Below are positions 1-64,000 of a stretch of 64,000 bases of DNA, one piece after another. The notes beneath the pieces were generated by a model. The model was not told the DNA's origin, made no database searches, and worked only from the letters and a program-made list of their open reading frames with translations. Numbering within the stretch: position 1 is the first letter of the stretch; the number at the start of each line of letters is the position of its first letter. The position numbers and the translations under genes were made by a program. Source of the stretch: Deltaproteobacteria bacterium (GTDB lineage Bacteria > Desulfobacterota > DSM-4660 > Desulfatiglandales > B25-G16); the NCBI GenBank assembly GCA_020349945.1, contig CP070704.1, positions 409,407 through 473,406 of the forward strand, given 5' to 3'.

Positions 1-795
1 TAGCTTAATGCAGTTTTCAGCCCACACAGGATTATCCTTGCGGGAGTCCGCGATGATCTTGAAAATCCTTATCCTGTCATTGAATTCGTGTGCGGGAGCC
101 TTAAAACTGGTGACAGTGGGAATCCAGGTAATCCCCCGAGTAATTCCCCCATACATGTTGGGCAGGTAGCAGATTACGTAGTTGATGGCTACGGTAACAT
201 CTTCAATGATTTTCTTACCCCCCTGAACATACTCCATCTTTAGCCTGCCAGCCTCTGCGCGAACCTCAAACTGAAATTGAAACGGGGATATTTGACCGAA
301 GAGGTTCAGCTGAAGTTGCGTTAAATCCCTGGTCTGCTGTGCTAGTTGTGGAAGATTTTGGGTCTCAACTACCTTGAGGTTTGAGACATCCGAGCAGAAC
401 CGGGGGATAAAGAAATCCTTTAAAAATTGAATGGCTCCCAGAGGTTGCTGTATTCCCACGCCTAGCTGGGAGTAGGATAATTGCATGCTCGGATCCTGAG
501 ACCAGAATAAGTTCATGTGAGGGAATTGCCTCAGCACCGAGCCACCATCCGGGCTGGCAATGGTAAATGCGATGCTGGCCTCAGGTGGCATTTTGTTATA
601 ATTCCATGACACGCCCCCCTTGAAATGCCACCCCTTTGGCACCAGCAACCGCAACGCCTCATACCCAAAACCCTTATCATCGATGACGACGTGCTTGTTC
701 AAGGTGAGCGTCTGATATTCAGTGGCTGCCGCGATCCCTGCCAAGCAGGTGATTCCGAATAAAAGGACAAGGGCCGAACGTATGAACTTCACCAT
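1..795 (-). CDS. secreted hypothetical protein (3' end cut by window edge)
   Basis: Not in ORF track. I translated the minus strand from the ATG at 795 (GGAGG RBS at 802-806) to position 1 and found 265 codons without a stop. N-terminus MVKFIRSALVLLFGITCLAGIAAA looks like a signal peptide. Confidence 0.6.
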   Translation of the reverse strand, partial: MVKFIRSALVLLFGITCLAGIAAATEYQTLTLNKHVVIDDKGFGYEALRLLVPKGWHFKGGVSWNYNKMPPEASIAFTIASPDGGSVLRQFPHMNLFWSQDPSMQLSYSQLGVGIQQPLGAIQFLKDFFIPRFCSDVSNLKVVETQNLPQLAQQTRDLTQLQLNLFGQISPFQFQFEVRAEAGRLKMEYVQGGKKIIEDVTVAINYVICYLPNMYGGITRGITWIPTVTSFKAPAHEFNDRIRIFKIIADSRKDNPVWAENCIKL

Positions 796-968
796 AATGG
801 GCCTCCTCTCCATAAAGAGTCTCCATCTATGCCTTTGCCGAGGATGATACATGATTTGGGCAGACAGGGTCAATATAAAAGGGATCAGATCCCTTTCCTT
901 GTTTCCGAGGAGTTCGCTTATTGAATTGTTGAATGATAGTCCTTTTCGCGCAGGTATATGGTTACTGG

Positions 969-1277
969 CTACCTGACTCGGTAGGTTGGCTGTTGAAGGT
1001 GGCTGCCTTTGCATCGAGGGCAGCGGCCTGGGCGGGTGAGGCGTTTTCTGTCCTCGAACACATACCCGCACATGAGACATCGGGAGGGTTGCAGGATGAG
1101 CCTTTTGCTCTGGGCAGCCGTTGATCGTGCAACGTGGAAGAGGTGATCGTAGACCTCCTTTTCCCTGATACCTATTGCCTGGGAGAGCTCCCTGGCGCTC
1201 ATCTCGTCTTCGCTCAAGAGATCGACGATCTGCTGACGGATTGTCCTCGCCCTATTCCGATGCGTATCGTGCCTCAT
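969..1277 (-). CDS. HTH transcriptional regulator fused to C-terminal zinc ribbon (COG3357-like)
   Basis: 102 aa. Winged-helix-like N-terminal half (ARELSQAIGIREKEVYDHLFHV) followed by CLMCG...CPRCK. Confidence 0.6.
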   Translation of the reverse strand: MRHDTHRNRARTIRQQIVDLLSEDEMSARELSQAIGIREKEVYDHLFHVARSTAAQSKRLILQPSRCLMCGYVFEDRKRLTRPGRCPRCKGSHLQQPTYRVR

Positions 1278-1565
1278 GTGAGAGATTGCTGGTTTTAAGG
1301 GTGAATGCGTTTGCTGCTAGAGGGATTTCAATGGTATCGTACTGAGGTAGGTAGTGTAGGCAATACAGGTAAAAATGGCAAGGTGATTTCAATTCTCTCA
1401 AAAGAGCGGGGTCGGGGCTAAAAAGGGTGAGGGGTCAGTGCCACCATCAATTTCCCTTGACTCGGGCGGGCTTTTATCGTGTCATTATTTATAGGTATCA
1501 GGTATCCTGGTTCTGAAAGGAGGAATTTTTTCAACTCCTTTAATCCTAAGGAAAGGAGGAAAACC

Positions 1566-2012
1566 ATGCTTAAAGAGTTCAAGGAGTTCGCCATGAGGGG
1601 CAACGTGGTTGACATGGCTGTTGGAATCATAATAGGTGCAGCCTTTGGTACTATCGTCAAGTCCCTGGTCTCAGACGTTATTATGCCGCCTGTTGGTTTG
1701 CTTTTGGGCAATGTGGATTTCACCAACCTTTTCGTAGTCTTGAAACAGGGATCGGTGGCCGGACCGTTTGCCTTGCTTGCGGACGCTCAGAAGGCGGGCG
1801 CGGTCACGATCAACTACGGTGTTTTCTTCAATACCGTTATTAGTTTCATCATTATAGCCTTTGTGGTGTTTCTCTTGATCCGCTATATCAACAAACTGAA
1901 ACGAGGAGCAGAGGCCCCCCCAGCAGAACCCACTACCAAAGAATGCCCGCACTGTCTGTCGTCAATACCTATCAGGGCAACACGATGCGCCTACTGCACA
2001 GCAGAGCTGTGA
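1566..2012 (+). CDS. mscL: large-conductance mechanosensitive channel MscL
   Basis: [28 protein letters not shown]...VSDVIMPP is the canonical MscL N-terminus. AGGAGG RBS upstream of the internal ATG at 1566. C-terminal CPHC...CAYC tail. Confidence 0.9.
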
Positions 2013-2495
2013 TAAGTAAGGGGTTTCTTTTCCCCGGAGCAATACCTCGAAGAGAGGCAGAAATGGGCTGAGACATCGTGGCAGCCGCGCCGAAGGGCAC
2101 AGCGATACTTCGCCCTCACTATCTTATTTTTCATTGCAGCCCTGTCTGCACGGCTCCCGATCCTCTGGCTGATCGCTGCGATTGTTTTTCTGGCTGCAGC
2201 GAGTATGAACTTCTAATTATTAAGAAGCCAGGTGTCTTCCCTGTACCTTCTAGGAAAAAGGAGCAAAGCCCAACCCTTGTGAGGATGATGTTGACCGGTT
2301 GGCTGGCATGCGGATTGTTGTTGTTCGGGCTATGGTTTTTACGCGTGGAGACATCTGCTCTTCCCCTGGTAGTGTGGGGACTCTCGGGTTTATTACAGTA
2401 TTGCCTAAGGTTGGCATGAAGCCAGATGGTTAAAGCTGGCGCTTTGCCCGCTGCTTATGGGGCACGTTAGACAGAGATGGAGGTTATGGAGGTAA

Positions 2496-2909
2496 ATGAT
2501 GAAAGCAGGTTTATGGATAGATCACAAAAAGGCCGTAATTGTTACCATACAAGGTGATCAGGTATCGAAAAAAGTAATACGATCAGACATCGAAAAACGA
2601 GTAAGACATTCTGGGGGTGCCAGATCATCAACTCCCTATGGTCCTCAAGACATTGCCTCGGAAAAGAAGAGAGACGAAAGATATGATCATCATCTTAAGG
2701 TTTATCATCGAAATATAGTAGATAGTATTAGAAAAGCCGAATCGATCTATATTTTTGGACCTGGAGAGGGAAAGGTGGAATTGAAAAAACACATAGAAAA
2801 AACGGCTGCTTTATCCAAGAACATCGCCGGGGTTGAGACCTCGGATAAATTGTCTGATGCGCAGATAGTCTCAAAGGTAAAAAGATTCTTCAGGTTTAAA
2901 GAATCATGA
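2496..2909 (+). CDS. hypothetical protein (possible host-attachment/eRF1-fold-like)
   Basis: 137-aa ORF with GGAGGT RBS. The motif pattern WIDHKKAVIV ... IYIFGPGEGKVELKKHI only loosely resembles the host-attachment/baeRF family. Confidence 0.5.
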   Translation: MMKAGLWIDHKKAVIVTIQGDQVSKKVIRSDIEKRVRHSGGARSSTPYGPQDIASEKKRDERYDHHLKVYHRNIVDSIRKAESIYIFGPGEGKVELKKHIEKTAALSKNIAGVETSDKLSDAQIVSKVKRFFRFKES

Positions 2910-3009
2910 TGAACCCTGTTATTCCGGAAAAAATCACCTCTTGTCTTTCATTCATATGGCCCAATTAAAAGGATACGTTGGGGCCTGAGCCTTCAGAAAT
3001 AGTACCCCG

Positions 3010-3579
3010 ATGCATAAAAGCCCAAAAGAACCGGAAAATACGATCCGTGAGCAATTTAGAAGGCATTTAAAAGAAACGCTTGCCTCGGAAGGTCAAAAGA
3101 GATGGAGCTTATCGGTAGATCTCGCTTCGGAACATGGTTATCACCCCGAGGAGAGGTACTCTTATAGGGACGGGAAAAATTACTTAATGAAGATAGGTGG
3201 AGCTATTATCTACTTAGAAAATATAAGCCACCAGGCATATGGAGAGATCAGGGAGCTGCTTGAAAGAAAAGATCAATTAAGAACAAGCGCTTCATTAATA
3301 GGAAACGCGCTCACCGTTGGGAGCAGCACCTTAGGTGGAGCATTGTTAGGTTACCTGCTAATACAAGTGGGGCTACATCCTCTGGTGTTGGTTCCGGCAA
3401 TAATAATCCCTCCAAGCCTGTGCATATACGATATGTTGAAGCAGGGCACAAAAGAGGCCGATAAACTAGCACAGATAGAAAAATCTCTGGAAAGGTTTAA
3501 AGAGAATATTTTCTACGACGATGCCGCGATAGGAAGACTTAATAGCAGGATTTACAGGAAAGTTCTCTCGGGTCATTAA
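3010..3579 (+). CDS. hypothetical membrane protein
   Basis: 189-aa ORF with a hydrophobic stretch (LGGALLGYLLIQVGLHPLVLVPAIIIPPSL). No recognisable family. Confidence 0.5.
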   Translation: MHKSPKEPENTIREQFRRHLKETLASEGQKRWSLSVDLASEHGYHPEERYSYRDGKNYLMKIGGAIIYLENISHQAYGEIRELLERKDQLRTSASLIGNALTVGSSTLGGALLGYLLIQVGLHPLVLVPAIIIPPSLCIYDMLKQGTKEADKLAQIEKSLERFKENIFYDDAAIGRLNSRIYRKVLSGH

Positions 3580-3601
3580 TTTTGGAAAGGAGGAATCGGA
3601 T

Positions 3602-3634
3602 GGGGGGTCAAATCCTTATTTTTGACCAATTCAG
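3602..3634 (+). repeat. M1 repeat copy a
   Basis: GGGGGGTCAAATCCTTATTTTTGACCAATTCAG. Stem GGTCAAA/TTTGACC. Starts 22 nt after the stop at 3579. Confidence 0.85.
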
Positions 3635-3814
3635 AGGTGAAGAATGAAAAGTGCAGTGATACTGACGGCGCTGTTGTGGAAAAGGACGGCCTCGTTAAAG
3701 GCAGAATCAATATCAAGGGCAAAATTTAAGAAGAATTGGGAGTAAAGAAGAGGGTAGGGGAAGACAGTTGTCCTGAACCGATGATAGTAAGCCAAAGCAC
3801 GAAGGGAGATTATC
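3635..3814 (+). repeat. decayed sORF plus M2 module
   Basis: Aligns to both ends of 6855-7125 with an internal deletion and a frame change. GAATTGGGAGTAAAGAAGAGGGTAGGGG...CACGAAGGGAG matches 11775-11845. Confidence 0.7.
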
Positions 3815-4348
3815 ATGAAAATTCTTGCGCTCATTGGTAGCCCCAGAAAAGGGAGCAACACGGATACGTTAGTTGACCAAACTTTGAAAGGTTCTGAGGT
3901 TAGTGGTCATACATACGAAAAGATCTATCTTTACAATTACGATATCGCTCCATGCATTGACTGCCGTAAGTGTAAGCAAGGAGATTATGTTTGTGTTATC
4001 AACGATGGCATGCAGGAAATTTATCCGAAAATGGATGGGGCGGATGTAATTATTTTCGGTACTCCAAATTATTGGTATGGGCCTACCGCAAAGATGAAGC
4101 TTCTTATTGATAGAATGCGTCCATATGTGGCAAACGGGAAGCTCAAAGGCAAAAAGGCAGTTGTTATAACCCCTGCTGCTGAGGGACCACATGCATGTGG
4201 TCCTCTTATGGAAATGTTTCGCATGTGTTTCAAGTATCTGGAAATGGAATTTGCAGGCAAGATTTCGGCTGCGGCATATGAGAGGGGAGAAGTCAAGAAT
4301 GACCAAAAAGCACTGAGAAATGCTTATGGTCTGGGGGCTGCTCTGTAG
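3815..4348 (+). CDS. iron-sulfur flavoprotein (NADPH-dependent FMN reductase/flavodoxin-like fold)
   Basis: MKILALIGSPRKGSNT start. Compact CX2CX2CX6C motif (CIDCRKCKQGDYVC). IIFGTPNYW motif. Confidence 0.8.
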   Translation: MKILALIGSPRKGSNTDTLVDQTLKGSEVSGHTYEKIYLYNYDIAPCIDCRKCKQGDYVCVINDGMQEIYPKMDGADVIIFGTPNYWYGPTAKMKLLIDRMRPYVANGKLKGKKAVVITPAAEGPHACGPLMEMFRMCFKYLEMEFAGKISAAAYERGEVKNDQKALRNAYGLGAAL

Positions 4349-4751
4349 GATTGATCATGCCTCGTTATCAGGGAATATTCAGAAGGCAATTGTCTCGATA
4401 AAGCAGGGCCCGGAATCTGAGGGGTGAGCAGTATTTATGAGATGGGAAGTTCACCCATTAAATGACGAGGCGAGAAAGCGTAATTTCAGGGGCGTCCCGG
4501 TTTACATATTTCAATCAATATTCGGTACGTTTCAACGTTACCCTGGAGTAAACATGAGCAGGTGAAGTCCGAAACCTTGAGATATGCTCCAACCCTGCTT
4601 TCACTCCTTGTCCCAAATATTTCTGTTGACTTTCTCCAAACAATTCGGTATCCATAAAATTCCTGCGTTTAAATGAGTTAGCCTAACAATCCAATCCTTA
4701 ACCTTTTGGAGATAGTCATGGAGGTAGGGTTCCAAAAGGTGCCGATACAAG

Positions 4752-4795
4752 GCCTCCAGAGAGGTTTTAGATCTCTTTGGAGGCTCCTTTGCTTT
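4752..4795 (+). terminator. orphan hairpin plus T-rich tail
   Basis: GCCTCCAGAGAG-9 nt-CTCTTTGGAGGC (12 bp, one G.T), followed by TCCTTTGCTTT. It lies ~400 nt from the nearest upstream stop. Confidence 0.35.
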
Positions 4796-4975
4796 AATCC
4801 TTGATAAGGGACAAACTATATACTACGGCATAAGAACTGATAAAGATATCATTCATGCTATTGAAATTTGTCCGGTGCTGGGTTGTTATTGTGGTGAAAG
4901 TCAGGGTGGAGATATCTCAAGTTGAGGGATCTATACCATTAAATTCCAATCAATAGCAATAAAAGGAGGGTTAAA

Positions 4976-5275
4976 ATGATAGGCATGGATTTCATCAGCT
5001 TTCTTATTTTGTTGATTATCAGTGTTGTTGTCTCCGGGATCTTACATTTCGCCTTTAAGTATTACATTGTACCGGGATGGGGGTCTTATTTCTCCAAAAT
5101 CCTGATCGGGTGGGTCGGTGCATGGTTAGGCTCCCCGGTATTTGGTCATTGGTGGGTGGGCTTAAATTATAAGGAAGTGTATATTGTCCCTGCAATTCTG
5201 GGTTCTTTGTTACTTCTGATCTTTGCAGTGGACTGTATTAAGACTTGTGCAACCACTTCCAAGGGTAAAGGGTAA
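4976..5275 (+). CDS. GlsB/YeaQ/YmgE-like small membrane protein
   Basis: 99 aa, AAAGGAGGG RBS, glycine-rich TM helices (ILIGWVGAWLGSPVFG). Confidence 0.55.
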   Translation: MIGMDFISFLILLIISVVVSGILHFAFKYYIVPGWGSYFSKILIGWVGAWLGSPVFGHWWVGLNYKEVYIVPAILGSLLLLIFAVDCIKTCATTSKGKG

Positions 5276-5370
5276 CTACCTGTGATCAATGGGTCGCGTC
5301 TGCACGTTTGGCAAAAAAGCTCATGAAAAAGTGCAGGTTTGACCCTGGGGGCGCATATCAGACACTCAGG

Positions 5371-5416
5371 AGGAGGCAGGGCCGCCGCGGCCCTGCCTCC
5401 TTATTGCCATTTTTCG
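5371..5416 (+). terminator. rho-independent terminator
   Basis: Near-perfect 15-bp GC-rich palindrome AGGAGGCAGGGCCGC/GCGGCCCTGCCTCCT, followed by TATTGCCATTTTT. Confidence 0.7.
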
Positions 5417-5523
5417 GTCAGGCATCCGCTGTGAGTCCTGGATTCTATTGACTACGAATCTCCGTGAAGAGAACTTCTGGCACCCAATTGGGGTATAAGG
5501 AAGGTTTCTTGCAGGAGGTAAGG

Positions 5524-6819
5524 ATGGTAGTTTTTATTAGCGACTTGCATTTTGTAGATGGTAGTGCAGGTGAGCACAATGTGCCTGTAGATGCCTTCAG
5601 GATATTTTTCGAAGACATATCAGGCACGGTTAACTGGTTAGTCAAAAAGGGGCGGGAGGTTAAGGAGATTAAAATTGTCTTTTTGGGCGATGTGTTTGAT
5701 CTATTAAGAACAGAGAAGTGGTTTGATTACCATGTAAATGAAAGGCCATGGGGAAATGATGAGGCAAAGATTGAGGCCCATGCCAATCATATCTTTGACG
5801 CGATCATCAAGAAGAACAAGAGAACCTTTGACTTGTTGAAGAGTAATTTGAAAGACGAGTTTGGTCTTCCTGCTGAGCCCGATAGGATCTATGTCCCGGG
5901 AAACCATGATCGGATCTGCAACAAATATAAGAGTCTGAGAGACAAGGCGTGTCAATCGCTTGGACTCCCACCTCGTACTGCCCCCTTTGAGCACCACTTT
6001 TTTGATGTAGATTATGGTGTCCATGCCCGCCACGGGCATGAATATGACAAATTCAACTATGAGGGGAGCACCTCTTACCAGTACGAAGACTATATGAGGA
6101 TGCCTATCGGTGACCCGATTACTACCGAGCTCGTGGCAAAACTGCCCTGGAAGATTATGGGTAAACCAGAGATCAAGAAACTGCCCAAAACACAGCGAAA
6201 AGCCTTAGAGAGAAACCTCCAGGAGATCGAAAACGTGAGACCATTCTCAGCTATCCTGGAATGGCTCCTTTATCAGGTAAAAAAGAACCCTTCTTTAAAA
6301 GAAGTCATTGAGGATGCGGTAGATGAGATTATAAAGGAGTTTAACAAATTACAGTTTATCGGCAAATGGTATGAACACCACGATAAATGGTCTGATTTCT
6401 GGGATGAGGCAGACAAAATACAGTCTGTGCTCTTCTTGCTTGAAAAATTTAAGGTCTTTCCCTCTGAAAAGCTCATGCCCCTTTTAGAAAGAGTGAAAAA
6501 TCGTTTTGCCAGGGATGATCTTTTGGAGGCTGCCACAGATGAATATTCATATTTAGACAATCGCATAAGATATGTGGTCTATGGACATACTCATGTGCCT
6601 GTTCAGGTGCCGCTGCGAACTGTTGAAGACCCTGCTGGTTCAAAAGAGCATATGTATTTAAATACAGGTACCTGGCGTACCGGATACTACAAATGCAAGG
6701 AAGGTTTGGGTTTCACTGGTTGGAAAAATCTCACCTACCTGGTCTTTTATAGAAAAGAGGAAAGAAAACTGGATTTCCCCACCTTTGAGACCTGGACAGG
6801 CACATTAAAAACGGTTTAG
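5524..6819 (+). CDS. calcineurin-like metallophosphoesterase with large helical insertion
   Basis: Motifs ISDLHF, FLGDVFD, PGNHDR, RHGHEYD and YGHTHVP. Start moved to the ATG at 5524 behind a GGAGGT RBS. Confidence 0.8.
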   Translation: MVVFISDLHFVDGSAGEHNVPVDAFRIFFEDISGTVNWLVKKGREVKEIKIVFLGDVFDLLRTEKWFDYHVNERPWGNDEAKIEAHANHIFDAIIKKNKRTFDLLKSNLKDEFGLPAEPDRIYVPGNHDRICNKYKSLRDKACQSLGLPPRTAPFEHHFFDVDYGVHARHGHEYDKFNYEGSTSYQYEDYMRMPIGDPITTELVAKLPWKIMGKPEIKKLPKTQRKALERNLQEIENVRPFSAILEWLLYQVKKNPSLKEVIEDAVDEIIKEFNKLQFIGKWYEHHDKWSDFWDEADKIQSVLFLLEKFKVFPSEKLMPLLERVKNRFARDDLLEAATDEYSYLDNRIRYVVYGHTHVPVQVPLRTVEDPAGSKEHMYLNTGTWRTGYYKCKEGLGFTGWKNLTYLVFYRKEERKLDFPTFETWTGTLKTV

Positions 6820-6823
6820 GAGA

Positions 6824-6854
6824 GGGCTCGAATCCTTATTTTTGACAAATTCAG
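6824..6854 (+). repeat. M1 repeat copy b
   Basis: GGGCTCGAATCCTTATTTTTGACAAATTCAG. Starts 4 nt after the stop at 6819. Followed by the intact sORF. Confidence 0.85.
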
Positions 6855-6863
6855 GGGTGAAGG

Positions 6864-7112
6864 ATGAAAGGTCTAGTGATAGTGGTGACGTTTCTGGTAA
6901 TGACCCTGTTTGAGGGTGCTGTTCTGGAGAAGGACTACCTCAGCAAAGGCAGGATCAATAATAAAAGCAAAACCGGTGAGCTGAAGGGATGGATGAAAAG
7001 GGACACACTTCAGCTTGACAGGGTGAACGTCTATGACAAGTATGGGAACATGAAGGGTTATTTAGTGAGGGATACCCTGAATCCCGATGCCTGGTTTTTT
7101 AAAGAGAATTGA
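6864..7112 (+). CDS. small secreted protein; the only intact copy of the repeat-associated sORF
   Basis: 82 aa with a signal-like N-terminus. Internal repeat KGWMKRDTLQLD / KGYLVRDTLNPD. Its 5' and 3' ends recur as decayed fragments at 3643-3760 and 11727-11783. Confidence 0.5.
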   Translation: MKGLVIVVTFLVMTLFEGAVLEKDYLSKGRINNKSKTGELKGWMKRDTLQLDRVNVYDKYGNMKGYLVRDTLNPDAWFFKEN

Positions 7113-7422
7113 GAAAGGGAGGGGTCGTTACACCAAGTTTCCGGTACATTCGAACAATCGTAGATCGCGGATCTGAATTCTTCTCTGCTTCACTCAAAGA
7201 TGGTTTTCATAAGATTATCTTCAGGCGTGGATTACACCGCAGTTCACCTTCAGAGGGAAAATAGCGAAAAACCTCAGGATTGGTAACAAAACCTTCCAGA
7301 AAGAGGGGGCTATTCTAAACGGCCTGAATACCTCAGGGCGGAATCATTCGAGCTCCTCTTAAATCATCCGGCTTACCTGGAAATATCAGGAGCAACGTGA
7401 CCATAAGTAAAGGATCAGAGTC

Positions 7423-8409
7423 ATGATCAACAAATACCGCGGCTGCTTGTTGGGGCTTGCAATCGGTGACGCATTGGGGGCGCCTGTTGAGTTTCTGAAA
7501 TTAGGGGAAATAAAGAGGCGTTACGGTAAAGATGGAATCAGGGAGTTTAGGCAATGGGGATCCCTCAGGCCCGGGTCCTATACAGATGATACCCAGATGT
7601 CACTGGCCCCCGCGGTTGGTTGTATAAGGGCCTGTCAGAGATGGAAAGAAACGGGAGTTTGTGATCCTGCATCACTTGTGTACCAGCGCTATCTGGAGTG
7701 GCTTGAATCCCAGAATGATCCATACCAGAGAAGGGCTCCGGGCAGTACATGTTTAAATGCGTTAAGAAATGGCCACATGGGAACGGTTGAAAAGGGAATC
7801 AATGACAGCAAAGGGTGCGGTGGAGTAATGCGCACTGCTCCCGTCGGTTTAGCCTTCCCACCCGGGAAAGCATTCCAGCAAGGTGCAGAATGCGCAGCCA
7901 TAACTCATGGACACCCCTGTGGATACTTATCAGCCGGGTTCCTCTCTGAAATGATATCCCGCATAAGTGAAGGGGCAACGCTCGAGAAGGCAATAAATGC
8001 GAGTATTGAGCTTTTGGCCACATATGACGGCCATAGGGAGACGCTCGAGAAGATTGAACTTGCCCGTTCCCTGTCCACTAGCAGCACCTCAGTCGAGGAA
8101 TGCATTCAAGCCATCGGGGAGGGATGGGTGGGGGAGGAGGCATTGGGCATTTCCCTCTATTGCTCCTTAAAATTCTCTGATAACTGGGAAGAAGGGGTAC
8201 TGAGCGCTATCAATCATTCGGGAGATAGTGACTCTACAGGGTCAATTACCGGTGCGATACTGGGGACCCTACTCGGTATCGGATCAATCCCAGACCGATG
8301 GGTCAAGGATGTAGAAGAATCAGAGAAGATCCAGAAGATAGCTCATGATATGTTCAGGATATTCAAAAAAGGAGAAGACCTTTCTCGCGATGAGTATCCA
8401 CCCTATTGA
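7423..8409 (+). CDS. ADP-ribosylglycohydrolase family protein (DraG/ARH-like)
   Basis: GCLLGLAIGDALGAPVEF, YTDDTQM and HSGDSDSTGSITGAILG are family hallmarks. Confidence 0.85.
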   Translation: MINKYRGCLLGLAIGDALGAPVEFLKLGEIKRRYGKDGIREFRQWGSLRPGSYTDDTQMSLAPAVGCIRACQRWKETGVCDPASLVYQRYLEWLESQNDPYQRRAPGSTCLNALRNGHMGTVEKGINDSKGCGGVMRTAPVGLAFPPGKAFQQGAECAAITHGHPCGYLSAGFLSEMISRISEGATLEKAINASIELLATYDGHRETLEKIELARSLSTSSTSVEECIQAIGEGWVGEEALGISLYCSLKFSDNWEEGVLSAINHSGDSDSTGSITGAILGTLLGIGSIPDRWVKDVEESEKIQKIAHDMFRIFKKGEDLSRDEYPPY

Positions 8410-8418
8410 CTGTAGGCT

Positions 8419-8444
8419 GGGGGTCTCTTTATTTTTGACAAATT
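8419..8444 (+). repeat. M1 repeat copy c
   Basis: GGGGGTCTCTTTATTTTTGACAAATT. Starts 9 nt after the stop at 8409. Confidence 0.75.
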
Positions 8445-8486
8445 GGTCTATAAAGGTAAATCCGTAGTACAAGGGGGCTTTGAAAC

Positions 8487-8717
8487 ATGAAATACCCGAG
8501 TGGGCATCAATTCTTCATGGCAGTGCTGATTTTACTTACTGCCCTGGGGATAACGAGCGGGTGCGATAGCGGCGAAAAGATGGTAGATGAGGTTACCGGG
8601 AACCGGGCTGTCAAACAGTACCATAAATCGAAAAAAGATATCGAAAAGATAACCGAGCAACAGGCTGAACGATATGAGGGCATCCCGGATGATGAAAGGG
8701 AAGATGAGAAACAGTAA
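8487..8717 (+). CDS. small lipoprotein
   Basis: 76 aa with lipobox-like LGITSGC after a hydrophobic N-terminus. Confidence 0.55.
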   Translation: MKYPSGHQFFMAVLILLTALGITSGCDSGEKMVDEVTGNRAVKQYHKSKKDIEKITEQQAERYEGIPDDEREDEKQ

Positions 8718-8741
8718 GGAAGTAGGATGGGGCGGAGCACT

Positions 8742-8905
8742 CATGAATTGTTGAAACTGCAGTCAGTGAAGACCAGGGTCAAACCTCGATCTATTGAAAA
8801 TTGGCCTGATACCTGATGCTGATAGGCTGAGATGCAAGGGAATTCTGCAAAAAAGATAAAGCCACTGGGCTATACAGGAATTCTCCTGCATGGTAATTGC
8901 AAGGC
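8742..8905 (+). repeat. M2/M3 composite copy
   Basis: CATGAATTGTTGAAACT (also at 14769). CCTGATGCTG..CAAGGGAATTCTGCA. Hairpin CTATACAGGA-ATTC-TCCTGCATGG at 8870-8893. Confidence 0.75.
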
Positions 8906-9045
8906 AAGGAATCTTTTTTGTCCGCCTTTTTTGGCAGATTTAACAATGAGCTAGTGCACTACAGAGAAGCTTTGGATCCATTTCCACACATAGTGAACGA
9001 AGTGAACAAGAGGCGAAAGGTATATGGATTGGTATATATCTGTGG

Positions 9046-9465
9046 TCAATCTGCGATCTTAAATTCGAGATTGGTCATGTCGCCTCTCTTGAATCCCATG
9101 GCATCAAAAAACTGAAGAAGAGTCCAGTCCCGCCAGTTTACAAGGGGGTAGACGGAATCAACACCTACCTTTTTCATATAGTTAAGCATCTCCTCGGTTA
9201 ACATTCGAGCTACACCCTTCCTCTGATAAGCTGGATCAACCCCTATGGTGTCTATCCAGCCGATATTTTCTGGCACACCATATTCCCATCCACTTGCGTC
9301 CCCAAGAATAAAACCGACAACCTTGCCCTCCATTTCCGCTACAAGAGACGGGAGTGGTGATCTTTTTCCTGTCATCTCAACCTTTCCCTCCCAGTATTCT
9401 GGCCTCCTTTCTCCAAGAACCAAGTTGTCAATCTCGATGATCCTCTCAAGATCATGTTCCCTCAT
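9046..9465 (-). CDS. GNAT family N-acetyltransferase
   Basis: VDPAYQRKGVARML acetyl-CoA motif. The frame stays open upstream (…NIPVIRA-MREHDL) with no canonical start, so the true start is uncertain (see findings). Confidence 0.75.
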   Translation of the reverse strand: MREHDLERIIEIDNLVLGERRPEYWEGKVEMTGKRSPLPSLVAEMEGKVVGFILGDASGWEYGVPENIGWIDTIGVDPAYQRKGVARMLTEEMLNYMKKVGVDSVYPLVNWRDWTLLQFFDAMGFKRGDMTNLEFKIAD

Positions 9466-9904
9466 TGCCCTAATAACCGGTATGTTTCCCGGTTCCTTTT
9501 CGATATCATTCTCCTTTCTTGTAATGAAATTAAGGTTATTGCGAATCTCCCTTCCCTGATTCGGATCCTACCTGATGAGAGTCAATTGAGCAGCCTTTTT
9601 ATACAACTATGATATATAAATCACTGTTCATGTGAAAAAATGTTTCCCCCAGTGGCAAAGGGTAAAGATCTGTAAAAGTCCGTGTTGATAAATTCTTAGG
9701 TTATATACGAGTACTCTTTAGACCAAACAGCCCTCCTGAGGTTCATACATGAGGTCATAACAGCATTACTTAAGGGTTATCGAGCCAGGTTCGAATTTCA
9801 CGGACATAGAATAGCCATTCAAGACTCAAAAATCCACGGAAAACATAAGAGAGGCTTTTTACAGGGGGATTCTGATAGACCAATGCAGCAGGGAACCTTC
9901 TAAA

Positions 9905-9960
9905 ATTTAAAATATATTAGACTACGGGGAAGTTTTTCTGCATAGTAATTGTTCGGCGTA
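9905..9960 (+). repeat. M3 copy
   Basis: CTACGGGGAA-GTTT-TTCTGCATAG (9922-9945), then TAATTGTTCGGC. Ends 8 nt before the ATG at 9966. Confidence 0.7.
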
Positions 9961-9965
9961 AGACG

Positions 9966-10469
9966 ATGATCGAGATTCGGGAGGAACAGCCAGAGGATAG
10001 AGAGGCAATCCGCGAAGTAAACATACGGGCCTTCGCTCAAAGCCATGAGGCCGACATCGTGGACGACCTGCGTCGGAACTGCAATGATCTGCTGTCCCTG
10101 GTGGCTACGATGCAGGACCAGGTTATTGGCCATATTCTTTTCAGTCCCGTCAGTATTGAGAGCGAAGCCAGGACGATCCAGGGGATGGCCCTAGCGCCAA
10201 TGGCAGTGCTGCCAGAGTTTCAGCAACGAGGGGTTGGCTCCGAGCTGGTCCGAACAGGGATCGCAGAGCTGAAGAGAAGGCTCTGTCCGTTTGTGATCGT
10301 CCTGGGCCATGCGGGATACTACCCTCGATTTGGCTTTGAACCTGCAGGCGTCTACGGAATCCGAAGCGAGTGGGAAGTGCCGGACGATGCATTCATGTTG
10401 CTTGTGCTGAACGAGTCAGAAATGCGCGGTATCTCTGGAGTGGCGAGGTATCGACCGGAATTCGCTTAA
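9966..10469 (+). CDS. GNAT family N-acetyltransferase (YhbS/COG3153-like)
   Basis: MIEIREEQPEDREAIREV..., LPEFQQRGVGSELV, VLGHAGYYPRFGF. Confidence 0.8.
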   Translation: MIEIREEQPEDREAIREVNIRAFAQSHEADIVDDLRRNCNDLLSLVATMQDQVIGHILFSPVSIESEARTIQGMALAPMAVLPEFQQRGVGSELVRTGIAELKRRLCPFVIVLGHAGYYPRFGFEPAGVYGIRSEWEVPDDAFMLLVLNESEMRGISGVARYRPEFA

Positions 10470-10539
10470 GAAAATGCTCATAAGCGCATTCACTACAGTG
10501 ACCATTAATGGGGAATCAAGGAAAAAGGAGGCTTTTCGT

Positions 10540-10932
10540 ATGGTGAAAACGTCTTTAGTCCATAGGATGGGGAATCTTGCTGTTCTGCTTCTGGCTTTTA
10601 GCTCTTTTATGGCGGGCCTGATGCAACCTTATCCTTTGCAGGCTCAAGAGGAGCGTCCGCAGGGGACCGTTGTCGGAAGAGTGAGAGCTCAAGCCGGGTA
10701 TGTTAAGGGGGCGAAGATTTATCAGCTTGATGCCGGTTCGGTATGGAAGCATGTGGCAACCACCGCCGGCTTACTGACCAAAAAGGGTCGGTATCGATTC
10801 ACCACAGATGCGGGAACCCATGATTTCAAGGCCCAGTGGGGTGGGAGAGAACAGATAATAAGGAATGTCAGGGTTGACCCAGATCCAAAGATCACGGAAC
10901 TTGACTTTGTGATCCCGCCCAGGGGCGATTGA
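10540..10932 (+). CDS. secreted hypothetical protein
   Basis: Start moved to the ATG at 10540 (AAAGGAGG RBS). Signal peptide LAVLLLAFSSFMAGL. Confidence 0.5.
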   Translation: MVKTSLVHRMGNLAVLLLAFSSFMAGLMQPYPLQAQEERPQGTVVGRVRAQAGYVKGAKIYQLDAGSVWKHVATTAGLLTKKGRYRFTTDAGTHDFKAQWGGREQIIRNVRVDPDPKITELDFVIPPRGD

Positions 10933-10950
10933 AATCAGAAAAAAGAATCC

Positions 10951-11000
10951 GGGGTGAGGCCCTCCAGAAACACGGCGGGCAGGCCCTCGAATCGTGGATT
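10951..11000 (+). repeat. R2 repeat copy a (5' part)
   Basis: GGGGTGAGGCCCTCCAGAAACACGGCGGGCAGGCCCTCGAATCGTGGATT. Confidence 0.7.
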
Positions 11001-11004
11001 AAAA

Positions 11005-11028
11005 GGGCTCAGATCTTTTTTTACATAG
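11005..11028 (+). repeat. M1 repeat copy l (degenerate)
   Basis: GGGCTCAGATCTTTTTTTACATAG, directly after repeat R2a. Confidence 0.5.
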
Positions 11029-11194
11029 AACTTTTGTTGAGGGGTTACCCATCAATGGTGCTGAGGGGATAGATAAGGGATCAGCGCCTCAAATTGGACT
11101 AAATGATTACTAAATCGTAAACAGTTTTGACAGGTCAACTAATCACAAACGGAGGGAGGAACACCGTAATGACTAAATAAAAAAGGAGGTAGGC

Positions 11195-11569
11195 GTGGCA
11201 CGAGAGATTAAAGAGGACCAAAAGTATAAAGACAGGTTGCTGAAGTTAATTCCGAGCGAGATTGTGGCTGCGTATTTGGTACTATCAGGGATAATTCCGG
11301 AGGGTAGTGCCAGGTGGGGGACACCTATCGTATCGATTGTCCTGCTGGTTCTCGTTCCCTTTTATCTCTGGAGAATGCTTGATGTTCGGCGAACCTCACA
11401 GCTCATAATCACAATGATCTCCTTTGTTGTATGGGTTTATTCGCTCGGAGGAGGTCCTTTCGAGGCCTGGGAATTGTATCAGCCGTGGATCGCTTCTGTC
11501 ATTTTGGTGTTATGGACACTGGTGATTCCGCTCGTGGTCAACCCAAAGCCACAGCCGGCCACATTGTAG
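11195..11569 (+). CDS. hypothetical membrane protein
   Basis: GTG start behind an AAGGAGG RBS. Three to four hydrophobic helices. Confidence 0.5.
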   Translation: MAREIKEDQKYKDRLLKLIPSEIVAAYLVLSGIIPEGSARWGTPIVSIVLLVLVPFYLWRMLDVRRTSQLIITMISFVVWVYSLGGGPFEAWELYQPWIASVILVLWTLVIPLVVNPKPQPATL

Positions 11570-11576
11570 TGGGCTT

Positions 11577-11604
11577 GGGGTCAGATCTTTTTTTTGACAA
11601 ATTT
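11577..11604 (+). repeat. M1 repeat copy d
   Basis: GGGGTCAGATCTTTTTTTTGACAAATTT. Starts 7 nt after the stop at 11569. Confidence 0.8.
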
Positions 11605-11719
11605 CATTCTGAATAAACCCTGTCAAGATGAATAACTGAGGGTGGTTGGCCTTGGGATTGGATAATGTTAAAGTTATAAATGGAATTCAATAAGTTAGGA
11701 TTCATCGTGTAAGTAATAA

Positions 11720-11907
11720 GTGAAGGATGAAGAGAGATACCCTGAATCCCCATGCCTGGTTTCTTAAAAAGAATTGGGAGTAAACAAGAGGGAAGGGCAT
11801 TGACAATTGCCCTGAAAACTGATGCTGGCTAAAACACAAGGGAATTCTGTAGAACATAAAATAAATCGGACTGTGCAGAATTTCTTCTGCATAGTAATTA
11901 TTAGGTC
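11720..11907 (+). repeat. sORF remnant + M2 + M3 (most complete composite, continuing from M1 copy d)
   Basis: GTGAAGGATGAAGAGAGATACCCTGAATCCCCATGCCTGGTTTCTTAAAAAGAATTGGGAGTAA. Hairpin CTGTGCAGAA-TTTC-TTCTGCATAG at 11871-11894. Ends ATTAGGTC. Confidence 0.8.
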
Positions 11908-11924
11908 TGTATAAGGAGAACTCT

Positions 11925-12272
11925 ATGGAGCTGAACGCTATTATGGGTCATATCCTCGATGCTATTCCATATCCAGTCGTCTTCGTAGACACGGAGCACG
12001 TTATTCGGTACCTGAACAAACGAGCTCGGTACCATTACCACCAGGAACGCGGATACCGGGATTTGATTGGGAAGAGCGTGTTCGATTGCCATTGTCCGGA
12101 ATCAAGGAAAATGATAGAAGAAGCGGTCGAAGGATTGAGGAACCACGGACAGGAGATCTTTCTGAAGGTCAACGCCCGAAACGAGAGGGTTTACATCACG
12201 CCCGTGCGTGATGGGGACGGGAACCTGGTGGGCTACTTCGAACGGTTTGAGAAGAACTTCACCAAGACCTAA
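11925..12272 (+). CDS. PAS domain protein
   Basis: 115 aa, AAGGAG RBS. ILDAIPYPVVFVDTEHVIRYLN ... GNLVGYFERF matches the PAS fold pattern. Confidence 0.65.
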   Translation: MELNAIMGHILDAIPYPVVFVDTEHVIRYLNKRARYHYHQERGYRDLIGKSVFDCHCPESRKMIEEAVEGLRNHGQEIFLKVNARNERVYITPVRDGDGNLVGYFERFEKNFTKT

Positions 12273-12364
12273 AGGGGAGGCTGAAGAGGGTGCAATATGA
12301 TTATGAAAGCAGGAGAGCGAGTAGGGAAATGAGAAGATCAGTGTCTGAGAAGGAGGCGAGTGTT

Positions 12365-12958
12365 ATGGGACGTTTGGTGAAACTAGTAGGCGCTGTAGGG
12401 GTTTGCTTACTCTGCTCCACTCCGGGCCTGAGCCACAGTCAGAATCCTCAGGATCTGCTAGACCAGCTTGGTCAGTCCGTCCAGGAGATAAAGACAATTG
12501 ATGCCCAGATGCAAGCCAACCTAGAGCTCAAACAGCAGCATGAAAAGGAGTATGAGAGATTGCAGGAGGACGGAGAGCAGTATGAGCAGTATGGGGAAGA
12601 GTACGATTCTGGGAAGGCCCATTTTGAAAGTGCCTGTGGTGGACCATTACCAGAAGCACAATACGACCCCTGCAATCAAGAGAAGGCTGAACTTGACGCT
12701 ATGTGGGAGGAATTGGATCAGTGGAGAAGCCGTCGCATTTCCTGGAAAGAAGACCTTGACAGGGCGGAGCGTGAACGTGTTGGGGAAGCCAAACGACTGG
12801 GCGCCAGGCGCAAATCTTTAGTGGAGCAGGCAAACCGCATATTGGCGGAGCTGCAAAGGCTGAGGCAGTTCAGGAGGGCAAACCAGGAATGTGCTGGTCT
12901 GCAATCATTGGAGGAAATCCATCATTGTATGCGGCGACTATGGGAAGGTACCCGCTAG
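12365..12958 (+). CDS. secreted coiled-coil protein
   Basis: Start moved to the ATG at 12365 (GAAGGAGG RBS). Signal peptide, then E/Q/K-rich heptad-like sequence. Confidence 0.5.
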   Translation: MGRLVKLVGAVGVCLLCSTPGLSHSQNPQDLLDQLGQSVQEIKTIDAQMQANLELKQQHEKEYERLQEDGEQYEQYGEEYDSGKAHFESACGGPLPEAQYDPCNQEKAELDAMWEELDQWRSRRISWKEDLDRAERERVGEAKRLGARRKSLVEQANRILAELQRLRQFRRANQECAGLQSLEEIHHCMRRLWEGTR

Positions 12959-12998
12959 ATTGTTACCGAATCCCAATGGAAACAAGGAATGCCTGCCT

Positions 12999-13026
12999 GG
13001 GCCCAAATCCTTATTCTTGACAAATC
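12999..13026 (+). repeat. M1 repeat copy e
   Basis: GGGCCCAAATCCTTATTCTTGACAAATC. Starts 40 nt after the stop at 12958. Followed by R2b. Confidence 0.75.
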
Positions 13027-13046
13027 GTGTTCTGAAGCCAATTGAA

Positions 13047-13123
13047 GGGTCAGGCCCTCCAGAAACACGGCGGGCAAGCCTTGTATCGTGAATTTTCCCT
13101 CATGTAAGTGATGCGGCCATGAG
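13047..13123 (+). repeat. R2 repeat copy b (longest)
   Basis: GGGTCAGGCCCTCCAGAAACACGGCGGGCAAGCCTTGTATCGTGAATTTTCCCTCATGTAAGTGATGCGGCCATGAG. Confidence 0.8.
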
Positions 13124-13461
13124 ATCACCCGATCTTTGTCCCTGGTGAACTACCTCCTGGCCGAAGAACTCACTCCAAACCCCGGTCTACTAACTGACTG
13201 CCTGAAAGTTTGTTGGTATGCTTTCTTATTATCAACTTGACTCATGTGGACAATTCGTGCATGGTTGTATGCCCTTATGGGTTGGCGGCGCTCCCTGATT
13301 CTCTTCATATGGGTGATAGACCTGCTCCCCTTGGCGAAGAAAGTGAAATCAGGCGGGGTTTTCCTGGGGGACAGGAGATAGAAAAGGTATTATTTGAACT
13401 CTATGGGAAAGGGAAAAGGATGTTACTTTTTTGGCATGATGACCTGAGGTTAAGGAGACTG

Positions 13462-14265
13462 ATGATGAAGGGTATTAAAACAGGTTTGGCCCTTCTGATT
13501 GTTGCTCATTCCATGGCTTCAGGATTACCATGTTATGCGCAGCCTAATATCCCGGAGGACAATATGCCCTCTAATATCCCTGCCACTATCAGGGAGAAGA
13601 TTGAGGGGCTCTATTCAGTTGACCCGGTAAAGCGGGCTGAGGCAGCAGCAGATCTGGGAGTAATGGGTCACAGGGCAGCCCCTGCTATACCATTTCTGAT
13701 AGGAATGTTCGGCGACGAGATTTTGTTAGTCGAAGATCCGACCGGCTCTTTTAGATACGCTCGTTACCCTGTGGACAGTGCGAATACCTGCCCTGCGTCT
13801 CAAGCAGCAAAGGCGCTCCGCAAGATTGGCAAACCGGCTGTAGAGCCTTTGATTGCCTCCCTGAGGAGTGAGAATTGGATTTTCCGAGCGCACGCGTCAG
13901 CGACACTTGGGGGAATGGAGGATCCCCGTGTAGTGGAGCCACTGATCCTCACACTAGCCGATGAGAATAGGATTGTCCGGATAAATGCGGCAATAGCACT
14001 GGGGCGGATAAGGGCTTTACGCTCAGTGGACCCCCTGATTGCCGCGCTGGGGGATAAGGATTGGCTTGTGCGGAGGTATGTAGCACGCTCACTGGGGGAA
14101 CTTGGAGATACAAGGGCCGTAAAACCGCTCATTGATGCACTGAGTGATAAGGGATTTCGCGCAGCAGATGATGCCGCGGAGGCACTGCACAAGATAACGG
14201 GCCAGGAATTTGGTCTGGAGCCCGAAAAATGGCAGAGGTGGTGGGAGAAAAACAGGGAAGAATGA
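13462..14265 (+). CDS. HEAT-repeat (PBS-lyase-type) protein, secreted
   Basis: Start at 13462 (AAGGAG RBS). Repeated D.RVR..AA.ALG.IGD..AV.PLI.AL units. Confidence 0.75.
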   Translation: MMKGIKTGLALLIVAHSMASGLPCYAQPNIPEDNMPSNIPATIREKIEGLYSVDPVKRAEAAADLGVMGHRAAPAIPFLIGMFGDEILLVEDPTGSFRYARYPVDSANTCPASQAAKALRKIGKPAVEPLIASLRSENWIFRAHASATLGGMEDPRVVEPLILTLADENRIVRINAAIALGRIRALRSVDPLIAALGDKDWLVRRYVARSLGELGDTRAVKPLIDALSDKGFRAADDAAEALHKITGQEFGLEPEKWQRWWEKNREE

Positions 14266-14327
14266 GGATTTATGAAAACGCGTCAAGTGTGCTTTTGGCT
14301 CATAGGTGCAGGGAAATCAGAAGGGTT

Positions 14328-14603
14328 TTATCTGTCGACAAACTCGACCTTCTTTATGCCTTCATAACGAAGAAATTCCTCCAGAAGTTCGTCCATTATC
14401 TTCCTCTGTTCAAGCCATGCAATCGGTGCACAGCCTGGACAAGAGGGTGTTCTTCTTCTAAAATCCACATTGATAAGGAGTTTTTGCTCGCCTTCAATAT
14501 AATCAATCGACTTAATAAGGCCGAGATCTAATACAGACATCTCCGTTTCTATGTCCCTAATATTACCGAGAATCCGTATAATATCTTCCTTTTCCGGTAC
14601 CAT
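14328..14603 (-). CDS. DUF59/MIP18-family Fe-S assembly-type protein
   Basis: 91 aa, GGAGGG RBS. DIETEMSVLDLGLI and CPGC motifs. Confidence 0.7.
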   Translation of the reverse strand: MVPEKEDIIRILGNIRDIETEMSVLDLGLIKSIDYIEGEQKLLINVDFRRRTPSCPGCAPIAWLEQRKIMDELLEEFLRYEGIKKVEFVDR

Positions 14604-14720
14604 AAACCCTCCTCTGTTCTTTATGTGTAGGGAAATCGCAAGAAGCCTTTTTTTAACGAAGAAATGTAGGAGTGGTTAGGCTTGTGTGTCAAGCAAAAAC
14701 CTGCCGCGACATAGGGAGCA

Positions 14721-14752
14721 GGGGCCGAAACCTTTATTTTCGACAAATTCAG
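14721..14752 (+). repeat. M1 repeat copy f
   Basis: GGGGCCGAAACCTTTATTTTCGACAAATTCAG. Stem CGAAA/TTTCG, with G-C where copy a has A-T. Confidence 0.8.
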
Positions 14753-14763
14753 CCCGTTGCTTC

Positions 14764-14847
14764 CGGACCATGAATTGTTGAAACTCCGTAAAAAAGATAA
14801 AACCATTGGACTACAGGGAAATTCTCCTGCATAGTGGTTGTTAGGCC
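14764..14847 (+). repeat. M3 copy with internal deletion
   Basis: CATGAATTGTTGAAACTCCGTAAAAAAGATAAAACC...CTACAGGGAA-ATTC-TCCTGCATAG, then TGGTTGTTAGGCC. Confidence 0.75.
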
Positions 14848-14891
14848 TAAAGCCTTCTCATTACTCAAATGATATGCTAGGCACATGAAAA

Positions 14892-15011
14892 ATGGATCAT
14901 TGCACGGACCTCAATAAAATGGATAGTATTTACAGAAATATCCCGTTGGATGAAATTCCATGGAATGTGGAGGTGCCGCCGAAGGCATGTGCTGTTATTT
15001 TTTTCCGTTGA
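14892..15011 (+). pseudogene. N-terminal fragment of a class I SAM-dependent methyltransferase
   Basis: 39-codon ORF. MDSIYRNIPLDEIPWNVEVPP resembles the usual N-terminus of this family; the sequence then diverges and stops. It lies directly behind an M3 repeat. Confidence 0.35.
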
Positions 15012-15051
15012 GAGCGTGTTTAGAATAGTAAAATAGGAAGGAGATCTTAGC

Positions 15052-15939
15052 ATGCCGCTCATTCGAACTCCCGAGGATCGATTTGCCAATATTCCTGACT
15101 TTCCCTTCGAGCCTCATTATGTCGAGATTAACGGAGCGCGCATTCATTATTTAAATGAGGGATCTGGCAAGGTTATTCTCTGCGTCCATGGAGAACCGAG
15201 CTGGAGCTTTCTGTACAGAAAGATGATACCCATTCTCTCACAAAAGCACAGGGCAATAGCATTAGACTTCATCGGCTTCGGCCGATCAGATAAGTTTAGC
15301 AAGCGGAGGGAATACACCTTCAAGATGCACCGCGATACCCTGCTCAGGTTTATAGAAAAGCTCAATCTCGACAAGATCAACATCGTGGTCCAGGATTGGG
15401 GTGGTCTGATCGGCTTAAGGGTGGTCAGCATGATACCCGAACGCTTTGCTCGACTTATCATCATGAATACCGCTCTGCCCACTGGCGAAGAAAAGCTGAG
15501 TAGGGCTTTCCGCGTATGGCGATTTTTCGTGAAGGTGGTACCCAGCCTTCCTATTGGCAGAATTTTGAGGTTGGGTACGGTGCAACCCATGTCGCCTGAA
15601 GTTGTTTCCGCCTATAATGCTCCATTCCCGAGCAGAAAATACAAACAAGGCGCTAGGGCCTGGCCGCTGATGGTCCCCGTCAAGCCGATGTTCAAGGCAG
15701 CACCAGAAATGAAAAAGGCAAGGGAAGTGCTATCGGAGTGGAATAAGCCGACACTCGTGATGTTTTCTGACCGTGATCCAATCACCAGGGGTGGAGACCG
15801 GTTCTTCAGAGAGCTTATCCCTACCGCGAAAGATCAACCAGAAATAGTTATAAAAGGTGCAGGTCATTTCCTTCAAGAGGATAAGGGTGAGGAAATAGCT
15901 CAGCATATTCTGGATTTTATCGAGCGAACACTGTTATGA
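15052..15939 (+). CDS. haloalkane dehalogenase (alpha/beta hydrolase)
   Basis: [56 protein letters not shown]. Confidence 0.85.
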
Positions 15940-15959
15940 GGTATCTTAGATTAAGGACA

Positions 15960-15986
15960 GGGGGTCAAATTAAGAATTTTTGCAAC
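15960..15986 (+). repeat. M1 repeat copy g (degenerate 3' half)
   Basis: GGGGGTCAAATTAAGAATTTTTGCAAC. Starts 20 nt after the stop at 15939. Confidence 0.6.
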
Positions 15987-16038
15987 ACCAATGAAGGTAT
16001 TTTCCAGTAAGGAGAGAATTCTCTCTATCCGCATATAA

Positions 16039-16072
16039 GAAAAAAGGCGGCACCATGAAGGGGTGCCGCCTT
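16039..16072 (-). terminator. rho-independent terminator of csp
   Basis: Minus strand reads GGCGGCACC-CCTTCAT-GGTGCCGCC followed by TTTTTT. Confidence 0.85.
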
Positions 16073-16087
16073 CGAGAGCTTACTTGG

Positions 16088-16288
16088 TTATAGTATCTCT
16101 ACGTTTTTGGCCTTGGGGCCTTTTGGGCTTGTCTCGATCTCAAATCGGACTCTTTGGCCGTCATGCAGGCTTTTGAATCCGGACCCATCGATGCTAGTGT
16201 GATGGACGAAAACATCCTGACCATCATCCTGCTCAATAAAACCATAGCCCTTTTTGTCGCTGAACCACTTCACGGTTCCTTCTGCCAT
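16088..16288 (-). CDS. cspA: cold-shock protein CspA family
   Basis: [15 protein letters not shown] / [11 protein letters not shown] motifs, 66 aa. Confidence 0.95.
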
Positions 16289-16433
16289 AGCACTTTCCTC
16301 CTTTCAAAAAATTTTCTGCGCAGTCAGGACTAACCCCTTGGCAAAAAAAAGACTATTAAAATCAATGGTGCAGCTTTAATAGTCTCGATAATTTCTTTTC
16401 CCCAAAAACTGCCAATCCAAACTTTGCAGTTGT

Positions 16434-16462
16434 ATTATAAATACGCTCTGCGAGATTGTCAA
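16434..16462 (-). promoter_or_regulatory. consensus sigma70 promoter of the csp gene
   Basis: Minus strand reads TTGACA-N17-TATAAT. It leaves a ~140-nt 5'UTR containing a 10-bp hairpin (GACTATTAAA...TTTAATAGTC, about 16351-16387). Confidence 0.7.
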
Positions 16463-16927
16463 GCTTATTGTGTAGAAGGGTGTTTTCGTCACAAATTTAG
16501 GGCCTTTAGAAGATCGAGACTTCAGGTTTCCGTCAAGGTTCCCTATCCGGATTAACAGCACAGGTTGATTCGCGAGCTAAGGGGAGCTTACTGTCTAAAA
16601 CAATACATAGGCGTCTAAACTTAGACTGTATCATAACTTATTGAAGGAAAAGGATGATATTGCATCCACCCGAGTTCGTTACGTCTAATATCAGACAATC
16701 AAACCGCTCCATTCCTCGAGGACCTGGCATGAAATCAGGCAGGATCATTTTTTAAGGCCACCCAAGGGAAGCCCTTAAGTTACTTTTTTTGTTGTTATTT
16801 TGGGTTTTGGCCTGCCTGTCCTGACAGTAAACCTCGCCGTGTCTGGCATCAGACTTGCTCTATTAGAGATAAAAATGAGTTCCGCCTTTTGTCTCGCGAG
16901 AGGGGTGGAGAAAATAGGAGAAGGATT

Positions 16928-17503
16928 ATGAAAAGAACACTTGTCTGCCTCATAGGTGTATTCATCCCTTTCTTCCTCATCCATACTTATGCCTTTCCAG
17001 ACAATCCACTGCCTCAAAAAGGAAGCAGGCTGCCTGAGATAAAACTCGCTGTTCCCACCGCCCCAGCCCAGAGAGACTATCTCGGCCTCACCGGCGATGG
17101 CTTTTTCACCATAGCGGATATCAAGGCCAAGGTAGTGATCATTGAGATCTTTAGCATGTACTGCCCTCACTGCCAGAGGGAGGCCCCTTCTGTAAACCAA
17201 TTGTATCGCACCATAGAAAATAGCCCCGATGCCAAGGGCACGGTAAAGCTCCTGGGCATTGGTGCAGGTAATGATAGCTTTGAGGTGAACTATTTCAGCA
17301 AGACATACGAGGTGCCATTCCCCCTGTTTGAGGACAAGGACTATCTGATCCATGAGCAACTGGGAAAGCCGGCCACCCCCTTTTTTATGGGGGTAAGGAT
17401 CAATACTCAGGGGAGCCATGAGGTCTTTTACACCCACCTCGGAGGCTTTGAAGGAGCCGATCAATTCCTTGATGAAATCCTCAAGGGATCGGGATTGAAA
17501 TAA
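16928..17503 (+). CDS. secreted thioredoxin-like protein (TlpA/ResA family)
   Basis: Start at 16928. Signal peptide. CPHC active site in a thioredoxin-fold context. Confidence 0.7.
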   Translation: MKRTLVCLIGVFIPFFLIHTYAFPDNPLPQKGSRLPEIKLAVPTAPAQRDYLGLTGDGFFTIADIKAKVVIIEIFSMYCPHCQREAPSVNQLYRTIENSPDAKGTVKLLGIGAGNDSFEVNYFSKTYEVPFPLFEDKDYLIHEQLGKPATPFFMGVRINTQGSHEVFYTHLGGFEGADQFLDEILKGSGLK

Positions 17504-17514
17504 CAGGAGGGAAC

Positions 17515-18111
17515 ATGAAGAAGAATCGTTATCTTATCTTCCTGGTAGCGGTCATAGCGTTTTTTTCGATGAGGGCAATCGGTGTTTCCCAGGTACCCAG
17601 GCAGGATATCTATAACCCCGGGCTTTTAAAACCCACTGACAGCACCCTCAAGGTAAAGGTGGGCGATCCCCTGCCTGATTTCTCACTTCCAGCAGTTTCC
17701 GGAGGCCAGGTGAGCCTGAGCCAGTTTCTGGGCAACAGCAACATGGTCATCTCCTTTATTCCAGCTGCATGGACCCCTGTGTGCTCAGATCAGTGGCCCG
17801 GCTACAACATAGCAAAGGAGCTTTTTGACAGATACAATGCCGTGCTTCTCGGCATCTCAGTAGACAATATTCCCACCCTGTTTGCCTGGACAAATCACAT
17901 GGGTAAGTTGTGGTTTCCAGTGCTCTCTGATTTCTGGCCTCATGGGGCCTTTGCACAGAAGCTCGGCATCCTGCGGTCCAATGGAGTCAGTGAGCGGGCA
18001 GTCTTCATCGTGGATAAGAAGGGGATCATCCGCTACATTGACGTCCATGATATCAACAAGAGGCCCTCGCTCGGGGATATTGTCAGAGAGCTGGAAAAGT
18101 TAGAAAAATAG
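17515..18111 (+). CDS. secreted peroxiredoxin (redoxin/AhpC-TSA family)
   Basis: Signal peptide. FIPAAWTPVCSDQ peroxidatic Cys motif. Confidence 0.8.
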   Translation: MKKNRYLIFLVAVIAFFSMRAIGVSQVPRQDIYNPGLLKPTDSTLKVKVGDPLPDFSLPAVSGGQVSLSQFLGNSNMVISFIPAAWTPVCSDQWPGYNIAKELFDRYNAVLLGISVDNIPTLFAWTNHMGKLWFPVLSDFWPHGAFAQKLGILRSNGVSERAVFIVDKKGIIRYIDVHDINKRPSLGDIVRELEKLEK

Positions 18112-18357
18112 ACCTTACTGGAGCAGCTGGCAGCGGTAATCCGTACGCAGGTAGAGGCGATAGTCCGGTTCGGTAAAGAAAAATATCATGAGATCTGTGT
18201 GAAAAAGCAGGGTAGATGGCAGCCAGTTTTCTTACCAATCTTCACGGTCAAGCATAGAGCCAGCTAAAGCCCTTAGATTACCGGGGGCGGTAGCGAACCG
18301 AGCCCCTCATTTGACAAAAAATTTCTTCTGCCAAAACAAAGGAGAAAGGAGGGAGAA

Positions 18358-19761
18358 ATGGAAGAAAAATCAATCAAGAATCGATGGGTGGTTATGGTAG
18401 CGTTTTTTTCCTTGCTTGCCATGCTCGGTGTGGTTTGTGCGGAGGAGATGGTAACAAGCAGCTACAGCCCTGTTGTCATCAAAGAACTCTTTGCAACGAC
18501 CATGGCTCGCATGAAGAATGCCAAAGCGGAAGTGATGAAGCGCCAGATGGATTTACTCAATGAACGGTATGACTTAAGCAACCGCCCGGCTGAAAGCGTG
18601 ATGATGTCAGGAGGAGCAAAGGCTGTCCAGGAAGGGGTTCGGGTGAAACTGCCCGAGGACATGACCTGGGTACAGCTAGCAGAAATGACTCCGGAAGAGA
18701 TTCGAGAAAAGGACCTTTGGCCTCAAGGGCTTTTCCCTCTACCCCATCCAAACCACCCAGAAGGCGGCATGCTGTTCCCTCAATTCCATATCGATGAGAT
18801 AAAGAAACAGGAAGGAAGAGATCTAGCCCGGTTCGACCTTGATTATGATCTGCCGGATCATTTTCTGCCCGAGTTTCCTCCACCCATGTATCTCACCACA
18901 CGGCCGGACCTTGGCGATGTATCTCAGGGAAGACTTGTCACTATTATGAATTACTACGAGTTATTCAATGGAATCCTGAATCCAAAACAGGTCGAGGGCC
19001 TCAGGTTGCTTGTCACACCCTTCCCTCAGCAGCAGTTCAACCAGACTGAAGACCGCCGCTCTGAGCTGCCTTCCAGGGGTGTCATATGCTTTGACTGCCA
19101 TGTCAACGGGCATACGAATGGTGCCACTCATCTCGTCGGTGATATTCGCCCTCAAGAATTCAGGCACCGTCTAGATACACCGCCGCTCCGGGGGGTGAAC
19201 ATCCAGCGCCTGTTCGGTTCTCAACGGGCCTTAAAAACTGTGGAGGACTTCACGGAGTTTGAACAGCGGGCTGCCTATTTCGACGGCGATCCAGTGATCG
19301 GCACAAAAAAAGGACTCAACATCCTCGAGCGGGCGAGCCAGGTCCACTTTATGGCCGAGTTCCAGGCCCTCCTGGACTTTCCCCCAGCCCCAAAGCTCAA
19401 CATCTATGGCAAGTTAGACCCGAAAAAGGCTACCAGGTCCGAACTGCGAGGGCAAGAGATCTTCCTTGGCAAGGCCAAGTGCGCTGTTTGCCACCCTGCT
19501 CCTTACTATACGGATAATCTCATGCACAACCTGAGGATAGAACGTTTTTACAAACCACGTATGATTAATGGGCGTATGGCAGCTGCAGACGGACCTATCA
19601 AGACCTTCCCACTTCGAGGCATCAAGGATTCGCCCCCTTACCTGCATGATGGCCGGTTGTTAACCCTGGAAGATACCGTAGAGTTTTTCAACCTGGTTCA
19701 GGGACTCAAGCTGACGAAGGAGGAAAAGAGGGATCTGGTGAATTTTATGCGGGCACTTTAG
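18358..19761 (+). CDS. di-haem cytochrome c peroxidase/MauG-family protein
   Basis: Signal peptide. Two CXXCH motifs (CFDCH, CAVCH). Confidence 0.75.
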   Translation: MEEKSIKNRWVVMVAFFSLLAMLGVVCAEEMVTSSYSPVVIKELFATTMARMKNAKAEVMKRQMDLLNERYDLSNRPAESVMMSGGAKAVQEGVRVKLPEDMTWVQLAEMTPEEIREKDLWPQGLFPLPHPNHPEGGMLFPQFHIDEIKKQEGRDLARFDLDYDLPDHFLPEFPPPMYLTTRPDLGDVSQGRLVTIMNYYELFNGILNPKQVEGLRLLVTPFPQQQFNQTEDRRSELPSRGVICFDCHVNGHTNGATHLVGDIRPQEFRHRLDTPPLRGVNIQRLFGSQRALKTVEDFTEFEQRAAYFDGDPVIGTKKGLNILERASQVHFMAEFQALLDFPPAPKLNIYGKLDPKKATRSELRGQEIFLGKAKCAVCHPAPYYTDNLMHNLRIERFYKPRMINGRMAAADGPIKTFPLRGIKDSPPYLHDGRLLTLEDTVEFFNLVQGLKLTKEEKRDLVNFMRAL

Positions 19762-19787
19762 GCTTTTGCAGTTTCGCAGAGACCAAA

Positions 19788-19816
19788 GGCAGGGTCAGAG
19801 ATGGCCCTGCCTTTTT
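19788..19816 (+). terminator. rho-independent terminator
   Basis: GGCAGGG-TCAGAGATGG-CCCTGCC, then TTTTT, 27 nt after the cytochrome c peroxidase stop. Confidence 0.8.
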
Positions 19817-19822
19817 CGCGCT

Positions 19823-19848
19823 GGGGGTCAGATCTTTATTCTTGGCAC
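19823..19848 (+). repeat. M1 repeat copy h
   Basis: GGGGGTCAGATCTTTATTCTTGGCAC, just after the terminator at 19788-19816. Confidence 0.7.
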
Positions 19849-19974
19849 ATGGAGCGTATCGCCTCATGCTCAGGAATTTTCTAAAAGCAGTGTGTGAAAT
19901 GCATTTGTGTTTGGATCTTCAATGGGGTATTTTCACGTATGGAGAGAATGCTATGTCGTCAGAGGAGGTGTGTT

Positions 19975-20439
19975 ATGGCTCGATTGAGTCCAGGAGACAA
20001 GGCACCAAACTTCGAGTTAACGGATCAGTATGGCAAGGCCATTAGATTGTCGGATTTCAAGGGCCGTATGGTCCTAGTCTATTTTTACCCGAAGGCAATG
20101 ACATCAGGCTGTACCACACAGGCGGTAAGCGTGAGGGACGCCAAGGAGAAGATGGAGTCTCTTGGGGCATCCGTTATCGGCATCAGTCCAGACACTCCCG
20201 AACAGCAGAAGAAGTTTGATGAAAAGCATGGGTTAGGATTCCCCCTGCTGTCAGATAGGCACCATGCGGTTGCCCAAGACTATGGCGCGTGGGGTGAGAA
20301 ATCCATGTACGGTAAAAAATACGAGGGGATCATGCGCTCGTCGTTTTTGATTTCCGAGGAGGGTAATGTCATTCAGGCATGGTATAACGTAAAGCCCAAA
20401 GACACTGTGCCCAAGGTGTGTCAAGTTCTCGAGGCGTAA
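19975..20439 (+). CDS. bcp: thioredoxin-dependent thiol peroxidase Bcp
   Basis: Start at 19975 (AGGAGG RBS). APNFELTDQYGK..., YFYPKAMTSGCTTQA. Confidence 0.9.
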   Translation: MARLSPGDKAPNFELTDQYGKAIRLSDFKGRMVLVYFYPKAMTSGCTTQAVSVRDAKEKMESLGASVIGISPDTPEQQKKFDEKHGLGFPLLSDRHHAVAQDYGAWGEKSMYGKKYEGIMRSSFLISEEGNVIQAWYNVKPKDTVPKVCQVLEA

Positions 20440-20466
20440 TTGTGGCAGCGAGAGTCAATGGAATTT

Positions 20467-20510
20467 AGGGCCTTGAATCGTGAATTTTCACTGGTGTATA
20501 AAATGAGCGC
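20467..20510 (+). repeat. R2 repeat copy d
   Basis: AGGGCCTTGAATCGTGAATTTTCACTGGTGTATAAAATGAGCGC. Confidence 0.65.
20473..20502 (+). promoter_or_regulatory. candidate sigma70 promoter inside repeat R2d
   Basis: TTGAAT-N18-TATAAA, 85 nt upstream of the SYLF gene start. Confidence 0.4.
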
Positions 20511-20586
20511 ATCTCTTGATGAGATCGTTTTTTTACGCCCCGAATCTAAAGGCAACTTGGGGCTCTGTAAGAAAGGAGGAAAAAAC

Positions 20587-21291
20587 ATGAAAGTACGATT
20601 CACAGCGTCTATGCTGGCAGTCACCGTCCTCATGTCTTTTGCATCCAGTTCAGTTCAGGCCGGGGTCAGGGAAGTGACAAAGGTCGAGGCGTCTACCGAG
20701 GTGCTCACAGAGTTCATGGCCATCCCGGAACAGGGCATGCCCCCGTCCCTGTTGCGCAATGCATACGGCGTGGCAGTCATTCCGGCCGTTATCAAGGCTG
20801 GCTTGGTCCTCGGAGGTCGATACGGATGGGGAGTGCTGGTTGTGCGCACCAAAGAGAAGGGATGGAGCAACCCGTGTTTTGTCTCCCTTACCGGAGGCAG
20901 TATCGGCTATCAGATCGGGGCCCAATCAACTGATGTCATCCTCGTATTCAAGAGCAGGAAGGGCATAGACGGCATCGTGAAGGGCAAATTTACGCTCGGG
21001 GCCGATGCAGCCATAGCAGCAGGCCCGGTGGGCCGTCAGGCGGGTGCAAGCACCGATGTGCAACTCAAGGCAGAGATTTACTCATACTCACGAAGCCGAG
21101 GGCTGTTCGCCGGAGTTTCCTTGGAAGGAGCGGCTTTGCAGATCGACCATAAATCCAACGTGGCCTTTTACGGCAGGGAAGGCATAACCCCTGACCATAT
21201 TTTCACCCATAGAGACATAAAAGTGCCCGCCGCAGCAAATGAATTCAAAGAGGTGTTAGGCACATATACCGCCAAACACGGGGATGGTTAA
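20587..21291 (+). CDS. SYLF (Ysc84/DUF500) lipid-binding domain protein, secreted
   Basis: Start at 20587 (AAAGGAGG RBS). GGSIGYQIGAQSTDVILVF, YSYSRSRGLFAGVSLEG. Confidence 0.75.
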   Translation: MKVRFTASMLAVTVLMSFASSSVQAGVREVTKVEASTEVLTEFMAIPEQGMPPSLLRNAYGVAVIPAVIKAGLVLGGRYGWGVLVVRTKEKGWSNPCFVSLTGGSIGYQIGAQSTDVILVFKSRKGIDGIVKGKFTLGADAAIAAGPVGRQAGASTDVQLKAEIYSYSRSRGLFAGVSLEGAALQIDHKSNVAFYGREGITPDHIFTHRDIKVPAAANEFKEVLGTYTAKHGDG

Positions 21292-21300
21292 GCATGATTT

Positions 21301-21352
21301 GAGGTCAGGTCTTCGATCGTGAATTTTCACTTACATAAAGATGCGGCCATGA
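21301..21352 (+). repeat. R2 repeat copy c
   Basis: GAGGTCAGGTCTTCGATCGTGAATTTTCACTTACATAAAGATGCGGCCATGA. Lacks the CCCTCCAGAAACACGGCGGGC insert of copies a and b. Confidence 0.75.
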
Positions 21353-21381
21353 AAGGGTATGGCAAGGGTGGCAAGGTGACA

Positions 21382-22116
21382 ATGGATTTCCTGTCTCGTA
21401 TAGGTAAGATTCTGTGGCTCGACTTCTGGCTCGGCCTTGCTACTCTTACGCTGTTTGCACCTGTTACCGTATCTGCCTTCGTGGATTCGACGGGAAACCT
21501 CGCTTTTTCTCTCTCCAAGGTGTGGGCGTGGATAATGCTCAAGGTAACGGGGGTACGTCCTGGCATTAGAGGTAGAGAGAAGATCAGGAAAGGTCAGTCC
21601 TATATCATCATCGCAAACCATCAGTCTCATTTTGATCCGCTGGCCCTCGTAACAACACTGCGCATCCAGTTCCGCTGGATTGCCAAGAAGGAGCTCTTGA
21701 AGGTGCCCCTGTTCGGGCATGCGCTCTATGCATCGAGGAATATATTCGTCGACAGGTCGGATAAGAAAAAATCCATTACGAGCATCCATGAGGGTATGAA
21801 TCGTCTCCCCGCCGGGGTTAGTATATTGTTCTTTGCCGAAGGCACACGATCTCCTGATGGAAAGATCCAAGAATTTAAGAAGGGTGGATTTGTCACGGCA
21901 ATAGAGAGGGGCCTTCCTATCCTGCCGGTCACCATAAATGGCAGTAGAAAGGTCTTACCAAAGGGAAGTACCGTGTTTTATCCGGGTCCAATTGAGGTTG
22001 TGGTTGGTGATCCCATCGAGGGCGGGAATTATACCGCGGATACAGTAGGAGAGCTTGTCAAAAAGACCAGGGATACAATCATTTCTAACTTTAACCCTGA
22101 TTATCCTGAAAAATGA
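21382..22116 (+). CDS. plsC: 1-acyl-sn-glycerol-3-phosphate acyltransferase
   Basis: NHQSHFDP (HX4D) and FAEGTRS motifs. The start is uncertain: 21382, or 21349 inside repeat R2c. Confidence 0.8.
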   Translation: MDFLSRIGKILWLDFWLGLATLTLFAPVTVSAFVDSTGNLAFSLSKVWAWIMLKVTGVRPGIRGREKIRKGQSYIIIANHQSHFDPLALVTTLRIQFRWIAKKELLKVPLFGHALYASRNIFVDRSDKKKSITSIHEGMNRLPAGVSILFFAEGTRSPDGKIQEFKKGGFVTAIERGLPILPVTINGSRKVLPKGSTVFYPGPIEVVVGDPIEGGNYTADTVGELVKKTRDTIISNFNPDYPEK

Positions 22117-22345
22117 AGGTGCGGTCAGGTTTTGTATAATGAAACCCCTTCCAGGGCCTTTTCATCACGGATCCAGCACCCTTTAAGGAGTAAGGCCACA
22201 GGTCTTCGGCTAATTTTCTCCGAACCCCTCCATTCATCTCGAACTCATATACCTCAGCAAAACCAGATTATCGTAGACGAGGCATTTCTTCTTGGTTGAC
22301 ACTAACGCACCTTTTTCTCTAAACTCGCCTCACCAAAGGAGTGTC

Positions 22346-23647
22346 ATGACGAACAATAGTGAAAGCCTGGAAAAACGAGACGGTATCTTTTATGGCTGGG
22401 TTATTCTTTCCACTGCCTTTATCACCCTGGTGCTTGGTTATGCCATCAGGAACACCTTCTCGGTTTTCTACCCCACCATCGTCGAGGAATTTGGATGGGC
22501 GAGAGGCAATACCGCCCTGATGTTCTCTATTGCCGTCATCCTCTATGGCGTAGTGGCACCAATAGCGGGTAGCCTGGTGGATAGGTACGGGCCACGAGTT
22601 GTTGTGCCAGCCGGGGCGATCATCGTGGGAGCTGGAGTAGCCCTCTGCAGCATGGCTACCGCTCGGTGGCACTTTTATCTCCTCTATGGGGTTATGGGGG
22701 CGATAGGCCTGAGCTTGGCGGGGTGGGCACCGCTGAGCGCCATTGTATCGAACTGGTTTGCCAGAAGGCGGGGCCTTGCCTTTGGTATCTTGAGCGCTGG
22801 CTTCGGTGGCAGCCTGGTATTCGCGTCCGTCGCTCAATTTCTCATCTCGAGGTTCGGCTGGCGGACGACCTATGTCATTATCGGGATTACCGCGATTACC
22901 GTTATTGTGCCCCTGTGTGGCGTATTGATGCGTCGGAGCCCACAGGACAAAGGGCTTTTACCAGACGGCATGCCGCTCTTATCAGATGAGCTCCGGCATC
23001 CTGATGGTTCCGGGATATTAACCGGGTCTGAGGGTAAATGGGCCTCCACGACCTGGAACCTTACCCGTGCGATGAAGACCTATCAGTTCTGGCTCCTGTT
23101 CTTCATGTCGTTCTGTCTGCTGGGATTTGCTGAGACGATCGCGATCGCTCACCAGGTTTTCTTCTTCCGCGATGCAGGCTACAGGCCCATGCTGGCCGCC
23201 AATGTCTACAGCGTGTTCGGGGTTGTCTTTGTGCTCGGGAACATGTGCAGCTTTCTTTCGGACCGATTCGGACGGGAAAGGGTATTTGTACCCAGCTGCC
23301 TACTCGGCGCTATGGCTGTATGCCTCCTGTTCCTGATCAAAGACCCATCCCACCCCTGGATGGGTTTCCTGTTTGCGGTCTTTTATGGCCTGGGAATAGG
23401 CACTGCAGGTCCGGTGTTTTTCACCACGGTAGCTGACTTTTTCCAGGGGAGGCATTTCGGCTCCATTCAAGGCACGGTTGTGCTGGGCTTCTCCTTAGGT
23501 GGGGCGATCGGTCCATGGCTTGCAGGATTTCTCCATGACAAAACCGGTACCTACTTTGCCACGTTCCTCATACTGCTGGGATCATTGCTGCTTTCCGTAT
23601 TGCTGATGGAGCTCGCTGCCCCCCGGAGGATAAGGTCAGTCCCGTAG
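22346..23647 (+). CDS. MFS transporter
   Basis: Start at 22346. About 12 hydrophobic helices. Typical loop motif (LVDRYGPR). Confidence 0.8.
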   Translation: MTNNSESLEKRDGIFYGWVILSTAFITLVLGYAIRNTFSVFYPTIVEEFGWARGNTALMFSIAVILYGVVAPIAGSLVDRYGPRVVVPAGAIIVGAGVALCSMATARWHFYLLYGVMGAIGLSLAGWAPLSAIVSNWFARRRGLAFGILSAGFGGSLVFASVAQFLISRFGWRTTYVIIGITAITVIVPLCGVLMRRSPQDKGLLPDGMPLLSDELRHPDGSGILTGSEGKWASTTWNLTRAMKTYQFWLLFFMSFCLLGFAETIAIAHQVFFFRDAGYRPMLAANVYSVFGVVFVLGNMCSFLSDRFGRERVFVPSCLLGAMAVCLLFLIKDPSHPWMGFLFAVFYGLGIGTAGPVFFTTVADFFQGRHFGSIQGTVVLGFSLGGAIGPWLAGFLHDKTGTYFATFLILLGSLLLSVLLMELAAPRRIRSVP

Positions 23648-23961
23648 CGAGGAGTTGATACTTGGATTTGGGTATGCCGTTTCAGAAAGGGAAATCCCCA
23701 CCTCGCATCACTTTTGAGCGATGGAGAGGTTGTTTGCCATGCCTCTGTAGTTGGCTAGCTGGCGTGCGGGCATTTTAAAAACAGGGAGGAGATCCTTTCG
23801 CTCCTTCAAGCACTTCCGATGGCCGAGACAGCAGAGCGTAAATGTGGACGTCCGATACAAGGCTAAAAGCGGCTTCTGCTGAATTAGACGTGGCTTATCG
23901 GTGAGCTTAACTCCTTTTCGCCCACGGTCCCATTCATAAAGAGGGAAACGACGGAGCCCTT

Positions 23962-24762
23962 ATGATCGTTCAAATCTACGAAATTCAGGACACTCGGCAA
24001 GCAGAACAATGTATCGCGCTGGGTGTAGATCACATCGGAAGCGTGCTGCTCTCAGAAGATGGGTGGCGCCAGCGCTCCTTGAAGGATGCCATCCTTTTAT
24101 CAGAGGGCACTGATGTGAAGAACAGTCTGTTACCCCTGTTCCGGGACACGGATACCCTTGAGCGGAGCTTGGACTATTACCACCCCCACTACGTCCACTT
24201 TTGTGACAGCCTCACGGATCGCCTCTGCCGTCCAGTCAACCTGGAGAGGATCATGCAATTTCAGTACAATCTGAAGGAAAAATTTCCTGAAATTGGCGTT
24301 ATCCGGTCAATACCTACCCCCAGGGCAGGGATGGCTCGAGGCTTTCCCACTCTGGAGATAGCCCGTACACTCGAGCCCGCGAGCGACCTTTTTCTTATAG
24401 ACACGTGGCTTGAAAAGGAGCCTGTGGGAGGCTTTATCGGGATAACCGGCAGGCCTGCCGATTGGGATCTGTCCGGGGAGCTCGTCCGCCAGAGCGACAT
24501 TCCGGTCATACTTGGGGGAGGGCTTTCTCCTGAAAATGTGTTTGAGGCCCTCTTGAAGGTCTGCCCTTATGGTGCTGATAGCTGCACGCACACCAATAAG
24601 ATGGATCAAGACGGAAAGGTGATCCGGTTTCAAAAGGATTTCAGGAGGGTAACAGAATTCATTAAGGAGATCCGAAGGGCGGAGAAGACAATCAGAGGCA
24701 ACATGGAAGAGCTGAGAAAAGGAATGGACGGCCTAGAGAGTGAGCTTGGGGGCAGGCCTTGA
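23962..24762 (+). CDS. phosphoribosylanthranilate isomerase-like TIM-barrel protein
   Basis: VQIYEIQDTRQAEQCIALGVDHIGSVL and PVILGGGLSPENV parallel TrpF motifs. Assignment is tentative. Confidence 0.5.
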   Translation: MIVQIYEIQDTRQAEQCIALGVDHIGSVLLSEDGWRQRSLKDAILLSEGTDVKNSLLPLFRDTDTLERSLDYYHPHYVHFCDSLTDRLCRPVNLERIMQFQYNLKEKFPEIGVIRSIPTPRAGMARGFPTLEIARTLEPASDLFLIDTWLEKEPVGGFIGITGRPADWDLSGELVRQSDIPVILGGGLSPENVFEALLKVCPYGADSCTHTNKMDQDGKVIRFQKDFRRVTEFIKEIRRAEKTIRGNMEELRKGMDGLESELGGRP

Positions 24763-24775
24763 CAGGTAATGAAGA

Positions 24776-24802
24776 GGGGCCAAATCTTTATTTCTAACAA
24801 AG
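24776..24802 (+). repeat. M1 repeat copy i
   Basis: GGGGCCAAATCTTTATTTCTAACAAAG. Starts 13 nt after the stop at 24762. Confidence 0.65.
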
Positions 24803-24912
24803 TGAGCCCTTTGTTTGTCGCTAAGTGATTATCAAAAGGCCGCTCAGGATATTTTCAGGACAAAAAGGCAATGTGTGTACGGGCGGTATTGCAAAGAAGT
24901 GAGGAGAGTACA

Positions 24913-25413
24913 ATGAGACCCGTTGACTACAAAGAAGTTGCAGGGAGGGTACTGACCCAGATCGATCAGGGGGCATTTCTCACGGTAAAATCGGGCGAGG
25001 TCATTAATACCATGACAATAGGCTGGTTAACTATTGGCTATGTATGGCGAACCCCAATTTTGATGGTGGCAGTGCGCTCTAGCCGGCACACCTTTCACAT
25101 CATCGAGGGTTCAGATGATTTTACTGTCTCGATCCCTTCATCGAATATGCGAAGGGAAATCGAGTTCTGCGGGACAAAGTCCGGTCGCGATTATGATAAA
25201 TTCAAGGAGTGCAATCTCCAGATCTCGGAGAGCCAGGATGTTTCCACGCCGATCGTCAGGGTTCCTGGCGTACATTTCGAATGTAAGATTATCTATAAGT
25301 CTGCCATGGATCGGACCTACCTCAGTGAGGAATATGATAGGATGATTTATTCAGAGAACGATTACCATACGCTGTATTTTGGGAAGATAATGAAGTGCTA
25401 CGAAATCGATTAA
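24913..25413 (+). CDS. flavin reductase-like FMN-binding protein
   Basis: Start at 24913 (GAGGAG RBS). NTMTIGW, split-barrel family pattern. Confidence 0.65.
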   Translation: MRPVDYKEVAGRVLTQIDQGAFLTVKSGEVINTMTIGWLTIGYVWRTPILMVAVRSSRHTFHIIEGSDDFTVSIPSSNMRREIEFCGTKSGRDYDKFKECNLQISESQDVSTPIVRVPGVHFECKIIYKSAMDRTYLSEEYDRMIYSENDYHTLYFGKIMKCYEID

Positions 25414-25545
25414 CTCCTCCTAGTCCAGGCATCGGTTCAAAGAAAGAAGATCCGTCCTCCTCAAAGGGGAAGATTGGGTTGAGCTTTACATCGTGAGGCA
25501 ATACCTTTAACAGTGCACATCTAAAGCATTCATCAGGGGGTTAGC

Positions 25546-26316
25546 ATGGTAGGCAATCGTTGGCGCCTTGAGGGAAGGCGTGCCCTCATAACCGGCGGAA
25601 CAAAAGGGATAGGTTTCGCAACCGCACAGGAAATCCTGGAGCTGGGTGGAAGCGTGTATATCGTTGCCCGCACCGCAGATGCAGTTGAGCGGTGTCTTGA
25701 TTCATGGCGGAGGCGAGGTTTCAGTGTATCTGGTTCGGCCATTGACATTACGCTGTCTGGTGAACGGAAACGACTGTTTGAGGAGATCTCAGATCAGTGG
25801 AACGGACTTGATATTCTGGTAAACAATGTGGGCACCAATATTAGAAAGAAAGCGGTCGAGTATGCTCCAGATGAATTCGAGACCATAATCGAGACAAATA
25901 TGCACTCAGCATTCGACATGTGCCAGGGTTCGTATCCTCTACTGCGAAAATCAGATGCAGGAGCTGTGGTTAACATTGTGTCTGTTGCAGGCCTGACACA
26001 CGTGCGTACAGGTGCTCCGTATGCAATGAGCAAGGCGGCCCTCAATCAGCTCACCAGAAATCTCGCAGTGGAATGGGCTGACGCAGGGATCCGGGTGAAT
26101 GCGGTTGCGCCCTGGTACACGCGTACCCCTCTTGCGGAGCAGGTGTTAGAGGACAAGGACTATCTGTCTTCGGTACTGCAACGAACTCCTCTCGGTCGCA
26201 TTGCCGAACCAAGAGAGGTTGCAGCGGTAGTAGCCTTCCTGTGCATGCCGGCAGCCTCCTATGTGACAGGCCAATGTATTGCTGTGGACGGCGGGTTCAT
26301 GGTCAACGGATTTTGA
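25546..26316 (+). CDS. short-chain dehydrogenase/reductase (tropinone-reductase-like)
   Basis: [12 protein letters not shown] and YAMSKAA catalytic motifs. Confidence 0.85.
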
Positions 26317-26337
26317 TATGCAGTTTTGAAACACGAC

Positions 26338-26425
26338 TCAGGATATTTTCATCTTTCTCAGTTTGACTTTTTTAAACATTTTTAGAATGCCGGCCTGAAA
26401 GGGTGCAGCGTAGGTCCCCTTTTCG
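26338..26425 (+). repeat. R3 direct repeat, left copy
   Basis: TCAGGATATTTTCATCTTTCTCAGTTTGACTTTTTTAAACATTTTTAGAATGCCGGCCTGAAAGGGTGCAGCGTAGGTCCCCTTTTC. Confidence 0.8.
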
Positions 26426-26669
26426 AGGATGGGGCCAGGGAATTGCAATACGTAGTTGACCGTGTTATTGTTCTTGTTTGGTCGCATATATCAGTGGAGG
26501 TGAGGTTATGGCAAAAGATGCTCAAATACTCGAAAGGGGTCCGGGAGGTGCCTGTTATTGTTGAAGCCGATAAGGTCACGATAGGTTACGGAGGCACCTG
26601 AGGGGTCTCATTGCCTCATCACAGTTGTAAAGTTTGCATGTAACGGTTTGGGGTTGAAAGGAGAAGAAG

Positions 26670-27233
26670 ATGAGTAAAAAGATTATCATTTTGACGGTCT
26701 TTCTGTTTTCTATGTGCTCAACTGGATTGGCTGAAGGTGATACCTATGTTGATAAAACATATGGATTTGAAATCACCTGTCCAAAGGGTTGGTCCAGAGA
26801 AGCACAGTCAGAAAAGACTACAGCATTAGTCGTATTTTCAAAAAAGCAGTTCACTGCGCAGCCCAAGATTACCCAGTCTATAGAAGTAAGTGTAGCTGAG
26901 CTGAGACCAGATGCTCCAACCAAAGACGCTATGGATGTCGCAAACTATATGATGGAGTATTATAAATCTTTTCTTCCAAATATGAAGGTGATCAAGAATC
27001 CGAAATGGACGAAATTAAGGGATGCAGATGGTGTTCTGTTTATTAATGATTACTCCGCGCCCAATGGACCGTTTGTTATAAGGAATATACACATTTTTCT
27101 TTTGCAAGGTAGAAACGTACTGATGATTCGTACGGTTTGTGATGCAAAAGACTATAATGAAGCCATGCCTGCATTTACAGAGTCATTGAAGAGCTTTACG
27201 TTATTTCCTCAAGAGGGAGAAATATCCAAGTAG
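26670..27233 (+). CDS. secreted hypothetical protein
   Basis: AAAGGAG RBS, signal peptide IILTVFLFSMCSTGLA. Confidence 0.5.
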   Translation: MSKKIIILTVFLFSMCSTGLAEGDTYVDKTYGFEITCPKGWSREAQSEKTTALVVFSKKQFTAQPKITQSIEVSVAELRPDAPTKDAMDVANYMMEYYKSFLPNMKVIKNPKWTKLRDADGVLFINDYSAPNGPFVIRNIHIFLLQGRNVLMIRTVCDAKDYNEAMPAFTESLKSFTLFPQEGEISK

Positions 27234-27453
27234 TGTTAGACCCCATTCCATCCCCGCGCTTATCAGCAAACTTCATAGGGATTATTGGGTCCCATCTTTT
27301 GTTGTGGAGAATTCCAATGCCGTTGTATGCTATCGCCTTACGGATCCCAGAGCAGACCCAGGATTCTCACCGATCTCTTAAAAGTTTACATCTTCCCTAA
27401 AATATTGCTAGATTTTATGAAATTCCTGGCACCTTGTCCGAGGGGGATACGAT

Positions 27454-28062
27454 ATGAAAATTAAGGAATGGATGGTCAAAGATCCAATAACTGTGACCAA
27501 GGATCAAACGATTCAGGAATGTGTGGACTTGATGAAAGAACACTCCATCCGCCATTTGCCAGTTGTGGAAAACAAAAAACTGAGTGGCCTTGTCACTGAA
27601 AGCAACTTGCGGCAGGTATTCCTTGCTTCTATGATTGAGGATCTCAAGCTTGAAGATGTCATGATAAGAGATCCGATAACTGTTACCCCGGACACTGAGA
27701 TAGAGGATGCGGCGAAGCTCATTTATCACAACAAGATAGGAGGCCTTCCAGTAGTAGATCATGACGATCAAGTTGTGGGCATTATCACTGTGGCAGATCT
27801 TGTGGCTGCATTTATAGAATTAATGGGCCTGTTAAGATCCAGCTCAAGAATAGATGTGATTCTTGGTGAAGAGCCGGAGGCATTCGAGACTGTCTCAAGG
27901 CTCATCAGAAGCCGTGGGGGCGAAATCATCAGTGTAGGGATTTCCGGGCATCGTCTGAGAAGAGAGCGAATATACTTCTTTCGATTAAAAAAGCGCAATG
28001 TGCAACATATCGTTGAGGCCCTCGAAAAAGCCGGCTTTGAGGTGGTCTCTTCTATGGCTTAA
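27454..28062 (+). CDS. CBS-pair plus ACT-like domain protein (AcuB-like)
   Basis: Two CBS repeats (IRHLPVV, IGGLPVV) and a C-terminal ACT-like region. Confidence 0.75.
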   Translation: MKIKEWMVKDPITVTKDQTIQECVDLMKEHSIRHLPVVENKKLSGLVTESNLRQVFLASMIEDLKLEDVMIRDPITVTPDTEIEDAAKLIYHNKIGGLPVVDHDDQVVGIITVADLVAAFIELMGLLRSSSRIDVILGEEPEAFETVSRLIRSRGGEIISVGISGHRLRRERIYFFRLKKRNVQHIVEALEKAGFEVVSSMA

Positions 28063-28116
28063 AAAGAGGACACATCAGGTGATCTAATTTTCTCAGGTTG
28101 GAAAACAGGTGGCGAG

Positions 28117-28407
28117 TTATGTCGGTTTTAAGTTACCGAGTGCTTGCCGAAGGTAGTCCTGCTCTTCATCTGTCACGTCAACATTCATTGTTCGCGCTCC
28201 ATCAGGAGAGATTACATTTGCCTGAAATTTCCTTCCCGCGATTTTAAAGGCTACCTGGAACTCATACCCACAATCCGGACATCTGAGATATCTGATAGCT
28301 CCATTCCAAGAGAACTCCTCCTTAATACTCTCTGTATCTATTTCACATGTGGGGCACTGTACTGATTGCTCTATTTGCCTGATTACTCTTCTAATTTCTT
28401 TTCTCAT
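28117..28407 (-). CDS. small zinc-ribbon protein
   Basis: 96 aa, CPTC...CPDC. Confidence 0.5.
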   Translation of the reverse strand: MRKEIRRVIRQIEQSVQCPTCEIDTESIKEEFSWNGAIRYLRCPDCGYEFQVAFKIAGRKFQANVISPDGARTMNVDVTDEEQDYLRQALGNLKPT

Positions 28408-28453
28408 TTCCCGCTACAAGAAGGAGGATCGTTAGAAAATAACTCCTTATCGT

Positions 28454-29212
28454 TTATCCAGGCCAGTGTGATATGGCAACAGAGAGGGACTCTTTCATCT
28501 CTTCACGGGAGGTTAAACCCAGGGCCAGCCCGTCTACTTGACCATATTGTGCAATAAAGGGAAGGCCGACGGTGGGCGAAAGCACGCCCGCAGCCAATGT
28601 CTTCTTGGCAATGACAGGTTGTTGAATAGAATCCAGGATCTTTATTAACGCATCTGGCTTGCAATCCATGAACATACCTTCACGATTGAATGGGGCCATA
28701 TATGCCTGTATATCAAGGCCGGATTGTCTGAGGACAGGGAGAACACGGGCCGGTTTGTGAGTAGCGCACCCGGGAACAAGGCCCAGATTCCTGATATCCT
28801 TTAACCATCTCTCAATACCCTTAAGGTCAAGTTGGTCTGTAACCATAGCGTGAAGGAAGACCACCTGGGGATCTATATCGGACGCCTGCTTGAGTTCCCA
28901 ATCCCTGTCTCCAAATCCAACGGTCAATGTACATGCAAGGTCAACCCCGCTTTGTGCTTTTGACTCCCTAAAGGCATCCAGAATACGGTCTATGGCCAGA
29001 AGCTGCACACACGGCACGCCGAGCTCGGCCGCATACACCATAAGGTCTACTATATTGGCTGGATTGTCAAAGAAGAGGCGACGGTAGGTAGGGGCTCGAG
29101 TTCCAAACTGACCAGCCCCGATAAAAGGCGAGGTGCCCAGACTTACGGCCGGTAGCTCCCTCCCGCCAATGGAAATGATCCTGACCTTACTGATCATCGA
29201 AATGCTTTCCAT
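28454..29212 (-). CDS. hypothetical protein (possible TIM-barrel, AKR-like N-terminal motif)
   Basis: 252 aa, directly downstream of the GalT-like gene. LPAVSLGTSPFIGAGQFG loosely resembles the aldo/keto-reductase N-terminus. Confidence 0.5.
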   Translation of the reverse strand: MESISMISKVRIISIGGRELPAVSLGTSPFIGAGQFGTRAPTYRRLFFDNPANIVDLMVYAAELGVPCVQLLAIDRILDAFRESKAQSGVDLACTLTVGFGDRDWELKQASDIDPQVVFLHAMVTDQLDLKGIERWLKDIRNLGLVPGCATHKPARVLPVLRQSGLDIQAYMAPFNREGMFMDCKPDALIKILDSIQQPVIAKKTLAAGVLSPTVGLPFIAQYGQVDGLALGLTSREEMKESLSVAISHWPG

Positions 29213-29230
29213 GGTTAATTGATAGGCTTT

Positions 29231-30286
29231 CTAATTTTTTCCTGTAAAGTAGGCCCTCACTTCTTTGCACATCACTTCAGGCATTACAACGCACACCGGT
29301 TCCTGATGCAATGCCTGGTAGAAGCATAGATCAGATGCATGGTCTCTGGTGTTGAGGAAGGTTCTTGGAATAATACGGAAGTGCGCTGAAAAGAACTCTT
29401 GGTCTTGTGGCCCGAAGAAAAGTGATGTATTGAAGCTGAAGATATTCTTGTCCACATAGTATGAAAAGATCCTTCTAATTCCTGAAGCCAGTTCGGAGAT
29501 ATGTGCCTCATTGAAATCATCAATAGAATACACATCGGGGAATATACCTATAATCTCACCAAGGACTCCAAGTGATACAAATGATGCCAACCAGTGAGAA
29601 CTATTAGTGCTGCCTATGTACCGTTTATCTCTCTGTTGCTCAATCCTGACCAGCTCTTTCCAGTAATTCACACCGTGTTTTTTATAGAATGCTTTCGAAC
29701 ACCTCATTTCGTCTGTAACCTGGTTTCCTGGAAACTGCGTGGCAAAACACTGTTGGTGAGGATGAACCAACCCCCCACCTGATGGCGGCATATAGTTCCA
29801 ATCCATTAGATGGTAAGGAAGTGAGGGATCGATAGACTTAATCCTTTTCAGGAAGGCGACGCCAATAGAAAAAGAGTCCAGAAGGATTTTCTCGTTTAAT
29901 CGTTCTAAGGGAACCACATGCTCAGTGGCCATGATGGTTATTGCACTGTAGACGTCATATGGGTATAGATTGGGAATAAGGAGGGCCTCACCCTTGGATA
30001 ATCGCCCATCAGGAAATATATATTCTGGGAATTTCGGAGTAGCTCTGTACCTTAAGTCAGAACAAAATGGACAAAACCCTTTCACCTCAGGATTCGAATA
30101 TGACTCAATGGGCAACCTCTGTGGTTTAACTGCGCCAAGGCGAACAAAATGGCCTGTTCTACCCGTGAGAGGATCATATCGTACCTGGAGTTTCTCTTCG
30201 GTAAGCTGATATTCTTTCCGAGGATCGAGGAATAGGCTTTTGCCCTCAACCTGTTTAAATTCTATTGGTGTGGATATATCAACCAT
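29231..30286 (-). CDS. GalT-branch HIT-superfamily nucleotidyltransferase (divergent)
   Basis: CPFC zinc motif and GGLVHPHQQ (HxHxQ). Start moved to 30286 (GGGGGAGG RBS). Confidence 0.7.
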   Translation of the reverse strand: MVDISTPIEFKQVEGKSLFLDPRKEYQLTEEKLQVRYDPLTGRTGHFVRLGAVKPQRLPIESYSNPEVKGFCPFCSDLRYRATPKFPEYIFPDGRLSKGEALLIPNLYPYDVYSAITIMATEHVVPLERLNEKILLDSFSIGVAFLKRIKSIDPSLPYHLMDWNYMPPSGGGLVHPHQQCFATQFPGNQVTDEMRCSKAFYKKHGVNYWKELVRIEQQRDKRYIGSTNSSHWLASFVSLGVLGEIIGIFPDVYSIDDFNEAHISELASGIRRIFSYYVDKNIFSFNTSLFFGPQDQEFFSAHFRIIPRTFLNTRDHASDLCFYQALHQEPVCVVMPEVMCKEVRAYFTGKN

Positions 30287-30404
30287 ACTGACCTCCCCCT
30301 TCTTACCTTTTAGAGGCATGCGGGTGTTAGATATAGCTCATATGGGTATGCTTTACAAGCAAATCGGGGTCGGCCTTGCACTCATAGCTATTGAAAGACC
30401 TGTT

Positions 30405-30490
30405 AGGGTATTTTCATCTTTTCCAGTTTGACTTTTCTCATGATTTATAGAATGGTGGTCTGAAGGGGCGCAAAATGCTGGTCCCTTTTC
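30405..30490 (+). repeat. R3 direct repeat, right copy
   Basis: AGGGTATTTTCATCTTTTCCAGTTTGACTTTTCTCATGATTTATAGAATGGTGGTCTGAAGGGGCGCAAAATGCTGGTCCCTTTTC. Confidence 0.8.
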
Positions 30491-30544
30491 CGCGTTCCAA
30501 TACTATCCTCGTCTGGTTATGCCATAACCCTTGTTTGGAATGCT

Positions 30545-31180
30545 ATGAAAGACAGCCAGGGAATACGCCAGGATAAAGAAGAGATTGAGGGGCAAGGGTT
30601 TGGAGAGTTACTCAGATATACTGTCGCAGGTTTTGCTGGGGGATTGATAATTGCCGCCCTCTTGGATTCTTTTGGACTGCAGAGAAGTCCCGTCGGGCAA
30701 TGGATAGTCCGGACATTATCCGGGGAAGGCGAAAGTATTCTTGAGGGGTTCTATGCCTTTCGTCGTCGAATGCTCAAGGAAAGGGGAACGCTGGCAGAGG
30801 CCTACGGGTGGGGAAAATTTTTCGGTATGATAGTTCCGTGGATCATAGACTGGGGCAGTCGCATTCTGGGCGTTAATGTGTATGGAGTCGAGGGTTTCTA
30901 TATTCCCTATTTCTATGCGATGAGTGACCAGATTGGTGCAAACGTAAGTGGCCTTATCTTTATTCGAAGGAAAACAGGCTCGTTTTCAAGGGCACTGCTT
31001 ACCTATTTTCGTCAGCCTGTAATGTTGACAAGTTTGGTAATTATTTTTGTTGTTCCGGCCGGTTTACTGAGTGCACGGCTGATGGGATTTAGCCCGAAAA
31101 CCCAGATTCTCACGGCATTAGAGACAATTGTTGCAAATCTTTGTTGGTTACCCCCCTTTCTGGGCTGGCTTATGAAATAG
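30545..31180 (+). CDS. hypothetical membrane protein
   Basis: 211-aa ORF with several hydrophobic helices. Confidence 0.5.
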
Positions 31181-31343
31181 AGGGCAGTGCTGAAAAGGGA
31201 ATCAGTTAATAAAAAGATACTCCATGCCCTCGCGGTTTTGGGTTAGAATTACTAATAAGTAACAGTGAGTTAAATGAAAGGGGAAGTGGGCCTTCCTCAA
31301 GGGTGCGGAAAGGAAGGCTACGAGCATAAATGGAGAATTACCA

Positions 31344-32165
31344 ATGGGAGTAAAAAGGGCTGATCAAAGAAGGGGAATTATAACGGTTAAACTTCACCAT
31401 GAACCTAAGCTCAAAGATCCCTACCTGTTTGCCGCCTGGTCCGGGATGGGTAATGTAGCTCTTGGGGCTGCTGAATACCTGAGGGACAAATTGGGGGCTG
31501 AACAATTTGGGGAGATAAAGCTGACCGAATGTTTTGGTTTCTCCGGCGTCTCGGTCAAGGATGATGGAACAGTGGAATCCCCGACGTTGACAACATCACC
31601 CAGGAATGAGTTTTACTGCTGGAAGAGAAGGGGTTCTGCCCATGATGTAATAATCTTTATGGGAGAGGCCCAGCCAAGCGGAATGGAATATGAACTCGCT
31701 CATAAGGTTATTGAAGTAGCAGAGAAGTTCAAGGTAAAAAGGATATACACCGCTGCTGCCTTTGCGCTTCCCATACAGGTCAGCCAGGAATCAAAGGTTC
31801 ATTGTGTGGCTACCAATGTTGAACTGATAGGGGATTTGAAAAGATTCGATCTAAGGTTAATGACTGACGGAAGCATTAGCGGGTTGAATGGTTTCATTTT
31901 GGGAATTGCCAAGAAAAAAGGGATTGAAGGCGTCTGCCTGTTGGGAGAAATGCCGAACTATCTGACCCATATAGAATATCCAAAGGCCTCCCATGCTGTG
32001 CTTTCCATCTTGACCAAAATGCTCAATATCAATATTGACCTGGGTGAACTGCTAGCCGTGGCTAAATATCAGGAAGAAGAGATCAAGAGATATATCAAGA
32101 AAATTGAAGAGCAGTTACAGCTGCAAAAGGCACTTGAGGAGGAGAAGCCAAAGGTCTTGCATTAA
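31344..32165 (+). CDS. PAC2 (proteasome-assembly-chaperone-like) family protein
   Basis: LFAAWSGMGNVALGAAEYL matches the family N-terminal motif. Confidence 0.55.
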   Translation: MGVKRADQRRGIITVKLHHEPKLKDPYLFAAWSGMGNVALGAAEYLRDKLGAEQFGEIKLTECFGFSGVSVKDDGTVESPTLTTSPRNEFYCWKRRGSAHDVIIFMGEAQPSGMEYELAHKVIEVAEKFKVKRIYTAAAFALPIQVSQESKVHCVATNVELIGDLKRFDLRLMTDGSISGLNGFILGIAKKKGIEGVCLLGEMPNYLTHIEYPKASHAVLSILTKMLNINIDLGELLAVAKYQEEEIKRYIKKIEEQLQLQKALEEEKPKVLH

Positions 32166-32191
32166 AATGTTTCCTTATCCTCTAAAGGGTA

Positions 32192-32218
32192 GGGGGTCGA
32201 ATCCATATTCTTGACAGA
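32192..32218 (+). repeat. M1 repeat copy j
   Basis: GGGGGTCGAATCCATATTCTTGACAGA. Starts 26 nt after the stop at 32165. Followed by an M3-like fragment. Confidence 0.75.
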
Positions 32219-32254
32219 GTTGCCTTCTTGCGTTGCGCTAGTGAATTTGTAAAG

Positions 32255-32285
32255 CAGGGAATATTCTGCATATGGTTCTAATATG
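32255..32285 (+). repeat. M3-like fragment
   Basis: CAGGGAATATTCTGCATATGGTTCTAAT resembles the GGAATTCT..TGCATAGTAATT core. Confidence 0.45.
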
Positions 32286-32293
32286 GATCCTCC

Positions 32294-33724
32294 CTAGTAA
32301 GCGTTCATCAACAGTTCCTGTTTCACCCTGAATAATCTTTCACTCAGGCTGACATGATAGAGATGGGGGTTTTGCAATCGCTTGAACTCGCAGTCTAAGC
32401 GATCCAGGTTCCTTTTCGTATTCTCCTGAATTTTCCCAATGGGAGGGGTATCGTAAACCCGCTTGCCATTGAGGAAGACGGGGATAAGCAATTCCTCCCG
32501 TCCGAAGTCGGCAGGATACGACTTAGAGACATGGGGAAGCACCGCGTGGAATACCCTAATTGGCTTGTCGGGATCGGGGGTCTCGTTCTCCAGGAACAGG
32601 ACATCTCCTCGCATCATGCCTGCTTGATCGTAGTATCGAACCAACCTCTTTACCCCTGGATTGGTGATTTTTTCCGGATTATCGGACCTCTTGATCTTTG
32701 GCACCATTTCGCCATCCTCAGCGATGGCGGTCAGCTTATAGACGCCGCCGAGGGCAGGGCATGAATAAGAAGTGACGAGCCTTGTTCCTACACCCCAGGT
32801 ATCGATTTTCGCCTCTTGTTTCTTGAGACTCTCTATGAGCCACTCGTCGAGGTCGCTGGAGGCGATGATCTTGGTTTGTTGAAATCCATTCTCATCTAAC
32901 ATCTTTCTACATTGTTTGCTGAGATAGGCAAGATCACCGCTATCGAGCCTGATCCCTATCAGCTTACCTTGTCCATTATCCCTCAGTTCCCGGCCGATTT
33001 GGATGGCATTGGGGACACCGCTCCTGAGAGTGTGGTACGTATCCACGAGCAACAGACAGCTCTTTGGGTAGATCTTTGCGTAGGCGCGGAAGGCCTCAAG
33101 TTCAGAGGGAAAAGACTCTATCCAGCTGTGAGCTATGGTCCCCCTGACGGGTATCCCCAGCATTTTCCCTGCCCAGAGGTTTGACGTACCCATTGCCCCT
33201 CCGATAAAGGATGCCCGTGCCGCCCCAAGGGCAGCGTCAGGACCATGGGCTCTCCTGAGGCCGAATTCGATGACTGGGTCCCCCTCTGCGGCGATGCAGA
33301 CCCGCGCCGATTTGGTGGCGATCAGGGTCTGGAAGTTCATAATGTTTAACAAGGCGGATTCAATGAGCTGGGCCTCGGGAAGTGGGGCGGTTACTCGGGC
33401 TATGGGTTCGTTGGGGAAGATGGCCGTCCCCTCGGGGACTGCGTAGAGGTTTCCGGTAAAGCGGAGTTTGCTTAGGTATTCGAGAACATCCGCGGGGAAT
33501 ATGTTGAGGGTTTCCAGATAGGCTATATCCTCTTCGGCGAATCTGATGTTTTTGATGTAATCGATTGCCTGTTCGAGGCCTGCGGCGATGCAGAATCCAC
33601 CATCGTCGGGTACTCTGCGAAAGAAATAATCGAAGTTGGCCCATTGGTCCTTTTTCCCGCTGACAAAGTATCCCCCAACCATGGTGAGTTCGTACAGGTC
33701 CGTCAGGAGTGTTAGGTTACGCAT
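32294..33724 (-). CDS. pncB: nicotinate phosphoribosyltransferase
   Basis: LLTDLYELTM, GTSN and RLDSGDL motifs. Start at 33724 (GGGAGGA RBS). Confidence 0.9.
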   Translation of the reverse strand: MRNLTLLTDLYELTMVGGYFVSGKKDQWANFDYFFRRVPDDGGFCIAAGLEQAIDYIKNIRFAEEDIAYLETLNIFPADVLEYLSKLRFTGNLYAVPEGTAIFPNEPIARVTAPLPEAQLIESALLNIMNFQTLIATKSARVCIAAEGDPVIEFGLRRAHGPDAALGAARASFIGGAMGTSNLWAGKMLGIPVRGTIAHSWIESFPSELEAFRAYAKIYPKSCLLLVDTYHTLRSGVPNAIQIGRELRDNGQGKLIGIRLDSGDLAYLSKQCRKMLDENGFQQTKIIASSDLDEWLIESLKKQEAKIDTWGVGTRLVTSYSCPALGGVYKLTAIAEDGEMVPKIKRSDNPEKITNPGVKRLVRYYDQAGMMRGDVLFLENETPDPDKPIRVFHAVLPHVSKSYPADFGREELLIPVFLNGKRVYDTPPIGKIQENTKRNLDRLDCEFKRLQNPHLYHVSLSERLFRVKQELLMNAY

Positions 33725-33835
33725 CGCATTCCTCCCAAAGAATATAGGATAACAGTATTCAGGCAATGTGCCATGATCGCCTGTCAGTCTAGCTTACAAC
33801 GAAAGATCCTTTAATACAATGTGAATCTTGTCTAA

Positions 33836-33863
33836 GGGGCCGAATCAATATTTTCGATAAATT
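33836..33863 (+). repeat. M1 repeat copy k
   Basis: GGGGCCGAATCAATATTTTCGATAAATT. Stem CGAA/TTCG. Lies upstream of the minus-strand pncB gene. Confidence 0.7.
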
Positions 33864-34067
33864 TACGTCCTACCTAACGCTGCTCAACAATGCGACCAGG
33901 ACGCTCCTCGCTTCACTATGTGCTCTGTCATCTGAATGAAAGCTTGTGTTGCTAGCCACTCTTTTAGTAAAATGACCCTGGTTGATATAGGCTTATCGGT
34001 GATCTTGAGATTGGCGCTAACTGATTATCGAAAATCGTTCGGAATATTTTCATCAGAATGAGGGCGC

Positions 34068-34415
34068 ATGGCAAACAGGCATCTATCAGAATACAGAAGA
34101 AAATATGATATATCTCGCCATCATGCTTGGGCGGGCACCGCCCTTCTTTCGGTATTGCTGGCTTTGCGGCATTTATTTGTCCTATTTCCCAATTATGTAC
34201 TAATCCCCCTTGGCTCAATACTAGCTGTATACATCCTGATCGCCCTGCTCTTTGCGTATAAATACCGCGTGGGATTAACTGCAGGGCAAGTGGTAGATCA
34301 TGCATCTGAGGAGTTGGAGGAGGAGAGAATACATGCTGAACTTGAAAAGAGACGATTAAAACTGGAGAAGAAAAAGGCAAAGGCCGAAACAAAGGCCAAG
34401 AAAAAAGACCATTGA
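34068..34415 (+). CDS. hypothetical membrane protein with K/E-rich tail
   Basis: Two TM helices, then EELEEERIHAELEKRRLKLEKKKAKAETKAKKK. Confidence 0.45.
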   Translation: MANRHLSEYRRKYDISRHHAWAGTALLSVLLALRHLFVLFPNYVLIPLGSILAVYILIALLFAYKYRVGLTAGQVVDHASEELEEERIHAELEKRRLKLEKKKAKAETKAKKKDH

Positions 34416-34562
34416 AACAGGGACTTGGGATCAATCCCGTGACAGAGAAGAGCATGAATTTTTTCCGTTTTTGGCTTTTTCTTTTTACCTTTTTTATAGT
34501 AACATGAAGAAACCTATGCGCCCGTATTGGCAGTGTAGGCGATAGAAAAAGGAGGTCTCAAA

Positions 34563-34883
34563 ATGATCTTCGTGAACAGCAAACTATTTTCCCTGGGCCT
34601 CATCTTGTTTGTTCTGTTGGCGTGGTCATTGCCTTCTCTAGCGGCCGATCCACAGGAAATACAGGGTTTGGAGAAGAGAATCGATAATCTAGAACGGACT
34701 CTACGCGACAGCATTAAGGATCATGATGAAGAACTGCGTGTTCTTGAACAGCGACTCGACCGTATAGTACAGATCGTTGAACGGCATGAACGTCGAATAA
34801 ATGAGCTCTATGGCCAACCGTCGTCTGGACCTTTACCGGGTCCATCGGTACGAAGACCCCCTCAAAGGGGATATATATATTAA
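34563..34883 (+). CDS. secreted coiled-coil protein
   Basis: AAAGGAGG RBS and a signal peptide. Confidence 0.45.
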   Translation: MIFVNSKLFSLGLILFVLLAWSLPSLAADPQEIQGLEKRIDNLERTLRDSIKDHDEELRVLEQRLDRIVQIVERHERRINELYGQPSSGPLPGPSVRRPPQRGYIY

Positions 34884-35082
34884 GCAATTACCTGTATGCT
34901 CGGAAGGTCGAGAGGGGTTGATCTAAACCCGCGAAGGGGCTGGTCGCTCTGCTCTATAAGGTCATAGGTGCCGCTGTCCCAGATCACTGCTCCGGTGGCG
35001 CCATGATTATCCCTTGATTGTAGGAAGAGGCAAGCGCAGGCTACGAAGGCAGGAAAAAGGCGAGGTTGGGATAGAGGTGCTC

Positions 35083-36009
35083 ATGAGGGGACAATTCAAG
35101 CGATTGATTCAGTGTGTTATCTACCTTCTGGTTGCCTGGTCCCTCTTTCTGTCCTGTCAAGCCCCAAGGAGCATCATCCCACACCCTCCTCCACTGAATG
35201 CCTCATATCCGGGAAGCGGACTCGTGGCTGTTCTCAGCGATTACGGCACCAGAGACTTTTATGTGGGAGCCCTGGAAGGCGACATGTACACGGCGAATCC
35301 TCGGGTGAGAATTACGACCATCACCCACCACATAGAACCCTTCAACGTGGCTGAAGGGTCTTACGTTCTGGTGCAGGCCGCGCGGGAATTTCCACCTGGA
35401 ACTGTTTTCCTTGCTGTGGTGGATCCCGGTGTGGGCACGGCGCGACGCTGCATACTAGTGCAGACCCCTGATCACAAGCTCTTTGTTGCCCCTGATAACG
35501 GGCTGCTAAGCGGGGTGATAGAGAAACTGGGTGTCGCCCATGCATACGAGATCAGGAATTACAGCCTCATGCGGCAGGCAGGGGTGTCCGCCACATTTCA
35601 CGGCCGGGACATCCTGGGCCCAGTTGCTGCTCATCTGGCAGGGGACATCCAGCCCTCTGAGGTTGGGCCGAAAATTACAGACCTGATAGAGCTCCCTGTC
35701 ACCGCTGCGCGGCATGATGGAGATGCCGTGGTCGGTTTCGTTGTCCATGTGGACCGGTACGGCAATATGATCACCAATATCCCGGCCACGATGGTAAAGC
35801 AGATGGGTTTTGAACCCGGCATCCGGTTACAGGTCACGATCGGTGGTAAGATGGTGGCGGCAACCCTTGCCACTGCCTATGGAGACGTGCCAGAAGGCAG
35901 CTGGTTGGCCCTCATCAATGCTGAGAAGGTGCTGGAAATCGCCAGGAACCTGGCAAACGCCGCCGAGACCGTCGGGGCTAAGGCCGGCACAGGGGTTCGA
36001 CTGGAGTAA
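35083..36009 (+). CDS. SAM hydroxide adenosyltransferase family (DUF62) with lipoprotein-type signal
   Basis: VAVLSDYGTRDFYVG, VVDPGVGT, APDNGLL, FHGRDI, VDRYGN. N-terminus ...LVAWSLFLSC. Confidence 0.8.
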   Translation: MRGQFKRLIQCVIYLLVAWSLFLSCQAPRSIIPHPPPLNASYPGSGLVAVLSDYGTRDFYVGALEGDMYTANPRVRITTITHHIEPFNVAEGSYVLVQAAREFPPGTVFLAVVDPGVGTARRCILVQTPDHKLFVAPDNGLLSGVIEKLGVAHAYEIRNYSLMRQAGVSATFHGRDILGPVAAHLAGDIQPSEVGPKITDLIELPVTAARHDGDAVVGFVVHVDRYGNMITNIPATMVKQMGFEPGIRLQVTIGGKMVAATLATAYGDVPEGSWLALINAEKVLEIARNLANAAETVGAKAGTGVRLE

Positions 36010-36092
36010 GGGCATGAGAAAAGACGAATACGAACGCACCCTTATGGCCATTGCCCCGTGGAGAGTGGAGGGCAGGTTCAAGATCTAAGGTA

Positions 36093-36668
36093 TCAATAGT
36101 TCTCGACCAAAAGCTCGAAATAGGCCTGTGGGTGATCACAGGTCGGGCACCTGGCCGGGGCCTCGGTGGACTCCACCACGCGACCACAATTTCGACATTT
36201 CCAGAGGACCTTTTCGGGCTTCTTGAACACGGTCTTGCCCTCAACCTGGTCAATGAGCTTCCTGTAACGTCGCTCGTGCCACTGTTCGACCTCTGCAACC
36301 TGGCTAAAAATACGGGCCGCTTCAGTAAAACCTTCTTGCGAGGCCACGTCTGCAAAACCGGAGTACAGCGTGGTCCACTCCAGTCTTTCCCCTGCAGCAG
36401 CGGCCTTTAACTGGGCCAGCGTATCACCAGGGACGCCAGCTGGATAGCCCGCCGTAATTGTGCACTCGCCACCTTCGAGCTGTTTGAAGAAGAGTTTGGC
36501 ATGCTCTCTTTCGTTATCAGCGGTTTCCTGGAAGATGCCGCTGATTTGTTCAAACCCCTCTTTCTTGGCGATGCTGGCGGCAAAGGAATAACGGTTACGG
36601 GCCTGAGATTCGCCAGCAAACGCCGCCAAAAGATTATGCTCGGTCTTCGATCCCTTTAGTGTTGCCAT
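36093..36668 (-). CDS. rbr: rubrerythrin
   Basis: Ferritin-like EX..H pairs plus a C-terminal CRNCG...CPTC rubredoxin. Start at 36668. Confidence 0.9.
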
Positions 36669-36810
36669 GCCTTGACTCCTTTCAAAGGTTACGTAATGTG
36701 CAGTCAACAAAAAACTCTCGATATTCTCACTCTTTTGTAAACGAGTATTTCAGGGAGGAATAATAGGAAAAAAGAAAGCAGGGTGTCAAGGGCGTAAGAT
36801 GAGTATTTTC

Positions 36811-36839
36811 TTGACGCACAACTGCCCTGATCCTATAGT
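36811..36839 (+). promoter_or_regulatory. candidate sigma70 promoter
   Basis: TTGACG-N17-TATAGT, 40 nt upstream of the GTG at 36879. Confidence 0.6.
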
Positions 36840-36878
36840 GCCCTCACCAAGGCAAAGACCTTGTGGAAGGAGGCAAAT

Positions 36879-38411
36879 GTGGCTGATTACGATGCAATAG
36901 TCATAGGCAGCGGCGCAGGAGGGATGTCAGCGTCTCTTAAGCTTGCCCGGTGCGGCTTTTCGGTGTTGCTTCTGGAGGCGATGCCGGCCTTTGGTGGATA
37001 CCTGAATCCATTTCGCCGGAGGAATTATACCTTCAACCCGGGCCTGCACTACCTCGGAGAACTCGCGAGAGAGGATTCATTCTGGAGACTCCTTGACGAA
37101 TTGGGAATAGGCGAGGCGGTAAGGTTTGTCGAGCTCGACCCGGAGGGATTTGACCGGTACCTGTTCCCGGACTATGAACTGCGGGTTTGTAAAGGCAGGG
37201 AACACTTTATAGAGCGGCTCATCAGTGATTTCCCGAAAGAGGAGCGGGGGATAGAGAAATTTTTCGAGGCCTTCGACAAGATTATAGAGGCCGTGAAGGC
37301 CTCCCGGTCAATGGAGGGCGAGGTGCTCAAGATGCTCAGCTTTATGCTAAAGCACCCGATCATGTTGAGATACTCGCGCGTTCCCTACCAAAGGCTCCTT
37401 GATGAGGTAACATCGGACAGGCGTTTGCAGGCCGCCCTTGCCGCTCCTTGCGGTAGCTACGGGGTGCCTCCGGCGAGGGCCTCGGTGATCACAGCCATCA
37501 TGGTGTGGGCACATTACCTGAAAGGGGCATACTACCCTCACGGTGGAGGCGGCGCTTTAAGGGACGCCTTCGTCAAAGGGCTCAGGAAGCACGGTGCCGA
37601 GCTGAAAAACCGTTCGCGGGTTGTCTCTATAAACAAACAGGGTGGTGAGTTTGTCGTGGAGATAGAATCCGACCACAGATACACCGCACGGGCAGTCATA
37701 AGCGACGCCGATCCGGTGATCACCCTGGGAAGGCTGGTCAATCCCAAGCTGGTTGCACCCCGCATCAAAACAAAGGCTTCGCGGATGCGCCCGTCCGCGG
37801 GTGCCTTGTGCGCCTTCATCGGCACGGACCTTGATCTTCCCTCGATCGGGATAACCGATGCGAATATAATTCACTATAGCGACTATGATATCAACAAAGT
37901 GTACGAGCTGTTCCCTGTCTCGCGCCCTCCTGAGGACTTCCCTAGTTTCTTTATCACCAGCCCCTCGGTAAAGGATCCTGACGGCGGGCATGCACCTGAA
38001 GGTTACCACACCATCGAGATCATTACAGGGGCGAGCTACGAGCTTTTCAAGAAGTGGGCGAACCTTCCTTCCGGGAAGCGGGGAGATGAGTACAAGGCCC
38101 TCAAGGAAAAGATGGGGGAGCGGCTTATTGCTGCAGCTGAACGGTACATCCCCGGCCTCTCACAGCACCTCGACCTTGTCGAGTATGCTACTCCTCTTTC
38201 TAACGCATATTGGGTTAACGCGGTGAGGGGTGGGTGCTACGGACCGGAGCATAGTCCAGATCAGATAGGTCGCGGTCGATTCACATCTTTTACTGCTGGG
38301 ATTGATGGGCTGTTTCTTGCCGGTGCTGGAACCATAGGCTGCGGTGTGATGCCCTGTGTAGCGTCCGGTATCCTGGCTGGAGGTAAGGCCGCCAGTTACC
38401 TAGAGCCCTAA
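36879..38411 (+). CDS. FAD-dependent oxidoreductase, phytoene-desaturase (CrtI)-like
   Basis: YDAIVIGSGAGG dinucleotide motif. GTG start at 36879 behind a GGAAGGAGG RBS. Confidence 0.75.
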   Translation: MADYDAIVIGSGAGGMSASLKLARCGFSVLLLEAMPAFGGYLNPFRRRNYTFNPGLHYLGELAREDSFWRLLDELGIGEAVRFVELDPEGFDRYLFPDYELRVCKGREHFIERLISDFPKEERGIEKFFEAFDKIIEAVKASRSMEGEVLKMLSFMLKHPIMLRYSRVPYQRLLDEVTSDRRLQAALAAPCGSYGVPPARASVITAIMVWAHYLKGAYYPHGGGGALRDAFVKGLRKHGAELKNRSRVVSINKQGGEFVVEIESDHRYTARAVISDADPVITLGRLVNPKLVAPRIKTKASRMRPSAGALCAFIGTDLDLPSIGITDANIIHYSDYDINKVYELFPVSRPPEDFPSFFITSPSVKDPDGGHAPEGYHTIEIITGASYELFKKWANLPSGKRGDEYKALKEKMGERLIAAAERYIPGLSQHLDLVEYATPLSNAYWVNAVRGGCYGPEHSPDQIGRGRFTSFTAGIDGLFLAGAGTIGCGVMPCVASGILAGGKAASYLEP

Positions 38412-38444
38412 AATTCCCCTTTTGCTGTTTTAGGTGGGCATCCT

Positions 38445-39665
38445 CTATTCGATTCCAAGCTCCTCCAGCTTCTCGGGGGTCGGCACGCCGTTGGAATCCC
38501 ACCCCATCAGCGAGTAGTAGTATCTCTTTGCGTTCTCCATCTTCTCTGGGTCCAAGGCCGTATCACCCAGAGGCCCGTATCTTGTGGGCTTAAAGAAGCG
38601 CGGCGGAAGTCTATCTTCATCAGCGGTGAGCCCATGACGGACGTTGAAGAGCCGGCACATCGTCAGGGTTCGCTCCGCTACCCTGAGTTGCTCCATAGTG
38701 GTAGTATTCCATCCGGTTGCAGCGGATGTTACCTCGGCCAGTTGTTGGTAGGAGTAAGGCAAGAACATACACAGTACCAGCGAATCCACTATGATTCGCT
38801 TGAGCTGCACTATCCGAAAGAGGGCCACCTTCCTCGGGCCAATATCCTCAAAGGGAGCCGGGGCTATCCCTAAGGGAACGGCATCATGTACGATGACATT
38901 CGACTCCTTACCAAATGCGGCGAAGAAGATGTCAATGAGGTTGCAGCAGTGGTCGGCTCCATGGGGGTTAACCATATAGCCAAGGGCGAGGGATTTGCTC
39001 AGCCTTGGCTCGTGCATCGGGATCTCCAGTTTCTTAGCATGCATGGAGAAGGCCCTGGCACTGTTTCCGATTTTTTCTGCAGCACGTGCTGAGCCTTCAG
39101 CTAGCAGGTCACCAATGCCCTCCCGCCGACCGATAAGTTCTATGATCTGAAGCATTGCCTCGGCGTTACCGAATTTCAGCTCAATGCCGTCAGTATCCCT
39201 AGTTGTCAGTAGCCCGTTCTCAAAGCATTCCATGGCAAAGAAGATAGTGGAGCCTGTTGAAATGGTATCAATTGAATAGGCACTGCAGAGTTCGTTGCCC
39301 TTAGCGATAGCCTTGAGGTCATCAATGCCACAGTTAGATCCCAGGGCAGCCAGAGTCTCGTATTCCGGTCCACCATAGGCGCTATCCACGTAGTATGGTC
39401 CCTTGACCGTGATTGCCTTCTTGCACCGGACAGGGCAGGCAAAACAGCCGTGCATGCCAGTACCTATGGTCTCCTTTAAGGTCTGGGCACTTATCTTGTT
39501 CACCTGGGGGAAGCTGCCATCACGGAAGTTTCGGGTGGGCAGATTACCAATGAGCTCGAAGAGCGGCATTGGTGCACCAGTGCCGAATTCAGAGAAACTG
39601 GCGACCAGGTTCCAGTTGTCCTTGAGCCACGGTCTGAACGGTTTCACGGCATCGGGGTGAGCCAC
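38445..39665 (-). CDS. aldehyde:ferredoxin oxidoreductase, C-terminal domains only (N-terminal domain absent)
   Basis: CFACPVRCKK, GPEYETLAALGSNCG. The ORF begins where AOR domain 2 normally begins, with a TGA 16 codons upstream in frame. Confidence 0.7.
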   Translation of the reverse strand: MAHPDAVKPFRPWLKDNWNLVASFSEFGTGAPMPLFELIGNLPTRNFRDGSFPQVNKISAQTLKETIGTGMHGCFACPVRCKKAITVKGPYYVDSAYGGPEYETLAALGSNCGIDDLKAIAKGNELCSAYSIDTISTGSTIFFAMECFENGLLTTRDTDGIELKFGNAEAMLQIIELIGRREGIGDLLAEGSARAAEKIGNSARAFSMHAKKLEIPMHEPRLSKSLALGYMVNPHGADHCCNLIDIFFAAFGKESNVIVHDAVPLGIAPAPFEDIGPRKVALFRIVQLKRIIVDSLVLCMFLPYSYQQLAEVTSAATGWNTTTMEQLRVAERTLTMCRLFNVRHGLTADEDRLPPRFFKPTRYGPLGDTALDPEKMENAKRYYYSLMGWDSNGVPTPEKLEELGIE

Positions 39666-39824
39666 GTTGGGAGCTTTTTCGCCTAAATCCGAAGACGGGG
39701 ATAGTCAAATGCTTTCTTTGGTCTTTCATGAAATCACCTGGGAATCAGCTATCGGAAAGGCCGGTCAGGATAGCATCGCAAGATGGGGGAGGCCTAGCAT
39801 GATTGGCTTTAACCCCGGAGATGA

Positions 39825-40883
39825 TCAGTACAGGATCCGATGGGCAAGCTTCAGTTTTTCAGGAATGGCGACCCCGTAAGGACAATGCTCCATGCATTGT
39901 TCACAGCCCGAGCAGGCATCAGCATGCACCCCGAGCGATTGATACTGTTCTCTCGCCCATTCTTTTAAATTATATCGATCATGGTAGCTTTCAAACCGGA
40001 AGATGTCAGGGATTGGTATTCCCTCCGGACAAGGCAGACAATACCCGCAACTTCTACAAAAGCCCTTTCCTGCCTCCCCCACGCACTCCATGAGCGCCTT
40101 GATTTCCTCCATGGTCAGCTCCCTTGCTTGTCTCCCAACCTGGAGGTTTTCATCCAGTTCATACAGCCCTGTCATCCCGGGGATGGCGCAGGTGATATTT
40201 TGATTTGAAAGGACGTACCGAATGGAGACCTGGGCGAGAGATTCCCCTCGGATGAATCCTTTATGCCCGGGAAGCGAAGGGCTCTCAGCCAGTCTTCCCC
40301 CTGCAAGCGGCTTCATAGCGACTAAGCCTACCCCCATCCTGTGAGCCATGGGAAGAAGGTCTGCAGCCAGGCGGTCTTCATCAAAGGCGCTGTAAGCTAC
40401 CATCAGAACCGAAAATACCCCAGATTCAATGGCCTTCCTCATCATTGGGAGGGAGTTGTGGATGCTGATTCCAATTTCCAGGATCTTTCCTTGTTTTCTG
40501 GCCCTTTCCAAGGTCTCCAACCCACCCGTATGAAATATCGGGTCGTATTCAGAACCTCGAAGGTCGTGGAACAGGATCAGATCAATCCAGTCGGTCCTGA
40601 GGCGGCGAAGACAGCGTTCTAATTTCTTGCGAACCCCAATGCCATCGCGTTCGTCAATCTTTGTGCAGAGATAGAATTCTTTGCGCCTTCTTTCCAGTGC
40701 AAGGCCGATCTTCTCTTCGCTGTCGCCATAGCAGTCGGCTGTGTCCACAAAGTTGATGCCCCCATCAATGGCCGTGTTCAGAAGAATTTCGCATTCCTTC
40801 CGAGAGATCAAGGGGAGTTTGATGGATCCAAGGCCGATAACGGAGATTTCCCAGCCCGTTTTACCAAGGGTTCTCTTTTGCAT
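39825..40883 (-). CDS. aldo/keto reductase with C-terminal 4Fe-4S domain
   Basis: RTLGKTGWEISVIGLG, FVDTADCYG. C-terminal CRSCGYCLPCP and CSGCEQCMEHCP. Confidence 0.8.
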   Translation of the reverse strand: MQKRTLGKTGWEISVIGLGSIKLPLISRKECEILLNTAIDGGINFVDTADCYGDSEEKIGLALERRRKEFYLCTKIDERDGIGVRKKLERCLRRLRTDWIDLILFHDLRGSEYDPIFHTGGLETLERARKQGKILEIGISIHNSLPMMRKAIESGVFSVLMVAYSAFDEDRLAADLLPMAHRMGVGLVAMKPLAGGRLAESPSLPGHKGFIRGESLAQVSIRYVLSNQNITCAIPGMTGLYELDENLQVGRQARELTMEEIKALMECVGEAGKGFCRSCGYCLPCPEGIPIPDIFRFESYHDRYNLKEWAREQYQSLGVHADACSGCEQCMEHCPYGVAIPEKLKLAHRILY

Positions 40884-41051
40884 GTTGTTTTTTATCTTAG
40901 GTAAAATGAGGCAGAGGGTCAAGCCTGGCCTTGACCTCTTTTATCAGACCAAACAAGATGGCGATCCCGTTTTCGGGAAAGAGGGTACAGCTGATTAGAG
41001 ATCAGCTAGGAGTCGAGCTTGTTGCCTTGAAGGGTTTCAACAAAAGCGATA

Positions 41052-41273
41052 TCAGCTGCCACTGGCGGTCCGAGCAGCGGCAACGTGAGGATATACTACG
41101 TACCGCTTCTCTGAGCCTTTATTCTGAGCTGATTCATCAGCCCTTTGGGATTGTTGGCTGGAAGGTTTGTTGGGCTTTTTCTCAGCCAGTGCCCTGTCTC
41201 GGCTATCTACCCAAAATCTCCTCCGCATATTAAAGAATGCATCAGAATCTTCTATATCAATACCCTTACCCAT
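41052..41273 (-). CDS. hypothetical small protein
   Basis: AAGGAG RBS, but low-complexity sequence. Weak call. Confidence 0.3.
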   Translation of the reverse strand: MGKGIDIEDSDAFFNMRRRFWVDSRDRALAEKKPNKPSSQQSQRADESAQNKGSEKRYVVYPHVAAARTASGS

Positions 41274-41509
41274 GTTTATGCTCCTTGTATTTACCTATCT
41301 TGTTGCATTTCGAAGATATCTCAGTGTCAACCGTTCGGATCGGTAATTTCCCGCATAATTGTACATATTCAAAAGCAAACCTTGTGCCAATTGTGAGGAA
41401 GATAGGGCCGAGGCCTCAACAAGCTATTGTCCAAATGGATTTTTTGAATTATTATTGATAAACTTTCCGAATGAAAGGAGAAGGACAGGGTAGAGGTGGA
41501 TTGAACGAC

Positions 41510-42166
41510 ATGACCTTTTTTGAGCGCATAAGATATTTGAACATGACCAAGAGCAAGACAGATAAGCACTTGATCTGTCTCATACTTACCTCCATCTTTT
41601 GCGTGTCTTTATCCATCCCTGATTCATTTGCCACAACCGACAAGAAGCATGAGATTACCATTGTTATCCCAGCAGAGGTTTTGGCTTCATTCGTTAATGA
41701 TGTGCTACCAGTTGAGATAACGAATGATAGAAGATTCTCAGGGGCTATCCGGGTTAAATCAATTGATAAGTTAGAACTGGGAATCGATAAGGTGTCATTC
41801 TCTGTTAATGTCCATGGGGAGGATATTACATATACAGGTAAAATTGGTAACCTGCCAGCGAGCCTAAGCTTTGGGAGCGTTGATGCCTCTTTCAACTGTG
41901 AGGCCTCAATTAGATATGATAAGGAAAACAGCATACTCTATGTAAGGCCTCAAATTGTGGAAAAAAGAAATAGTGATGAACTTTTATGGCCACTGCTGGT
42001 AGCGCTCATAGGTAAGAAAGAATATCCAGTTGAGATTCAAAGGCTCAAACCACTAATAGCTAAATTTAGCAATAAATCAGTGATCATACGTATGCATATT
42101 TCAAATATCTATACCACAAAAAACAGGTTGTTTATCGAAATAAGGCCCGGTGTAGAGGACAGGTAG
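41510..42166 (+). CDS. secreted hypothetical protein
   Basis: Signal-like LICLILTSIFCVSLSIPDSFA. Start is ambiguous (41471, 41510 or 41543). Confidence 0.5.
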   Translation: MTFFERIRYLNMTKSKTDKHLICLILTSIFCVSLSIPDSFATTDKKHEITIVIPAEVLASFVNDVLPVEITNDRRFSGAIRVKSIDKLELGIDKVSFSVNVHGEDITYTGKIGNLPASLSFGSVDASFNCEASIRYDKENSILYVRPQIVEKRNSDELLWPLLVALIGKKEYPVEIQRLKPLIAKFSNKSVIIRMHISNIYTTKNRLFIEIRPGVEDR

Positions 42167-42581
42167 GTTTAAGAGCAATTCTTTTCTGGACCAACGTCCA
42201 GATGCTTTTGTACCAATTTGCGATAGGTTCTCGGTATTCCTGGAATGAGGTGCGGCCGCCTGTTGGGCCCATTGATGCACTCAAATTCATCATTACCAGG
42301 CATCCTCAGTCAGGCAGATGCAGCAAAGGTCCGTATCGAATATCAACTGGATGGTGGATTATCTCTTTTCCTTCAAGGCGGAGAAGGGGAAACTGAATGC
42401 TCACCTGAAAATATTTCAGGTAATGGTTTCATCTTTTAGGCTAAGCCCGCAATAGTTCAAGAAATACAACCAGCTTGTCCAGTTTTTGTGCCAGCAACAG
42501 ATTCAGAGAGAATAGAAATTTTCTAAAGGCTCAATTCCCTGGTTTCCTTCAATGCTTTGTAAGGGCATTCTGTTCTCTCAA

Positions 42582-43631
42582 TTATCCTGAGACATCCGCC
42601 CGTATCTCCTTCAAGTATTGTGCATTTTCTTCAGGGCAGGTGCTGTTTAGATATATACCAGAGCCCAGTTCAAATCCGGCCACTTCATAGAGCTTTGGAA
42701 GTATCTGGACATGCCAGTGATAATAGTCTGCCGGGTCTTCTTGATATGGGGCAGAATGTATCATGTAATTGTAATCCGGATCGTCAAGCCCATGATATAA
42801 TCTCGACAAGATATTAATGAGTACCCCGGCCAAATCCCTCTTTTCAAGAGTAGAGATTTTTGCAAATGAGGCCCTATGTTTTTTCGGAAGGATCCAGGTT
42901 TCAAAAGGGCTTCGTGAGAAAAATGGTGCAATAACAAGAAAGTGTTCACTTTCTGATATTACCCTTTTTCCAGATACCTTCTCTTGGTCCATCATATTGC
43001 AGTATATACACGTACCCATAGTATCGTAGTACCTCACTGCCTCCTCTACAACATGTCTGATATGGATTGGAACGATCGGACTTGCGATTATCTGGGAATG
43101 GGGATGTCTTATCGAGGTACCAGCCCGTGGACCGTTATTTCTAAATATGGTTATGAGCTCTATATTAGGTCTTCTTATGAGCGCGCGATATCGCTCAATA
43201 TATGAGGAGATTACACCCTCAACTGCCTCAAGTGGCATTGTTGCAATGGTCTGGAAATGTCCCGGATGTTCAATTACCACCTCGTGGAACCCCATGCCAG
43301 ACATCTTTATGAAAAAGTTTCCACTACCCTCTGTGATCCTCGCTTTTTCCTCGCCCTCAACCAAGGCAGGAAACTTGTTGCGTACCACCCTGAGAGACCA
43401 CGTGGATTTTGCGCCCTGCCCGGGAGAATCTTGTTGATAGTAGGTCAAAACAGCTTCTCCGCAAATATCTTCCTTTCCGGGGCAGAATGGGCATGCAGCC
43501 GTTTCTTCTCTTTCCTGTTTCCTTATTTTTTCCTGGGCCTTATGACGCACAAATTGATCAGGCCGTTTATTCCGCTCTGGGGCTATTATTACCCAGTCTT
43601 TGGTCATAGGATTTTGTCGTAATTCCGGCAT
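42582..43631 (-). CDS. galT: galactose-1-phosphate uridylyltransferase
   Basis: CPFCPG zinc site, SIRHPHSQ (HPH) active site, two HIT-like halves. Confidence 0.85.
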   Translation of the reverse strand: MPELRQNPMTKDWVIIAPERNKRPDQFVRHKAQEKIRKQEREETAACPFCPGKEDICGEAVLTYYQQDSPGQGAKSTWSLRVVRNKFPALVEGEEKARITEGSGNFFIKMSGMGFHEVVIEHPGHFQTIATMPLEAVEGVISSYIERYRALIRRPNIELITIFRNNGPRAGTSIRHPHSQIIASPIVPIHIRHVVEEAVRYYDTMGTCIYCNMMDQEKVSGKRVISESEHFLVIAPFFSRSPFETWILPKKHRASFAKISTLEKRDLAGVLINILSRLYHGLDDPDYNYMIHSAPYQEDPADYYHWHVQILPKLYEVAGFELGSGIYLNSTCPEENAQYLKEIRADVSG

Positions 43632-43783
43632 GCTACTAACCCTTTTCAGTTGTTATCGGCCTTCATCCTATTTACTTGCCAGGAATATTTCAATCCAAAA
43701 GATGAACACCTCAAGGATTTGGTCTTGACGGTACTGACAGACCGAGCGGAACCGTACTGGTACATCCTGCGATGGCTTTTACA

Positions 43784-43812
43784 TTGACACATAACCAGCT
43801 TTTCTCTATGCT
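43784..43812 (+). promoter_or_regulatory. candidate sigma70 promoter
   Basis: TTGACA-N17-TATGCT upstream of the IlvD/Edd-family gene. Confidence 0.6.
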
Positions 43813-43865
43813 CTTTGCCACAAAAAACGAGTTCTTATTCAAGCACCTCATCAGGAGAAATTGTC

Positions 43866-45539
43866 ATGCATTGGCGAAGTAGAGATATTTTAAAGCGACC
43901 TGAGTGGTCGAAGGTTCGTGCCCTTTACAAGTCCATGGGTTACACCGATTATGATCTGGACCGCCCGCTGATCGGGATTGCGAACTCGTGGAATCTGCTG
44001 GTCCCTGGTCATATTAACCTGAGACAGGTTTCCGAGCATGTAAAACAGGGTATCCGCCAAGCGGGAGCGACCCCAGTCGAATTCGGCGTCATCGCGGCCT
44101 GCGATGGCATTGCTAATGGACACGACGGAATGCACTGCATCCTTCCCACGCGTGAGTTAATTGCGAACGACGTGGAGATGATGATCCAAGCCCATCGCCT
44201 TGATGGGGTTGTGCTCCTAGGGTCCTGCGACAAGATCGTCCCAGGGATGCTCATGGCGGCTGCCCGGCTAGATGTTCCGGCAATCATGGTGGTTGGGGGG
44301 CCCATGCTTGGTGGGTGCGAGTTCGACGGGCGTGCATCTGATGTAACGTCGCTTTTCGAGGCCCTGGGCATGTTGAGGGCCGGCAAGATCGATGAGGCTG
44401 CATACAACAAGCTGGAAGAGTGTGTTGCACCTGGGTGTGGTTCGTGCTCCTTCCTTGGCACAGCCAACACCATGTGTTGCGTTGCGGAGGCCATCGGTCT
44501 ATGTCTGCCGGGTAGTGCCACCATTCCGGCCGCCTACGCTGAACGCTTGCGGGCGGCGCAGCAGTCTGGCCGCCAGATCGTCAGGCTGGTCGAGCAAGGG
44601 ATCACGGCCCTTCAGATCATCAACAGGAAGGCGATTGAAAATGCAATACGCGTCGTCATGGCCATTGGTGGCTCGACCAATACGGCCCTGCACCTACCGG
44701 CGATCGCTTATGAGGCTAACTGTGAGATCGGTATGGAGCTCTTTGAAGAGCTCTCCCGAACCACCCCACACCTTGCCAGGATGAATCCTGCAGCGGCTGC
44801 AAATGTCCCGGATTTTCACCATGCAGGTGGGGTGCCTGCGGTGATGAAGGAGATCTTGCCCCTCCTGCATGATGACGCCCTAACGGTTACTGGCAAGACC
44901 GTGGTGGAGAACATAGCCCGTGCCGAGGTACGGGATCACAATATCATCAAGACTATGATGAATCCGTGGGCCAGGAAGGGAGGGCTTGCAGTTCTGCGTG
45001 GAAATCTAGCACCGAATACGGGTATTGCCAAGCCGGCTGCTATTGCCTCAGAAATGCATACCTTTACCGGCAAGGCCCGTTGCTTCAACTGCGAGGAGGA
45101 GGCCGATCAGTCCATCTTGGACGGTCACGTGCGTGAGGGCGAGGTGATCGTGATCCGATACGAAGGCCCAAAAGGCGGCCCCGGCATGCGGGAGATGGCC
45201 AAGCCCATGAAGCTGCTCTATGGCAGGGGTCTGGCTCTCAGGACAGCACTCGTGACAGATGGACGCTTCTCTGGAACCAATAATGGTTGTTTTGTTGGGC
45301 ATGTATCGCCCGAGGCGGCCGAGGGCGGGCCCATCGCTATTGTTCAGGACGGTGACTTGATCACCATTGACATTCCAAATCGAAGTCTCCATGTGCACGT
45401 TTCCGATGAAGAAATCCAGGCTCGTCTCGCCGGGTGGCAAAGGCCTGAACCCAAATTCAAGAAGGGTTACCTGGCACTATACGCCCGCCTTGCGGAGTCT
45501 GCTGACAAAGGAGCCATTATCCGGCATAAATGTGAGTAG
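43866..45539 (+). CDS. IlvD/Edd-family dehydratase (dihydroxy-acid dehydratase-like)
   Basis: [18 protein letters not shown] and TDGRFSG motifs. Start at 43866 (AGGAGA RBS). Confidence 0.85.
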
Positions 45540-45694
45540 GGAGGGGAGTTAAGCTGCGGATTCAAACAAGGGATTGTGGGGGATAAGAAGCTCAAAAAGA
45601 TTACGGGAGAGATTATCAGGAAATTGAGGCCTGTTGATCTTTCCTGGAGGTTAATACTGTATAAGGGAGATAGTGGGGTTTCGAGGGTTTTTTC

Positions 45695-46216
45695 ATGAAG
45701 ATATTTGTTATTGTGGGAATGCCAGGAGCTGGCAAGAATATCGGCAGAGCGTACGCAGAGTCAAGGCAAATACCCTATTTTGCCACCGGAGATCTAGTCC
45801 GTGATGAAACTCAGAGGCGGGGGCTTGAACCGAATGGGGCCAATACCGCCATGGTATCTACAGAGCTGAGGGGTGATGATGGAATGGGGGTGACGAGAAT
45901 CGTGCTCGGTGCTGCGCTGAATACGGGAAAACCGGTGGTACTGATGGAGGGCATGCGATCCTGGCCTGAGATTCAGCTCATTCGCGAGAGGGCAACGTGC
46001 ATTGTGGTGGCCTTCATTGCTCCAAGGGCCCTCAGGCGTCAGAGAATCTCGTCGCGGGGGAGATCCGACGATGTGGCTGATGCCTTTAATAAGAGAGACA
46101 CCAGGGAAATTGCCTATGGGGCTTCCGTGCCAATTGCCCTAGCTGATGAATATGTCTTGAATACCGGAACCGTGGAAGAGGCGCTTCACGCACTGGACCA
46201 CATTGTCAAGGGTTGA
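45695..46216 (+). CDS. P-loop nucleotide kinase-like protein (UPF0200/dephospho-CoA-kinase-like)
   Basis: GMPGAGKN Walker A, 173 aa. Confidence 0.55.
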   Translation: MKIFVIVGMPGAGKNIGRAYAESRQIPYFATGDLVRDETQRRGLEPNGANTAMVSTELRGDDGMGVTRIVLGAALNTGKPVVLMEGMRSWPEIQLIRERATCIVVAFIAPRALRRQRISSRGRSDDVADAFNKRDTREIAYGASVPIALADEYVLNTGTVEEALHALDHIVKG

Positions 46217-46456
46217 AATCTGCTCCTGAATACTATCCGAGGCATAGAACAAAGGGGCCTATCATGGGTCAAAGGGACAATTGCAGGACCAACTTGCGCG
46301 AGTAAATGGGTGCACGTAAAACATTAGAGGACATTGAAACATGGAGACCAGGCCTCAGCGGGCTCTTGCCCAAGAGCGAATTTGAGGGGAGTTCGAAACC
46401 CATAGGAGTGAGCTCACGCAGGCATGACTCCATTCAGTGGCGAGGACGGGTAGATT

Positions 46457-46555
46457 TTATTTCTCCCCTTTCATCTTTTTCTTTTTCGGACGGCTCTTAC
46501 CAGTTGTACCTCTCCAGATTTTTCCTCGTCTGGTGCGTCTATCACCTTTCCCCAT
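46457..46555 (-). CDS. 30S ribosomal protein bTHX
   Basis: Below the ORF-track size cutoff. AGGAGG RBS, then [32 protein letters not shown]. Nearly identical to the Thermus THX N-terminus ([20 protein letters not shown]...). Confidence 0.8.
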
Positions 46556-47103
46556 ATCTAAGCCTCCTGTTAATCATGAACAACTCTTGGATAACAATAG
46601 ATTAAGAAATGCAGATGACAAAAATTTTTCATGGTACTTCCCTTTTTAAACGACCAAGGCACAAGATCGAACCAAGACGATACCTTGTCACGATCTTCCC
46701 CTTAGTCTAGAGTTACTCAGTCACTGATGCAAAATCAAGTAAAACTGAAAATTCGCGATCTCCTCTTGCCCCTGAGGATATAAGGTCCCCAAATTGGTCC
46801 CCGGGAAAACTTTAAAAGATACTTGAAGTAATCAGGATACAAATAGATTGAGTAAGGCTCATGGAGAGAGGATCACATCCTGATGGGCAGCCTCTATGAA
46901 TAATTTTTTGGAGCCAACCGCACGTCTATCTGGTCAGATGTCATGCACCGATTTTAGTGAGGTTGAACAATTTCCCGAAGGCCCTTGAGGTTTTGAGAGA
47001 TTCTAAGGCGCATTGAGGAGATGCCGCCCTATCTCTCCCTGCGGAAGGGCGCCCACCAGTCCGTCAGAATAGGCCTGTGGTATATCTTGAGATACCTACT
47101 ACA

Positions 47104-47132
47104 TTGACACACGAGCCTCTCCTCTCTATAAT
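47104..47132 (+). promoter_or_regulatory. perfect-consensus sigma70 promoter
   Basis: TTGACA-N17-TATAAT. It predicts a ~155-nt leader before the GTG at 47297. Confidence 0.65.
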
Positions 47133-47296
47133 TCACCTCACCGAAGGCATTGAGAGCCAGTGGAGAGCACTGTCCACGCAGTAACCAGATAGTTCTGGTT
47201 GACAGCGTAAGGGATCGGGACGGTCAGAAAGTGTCCTGATTCTGATACACCTTGGCAGGTACAAAACAGAAATGAGGAAAAAATAAAGAGGCTACG

Positions 47297-48439
47297 GTGG
47301 TTTTCTTTTTGTTTACCTTTTTCCTGATCTATAGTGCATTACATCTGTACATATTCACTAAGATAAAGGGTGCTCTATCCGTTGGAAGTGTCAGTAGCAT
47401 TTTTCTGATATCCCTCATGGCAGCAATGGTTGTCGCACCGGTTGTTGTGCGGATATCCGAGAGGCATGGATTTGAGCTCTTCGCCCGCTTCATCTCTTAC
47501 ATCGGATATACATGGATGGGACTTGCGTTTCTTTTCTTTTGTTTTTCGTTCGGTGTTGATCTATATCGCTTTTTCCTTTACACAGGCGGGCTTATACTTC
47601 AAAACAACTTTTCCTATCTATCCCCTTCGCCCCGATCTATCTTGGTCATCTCATTCCTCATTACAGCAGCAGTAGCATCATGTGGCTATTTTGAAGCATG
47701 CTATATTCACAACGAAACAATGATAATACGAAGCCCAAAAATCCCCAAAGAGGTCGGCACCTTAACAATCGCCCAGATCTCTGATGCCCATCTTGGATTG
47801 ATTGTGAGAGAGGAGAGATTGAAAAGGATTCTCAGAGCGGTAAAGAGGGCAGAACCTGATATTTTGGTATCCACAGGCGACCTTGTGGATGGACAGATGG
47901 GGAATCTGACAGGACTTGCAGAACTGCTGAATGCCATTAATCCAAAGTACGGCAAATTCGCAATAACGGGAAATCACGAGTTCTATGCCGGTCTTGATCA
48001 GGCGTTGAATTTTGCAGAACAAGCGGGTTTCACAGTACTGAGGGGAGAAGCACTGAACGTTGCTGGGATTATCAATATTGCTGGTATTGACGACCCAACG
48101 GGGAGGCAGCTTGAGGTCTTTAGAGGGGTTTCAGAAAAAGCTCTGCTCTCCGGACTTACCCGTGACAGGTTTACCCTTCTCCTTAAGCACATGCCGGTAG
48201 TAAACGAGAACGCGTTAGGCCTTTTTGACCTGCAGCTTTCAGGGCATACTCATAAAGGACAGATCTTCCCTTTCAGCCTTATCACCAGGCTGTTTTTCCC
48301 ACATTACGCAGGACTCATGCATCTGCCGAATAATTCCTATTTGTATGTGAGCAGGGGCTCAGGGACATGGGGGCCACCAATTCGTTTTCTATCACCGCCT
48401 GAAGTGACGGTCATTAAATTAGTTTGTGAGCATACATAA
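47297..48439 (+). CDS. membrane-anchored metallophosphoesterase (YkuE-like)
   Basis: N-terminal TM helices. ISDAHLG, TGDLVDG, GNHEFY, GHTHKGQ. Confidence 0.8.
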   Translation: MVFFLFTFFLIYSALHLYIFTKIKGALSVGSVSSIFLISLMAAMVVAPVVVRISERHGFELFARFISYIGYTWMGLAFLFFCFSFGVDLYRFFLYTGGLILQNNFSYLSPSPRSILVISFLITAAVASCGYFEACYIHNETMIIRSPKIPKEVGTLTIAQISDAHLGLIVREERLKRILRAVKRAEPDILVSTGDLVDGQMGNLTGLAELLNAINPKYGKFAITGNHEFYAGLDQALNFAEQAGFTVLRGEALNVAGIINIAGIDDPTGRQLEVFRGVSEKALLSGLTRDRFTLLLKHMPVVNENALGLFDLQLSGHTHKGQIFPFSLITRLFFPHYAGLMHLPNNSYLYVSRGSGTWGPPIRFLSPPEVTVIKLVCEHT

Positions 48440-48619
48440 TCTCTTGTTTTGATGGATTTTGTGCGTGCTGGTCGTAACGCTCCATACAAGGATCGCGTTT
48501 TTCTTGTCGGAGATTTTTGCACGATATCAAATGTCTTTTGAAGATCGCCCTGTGAAATGGTATATTCATGAGGCGACTGACTTGCCTTGTTCCTAATCTC
48601 ACGATTAAGGAGGAAAGAC

Positions 48620-49600
48620 ATGCGCTTCGAGCAGACCTTCATGAATTTCATACTTCAACACCAGGAGAAACATAACCGTACCTATCACTTCTTGATCTTG
48701 ATGGATGCCTTAATCAGTGCGGCAAAGCACATCCAACATTACTATCTAACAGGTATGTTAAGAGGGAATTTGGGATTGACTGGCACAGTGAATGTGCAGG
48801 GCGAGCACGCCATGGGGATAGACCACATTGCTGAGGAGATCAGCCTTCATTATTTGAGGAGTTCAGGCCGTGTAATCCATGCGGTCAGCGAGGAGTCGGA
48901 AGAAATGATTCTCATGGATGCCGAGGGAGGACGCTACTTTGTGTATTTCGATCCCCTTGATGGTTCATCAAACGTTTCCCACGGATTGCCGGTCGGTTTT
49001 CTGTTTGGCGTTGCCAAGCGAAACCTGGATGGGCCTGAAGACGGGCATTTGCGGCCCGGGAAAGATTATATCGCTGCGGGCATGTTTGTGATTCCCACGG
49101 GCACGTTTACCCTTGCGCTGAAGGAGTCGGGAACCTGGCGATTCCACATTGATGATACCATGAACTTTGTCAAACCGATCGGCGTAATCCTCCCTGAGGA
49201 TAGCAAGACCTGGGAATTTTCATTCAATGAGGCCAACCGATGCAGCTTTGACCAGAGAGTGCAGACATGGATCGCAGAAGAGGAAAGAAAATACGCCTTC
49301 AGGTACCTGGGCTCCCTGGCGGGAGACTTCCACAGGATTCTTTCCAACGGGGGCATATTCATGTATCCCGCTATTGTCAGCCACCCAAACCCGGAGAAAA
49401 ACCGTCCGCACGGAAAACTGCGCCTTATGTATGAGGCAGCGGTCGTGGCCTTCATGTGCCATGAGGCTGGCGGGGATGCTGTTGATGAAGCGGGCATCCC
49501 TATTCTCGAAATCCAGCCAAAGGAACATCACCAACGGACTGCCCTCTATGTTGGTTCCAAGCCGCTTGTGGATGAAATCGCCCAGATCCTGCGTGGTTAG
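48620..49600 (+). CDS. fbp: class 1 fructose-1,6-bisphosphatase
   Basis: FDPLDGSSN, GKLRLMYEA. Start at 48620 (AAGGAGG RBS). Confidence 0.85.
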   Translation: MRFEQTFMNFILQHQEKHNRTYHFLILMDALISAAKHIQHYYLTGMLRGNLGLTGTVNVQGEHAMGIDHIAEEISLHYLRSSGRVIHAVSEESEEMILMDAEGGRYFVYFDPLDGSSNVSHGLPVGFLFGVAKRNLDGPEDGHLRPGKDYIAAGMFVIPTGTFTLALKESGTWRFHIDDTMNFVKPIGVILPEDSKTWEFSFNEANRCSFDQRVQTWIAEEERKYAFRYLGSLAGDFHRILSNGGIFMYPAIVSHPNPEKNRPHGKLRLMYEAAVVAFMCHEAGGDAVDEAGIPILEIQPKEHHQRTALYVGSKPLVDEIAQILRG

Positions 49601-49656
49601 GAGAGGCATGAGGCTGTTGAATAAGCTCAGTTAAGCATATTTTAGGGAATATTAAA

Positions 49657-50106
49657 GTGGATATTAAGCGATTCTTTGAGATACTTGAGCTCGACCGTAA
49701 TGCCTCGCTCGATGAGGCGAAACAGGCCTATAAGGATATGGTAAATATCTGGCATCCAGATCGCTTCTCCAACAATCCTCGACTAAAACGAAAGGCTGAG
49801 GAGAAATTGAAGGAGGCCAACCTGGCCTATGAGATGGTGAGATCCTTTTTGACCTCACCCAAAGAGGCAAGGCCGGGGCAAGAAAAGGCCCCAAAAAGCC
49901 AAGCGGAGGCTGGAGCAAGGGATAAAACAGAAGCTGTGGTGGAAGCAGGGACGCGAATTATTTTGAGCGTGTGCTACTATCTTTATACATCGCTTCGCGG
50001 CATAATTGTCAGTCAGCCCCCTAAACCAGGGGCGGACAAGAAGGCTAAAGGAGAGCCAGAGAAAGAGCAGAGGCAATGTCAGGGGAAAAGGCGTGGGCAG
50101 AAATGA
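49657..50106 (+). CDS. J-domain protein
   Basis: ILELDRNASLDEAKQAYKDMVNIWHPDR (HPD motif). Low-complexity basic tail. Confidence 0.7.
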   Translation: MDIKRFFEILELDRNASLDEAKQAYKDMVNIWHPDRFSNNPRLKRKAEEKLKEANLAYEMVRSFLTSPKEARPGQEKAPKSQAEAGARDKTEAVVEAGTRIILSVCYYLYTSLRGIIVSQPPKPGADKKAKGEPEKEQRQCQGKRRGQK

Positions 50107-50197
50107 AGGCAGGCACTAAGTTAACAGCAAGTTCGCTGGAAAAACCACAGGAGCTAAGCCTGGCAAGGAGAATAAGAGAGGACCGAGGACTAATTTT

Positions 50198-51715
50198 GTG
50201 TCTACCGTGACAACACGGTGTGCTGAAGCGCCCTTGGTGCTGGCCCTTGACATCGGCACCTCGTCGGTGCGGAGTGTGCTCTTTGACCGGCTGGGTAGGG
50301 CTGTGGAAGGGGTGGAAGCACACCAGGCGCTTGAAGTGCGGAGGTCATCAGATGGTGCCTCTGAGGTGGATCCCGAAGCTGTAATAGAATTAGTCTGCCG
50401 CTGTCTGGATGCCGTGTTAATTCAGGCAGGACCATTGACCCAGCAGATTGCCGGTGTTGGCGCGTGCACATTTGTCAATAACATCCTGGGGGTAAATGAG
50501 TCCGGGCAGGCGATAACACTCGTTACGACCTATGCGGACACCCGCGCGGAGGTAGAGGTTCCATGGCTGCGAAGTGAGCTCGACGAAACGTCTATACATG
50601 ATCGCACGGGTTGCCCGTTCCATTCAAGTTACTTGCCTGCCCGCCTTCGTTGGCTGCGCCGCATGCAACCGGATCTCTTCCGTCAAGTAGCACGCTGGAT
50701 ATCGATTGGTGAGTACCTGGAGCTCACGCTATTCGGCGATGCTGCGCTCAGCTATTCCGTGGCTTCATGGACGGGTCTTCTAGACCGACACCACCTGGTA
50801 TGGGACGAAGCGCTGCTGAATGCGCTCCAGCTACGACCAGAACAGTTGTCCCCGCTTACCGACCTCAACATACCCCGCTCTGGATTGCTTCCCGCGTACG
50901 CTTCCCGGTGGTCTGCCTTGCAGGATGTTCCCTGGTTTCCAGCGGTGGGAGACGGCGCTGCTGCCAACATTGGAAGTGGTTGCGTCTCTACAGGGCAAGT
51001 AGCCTTGACCGTGGGAACCACAACTGCCATGCGGGCCGTCGTACCTGGCCGAGTGGTTCATATTCCAGCTGGCTTGTGGTGCTACCGGGTAGACACCAGA
51101 CGTTCGCTCCCTGGTGGTGCTTTGAGCGAGGGAGGGAACGTCTACGCATGGATTAATGACAACTTCAGGCTCGGAGATTTGAGCAAGGTGGATTCCGATC
51201 TGGGAGCTCTGGCACCTAATTCCCACGGCCTTACTATGCTGCCTTTCTTCGCGGGAGAGCGCAGCCCCGGGTGGGCGGGCCATGCGAGGGCCACAATCCA
51301 TGGCCTGTCCCTAGCGACAACCCCGCTAGATATCTTGCGTGCTGGGCTGGAGGCAATAGCCTATCGCATTGCCATAGTCTTTGAGTCGCTACGGCAATTA
51401 CTGCCCAAGGAGCCGAAGGTGGTGGCCAGCGGTGGGGCACTCCTTGGTTCGGCCACCTGGCTGCAAATCATGGCGGACGTACTGGGACGGCAGGTTGCCA
51501 TCTCGGAGGTTCAGGAGGCCTCAGCGAGAGGAGCTGCACTGCTGGTTTTAGAATCGCTCGGTGTGCTGGCAAGCCTTGAACAGGCACCGGACTTCATCGG
51601 CACAATCTACGAACCGGACATCCATCGCCATGCCCTGTATCGGATATCGATGAAGGATCAGCAGGAGTTGTATGATAAGCTGGTTCGACAGATGTCGAGA
51701 AAGCGTAAGGCATGA
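50198..51715 (+). CDS. FGGY-family carbohydrate kinase
   Basis: LALDIGTSSVR N-terminal motif and GGALLGSATW C-terminal motif. Confidence 0.8.
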   Translation: MSTVTTRCAEAPLVLALDIGTSSVRSVLFDRLGRAVEGVEAHQALEVRRSSDGASEVDPEAVIELVCRCLDAVLIQAGPLTQQIAGVGACTFVNNILGVNESGQAITLVTTYADTRAEVEVPWLRSELDETSIHDRTGCPFHSSYLPARLRWLRRMQPDLFRQVARWISIGEYLELTLFGDAALSYSVASWTGLLDRHHLVWDEALLNALQLRPEQLSPLTDLNIPRSGLLPAYASRWSALQDVPWFPAVGDGAAANIGSGCVSTGQVALTVGTTTAMRAVVPGRVVHIPAGLWCYRVDTRRSLPGGALSEGGNVYAWINDNFRLGDLSKVDSDLGALAPNSHGLTMLPFFAGERSPGWAGHARATIHGLSLATTPLDILRAGLEAIAYRIAIVFESLRQLLPKEPKVVASGGALLGSATWLQIMADVLGRQVAISEVQEASARGAALLVLESLGVLASLEQAPDFIGTIYEPDIHRHALYRISMKDQQELYDKLVRQMSRKRKA

Positions 51716-51883
51716 GGAGTGCCACGGGCTCCAAGCCCAACCCGATTACCTCTGCAGCCACACCTACTGATGCGTGAACCACGAGGGCACTTTCACTACA
51801 AAATGACCAAGAAGCTTGTGTAGGGGCTCTCTCTCGAGTAAGTACACCAGATCATAAACTGGGCCCTTTAGGAGGGGAACTTG

Positions 51884-53050
51884 ATGCGCCCATTACCTTC
51901 AAGTGCTGAGGTTGTAATCGTTGGTGGGGGAATTATCGGTGTCAGCATAGCCTACTATCTAGCCAAAAAAGGTATGAGGGAGGTGCTCCTTCTGGAAAGA
52001 GGCATGATGGGGGAGGGCGCCACAGGCAAATGTGCAGGTGGAATCCGCACTCAATTCTCCACCGAGATTAACATACGGCTTTCCCTACTCAGCCTAAAGG
52101 TCTTTGAACACTTCAAGGAGGAGTTTGGCGTGGATCCGGAGTTCAACCCTGCAGGATACCTCTTTCTCGCTGTCCGTAAGCGGCAATGGGCAATCCTGAA
52201 GACAAACGCCCAACTCATGAAAACCATGGGGCTGGATGTAGAGCTTTTGGGACCGAGTGAAATTCGAGGTCGATGGCCATTTCTGCGGGTAGATGACCTG
52301 CTAGGCGGATCATATTCGAAGTGCGATGGATACGCTGGTCCCTACGAGATCCTTCAGGGATTTGCCAAAGGGGCGCGTGAATTGGGGGCGATGCTCATAG
52401 AAGGGGCAGAGGTCACCAAAATTCATAGGAAAAGAGAGCGGGTGCAAGCTGTGGAGATGGCAACAGGGGAAAGGATAGTCACTCCCCTCGTGATCAACGC
52501 AGCAGGGCCATATGCGTCTCGAGTCGCGGCAATGGTGGGAGTGGAGCTGCTGGTGAAACCTCTACGAAGACAGCTTTTTTTCACTGACGTCTTTAAGGAA
52601 CTCCCAGCCCTCTTTCCCATGGTGATCGACCTTGAGCATGGTTGGTATATGAGAAGGGAAGGGAAGGGGCTGCTGCTGGCTGGCCCAGAGGATGCGCAAA
52701 GCTCTTTCAATGAAAAGGTGGACTTTGGGGGCCAGGAGTGGACCGCAGCCAGATCCCTTCATCGGGTACCAATTTTGCAACGTGCGAGGATCGTGCGAGG
52801 CCTGGCCGGTCTTTATGACATTTCTCCGGACCACCATGCCATTCTTGGTCCATTTCCCGAAATAAAAGGGTTTGTGTGTGCCAACGGTTTCAGCGGACAC
52901 GGGTTTCAGCACAGCCCGGCAATCGGGATCTTGATCGCAGAACTCATTGCTGGAGGTCGGTCCAAGACGGTGGATATCCACCCGTTGAGACCTCACCGTT
53001 TTCGGGAAGGGGATCTTATCTACGAGCCGTTGACTGCTTTTCACGATTGA
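51884..53050 (+). CDS. FAD-dependent oxidoreductase (DAO family, sarcosine-oxidase-beta-like)
   Basis: VVIVGGGIIGVSIAYYLA. AGGAGG RBS. A TTG at 51881 is an alternative start. Confidence 0.8.
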   Translation: MRPLPSSAEVVIVGGGIIGVSIAYYLAKKGMREVLLLERGMMGEGATGKCAGGIRTQFSTEINIRLSLLSLKVFEHFKEEFGVDPEFNPAGYLFLAVRKRQWAILKTNAQLMKTMGLDVELLGPSEIRGRWPFLRVDDLLGGSYSKCDGYAGPYEILQGFAKGARELGAMLIEGAEVTKIHRKRERVQAVEMATGERIVTPLVINAAGPYASRVAAMVGVELLVKPLRRQLFFTDVFKELPALFPMVIDLEHGWYMRREGKGLLLAGPEDAQSSFNEKVDFGGQEWTAARSLHRVPILQRARIVRGLAGLYDISPDHHAILGPFPEIKGFVCANGFSGHGFQHSPAIGILIAELIAGGRSKTVDIHPLRPHRFREGDLIYEPLTAFHD

Positions 53051-53135
53051 AATACGTCAGGCTATCCTGGCACGATCCCTATATCATCCTTGTCGCGAAT
53101 GAGGATTATCAGCACTATGCTGTAGTCGCTCATGG

Positions 53136-53164
53136 ATTGACACCCAACCATGCCTCGGTTATAC
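53136..53164 (+). promoter_or_regulatory. candidate sigma70 promoter
   Basis: TTGACA-N17-TATACT, ~85 nt upstream of the MTH1187-family gene. Confidence 0.6.
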
Positions 53165-53250
53165 TCGCCCCATACAGGATATGGAATAGAAAATCCTCAC
53201 GAGATTATTATCAAGGATTCTCATCTCTGAGATCAAAAAGGGAGAATTCT

Positions 53251-53544
53251 ATGGCCCTACTTATCAATTTTTCCATCTTTCCCGTTGACAGAGGCGAAAG
53301 TCTGAGTCCTTACGTTGCCAGGGCAGTCAAGATTATAAAAGACAGCGGACTGCCGCACAAGCTCGGACCTATGGGAACGAGCATCGAGGGGGAGTGGGAC
53401 CAGGTCATGAGTGTGGTGAGCCGGTGCCTCGAAGAACTTAAGAAGGACTGCGATCGGGTGTATATGACCATTAATGCCGATTACAGGAAGGGCCCCGCTG
53501 GACGCATCCAGAGCAAGGTAAAGGCCGTGGAAGGGAGATTGTAG
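53251..53544 (+). CDS. MTH1187/YkoF-family (DUF77) thiamine-binding-type protein
   Basis: 97 aa starting at the internal ATG at 53251 (AAAGGGAGA RBS). SLSPYVA...GPMGTSIEGEW family pattern. Confidence 0.75.
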   Translation: MALLINFSIFPVDRGESLSPYVARAVKIIKDSGLPHKLGPMGTSIEGEWDQVMSVVSRCLEELKKDCDRVYMTINADYRKGPAGRIQSKVKAVEGRL

Positions 53545-53595
53545 TGCAAATAACAGTAGGGATTGTGGGTAGTATGTTTATAAGGGAGGTTTACC

Positions 53596-54543
53596 ATGGC
53601 AGCAAGAAGGCTTGATCCACAAATAGCGGCATTATTACAACAGATGCAGCGGCAGGGCGTACCGCCAGTGCATACGCTTACGCCGATTCAGGCAAGAGAG
53701 AGCAGAAACTCGCTTTTTGTGAAGCTGGGCGGGCCTCCAGAAGCCGTTGCAAAGGTCGAAGACCTCAATATTCCCGGTCCGGCAGGGCATATTCCGATAC
53801 GTATCTATACACCACAAGGCAGCGGCCCATTTCCCGTGCTGGTTTATTTTCACGGTGGTGGTTGGGTCATCTGCAATCTCGACACGCACGACTCTATATG
53901 CCGATCACTGGCAAATGGGGCATCCTGTGTTGTGGTTTCTGTTGACTACCGGCTGGCACCAGAGCATAAATTTCCAGCAGCAATTGATGACGCGTATGCA
54001 GCAACACAGTGGGTAGCTGACAACGCCAGCCCTATTGAGGGCGATCCGACTCATATTGCGGTGGGTGGTGATAGTGCCGGAGGGAATTTGGCAGCTGTTG
54101 TATGCCTCATGGCACGTGACAGGGGTGGACCTTCCCTAGTGTATCAGCTGCTTGTATATCCTGTGACCAACCTTTCCTCTTTTGACACCGATTCTTACCG
54201 TGAACACGGGGAAGGCTATATATTGACTAAGGATGGTATGGACTATTATCGAGGTCACTATGTAGCGCACGAAGACGAATTGCGCAATCCATATGCGTCT
54301 CCATTGCTGGCCCAAAAACTGAGCGGCCTGCCGCCTGCGCTTGTCATAACCGCCGAGTTTGATGTGTTAACAGATGAGGCGGAGGCTTACGCAAAGCGAT
54401 TGAAACAAGCAGGTATCCCGGTTACGTATACCCGCTATAGGGGTATGATTCACGCCTTCTTCAGCTTGGCTGCGGCGGTGAGCCGAGCCAGAGATGCTAT
54501 GGATCAAGCCGCTGCTGCCCTGCGTTCCGCCTTTGTCAAATGA
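53596..54543 (+). CDS. alpha/beta hydrolase, HSL-type esterase/lipase
   Basis: HGGGW oxyanion motif and GDSAGGNLA nucleophile elbow. Confidence 0.85.
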   Translation: MAARRLDPQIAALLQQMQRQGVPPVHTLTPIQARESRNSLFVKLGGPPEAVAKVEDLNIPGPAGHIPIRIYTPQGSGPFPVLVYFHGGGWVICNLDTHDSICRSLANGASCVVVSVDYRLAPEHKFPAAIDDAYAATQWVADNASPIEGDPTHIAVGGDSAGGNLAAVVCLMARDRGGPSLVYQLLVYPVTNLSSFDTDSYREHGEGYILTKDGMDYYRGHYVAHEDELRNPYASPLLAQKLSGLPPALVITAEFDVLTDEAEAYAKRLKQAGIPVTYTRYRGMIHAFFSLAAAVSRARDAMDQAAAALRSAFVK

Positions 54544-54594
54544 AATTGCCAATCACATGTGAATGGCAGAATTTTATCAATTCAACAGTAATAA

Positions 54595-55047
54595 ATGGCA
54601 GAAAAGGTTTTTAGCAAGATTAGAAAATTCAAGAGAGAGGATATCAATAAAATACTTGAGATTGAGGAACAGGCATTTCCAAAGTCAGCTTACTCAAAGG
54701 AAACACTCCTAAACTATGCATACAGTTTTCCAGACGGCTTTATTGTTATAGAGGCCGGTACGGAGATTGTTGGATACATCATCTTTGATATGAGCGGTCA
54801 TATCCACTCCACTGCTATTAGGCGGACATACAGGAGAAAGGGCTTTGGAAAGATGTTATTCATGCATGCCTTAGAGTGCACTAAGAAGAGACTGTGGCTC
54901 GAGGTCAGATCAAAGAACAGTGCGGCAATAAAGTTCTACAAGAGGCTGGGCATGAAAATAGTAGGAAGAGTCCCAAATTACTATGGAGGCGATGACGCCT
55001 TGATTATGGTTTTGGGTCAGGAAGAACAGGCTCAAAACCTCATGTGA
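54595..55047 (+). CDS. rimI: ribosomal-protein-alanine N-acetyltransferase-like GNAT
   Basis: ILEIEEQAFP..., RRKGFGKML. Confidence 0.7.
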   Translation: MAEKVFSKIRKFKREDINKILEIEEQAFPKSAYSKETLLNYAYSFPDGFIVIEAGTEIVGYIIFDMSGHIHSTAIRRTYRRKGFGKMLFMHALECTKKRLWLEVRSKNSAAIKFYKRLGMKIVGRVPNYYGGDDALIMVLGQEEQAQNLM

Positions 55048-55700
55048 GAGTAAACATTCGGCGATCTAGGAGGGTACTGTCCATCTGCTCATAACAGGAT
55101 AATCGGGTGCACGATGATTTGGCCTGGCGCCACAGGCCTTTCGATTCTTCTCTGTGTCGGTAATTGAACACCGCCTTTTCGCGTTTTACTATGAGATATC
55201 AATGTGTTATCCTCGCCTATAGCAAAGGAGGTGTTGTATTTTGAACACACTTAGTGGTCGCCGCAGGGCGAGGCTGCCCCTCTTTTTCTGATGATTCTTG
55301 GATTTTTCTGAACGCTTTTAAGGCTACAGGCCTTGAGAATCTCCTGATCCCCGGATTTGGAGAAATCGACAGGGCAGATGAGGAAATATCGACACGCAGA
55401 TGGTATGCCTATCAGGGCAAACTCTTCAGGGGGCTACAAAAAAAGCCCTGCTAGGGGCTGTCTCCTAACAGGGCTAGAGGAGGTAGGAATGAAGGAAAGG
55501 AGGGAAACTTCATTCCGTTCGGCTATTTTAAAAGCAATTCTCGTGCCAGATTTAAATTGATCTCGTCACAATCAGCCAATCCTATGTTTCATCCAATGAG
55601 CCTTAGGGTCACATTTGCCCTTGACTCATGTCATCAATCCCTTTTATTGAATGTTCTGATCCCTGATTCCCGTTATCTAAGGATGGTTGGTTGAGTGTGC

Positions 55701-57191
55701 ATGAAAATGAAGTCGAGAGAAGTGCCCATACTCTCCAAATCGCGTTTCCTCGCTGGGCTGCAGTGCCCTCTGCGCCTGTGGTACCAGTGCTATAACCCCG
55801 CCCTTGCTTCGGAGCTTTCCCCCAGCCAGCAGGCGATTTTCGAGGGAGGCCATGAAGTCGGAAGACTAGCAACCCGTCTTTATCCTGGAGGGTTTTTGAT
55901 TGATGCTGATCACTTGCACCACGAAGAGTCTGTGCAGGCCACCCGGGCAGCCATGAATGAATCAGAGGTGCGGGCAATCTACGAAGCGGCTTTTCTGTGG
56001 GATGGTATCCGGGCAAGGGTGGATATCCTTGAAAGGTCGGATGATACCCGCTGGAACCTGATCGAGGTGAAGTCCTCCACTTCGGTCAAAGAGATACATC
56101 TGCCCGATGTTGCAGTTCAGTACCATGTCCTCCGGGGGTCAGGCGTACCCATAGCCCGTGCGGGTATCCTGCACCTAAATAACCAGTATGTGTACAATGG
56201 GCGCGAGCTTGATCTTAGGGGTCTTTTTTCATTTTCTGACCTGACAGAGCAGGTCAAATCAATCCAAGAAATAATTCCTTTGAAGCTTGAGGACCTCAGA
56301 AGAATGCTGAGCGGGAATGATCCGCCGGAGATTTTGCCCTCTCGCTTCTGTAAGAGCCCCTATGGCTGTGAATTCTGGGAGCACTGTACGCGGGGGATGC
56401 CTGAGTTCTGGATTCTGAATCTCAGCGGCATAGGCCAAAACACACTCCATGATCTAGCAGCCCTGAATATTCAGGATATTCGAGATATTCCTGAGTTTTT
56501 CCCCTTGAGCGTGCTCCAAGAAAGAATCAAAAAGTGTGTGATCAGTCAGGTGGAGTACATTTCACCAGCGCTTGAAGCTGAGTTAAAGGATGTAGTGTAC
56601 CCCATTCACTTCCTTGATTTCGAAACGGTTAGCCCCGCAATCCCGCGCTACCCCTATACAAGGCCCTACCAGTCTATTCCTTTTCAGTGGTCCGATCATA
56701 TCCTCTTTAAGGACAATACCCTGAAACATCGCGCATACCTTTACGATCAAGACGAGGACCCCCGGGAGGAATTCGTCCATACCCTACTTGAGGCTTTAGA
56801 AGAGAGGGGTACTATCTTTACCTATACAGGTTATGAAAAAATGATCATTAAGGAGCTGGTTGAATATCTTCCGCAGTGCTGCGACCGGTTGCGCGCCACC
56901 CTGAGTCGGTTAAAGGATTTCCAGGCGTTGATAAGGAGACATTTTTACCACCCGAGATTCTACGGGTCTTTTTCGCTCAAGTGCGTGCTCCCAGCTCTTG
57001 CTCCTAACATGAATTACGAGAACCTAGCTATTCAGGAAGGTAGTCAGGCCTCACTGGAATATCTGCGGATGATGGATTCTTCCACTTCCCAAAAAGAAAA
57101 AGAGAAGATTAAGAAAGCCCTGCTTGCCTACTGCAGTCGTGACACCGCTGCTATGGTGAAAATCAGAGAAGAACTACTAAAGCGATTCTGA
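55701..57191 (+). CDS. DUF2779-type protein: PD-(D/E)XK nuclease-like N-terminus plus DEDD-like exonuclease-like C-terminus
   Basis: LSKSRFLAGLQCPLRLW, RVDIL...LIEVKSS (D..EVK), then IHFLDFETVSPAIP...IPFQWSDH. Confidence 0.7.
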   Translation: MKMKSREVPILSKSRFLAGLQCPLRLWYQCYNPALASELSPSQQAIFEGGHEVGRLATRLYPGGFLIDADHLHHEESVQATRAAMNESEVRAIYEAAFLWDGIRARVDILERSDDTRWNLIEVKSSTSVKEIHLPDVAVQYHVLRGSGVPIARAGILHLNNQYVYNGRELDLRGLFSFSDLTEQVKSIQEIIPLKLEDLRRMLSGNDPPEILPSRFCKSPYGCEFWEHCTRGMPEFWILNLSGIGQNTLHDLAALNIQDIRDIPEFFPLSVLQERIKKCVISQVEYISPALEAELKDVVYPIHFLDFETVSPAIPRYPYTRPYQSIPFQWSDHILFKDNTLKHRAYLYDQDEDPREEFVHTLLEALEERGTIFTYTGYEKMIIKELVEYLPQCCDRLRATLSRLKDFQALIRRHFYHPRFYGSFSLKCVLPALAPNMNYENLAIQEGSQASLEYLRMMDSSTSQKEKEKIKKALLAYCSRDTAAMVKIREELLKRF

Positions 57192-57428
57192 GGTCTTTAT
57201 GAGGGAAGACTGCTCTTAATGCACTGGTGATAACCAATTCCGTTTGAATTGGGCATACTATCAGACCATGAAGTGCGGAAAAAGCAGTCAGGTTAACTTG
57301 GTCAAGGGTAAGAATCAGTTTTTTCTTGAAGGCCCTGGAGATAGTGATAAAATGAATTCTAAACGAGACTTTGTCCGCCAAAAAGACGGTCGTTAAAATT
57401 GAAATATTTGATTCATGAGGAGGGAGTG

Positions 57429-58193
57429 ATGAAGGGTTCAGCAACCATAATCTCCATCTGCTTGGCAGCTCTTGTGTTGTGGGGAGGGTGTTCGAGGGAA
57501 GAGCCACCTCCACCTCCGGCAGAAAAGATCAAGGTGGTGAAGCCCATCAAGATGCCTATCCCACAAAGACCCAAAACACCACTGCCGGAGGGCGATGAGA
57601 AGACACAAGGTGAGGCTCAAGAGGTCAAGACCACAGCCCTTGAACAAAGGCCCCTCGAGACAGTGGCCAGGGAACAAGAAACGGTGGTCGGGGAGGCAGC
57701 CGGATACTATACGGTCAAGAAGGGTGACAGCCTCTCTGATATAGCAGAAAGGCAGGATGTTTACGGAGACCCACTGAAATGGCCCCTGCTCTATCGCGAT
57801 AACATGGATGAACTTGGCAGTCTGCCACTGGCAGAGGCCCTTCCGGACAGCGAGCTTCCCGAGGGATTGAGGCTGAGGATTATCTCCCCTGATGAGGCAA
57901 GGCAAAATCTCAACTCCAGGCTCCACAAGGCCTGGGCAGTTAATGTCCTCTCTGCCACAACCACTGAAAAGATGACTCCCCTGGCCATCAGGCTCATGAA
58001 ACGTGGGTACCCGGTCTACATCACCCATGCCACAGTGAAGGGAAAGGACTGGGTGAGGCTCCGTGTTGGGTTTTTCAAGCACAGGACCGAGGCAGATACA
58101 CAGGCCAAGGAGATAATGAGCATGTTGCATCTGACTGGTTCCTGGGCCACCAAGGTGGAGAAGAAAGAACTGGAGGAATTTGGTGGGTATTGA
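57429..58193 (+). CDS. LysM + SPOR domain lipoprotein
   Basis: Lipobox LWGGC. YYTVKKGDSLSDIA (LysM). C-terminal WAVNVLS...GKDWVRLRVGFF (SPOR). Confidence 0.7.
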   Translation: MKGSATIISICLAALVLWGGCSREEPPPPPAEKIKVVKPIKMPIPQRPKTPLPEGDEKTQGEAQEVKTTALEQRPLETVAREQETVVGEAAGYYTVKKGDSLSDIAERQDVYGDPLKWPLLYRDNMDELGSLPLAEALPDSELPEGLRLRIISPDEARQNLNSRLHKAWAVNVLSATTTEKMTPLAIRLMKRGYPVYITHATVKGKDWVRLRVGFFKHRTEADTQAKEIMSMLHLTGSWATKVEKKELEEFGGY

Positions 58194-58279
58194 CAGTATG
58201 CAGGAGCATGCTTATAGAAAGGAGAGGTAGAGGACCTCAAGAGTAAGACGTTGTTGTTAAGGTAAAGGAAGAAACGATT

Positions 58280-59047
58280 ATGGAGACAACTAAAATAATG
58301 CCCTGTCTTGACATGAAAGAGGGTAGGGTGGTCAAGGGGATCCATTTTGTTGACCTGAAAGATGCTGGAGATCCAGTAGAACATGCGGCTCTGTATCAAA
58401 GAGAGGGGGCGGATGAGCTGGCAATGCTTGATATAGCTGCCACAGTGGAGAACCGAAAGACCCGGCTGGAATGGGTGAGAAACGTATCATCGGTTATTGA
58501 TATCCCTCTTACCGTGGGAGGAGGGATCTCTACTCTAAAGGATATAGATCTGGTCCTGGAAGCAGGAGCGGATAAGATCTCCATGAACAGTGCGGCGGTA
58601 AAAAATCCTGATCTGGTTAGGGATGCAGCTGAAAGATTCGGACCGGAAAGGATCACTGTTGCCATAGACGCGAGGAGTAACAAAGAGATACCATCTGGTT
58701 TTGAGTTGGTGATTTCAGGTGGTTGCAGACCAGTGGGTAAAGATGCTGTTGAATGGGCCAAGAGATGTCAGGAACTGGGTGCGGGCGCAATCCTTCCAAC
58801 CAGCATGGATGGAGATGGAACCATGACGGGCTATGACCTGAAATTCACAAAGGCCATTTCAGATGTGGTTGACCTACCGGTAGTAGCCTCGGGTGGTGCT
58901 GGTAGGCTAGAACATTTCTATGAAGGGGCAGTTCTTGGGGGAGCCCAGATCTTATTGGCTGCGTCTGTGTTCCACTACCACCTCCTAAGCATCAGGGAGG
59001 TGAAGGAGTATCTCAGGGAAAAGGGATTGCAGGTGAATTTAGAATAA
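58280..59047 (+). CDS. hisF: imidazole glycerol phosphate synthase cyclase subunit HisF
   Basis: IMPCLDMKEGRVVKG, LTVGGGI, VASGGAG. No other his genes are adjacent. Confidence 0.9.
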   Translation: METTKIMPCLDMKEGRVVKGIHFVDLKDAGDPVEHAALYQREGADELAMLDIAATVENRKTRLEWVRNVSSVIDIPLTVGGGISTLKDIDLVLEAGADKISMNSAAVKNPDLVRDAAERFGPERITVAIDARSNKEIPSGFELVISGGCRPVGKDAVEWAKRCQELGAGAILPTSMDGDGTMTGYDLKFTKAISDVVDLPVVASGGAGRLEHFYEGAVLGGAQILLAASVFHYHLLSIREVKEYLREKGLQVNLE

Positions 59048-59223
59048 TAGATAGAGCAATTCCTTGCGGTGATCATGATTCATCACCCTAAATTGGTAGG
59101 TCAAATTATAAGAGGTTGTAGTATATAATGGTCAAAAAAAGTTACACAACATCGGCTTCCCTGTTCCATCAGATATGCAGGGTGGAGGGGGAAGAAATAA
59201 GAGAAAGAGGAGGTGGCTTATAA

Positions 59224-60657
59224 ATGAAAGATCAGCACTTTCGAATAATCACAGGAATCCGTATGACTCTAGTCCTGGTTATTAGCCTTGTGTTAGCGTC
59301 GGGAGTGGCCGGGGACGCCTGGGCGCAAAGAGGTGTCCCTGATAGTTTCGCGGAGTTGGCAGCTAAAGAGGGCCACGTTGCGGTGAATATTAGCTCTACA
59401 AAGATAGTGAGGGAATTTGGGAGGTCTTTGCCGTTTCCGGGCAGAGAATTTAGGGATTTTTTTGGAGATGAGTTTTTCCGGCGTTTCTTTGGTGAGGTAC
59501 CTGAAAAAGAGATGAAACAGACAAGCCTTGGCTCAGGTGTGGTTGTCAGCGAGGACGGTTATATCTTGACCAATAACCATGTGGTAGCCGATGCAGAAGA
59601 GATCCTGGTCACATTTTATGACAAGGAAAAATACGATGCAGAGATGATTGGCCGAGACCCCAAGACCGATCTTGCCCTGATAAAGATTAAGGTTGATAAG
59701 CCAACCGAAGCAGCCAGGCTTGGGGATTCAGATAACCTGAGGGTAGGTGATTGGGTTGTGGCTATAGGAAACCCTTTTGGCCTAGGGAATACTTTGACTG
59801 CTGGGGTTGTAAGTGCAAAGGGACGGGTAATAGGTGCCGGGCCCTATGACAATTTTATCCAGACAGATGCCTCCATAAACCCTGGAAATTCAGGTGGACC
59901 CCTCTTCAATCTGGATGGAGAGGTCATAGGAATCAATACAGCAATCTTTACCCAAAGTGGGGGAAATATAGGTATAGGCTTTGCGATACCGATCAACATC
60001 GCCAAATCGGTTATGTCCCAGTTGAAAGAGACAGGGAGGGTTATCAGGGGGTGGCTCGGTGTGGTAATTCAATTAATTACACCTGAGATCAAGGAAAAAT
60101 TTGGTCTCAAGACAACAGAAGGCGCCCTCATAGGAGAGATAACCAAGGATAGTCCTGCTGAAAAGGGAGGCCTCGAAAGGGGAGATGTAATAATCAGCTT
60201 CGACGGGAAAAAGGTCGAGGAGATGAACAGCCTGCCACCTATGGTTGCGGAAACAGCGATAGGTAAAGAGGTGGAGATAGTTGTAATCAGGAAGGGAAAG
60301 GAACAGAGATTGACAGTCAAGATAGGTGAGTTAAAGGAGGAGGCCAGAATAGCTGCTACCAGCATTCCTGAGATTGAAGAAGCCTTCGGACTATCCGTGC
60401 AGGAATTAACCCCTGAACTTTCGGAGTCATTATCTTTGGAGGACGAGAAGGGGGTAGTGGTCTCAGGTGTACGCAGAGGTAGCCCGGCTTACGAGGCAGG
60501 ATTGCAAAGGGGTGATCTGGTTCAGGAGATAGAAAAAGAGCCAGTCGAAAACATGGATGATTATAAGAGGATAATGCGGGAATCAGCTGCAAGGCAGCAG
60601 ATTCTCATGGTTGTACGACATAAAGGGCATACAAGGTATGTGGTGCTGAAAAAATAG
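59224..60657 (+). CDS. periplasmic serine endoprotease DegP/HtrA (two PDZ domains)
   Basis: TNNHVV, DLALIK and GNSGGPL catalytic triad contexts. Two PDZ-like regions. Confidence 0.9.
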   Translation: MKDQHFRIITGIRMTLVLVISLVLASGVAGDAWAQRGVPDSFAELAAKEGHVAVNISSTKIVREFGRSLPFPGREFRDFFGDEFFRRFFGEVPEKEMKQTSLGSGVVVSEDGYILTNNHVVADAEEILVTFYDKEKYDAEMIGRDPKTDLALIKIKVDKPTEAARLGDSDNLRVGDWVVAIGNPFGLGNTLTAGVVSAKGRVIGAGPYDNFIQTDASINPGNSGGPLFNLDGEVIGINTAIFTQSGGNIGIGFAIPINIAKSVMSQLKETGRVIRGWLGVVIQLITPEIKEKFGLKTTEGALIGEITKDSPAEKGGLERGDVIISFDGKKVEEMNSLPPMVAETAIGKEVEIVVIRKGKEQRLTVKIGELKEEARIAATSIPEIEEAFGLSVQELTPELSESLSLEDEKGVVVSGVRRGSPAYEAGLQRGDLVQEIEKEPVENMDDYKRIMRESAARQQILMVVRHKGHTRYVVLKK

Positions 60658-60690
60658 AAGAAATAAGCGGCAAAAAGATTTAATGGGAAG

Positions 60691-60730
60691 GACTTTTCAC
60701 CACCTCTGATGGTGGTGAAAAGTCTATTTT
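60691..60730 (+). terminator. rho-independent terminator of the htrA-like gene
   Basis: GACTTTTCACCACC-TCTGAT-GGTGGTGAAAAGTC, then TATTTT. Confidence 0.85.
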
Positions 60731-60763
60731 AGTCCCGAAAGGCACCATGATCTTCTTTATATT

Positions 60764-61003
60764 TCAGTTGAACGAGCCACGTTGCCTTTGCTCAGTCCCT
60801 TTTTCCTCCTTATCTTGCCACCTTACATATCTCCTTATTCCTTCCTCATTAAACCCTACCGTAATAACACAGGACCCACCATAGATCCCCCCCAATATCT
60901 TTTCCTTACTGTTGACTATTGTGAATCGATACCTTGGATAAAATACAATGTAGTATTTACATTCATATACAGTATATGATAGCTTTCTAAACTCGTTGCC
61001 CAT
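60764..61003 (-). pseudogene. tnpA: IS200/IS605-family Y1 transposase TnpA, internally deleted
   Basis: FRKLSYTVYECKYYIVFYPRYRF (N-terminus) joins directly to ...VITVGFNEEGIRRYVRWQ (C-terminus). The HUH and catalytic-Tyr region is missing. Confidence 0.65.
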
Positions 61004-61208
61004 AATGTATCTCCCTGCCCTACCGTACCTTTCAGGGAGGTACATTATAATTAATTACTGTAGCGGCAGAACCTCTTTGCGATCCCACTACCAGAGCCAG
61101 TGGTTTAAGCCGATTAATTAAGTTTTGCCCTTGAGGTTAACAAATATAGGACTATGGAAAGGAGGTGAGTTTCTAATAGATTTAGCTACTAAACGAAAGG
61201 GGGTTACC

Positions 61209-62510
61209 ATGAAAAAGATTACCGTCCTTTTAATTATTGCCTTATTAGCTCTGCCAACCTTTTTACCAACAGTTGGGGCGGCGGAGAAAGAGGTCAAGGT
61301 AGGGGTCTTGTTTTCCATTACAGGACCTTTTGCCCCAGCAGGTGCCCTGGCAGGGTATCGTGGATCTTTGATTGCTATGGAGATGATCAATGACAAGGGT
61401 GGTGTCTTGGGCAAGTACAAGATAAGGCCTATCACCGCTGATGCCCAGAGTAATCCGGACATAGCTATACGTGAGGCAGAGAGGTTGATCTCGGTTGAAC
61501 ATGTCCCCATCGTTCTAGGTGATTACTCCAGTTCCATTGGAGTACCTCTGGCACCTATTTGCGAGAAAAATAAGACTATATTCTGGGTGATTATCGCTAT
61601 CTCTGATAAGATCGTTCAGGATAGACACCAGAAATATGTCTTTCGCGTTCAACCAATGGGCTCTCAATGGGGCAAGAGTTCTGTAGAGTTCTTAAATGAG
61701 AATTATGAAAAACTTGGGTACAAGAGCCCTGGGGAGATAAAAGTAGCTGTGATCCACGAAGATGGCCCTTATGGGGTCTCTGTGTCAAAGGGTAATCTGG
61801 AGCGGGTGGAGAGATACGGAATGAAGGTCGTCCTTAAGGAGGGATATGCCCACACTGCTAAAGATCTATCCTCTCTGATCTTAAAACTTAAGGCCAGCGA
61901 TCCAGATGTTATCCTTCACACAGGCTATTTCCCTGATATAGTTCTTTTCTTCAGGCAGGCAAGGGAATTAGGGCTAAGGACTAACGCGATCATAGGCCAT
62001 GGTGCCGGTTATGCGAATTTTCTCCTTCTTGAAAAGTCACTTGGTCGGCAGATAGTAAACTATACATATAACGTAGATCCAGCACCTGCACAGATCCTTG
62101 ATGTGAAAAAACTCGAACCAGGAATGGATAGATTAATCGCCGAGTTTTTGAGGAGATACAAGGAGAAACATGGCGAGGCAGATCCCCCTACTCATGCGAC
62201 TCAGGGCTTTGGCCACACATGGATCCTCATCAATGAGGTCTTGCCTAAGGCCATTGAGAAATATGGCGAGGTTACCGCAGATACGGTGAGGATGACAGCC
62301 AGGGAGCTTGATATTCCTGAAGGAGCAACCCCTTGTGGGTATGGGGTAAGATTTGCACCCCCAGGGCATGAATATGCTGGCCAAGACTTGCGTTCCTACC
62401 CTGTTGTTATGCAGTGGGTCAGTGGAAAGGTGGAGATTGTCTGGCCTGGGTCCTTAAAGACTATAGAGGCGAAACTTCCCCTACCCTCTGATTCCCCTTT
62501 TGCTAAATAG
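61209..62510 (+). CDS. ABC transporter substrate-binding protein (branched-chain amino acid/LivK-type)
   Basis: Start at 61209. Signal peptide. VKVGVLFSITGPFA type-1 periplasmic binding fold. Confidence 0.85.
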   Translation: MKKITVLLIIALLALPTFLPTVGAAEKEVKVGVLFSITGPFAPAGALAGYRGSLIAMEMINDKGGVLGKYKIRPITADAQSNPDIAIREAERLISVEHVPIVLGDYSSSIGVPLAPICEKNKTIFWVIIAISDKIVQDRHQKYVFRVQPMGSQWGKSSVEFLNENYEKLGYKSPGEIKVAVIHEDGPYGVSVSKGNLERVERYGMKVVLKEGYAHTAKDLSSLILKLKASDPDVILHTGYFPDIVLFFRQARELGLRTNAIIGHGAGYANFLLLEKSLGRQIVNYTYNVDPAPAQILDVKKLEPGMDRLIAEFLRRYKEKHGEADPPTHATQGFGHTWILINEVLPKAIEKYGEVTADTVRMTARELDIPEGATPCGYGVRFAPPGHEYAGQDLRSYPVVMQWVSGKVEIVWPGSLKTIEAKLPLPSDSPFAK

Positions 62511-62572
62511 ATACTTTCTTGAAAAGGTTGGGGCAGGCCTCTTTGCCCCCATCTTTGATCCAAGTCCTTATC

Positions 62573-63316
62573 ATGCTTAGCTTAGATGGCATAGGTAAAT
62601 TTTTTGGGGGATTAGCAGCCCTCAGTGATATTTCTCTAAAGGTAGAAGAAGGGGAGTTCTTGGGTCTGATTGGCCCTAATGGATCAGGGAAGACCACCCT
62701 CTTTAATGTCATATCAGGTGTGTTAAAACCGTCCTCAGGAAGGGTTAGTTTTATGGGAGCGGATATTACCGGCCTCTATCCAGACAAGATCTGTCATCTA
62801 GGTGTTGCAAGAACCTTCCAAATTCCCAGACCTCTCAAGGATTTGACTGTAGTTGAAAATGTAATGCTCGGGGCCCTGTTTGGAGATAGTGGGCGATCTA
62901 CCTATCATTCTGAGGAGACTGCAAAGAGAGATGCCATTAAATACATAGATTTTGTCGGACTTAAGGTAGGTGAGCTAACCATGCCAGATGAGTTGACCGC
63001 AGCAGGCTTGCGGAAACTGGAACTGGCCAGGGCATTAGCAACAAGTCCCACGCTTTTGTTAGCTGATGAGGTCATTAGCGGCTTAAACCAAGAAGAAATT
63101 TTGGAGGCATCTTCCGTATTAAACCGAATCAGAGACGAAATGGGGGTAACGATTATCTGGGTGGAGCATATAATGGGTGCCCTTATGAGTCTTGTAGAAC
63201 GAGTAGTAGTTTTGGATTACGGCAAGATAATCGCTGAGGGCAAACCTTCTGAGGTTTCAGGGGATAAAAGGGTGGTCGAGGCCTATTTAGGTGAAGAAGA
63301 ACAAGAGGTTTATTAG
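62573..63316 (+). CDS. livG: ABC transporter ATP-binding protein (LivG-type)
   Basis: GPNGSGKTT Walker A and LLLADEV Walker B. C-terminal VVEAYLG. Confidence 0.85.
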   Translation: MLSLDGIGKFFGGLAALSDISLKVEEGEFLGLIGPNGSGKTTLFNVISGVLKPSSGRVSFMGADITGLYPDKICHLGVARTFQIPRPLKDLTVVENVMLGALFGDSGRSTYHSEETAKRDAIKYIDFVGLKVGELTMPDELTAAGLRKLELARALATSPTLLLADEVISGLNQEEILEASSVLNRIRDEMGVTIIWVEHIMGALMSLVERVVVLDYGKIIAEGKPSEVSGDKRVVEAYLGEEEQEVY

Positions 63317-63322
63317 AAGGTT

Positions 63323-64000
63323 ATGTTGGAAATTGAGGGAATAAGCGCTGCTTATGGTGAGTTCCGGGTACTTCATGAAATTTCCCTTGGGGTGAGATCT
63401 GGTGAGACTGCTATTGCAGTGGGACCAAACGGAGCTGGTAAGACAACCCTCTTGAAGGTGATCTCTGGACTCTTAAGACCCTCATTGGGAAAGATATACT
63501 TTGATGGCCAAAGGATAGATGATCAAGAGACCCATGAGATTGTTAAATTGGGGATTTCTCTGGTTCCGGAGGGGGGACGACTCTTTCCGTATCTTACAGT
63601 CTTAGATAATCTGAAGATCGGGGCATTTTCAAAAAAGGCCAGAGAGGAATTTAGAAAGGCCTTAGATGAAATTTTCGGCCTTTTCCCCATTCTCAAAGAC
63701 CGAAAGAAACAGTTAGCTGGCTCTCTCAGCGGAGGGGAGAGGCAGATGCTCGCCATTGCCCGCAGTCTCATGTCCCGGCCCAAGCTAGTGATGTTAGATG
63801 AGCCCTCATCAGGATTAGCCCCTAAGATTATGGCCAGGGTCTTTGAATTCGTGAGAAGGATTAAATCCCAAGGCTACTCGATCTTGATGGTCGAACAAAA
63901 CGCAAGAAAGGCCCTTGAATTGGCAGATCACGCTTACCTGCTTGAGTCGGGAAGACTGCAATTCCATGGGGGGGCGGAAGATTTTGTTAAGAATCCTTAC
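63323..64000 (+). CDS. livF: ABC transporter ATP-binding protein (LivF-type), 3' end cut by window
   Basis: Not in ORF track. ATG at 63323, open to the window end. GPNGAGKTT, LSGGERQ, VMLDEPS. Confidence 0.85.
   Translation, partial: MLEIEGISAAYGEFRVLHEISLGVRSGETAIAVGPNGAGKTTLLKVISGLLRPSLGKIYFDGQRIDDQETHEIVKLGISLVPEGGRLFPYLTVLDNLKIGAFSKKAREEFRKALDEIFGLFPILKDRKKQLAGSLSGGERQMLAIARSLMSRPKLVMLDEPSSGLAPKIMARVFEFVRRIKSQGYSILMVEQNARKALELADHAYLLESGRLQFHGGAEDFVKNPY

Follow-up and report, generated by a model that had tools for sequence, protein, structure and literature searches.

The run of small, unrelated and mostly co-oriented genes at 2.5-16 kb of a 64,000-nucleotide stretch of a Deltaproteobacteria bacterium genome (CP070704.1:409407-473406, hereafter the window), with the shared repeats M1, M2 and M3 in its gaps, raises the question of whether it is a sedentary integron, some other gene-capture system, or a stretch that merely looks like one. 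The genes listed in the first-pass annotation were found as named (Table 1), and 15 of the 17 in 2.5-16 kb indeed lie on the plus strand. The integron interpretation attached to them did not survive: searches of the window found neither an integrase nor an attC-like structure, and the relatives compared show no cassette-wise variation.

Gene run and integron hallmarks

A classical sedentary chromosomal integron, or a cluster of attC sites without an integrase (CALIN), with M1 and M3 as attC sites for IntI and the genes as cassettes, would suit the small size, unrelatedness and shared orientation of most genes, the toxin-antitoxin modules seen in relatives, and the GTTAGGC that ends one M3 copy. 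This heptamer (14840-14846) does fit the core-site consensus GTTRRRY, as first noted, but it is present in just one of the four M3 copies, and simple arithmetic predicts about 60 chance occurrences of GTTRRRY per strand in 64 kb. Pfam and NCBIfam scans detected no Phage_integrase or other recombinase domain in any sizeable window ORF, confirming an earlier caveat; Pfam likewise detected no recombinase among ten ORFs of the syntenic relative L132, eight of them on the plus strand of the ~6 kb preceding the window start. A heuristic search with folding for R''(RYYYAAC)-L''...L'-R'(GTTRRRY) hairpins of 50-150 nt with paired ends returned 0 candidates in the window versus 0-5 in shuffles, in line with the initial reservation that M1 and M3 lack a canonical attC layout. 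Furthermore, M1 (23-31 nt, with a stem of 5-7 bp) is much smaller than attC.

The order of genes in relatives (92-97% identity) is the same as in the window over 6.2-18.2 kb and 21-41 kb, and no cassettes were seen to be present or absent among them as gene-plus-attC units. The first-pass annotation had named conserved order without unit-wise variation as the observation that would count against it, and this is what most of the flagged span displays: over 6.2-18.2 kb, where relatives are ~93% identical, there is no gene-plus-repeat presence or absence. In more distant genomes the FMN reductase and metallophosphoesterase genes occur without M1, M2 or M3. Given the stable order in relatives, the lack of IntI among the ORFs scanned and the lack of attC architecture, we reject an integron cassette array; the integron or CALIN reading is strongly disfavoured, and we give it almost no credence.

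Table 1. Genes, repeats and variable segments of the window, numbered from its first nucleotide
Feature	Position	Strand	Remarks
GGGGTC...GGGGTCAG head remnants	1408-1439	+	relatives hold 1.5-kb Polbeta/HEPN toxin-antitoxin block here
Three-ORF block (2078-2419, 2496-2909, 3010-3579)	2020-3589	+	missing in L119 and L132
M1	3604-3634	+	25 nt past stop of ORF 3010-3579; canonical 23-mer with 2 mismatches
FMN reductase	3815-4348	+	
FG-GAP repeat gene remnants	4352-4975	-	intact in L132, 392 aa
Transgly_assoc/YeaQ-like	4976-5275	+	
Metallophosphoesterase	5464-6819	+	
M1	6824-6854	+	5 nt past metallophosphoesterase stop; left end of M1-sORF unit
sORF, 82 aa	6864-7112	+	behind M1; kept in relatives
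ADP-ribosylglycohydrolase	7423-8409	+	
M1	8420-8446	+	3-nt-gap variant; left end of composite element 8420-8905
Lipoprotein-like ORF, 76 aa	8487-8717	+	
M3	8836-8905	+	right end of composite element 8420-8905
GNAT	9046-9465	-	
M3	9885-9958	+	solo; 8 nt before GNAT start codon
GNAT	9966-10469	+	
M2	10952-11000	+	head GGGGTGAGGCC; weak M1-like stretch follows at 11005
M1	11577-11605	+	head GGGGTCAG; left end of composite element 11577-11907
M3	11834-11907	+	right end of composite element 11577-11907
PAS	11925-12272	+	
Coiled-coil	12290-12958	+	
M1	12999-13029	+	within 56-nt mini-element 12981-13036, flanks CCAATGGAA/CCAATTGAA; missing from L126
M2	13047-13094	+	
HEAT	13210-14265	+	
DUF59-like	14328-14603	-	
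M1	14722-14752	+	left end of short M1-M3 element 14722-14848; 5' of minus-strand gene
M3	14775-14848	+	ends GTTAGGC; right end of short element 14722-14848
Methyltransferase fragment	14885-14980	+	first ~30 codons of 214-aa gene, intact in L126
Alpha/beta hydrolase	15052-15939	+	
M1	19824-19854	+	after gene 18358-19761 and terminator-like hairpin; head GGGGTCAG
M1	24776-24806	+	kept in L129 (3921)
Window-only segment	30374-31204	+	repeat D3 30391-30472 and gene 30545-31180
M1	32193-32223	+	kept in L129 (10850)
M1	33836-33866	+	minus-strand gene on each side; kept in L129 (12497)

The M1 repeat and its counterparts in other genomes

Searches with nhmmer recovered ten solid M1 copies at 3.6-33.9 kb, all in plus orientation, and none in 34-64 kb of the window. 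Seven match GGGGTCAAATCTTTATTCTTGAC without gaps at 17-21 of 23 positions, the remaining three being recovered by the nhmmer profile. The M1 pattern has 7 matches in the window versus 0 in 100 shuffles, and 20 shuffles contained no GGGGTCAAATCTTTATTCTTGAC match with 6 or fewer mismatches. The copies contain TTGACA and lie 5-63 nt past stop codons, and the copy at 6824 has orthologs in L119 (8767) and L126 (566). The initial impression of one repeat per gene goes too far, as a solid copy comes directly after just 5 of the 17 genes in 2.5-16 kb, with 2 further weak cases; two copies set among minus-strand genes hold the plus orientation all the same.

In GTDB genomes GGGGTCAAATCTTTATTCTTGAC occurs at more than 118 loci from many phyla, and in MAGs of many phyla it forms inverted terminal repeats on an element of ~1.05 kb. 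The arrangements include ~58-nt inverted doublets and inverted pairs ~1.04 kb apart enclosing an ORF that starts MARPLRIQYPGA; examples of the inverted repeat with a transposase gene are L118 (2766-3823), L033, L043, L068 and L082, and a transposase ORF adjoins M1 at 24 of 118 loci. The enclosed ORF matches Y1_Tnp (PF01797, 1.1e-11) and Bac_DnaA_C (PF08299, 3.3e-05), displays HFHLLV and YQGRYKS in its sequence, and scores 71.6 bits against NCBIfam REP_Tyr_transpos, under the 80-bit cut-off. The 23-nt end sequence is kept from phylum to phylum, whereas identity among its transposases falls to ~45%. Judged by these domain matches, the M1-bounded element encodes a Y1 (IS200-like, RAYT-related) HUH transposase with a C-terminal DnaA-type HTH and belongs to the TIRYT or "TIRtron" class. 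In this class the TIRs have GGGGWSAS in common and occur as solo, dimer or clustered families (Di Nocera et al. 2013, PMC3733652), and the TnpA-REP proteins of subclass 2.1, which carry Bac_DnaA_C/HTH, equal TIRYT (Quentin et al. 2018, PMC6006769). The canonical M1 head GGGGTCAA agrees with GGGGWSAS at 7 of 8 positions, the last being off in most copies; M1 copies 11577 and 19824 (GGGGTCAG) and the M2 heads (GGGGTGAG, GGGTCAGG) fit it. The M1 repeats of the window are homologous to the TIRYT-type TIR. The repeats are thus of a kind that recombinases recognise, M1 being the end of a Y1/HUH transposase element, and HUH enzymes were among the classes first suggested. Neither the window nor ~110 kb of close-relative DNA yielded a TIRYT gene, so a cognate transposase in this lineage is unproven.

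In foreign genomes solo M1 copies follow a co-oriented gene (48 versus 27), the median distance to the stop being 46 nt, and co-located solo copies share a single orientation at 7 of the 7 loci noted (tallied by eye). At foreign loci M1 orientation showed no significant relation to GC skew in a crude test (49 versus 39), which leaves a replication-strand explanation of the uniform orientation unsupported. The restriction of M1 to 3.6-34 kb, with no copy in 34-64 kb, is left unexplained by simple random dispersal.

Composite elements and rearrangements in relatives

A second family, M2, numbers two copies in the window, and its head is of GGGGWSAS type. M1 and M3 are unrelated in sequence, and three of the four M3 copies sit 50-420 nt 3' of an M1, the interval holding no substantial gene, which implies that the two bracket intergenic elements and not, as had been supposed, genes. 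These composites (M1 left, M3 right) span 75-490 nt and are variable in content; one carries the 82-aa sORF, decayed paralogous copies of which occur at 3645-3745 and 11606-11780. Neither M2 nor M3 was found outside this lineage, and any tie between them and the transposase is inferred.

Alternatively, M1 and M3 could be selected host cis-regulatory modules that have nothing to do with mobility. M1 would then serve, behind genes, as a terminator, an RNA-stabilising hairpin or a -35 donor, and M3, ahead of start codons, would furnish a leader or part of a promoter. The placement of M1 after stops and its TTGACA speak for this, as do the M3 ends 8-27 nt ahead of start codons (three of four window copies, plus the one ahead of the FMN reductase gene in L119) and the compensatory changes that maintain part of the M1 stem. 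However, promoter and terminator scans miss the M1 copies and give no excess over shuffles, M1 stays in plus orientation among minus-strand genes and elsewhere forms the ends of a transposase element, copies come and go between relatives, and covariation in the M3 hairpin is almost nil. We therefore hold this explanation to be unlikely, though some M1 and M3 copies may have been co-opted for regulation.

M1 mini-elements are present or absent between close relatives. For example, a 75-nt M1 element in L126, L127 and L128 has no counterpart at window position 16477, and the 56-nt element 12981-13036, which has a 9-nt flank duplication, is missing from L126. Characteristic flank-plus-head duplications were also observed 5' of the M1-type repeat. 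Gene-scale indels between close relatives cluster at 1.4-4.6 kb, the left edge, with one more at 30.4 kb; each has a junction at, or no more than ~25 nt from, a GGGGTC-type (M1/M2-type) head (four such cases), and none is a gene-plus-repeat unit. The Polbeta/HEPN block of relatives carries M1-like and M2 copies and lies between heads in direct orientation, M1 directly follows the MscL stop in L119 and L132 where the window holds the three-ORF block, and the left junction of the window-only segment is a GGGGTCGG head, with a 78-nt M2-tail remnant in its place in L129. By our count, 8 of ~19 indels of at least 50 nt between window and relatives involve M1, M2 or M3, which make up a few percent of the DNA. 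In the window the FG-GAP gene has a 1.25-kb internal deletion at 4442-4451, and a 1.16-kb deletion, relative to L126, left the methyltransferase fragment; there the two aligned segments have 15 nt in common (14966-14980), an overlap we read as junction microhomology. As a general observation, indel junctions in this Desulfatiglandales-like lineage are enriched at repeat heads. Of the gene-capture hotspot first proposed, what stands is a structural-variation hotspot at repeat heads (1.4-4.6 kb and 30.4 kb), and not a cassette system.

Such indels might reflect a non-canonical gene capture, in which a Y1 HUH (TIRYT) transposase cuts and rejoins single-stranded DNA at the GGGGWSAS heads of M1 and M2, inserting, replacing or deleting gene blocks. 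If true, this would be a single-strand counterpart of integron gene capture and the assembler of this small-gene run. The share of indels involving the repeats, the head-proximal junctions of the four gene-scale cases and the direct-orientation heads around the Polbeta/HEPN block favour it. Yet the junction position within the repeat varies, mostly one junction alone lies near a head, the blocks differ from gene-plus-one-repeat units, many indels are plain deletions without a junction repeat, several of them intragenic, the flagged array does not vary in its core and no transposase gene lies nearby, all of which make capture of this kind improbable.

A probable relic repeat family and its relation to known systems

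We propose that M1 is probably a relic family of a TIRYT/"TIRtron"-type terminal inverted repeat that spread intergenically, and that this explains the cassette-like look. The missing TIRYT gene, the failure to find M2 and M3 in other lineages, the GC-skew result and the confinement of M1 to 3.6-34 kb weigh against it. A transposase acting in trans, encoded elsewhere in the genome or since lost, would have recognised and cleaved the GGGG head, seeding copies in gene-free gaps, by preference right behind stop codons. Most copies carry 2-6 changes per 23 nt and are presumably now old and inactive. Their heads may still be fragile or recombinogenic, such that insertions, adjacent deletions and block replacements would accumulate beside them and produce the resemblance to cassettes. 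The uniform plus orientation could stem from strand-specific single-strand DNA transposition or local duplication rather than array polarity. With the repeats taken as decayed transposon-end copies in intergenic DNA, the locus would be an ordinary rearrangement-prone stretch, not a cassette array.

This removes a false integron lead, and suggests that relics of a TIRYT-type transposon end can mimic a cassette array through small co-oriented genes and a shared gap repeat. To our knowledge the mechanism of TIRYT elements is unstudied; the conservation of the 23-nt end, the flank-plus-head duplications and the junction enrichment offer testable handles on their cutting and movement, by-products of moderate relevance for researchers of HUH transposases.

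Integron arrays and CALINs resemble the locus in their small, unrelated, co-oriented genes, a repeat in many gaps and toxin-antitoxin genes (here in relatives), and recognition of a folded single strand is plausible in both; the window differs in lacking IntI, attC architecture and unit-wise cassette variation, and in repeats that bracket intergenic elements. MITEs and IS200/IS605-derived PATEs are likewise small non-autonomous elements (here 75-490 nt), polymorphic among close relatives, with a 9-nt flank duplication in one case, but here the two ends, M1 and M3, bear no relation to each other and are not inverted repeats, and what lies between them varies strongly, with an sORF among the contents. 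Membership among MITEs was rejected on the unrelated ends and on a flank duplication confined to a single polymorphic M1 unit. REP/REPIN (RAYT) systems share with M1 short extragenic hairpin repeats mostly just 3' of genes, a tie to a single-copy IS200-like Y1 transposase and, in other genomes, REPIN-like ~58-nt inverted doublets. Unlike REPs, which are species-specific, M1 is nearly identical across phyla and has no GTAG/CTAC tag, and its transposase falls below the NCBIfam RAYT cut-off (71.6 versus 80 bits); assignment to the GTAG REP/RAYT group failed on tag, equivalog score and cross-phylum sharing. From typical TIRtron/TIRYT families the window departs in having diverged solo copies only, in one orientation and without a transposase gene, joined with the lineage-specific M3, sORF and M2 as composites, and in a head GGGGTCAA that in most copies is off GGGGWSAS at the last position; shared features are the GGGG(T)(C)A-type head, the intergenic solo, dimer and clustered copies, and the inverted M1 pairs that in other genomes enclose the gene of a Y1 HUH transposase ending in a DnaA_C/HTH tail.

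Genes and repeat modules of the window

Pfam searches of the 2.5-16 kb span recovered genes for FMN reductase, YeaQ-like, metallophosphoesterase, ADP-ribosylglycohydrolase, PAS, HEAT and alpha/beta hydrolase proteins and for two GNATs, one of which lies on the minus strand, as does a DUF59-like gene of the same span. Peroxiredoxin, acyltransferase, MFS, SDR, CBS and NAPRTase genes follow at 16-36 kb, and ordinary core metabolism (IlvD, HisF, FBPase, DegP) occupies 36-64 kb. The source is a 2,531,561-bp MAG contig labeled Deltaproteobacteria (proteins UCF73256 to UCF73312), and its close relatives carry the label Desulfatiglandales. The gene at 18358-19761, flanked by peroxiredoxin genes, encodes a 467-aa product with no Pfam match, whose C-terminal part weakly resembles MauG/di-haem peroxidases (NCBIfam, 4.7e-10).

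The 23-31-nt repeat M1 gave seven pattern matches in the window against none in 100 shuffles, and a profile search yielded ten solid copies, all on the plus strand, from 3604 to 33836, with none in 34-64 kb. Eight of these lie 5-63 nt 3' of the stops of plus-strand genes; the remaining two (14722 and 33836) sit among minus-strand genes yet are still in plus orientation. Seven copies have 2-6 mismatches to the canonical 23-mer, and the other three, recovered by the profile search, align to it only with gaps. The first-pass annotation had described an array of small genes typically followed by M1. Its gene list agrees with Pfam and the repeat is real, but a repeat behind each gene is too strong a claim, as a solid M1 directly follows no more than about 5 of the flagged span's 17 genes.

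Self-comparison and alignment place M1 at the left end and M3 (four copies in the window) at the right end of composite intergenic elements. Hence these modules bracket gaps and not genes, contrary to the earlier view of repeats bounding each gene. M2, present in two copies, starts with a GGGGWSAS-type head and on that basis probably represents a further family of terminal inverted repeats (TIRs) like M1. Promoter and terminator scans of 2-20.5 kb showed no excess over shuffles and did not detect M1, whose stem is only 5-7 bp; M3 was rejected as a structured RNA, its hairpin being weak, 10 bp long and backed by a single compensatory pair.

Composite elements of the window and toxin-antitoxin sites in relatives and distant genomes
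Feature	Sequence	Coordinates	Remark
Composite element	window	3604-3800	truncated
Composite element	window	6824-7114	truncated; carries intact 82-aa sORF
Composite element	window	8420-8905	holds 76-aa ORF
Composite element	window	11577-11907	holds decayed sORF copy
Composite element	window	14722-14848	no ORF
Toxin-antitoxin site	L119 (close relative)	1798-2803	
Toxin-antitoxin site	L129 (close relative)	2585-3011	
Toxin-antitoxin site	L121 (distant homologue locus)	1109-1646	
Toxin-antitoxin site	L123 (distant homologue locus)	9378-9966	

The 82-aa ORF (6864-7112), directly behind M1 and kept in relatives, belongs to no Pfam or NCBIfam family, and its hydrophobic N-terminus resembles a signal sequence. 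A 73-aa paralogue is intact in the close-relative contig L126 (5411-5632), and decayed copies occur in the window at 3645-3745 and 11606-11780. An 82-nt repeat beginning TTGAAAC is found at 26326-26407, after an SDR gene, and at 30391-30472, at the left edge of a window-only gene (78% identity); in two of the four M3 copies (8747 and 14774) the upstream part starts with a related motif, ATTNTTGAAAC.

Integron tests and gene order in close relatives

The span had been proposed to resemble a sedentary chromosomal integron cassette array or another site-specific hotspot of gene capture. No integrase, resolvase or HUH domain was found in the sizeable window ORFs with Pfam and NCBIfam, and the minus-strand ORF 1-1080, considered as an integrase, matched neither. 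Pairs of RYYYAAC...GTTRRRY sites spanning 50-150 nt, with ends paired on folding, numbered 0 in the window versus 0-5 in shuffles, and the GTTAGGC at 14840 ends one of the four M3 copies, the GTTRRRY motif being expected dozens of times by chance. In the ~6-kb stretch that precedes the window start, as represented by the syntenic relative L132, no recombinase was detected among the eight plus-strand ORFs scanned, of which the recognizable ones are TrmO, HU and TM2. A 392-aa minus-strand ORF of L132, considered as a transposase, is instead an FG-GAP repeat protein. Across the whole window Rfam at gathering threshold returned no family, and ARAGORN no tRNA or tmRNA to mark an integration site.

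Three close-relative contig sets, covering 1-41 kb except 18.2-21.2 kb, were compared with the window. At 6.2-18.2 kb gene order is the same as in L126 (~93% identity). A 1.16-kb deletion in the window truncates the methyltransferase gene, and the aligned segments overlap by 15 nt (14966-14980), which we read as microhomology; other differences are M3 length variants and the decayed sORF copy of the window. A 75-nt M1 mini-element of L126, L127 and L128 is missing at window 16477, and a 56-nt M1 unit of the window (12981-13036), lying between CCAATGGAA and CCAATTGAA, is missing in L126 (window 12972-13045 versus L126 6680-6700), where one CCAATTGGAA directly precedes the M2 head. The 56-nt unit has the appearance of an insertion, with 9 nt of the target duplicated, beside another repeat head, and the presence or absence of both units between relatives implies that M1 units are gained and lost. 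Against L129, at 21-41 kb (95-97% identity), all three M1 copies are kept; the indels comprise a VapB remnant, several 50-150-nt pieces, one window-only gene (30545-31180) and a 684-nt deletion in the window that removes the aldehyde:ferredoxin oxidoreductase (AOR) N-domain. Synteny with L126 stops at 18168 of the window and 13244 of L126, with no repeat at the breakpoint; beyond it the 65-kb L126 contig carries copper ATPase, Lon and HSP20 genes, and the counterpart of window 21.2-41.3 kb in the same metagenome is a different contig, of 56 kb.

Gene-scale variation is seen at 1.4-4.6 kb relative to L119 and L132. The relatives carry a Polbeta/HEPN toxin-antitoxin block that includes M1-like and M2 copies; the window has only GGGGTC...GGGGTCAG remnants there. 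Only the window has a three-ORF block (2020-3589), inserted after the MscL stop and ahead of the stretch immediately 5' of M1. The region 3' of the FMN reductase gene takes three states: L132 has an intact FG-GAP gene, the window a gutted copy and L119 an M1-M2-ECH replacement. By our own count 8 of about 19 indels of at least 50 nt include M1, M2 or M3 sequence. A weaker proposal, a hotspot of variation with recombinase sites, draws some support from four gene-scale indels with a junction at, or no more than about 25 nt from, a GGGGTC-type head. The junctions have no fixed position and mostly lie near a head on one side only, and no block corresponds to a gene plus its repeat. Y1-mediated gene shuffling at the heads, which rests on this handful of junctions, appears improbable. 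In distant genomes, homologues of the metallophosphoesterase (L121-L125) and FMN reductase (L133-L211) genes have other neighbors and lack M1, M2 and M3, implying that these genes are not carried along with the repeats. With no integrase in the window ORFs or the upstream ORFs scanned, no attC-like pairs, a stable gene order at 6.2-18.2 kb and no gene-plus-repeat indel units, we reject the integron reading.

The window has lost DNA relative to relatives at many points, some intragenic (14966-14980, 39684, 4442-4451, 23654), the losses including the truncated methyltransferase, the aldehyde:ferredoxin oxidoreductase N-domain, the gutted FG-GAP gene and a VapB piece; a deletion bias in its 2.53-Mb genome is suggested. 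Toxin-antitoxin pairs (Polbeta/HEPN, VapB remnants, PhdYeFM/ParE, VapBC) occur in equivalent neighborhoods of relatives and distant genomes and are absent from the window.

M1 in other genomes and its transposon class

Searching one genome per GTDB species for the M1 pattern recovered at least 118 loci spanning Desulfobacterota, Atribacterota, Patescibacteria, Spirochaetota, Chlamydiota, Actinomycetota and others. Among the matches listed, from MAGs of many phyla, the canonical 23-mer GGGGTCAAATCTTTATTCTTGAC is near-invariant, and it occurs solo, as inverted doublets 7-30 nt apart (mostly ~12) or as inverted pairs ~1.04 kb apart, which enclose an ORF beginning MARPLRIQYPGA. The 330-aa ORF of one such locus (L118, 2766-3823) has the motifs HFHLLV and YQGRYKS, matches Y1_Tnp (1.1e-11) and Bac_DnaA_C, and scores 71.6 bits against the NCBIfam REP-associated tyrosine transposase, the cut-off of which is 80 bits. 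A transposase gene of this type adjoins M1 in 24 of the 118 loci, among the matches listed; most of these M1-adjacent transposases share just 43-58% identity with that of L118, while the 23-mer is essentially unchanged. A literature search on the 23-mer found nothing relevant.

Foreign solo copies behave much as in the window, lying behind a co-oriented gene in 48 versus 27 cases, with a median distance to the stop of 46 nt, and in all seven loci noted with co-located solo copies, tallied by eye, these share one orientation. A replication-strand account of this uniformity received no support from a crude test against GC skew (49:39 in 88 foreign copies, not significant). An IMG/VR scan gave just two matches, and on this basis the M1 element is judged not to be phage-borne. 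Of 150 foreign copies, 29 have the 6-mer that adjoins M1 on its 5' side repeated no more than 45 nt away, versus 1.9% at random positions. The usual arrangement is flank, truncated GGGGTC... head, same flank and full M1 (loci including L019, L025, L038, L044, L053, L071, L081, L082, L092, L100 and L107); this is possibly a footprint of the transposition mechanism.

No cognate transposase was found in the window or in the close-relative DNA examined. In the best reading of these observations, TIRYT-type terminal-repeat relics and composites derived from them colonized the intergenic gaps of a rearrangement-prone chromosomal stretch, and the heads of the repeats act as hotspots for further insertions and neighboring deletions. 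TIRYT/TIRtron elements comprise RAYT-like transposases between TIRs sharing GGGGWSAS, with solo, dimer and clustered repeat families possible (PMC3733652), and TIRYT is subclass 2.1 of TnpA-REP, with Bac_DnaA_C/HTH tails (PMC6006769). The element carrying M1 is of this published class, and the window repeats belong to an already known, little-studied kind of repeat.

Follow-up and report, generated by a model that had tools for sequence, protein, structure and literature searches.

Why should one short sequence recur twelve times, always on the same strand, between the genes of a single stretch of bacterial DNA? The repeat, here called M1, was noticed in the window (the whole stretch of DNA analyzed, 64 kb), and a preliminary description read it as a hairpin whose stem varies in a structure-preserving series, and as a possible RNA element of 3'UTRs or a REP/PATE-like repeat, of no named family that it recognized. 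Our analyses, which rest on sequence comparison, suggest that M1 is very probably the 26-27 nt terminal inverted repeat (TIR) of a TIRtron, an IS-like element encoding a transposase termed TIRYT, and that the copies in the window are decayed solo ends of such elements.

M1 copies in the window

The twelve copies named by the preliminary description were all located in the window sequence at the coordinates it had given; all are intergenic and all lie on the + strand (p = 0.0005). A search with a degenerate consensus returned eight matches, every one on the + strand, where 0.08 were expected by chance, and a profile HMM built from the twelve copies recovered exactly the same twelve (11.5-24.3 bits), the best non-M1 score being 5.7 bits and the maximum across 10 shuffles of the window 8.7 bits. 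Trained on the very copies it recovers, the HMM is informative solely on the absence of further copies, and it found none on the minus strand and none past 34 kb, in agreement with the strict orientation and the lack of copies in 36-64 kb described earlier. The copies, together with two degenerate candidates, are as follows.

c3602: 3604..3630, + strand, solo TIR relic with 26/27 identity to the T12C master variant
c6824: 6824..6850, + strand, 4 nt past a stop codon, with an RBS and a small ORF of 82 aa (6864-7112) next
c8419: 8420..8443, + strand, with an internal 3-nt deletion
Possible 13th copy: 9660..9695, + strand, degenerate, with ~6 extra central bases; seen by eye, below the HMM threshold
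c11005: 11005..11031, + strand, the most decayed copy (16/27), preceded by module M2
c11577: 11577..11602, + strand, followed by small-ORF remnants, a TTGACAAT box and a D2/D6 module
c12999: 12999..13025, + strand, followed by module M2 (13047-13107)
c14721: 14721..14749, + strand, followed directly by ext (14750-14792) and D2/D6 (14778-14846)
c15960: 15961..15988, + strand, centre rearranged
c19823: 19824..19850, + strand, ext module next (19852-19893)
c24776: 24776..24802, + strand, with ext module (24804-24845)
Possible M1 remnant: 30366..30399, + strand, GGGGTC (30366-30371) fused to ext-like sequence that runs into repeat D3; seen by eye
c32192: 32193..32219, + strand, with ext module (32222-32262), between convergent genes
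c33836: 33836..33863, + strand, in a divergent spacer, adjoining the 5' end of a minus-strand NAPRTase gene

Just 5' of c19823, a GC-rich stem precedes a T-run; by eye the structure resembles a terminator, and it is absent from the list returned by the terminator scan.

Ten of the twelve copies indeed begin 4-72 nt 3' of a + strand stop codon, the exceptions being c14721 (189 nt past the stop) and c33836; a + strand gene also lies ~12-330 nt downstream of 10 or 11 of the twelve. Once small downstream ORFs are counted, the upstream stop is nearer than the next start in only six of eight copies (p = 0.29), and the supposed preference for sites just 3' of stops was not borne out. The copies are also clustered: the first 35 kb of the window holds all twelve copies vs 65% of the intergenic DNA (p = 0.011).

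The M1 sequence bounds transposase genes in other genomes

Scanning one genome per species outside the window, we found the motif in 106 stretches, most of them with a near-invariant 26-mer, GGGGTCAAATCTTTATTCTTGACAAA (the master). Its hosts are metagenome-assembled genomes (MAGs) labelled as Desulfobacterota lineages, Atribacterota, Brocadia/Planctomycetes, Aminicenantes, Nitrospirae and Komeilibacteria, that is, at least six phyla. The 26-mer takes three forms: an inverted pair around a transposase gene of ~1 kb, gene-less convergent doublets, and solo copies. In the full elements (L031:2896-3957, as well as L040, L066 and L087), which are ~1.06 kb long with TIRYT as their only gene, this gene lies between two inverted copies of the master; 26-28 nt separate the left copy from the ATG of a 330-337 aa ORF, while the right copy overlaps the stop codon and codes for the last residues (LSRIKI) as well as the stop itself. 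The encoded proteins show RAYT-type signatures along with an HUH motif and catalytic Tyr (YHV..RGN, HFHLL and YQGRY), match Pfam Y1_Tnp (3e-13) and, weakly, Bac_DnaA_C (2e-3), and score 71-76 bits against NCBIfam REP_Tyr_transpos, below its cutoff of 80. TIRYT, ~330 aa long, is accordingly classed as a RAYT-like tyrosine transposase of the Y1 (HUH) type, the C-terminus of which forms a helix-turn-helix resembling DnaA-C.

Of the 158 motif hits in those loci, 52 belong to convergent doublets, 15 lie at the 5' end and 10 at the 3' end of a TIRYT gene, and 82 are solo. The TIRs of a doublet are separated by 6-30 nt, with no target-site duplication visible by eye; the folding energy is -28 kcal/mol (z = -12.8) for one such doublet and -2.0 kcal/mol (z = -1.9) for a single master TIR. 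Solo copies elsewhere show no orientation bias relative to GC skew (36:32) or to the coding strand (38:28), and strict co-orientation is therefore not general to the family. The exact variant typical of the window, GGGGTCAAATCCTTATTTTTGACAAAT, was found in metagenome contigs, and locus L117 has three solo copies, all in one orientation and each continued downstream by the extension known from the window.

The first description of this class, from 2013 (PMC3733652), has TIRYT genes flanked by TIRs that share the motif GGGGWSAS, with TIRs also occurring as single, dimeric or grouped repeats; in the 2018 reclassification (PMC6006769), subclass 2.1 of TnpA-REP carries Bac_DnaA_C/HTH tails. The start of M1, GGGGTCAA, agrees with GGGGWSAS at 7/8 positions (A for S at the last), a motif that only "some" published TIRs share, and a second TIRtron in L117, GGGGACAC, matches it exactly. 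The M1 TIR sequence itself found no match in the searchable literature. Hence, the earlier idea that a Y1 HUH transposase handles M1 as a REP/PATE-like repeat was right in kind, whereas the view that M1 belongs to no named family is not supported: it fits the TIRtron/TIRYT class. To our knowledge, activity has not been experimentally demonstrated for any TIRYT; an activity assay is absent from both PMC3733652 and PMC6006769.

Origin of the window copies

All copies in the window are solo and differ from the master by 4-41%; a TIRYT gene was not found in these 64 kb. The copies are identical to the master at 16-26 of 27 positions, with a mean identity of 0.80-0.82 to the master and 0.71 among themselves, and such greater closeness to the master is expected if independent decay followed spread from one source. 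In related strains, c24776 is unchanged (L107, 96% identical), c32192 is kept with one difference and c33836 is likewise kept (both L107-L110); overall, decay of the copies between 96%-identical strains runs close to background (2-3 differences in 81 nt).

At 60764-61045 the window carries a decayed fragment of a classical IS200/IS605-type tnpA, with weak matches to the IS608 and ISDra2 TnpA (E = 0.06-0.6) and no Pfam match. The preliminary description had put it forward as a partner of M1; we reject it in this role, the fragment being neither a TIRYT nor flanked by M1.

Most likely, the window copies are debris of a non-autonomous TIRtron derivative, which would have colonized the spacers of a 30-kb accessory-gene region. 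By analogy with IS200/IS605 TnpA and TnpA-REP, TIRYT may act during single-stranded phases of the DNA, nicking one strand at the TIR ends and rejoining it. The co-orientation of the copies probably reflects a directional composite located upstream of + strand genes, together with some local segmental duplication, and possibly strand-specific insertion as well.

M1 heads a mosaic of modules that could resemble a promoter

M1 is the first module of a directional intergenic mosaic in the order M1, then ext or M2, then the TTGACAAT box, then D2/D6. Its most complete representative in the window is headed by c14721, and the composite from M1 to D2/D6 occurs in one piece and in the same order in L072 and L119, the latter also having M1 followed by M2 as at c12999. 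The ~45 nt extension of several window copies does not significantly resemble the left or right end of any full TIRtron sampled. The parts delimited in addition to the M1 copies are:

D2/D6 module: 8819..8905, + strand, last module of the M1-headed mosaic, with promoter-like TGGGCT-17-CATGGT
D2/D6 module: 9872..9957, + strand, ending 9 nt before a GNAT gene start
M2 module: 10952..11003, + strand, related to the ext tail (..CCAGAAACACGGCGGGCAGGCC..)
D2/D6 module: 11825..11905, + strand, preceded by a TTGACAATTGCCCTGAAAACTGAT box (11799-11822)
M2 module: 13047..13107, + strand, downstream of c12999
GACACAT-CAGG site: 28069..28076, + strand; L107 has here a 93-nt ext..CCTGCAT element directly 3' of GACAAAT

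The last site is a presence/absence polymorphism, given that the 93-nt element occurs in L107 at this very point.

Such an arrangement raises the question of whether M1 and the modules that follow now serve the + strand gene downstream of each copy as a mobile promoter or 5' leader, a shared module acquired by co-option. M1 contains a perfect -35 hexamer, TTGACA, which in full TIRtrons lies 29-31 nt before the transposase ATG, a geometry suggestive of a leaderless-mRNA promoter; most copies have the downstream + strand gene noted above; TGGACT-17-CATAGT is conserved in D2/D6, the end of which lies only 9-20 nt from the start of a gene in two cases; and the order of the composite is preserved in L072 and L119. 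However, by eye no -10-like hexamer lies 16-18 nt past TTGACA in any window copy, a promoter scan gave a single weak site, overlapping c8419, and c32192 is directed into the 3' end of a convergent gene. The D2/D6 link exists in only 4/12 copies, and the decay at near-background rate also speaks against such a role. We consequently regard the co-option as unlikely. A bolder version, in which the ~190 nt M1-headed composite is a still-active non-autonomous element mobilized by TIRYT, carries an outward promoter, inserts sequence-specifically and has been recruited as the common upstream control module of redox and stress accessory genes, seems to us similarly doubtful; sequence-specific insertion is proposed because the 93-nt strain polymorphism abuts GACAAAT exactly.

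M1 shows little sign of a conserved RNA structure

The preliminary description favored an RNA-level structure such as a shared 3'UTR element; on this reading, the short hairpin would act on transcripts of the gene upstream as a terminator, processing site or stabilizer. The placement of ten copies shortly past + strand stops, the co-orientation of all copies with transcription and the 7-bp stem of c3602 are in keeping with this idea. Stabilization of the upstream mRNA is, moreover, known for classical REPs. However, when the copies were folded as DNA, c3602 alone was better than its shuffles (-5.1 kcal/mol, z = -2.3), the remaining 11/12 falling inside the shuffle range (0 to -2.3 kcal/mol), and RNAalifold did not predict the stem first described. 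Neither the pairing nor the covariation differed from shuffled controls: paired cells amounted to 64.2% vs 64.5% in shuffles, and the covariation score was 0.118 vs 0.131, with 361/500 shuffles scoring at least as high. The G-C state of the varying stem pair is confined to c14721 and c33836 (Fisher p = 0.13) and may represent one event, since both carry CCGAA..TTCGA, and the pair beside it is broken (C-A) in four copies. Thus, the claims of a hairpin and of structure-preserving covariation did not survive, nor did the argument for an RNA structure drawn from tolerance of the G.T pair.

Rfam matched no RNA family over the whole window at gathering thresholds, nor in 3-35 kb even at E <= 1, and a scan of 3-20.5 kb gave no terminator-like site coinciding with M1, the stem of which is A/T-rich and weak and lacks the combination of a G+C-rich stem and a T-tract. 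Furthermore, c19823 already sits just past a terminator-like structure, no + strand gene lies upstream of c33836, and transposons in unrelated phyla end in this very sequence. An RNA-level 3'UTR element is accordingly highly improbable, and the M1 copies most likely serve no RNA function today.

The least probable explanation of all is that M1 copies are recombination sites bounding mobile gene cassettes, as in an integron-like or HUH-mediated capture array: heterogeneous accessory genes do lie between co-oriented copies, a similar array with a VapBC pair exists in L117 and the 93-nt element is present or absent between strains directly 3' of GACAAAT, but the window has neither an integrase nor a TIRYT (no recombinase domain among ~60 ORFs scanned), M1 lacks attC-like R/L boxes and an extended palindrome (even units lengthened to 136 nt fold no better than chance), no gene-scale indel relative to a 96%-identical strain is bounded by M1, and gene content differs inside single inter-M1 intervals.

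Implications and comparison with known systems

If M1 is, as we think very probable, a TIRtron end, its copies are transposon debris and should be annotated as repeats, not as regulatory RNA. M1 would also define a TIRtron family whose 26-nt TIR hardly varies among bacteria, mostly anaerobic and uncultured, from at least six phyla. RAYT-type transposases are usually seen as domesticated and vertically inherited (PMC5581495; bioRxiv 10.1101/2021.07.10.451892); against this background, the near-invariant TIR argues for recent horizontal spread. The full elements, gene-less doublets, solo copies and "stutter" duplications at boundaries are possible substrates for a first TIRYT biochemistry, and the promoter-carrying composite, were it real, would be a "mobile promoter" spread across phyla by a Y1 HUH transposase.

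Among known systems, the closest are the TIRtrons (Di Nocera et al. 2013, PMC3733652; subclass 2.1 of Quentin et al. 2018, PMC6006769), with which M1 elements share a Y1 HUH RAYT-like gene between long TIRs starting with GGGG, a 3' TIR that overlaps the gene end, a protein longer than RAYT with a C-terminal tail of the Bac_DnaA_C/HTH type, and dispersed single, dimeric or clustered TIRs (the doublets and solo copies elsewhere, the twelve clustered solo copies in the window). They differ in the imperfect GGGGWSAS match and in the near-identity of the 26-mer across phyla, and the window in its decayed solo copies, joined to other repeat modules and without a transposase. REP/REPIN-RAYT (TnpA-REP) systems are likewise short extragenic repeats tied to a Y1 transposase of the same superfamily, with convergent doublets folding as long hairpins and a preference for spacers of co-directional or convergent genes; however, neither GTAG nor CGTC is conserved as a tag in M1, which starts with GGGG, its single unit is barely self-complementary and forms no stable stem-loop, its protein falls below the cutoff of the NCBIfam RAYT model, and its elements bear true TIRs and seem to move horizontally, in contrast to RAYTs, for which a single copy and vertical inheritance are typical. 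The Y1 HUH transposase, a presumed single-strand mechanism and doublets without target duplication (by eye) recall IS200/IS605 and PATE, but IS200/IS605 ends are asymmetric subterminal hairpins without TIRs, while M1 elements end in 26-nt inverted repeats. MITEs resemble the doublets as gene-less TIR pairs with multi-copy intergenic spread, yet they are normally DDE-derived and accompanied by target duplications, unlike the Y1-derived M1 doublets. Integron attC arrays also place co-oriented sites between heterogeneous, mostly co-oriented genes, but with RYYYAAC/GTTRRRY boxes, an imperfect palindrome of 57-141 nt and a nearby IntI, none of which accompanies M1; and intrinsic terminators combine a G+C-rich stem with a T-run, in contrast to the weak, A/T-rich stem of M1.

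Copies of M1 and their setting in the window

The window is a bacterial chromosome segment whose IlvD and NAPRTase are nearest to sediment-MAG proteins labelled Thermodesulfobacteriota, Dehalococcoidales and Omnitrophica. Heterogeneous accessory genes, mostly on the + strand, fill 1-35 kb, core metabolism genes occupy 36-64 kb, and the GC skew is positive on the + strand across nearly the whole window. The preliminary description had placed twelve copies of M1 between c3602 and c33836 (copies are named by their start), and we recovered all 12 at those positions. A degenerate consensus found eight of them against a chance expectation of 0.08, all on the + strand, and a profile HMM built from the 12 copies recovered exactly those 12 (11.5-24.3 bits), the next-best match in the window scoring 5.7 bits and the maximum over ten window shuffles 8.7 bits. 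Since this HMM was trained on its own copies, its informative part is the absence of further ones: the scan found no M1 past 34 kb and none on the minus strand, which bears out the reported lack of copies in 36-64 kb. The claim that all copies lie on one strand likewise holds (12/12, p = 0.0005), and all 12 fall within the first 35 kb, a part that contains 65% of the intergenic DNA (p = 0.011). As described, ten copies start 4-72 nt past a + strand stop codon; the supposed preference for stops did not hold up, since, when the small ORFs after c3602, c6824 and c8419 are counted, 6/8 copies are closer to the upstream stop than to the next start (p = 0.29), and the position just 3' of stops is thus mostly an effect of short spacers. 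No inverted partner was detected beside any window copy, even at E <= 100.

Genes of 1-35 kb and possible relics of M1
1-35 kb: MscL, FMN reductase, metallophosphoesterase, ADP-ribosylglycohydrolase (exact protein not on record), GNAT, HEAT-repeat protein
1-35 kb: alpha/beta hydrolase, three AhpC-type proteins, MFS transporter, SDR, CBS protein, PAC2
Between c32192 and c33836, minus strand: NAPRTase
9660-9695, + strand: possible M1 relic with ~6 extra central bases, under the HMM threshold
30366-30399, + strand: possible M1 relic in which GGGGTC alone remains, fused to ext-like sequence, under the HMM threshold

Strain-specific differences were seen against L107, a locus of a ~96%-identical strain. 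The window lacks 684 bp at 39684, and its AFOR (aldehyde:ferredoxin oxidoreductase) gene at 38445-39665 (minus) keeps the C-terminal domains only (406 aa vs 621 aa), reflecting either a pseudogene or an assembly difference; window 30376-31205 spans 829 bp vs 75 bp in L107 and holds an ORF (30545-31180) with no Pfam match; and L107 has 316 extra bp at window 23654, in a segment with a called VapB-like antitoxin gene.

M1 is the terminal inverted repeat of a Y1-transposase element

Our comparison with other genomes identifies M1 as the TIR of a TIRtron, an element that encodes a Y1 transposase. One genome per species (GTDB representatives) was scanned with a degenerate pattern that left the putative pairing positions free, which yielded 106 stretches with the motif, most of them holding one nearly invariant 26-mer, GGGGTCAAATCTTTATTCTTGACAAA (the master). 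The matching MAGs are labelled Desulfobacterales, Syntrophales, Syntrophorhabdus, Atribacterota, Candidatus Brocadia and other Planctomycetes, Aminicenantes, Nitrospirae and Komeilibacteria; no plasmid or phage carrying the motif was found. At many loci the 26-mer lies 26-28 nt 5' of an ORF starting MARxLRIQYPGA.YHV..RGN, full-length ORFs have 330-337 aa, and an inverted 26-mer overlaps the ORF 3' end, where TTG TCA AGA ATA AAG ATT TGA in the right TIR encodes the last transposase residues, LSRIKI, and the stop. The TIRYT protein matches Pfam Y1_Tnp (~1e-13) and, weakly and C-terminally, Bac_DnaA_C; it reaches 71-76 bits with the NCBIfam model of REP-associated tyrosine transposases (cutoff 80).

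Full elements in other genomes
L031:2896-3957, L040, L066, L087: inverted 26-mer over the gene 3' end

In these full elements TTGACA of the left TIR stands at a constant 29-31 nt 5' of the transposase ATG, a spacing suggestive of a -35 box carried by the TIR and of a transposase mRNA that is leaderless. Of the 158 motif hits in the scanned loci, transposase 5' ends account for 15 and 3' ends for 10, convergent gene-less doublets for 52 and solo copies for 82; divergent doublets are absent. One such doublet (L016:1936-2013) folds at -28 kcal/mol (z = -12.8).

Ten of 92 canonical TIR copies (L004, L013, L014, L024, L031, L034, L037, L042, L059 and L066; control test 1/92) show a stutter, in which 7 nt of flank plus the first TIR bases are tandemly duplicated two or three times just 5' of the full TIR, as in ctacgatggtc-ctacgatggggtc-ctacgat-GGGGTCAAATC. 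The unit reaches GGG, GGGGTC or up to ~20 nt of the TIR; the element boundary may have been nicked and rejoined repeatedly, or slippage may have occurred there. A second, unrelated TIRtron was seen in L117, with a 225-aa Y1_Tnp gene, 28-nt TIRs (ATTTCCGGGGACACATTACTCAATTATT) at 6021-6048 and 6755-6782 that match GGGGWSAS exactly, and a solo copy at 4642-4696.

Window copies are solo and diverged

The window holds only solo, diverged M1 copies, embedded in a directional mosaic. Searching it by tblastn with two TIRYT proteins gave no match. The 12 copies are identical to the master at 16-26 of 27 positions, and mean identity is 0.80-0.82 between copy and master vs 0.71 between copies; this star-like pattern is what one expects if copies spread from a single source and each then decayed on its own. 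When metagenomes were scanned for the window-type variant T12C (GGGGTCAAATCCTTATT(T/C)TTGACAAAT), the exact consensus GGGGTCAAATCCTTATTTTTGACAAAT was found; one match (L124) shares its sample with a strain of the window organism that is ~96% DNA-identical over aligned blocks. Strains with such DNA identity are present in JGI samples 3300024353 and 3300009499. In the L124-sample strain (L107-L110), c24776, c32192 and c33836 persist, and the 0-2 changes in each are close to the background divergence. Relatives with an 85% identical NAPRTase show neither synteny nor M1, and are therefore unusable as a conservation test. The IS200 remnant proposed as a partner, at 60764-61045 (minus), proved unrelated to M1: it has no Pfam match and is a decayed classical IS200/IS605-type tnpA fragment with its middle missing, its residues 24-44 weakly resembling the IS608 TnpA N-terminus (E = 0.06) and residues 45-78 the ISDra2 TnpA C-terminus (E = 0.6). 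Most likely, the window copies are inert debris of a non-autonomous derivative.

M1 heads a mosaic of repeat modules

About 45 nt 3' of M1 (ext) are common to c14721, c19823, c24776, c32192 and three co-oriented solo copies in L117. A remnant of either end of a TIRYT gene was rejected as the source of ext, which resembles neither end of the sampled full TIRtrons above shuffles; tblastn was negative as well. The further modules are co-oriented and follow a fixed order: M2, a TTGACAATnnCCCTGAAAACTGAT box and D2/D6.

Repeat modules of the window
M2, 10952-11003 and 13047-13107: GGGTSAGGCCCTCCAGAAACACGGCGGGCARGCC..ATCGTGRATT; related to the ext tail; after M1 in L119
D2/D6, 8819-8905, 9872-9957, 11825-11905 and 14778-14846: 80-90 nt; conserved TGGACT-17-CATAGT, ..TTCTCCTGCATAGTAATTGTTAGG

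L072, from a different Syntrophobacterales MAG, carries the entire series uninterrupted behind a canonical M1, and L119 carries it behind the T12C variant. Moreover, M1 is joined to an 82-aa ORF in a duplicated module present three times, at 3604-3760 (c3602), 6824-7114 (c6824) and 11577-11797 (c11577), and hence at least those copies spread or were kept along with flanking sequence; the ORF product starts with a hydrophobic, signal-like stretch and matches no Pfam family, and only the copy at 6864-7112 is intact. In L107:14909-15002 a 93-nt element (ext..CCTGCAT) directly abuts the 3' side of GACAAAT, the heptamer that closes M1; the window lacks this element and reads GACACAT|CAGG at 28069-28076. 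Because the junction shows a 3-nt microhomology (CAG), the difference may reflect either precise excision or a slippage deletion.

Weaker relatives of M2 occur at 20464-20499 and 21303-21338. An 82-nt direct repeat, D3 (26326-26407 and 30391-30472, 78% identity), opens with the end of ext (TTGAAACAC), followed by CTCAGGATATTTTCATC..TTGACTTTT; CTCAGGATATTTTCA is also found 3' of ext after c24776, and a similar GGAATATTTTCATC near 34030.

The reading of M1 and its downstream modules as a promoter or leader has some support. M1 contains a perfect -35 hexamer, the full elements show a leaderless-promoter geometry (TTGACA 29-31 nt before the ATG), and D2/D6, promoter-like in appearance, ends 9-20 nt 5' of two gene starts, with a ~75% identical counterpart in a different MAG (L072 rc 2383-2299); this module could be a mobile promoter or leader. 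Against this reading, a -10 box 16-18 nt past TTGACA is missing from every window copy, for which reason a sigma-70 promoter at each M1 was rejected, and c32192 faces a convergent gene. Promoters of the Bacteroidetes type (TAnnTTTG) or archaeal BRE/TATA were dropped once the organism looked Desulfobacterota-type with Shine-Dalgarno sites. M1 as a cassette-recombination site fares worse: among the roughly 60 window ORFs scanned none had a recombinase domain, attC features are lacking, and none of the gene-scale differences between strains falls at an M1 site; an attC/integron array was set aside for want of boxes and integrase.

Folding and covariation contradict an RNA element

The hairpin ascribed to M1 was not borne out. 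Folded as single-stranded DNA, c3602 alone (-5.1 kcal/mol, z = -2.3) is more stable than its shuffles, and the remaining eleven copies lie in the shuffle range (0 to -2.3 kcal/mol). Nor did the covariation proposed for the 7-bp stem survive: across 12 copies with little independent variation, 64.2% of cells are paired vs 64.5% in shuffles, and the covariation score is 0.118 vs 0.131, with 361/500 shuffles reaching as high. The G-C state is confined to c14721 and c33836 (Fisher p = 0.13), which both carry CCGAA..TTCGA, and hence may be one event; in four copies the pair next to it is disrupted. For fourteen extended copies (M1 plus extension), RNAalifold gave -0.39 kcal/mol and did not predict the stem, single folds of such units gave z of -0.1 to +0.8, and longer units were likewise not above chance. 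Rfam returned no match at gathering thresholds and none at E <= 1. Together with the genomic context, these results contradict M1 as an RNA 3' element of the upstream gene. A tRNA/tmRNA T-arm remnant (GGTTCGAATCC-like) was rejected, M1 having no complementary T-stem and the window no tRNA.

Directly 5' of c19823 (~19785-19816) lies a GC-rich stem with a T-run behind it (AGGCAGGG-loop-CCCTGCCTTTTT), which by eye looks terminator-like and is absent from the terminator-like scan list; if it is a terminator, M1 would come after it and not act as one.

Possible mechanism and co-orientation

By analogy with IS200/IS605 TnpA and TnpA-REP, TIRYT would act on single-stranded DNA, nicking and rejoining one strand at the TIR ends, and gene-less derivatives would spread into intergenic spacers and then decay. 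A tie of orientation to GC skew or gene strand was not seen in other genomes, where solo copies show no bias against either GC skew (36:32) or coding strand (38:28), and neighbouring solo copies tend toward the same strand (7:2). Within the window, co-orientation probably arose locally, and candidate causes are a directional composite 5' of + strand genes, segmental duplication and, given the positive GC skew of the + strand, strand-specific insertion into the lagging-strand template.

Comparison with known elements

The preliminary description had assigned the repeat to no named family; it falls in the TIRtron/TIRYT class (PMC3733652, PMC6006769). The near-identity of the TIR across phyla and the mosaic promoter-like composite are worth following up. 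The name TIRYT was given to RAYT-like genes that have long terminal inverted repeats on both sides in place of REPs, and the name TIRtron to their elements (Di Nocera et al., 2013, PMC3733652); some TIRs share GGGGWSAS, some overlap the gene 3' end, and the TIRs belong to moderately abundant families in which repeats are single, dimeric or grouped (PMC3733652). Most TIRYTs belong to TnpA-REP subclass 2.1, whose members have Bac_DnaA_C/HTH C-terminal extensions (Quentin et al., 2018, PMC6006769). The element described here fits each of these published features, although the M1 start GGGGTCAA agrees with GGGGWSAS at only 7/8 positions, and the exact M1 sequence was not found in the searchable literature; hence, the repeat is a new family within the known TIRtron/TIRYT class.
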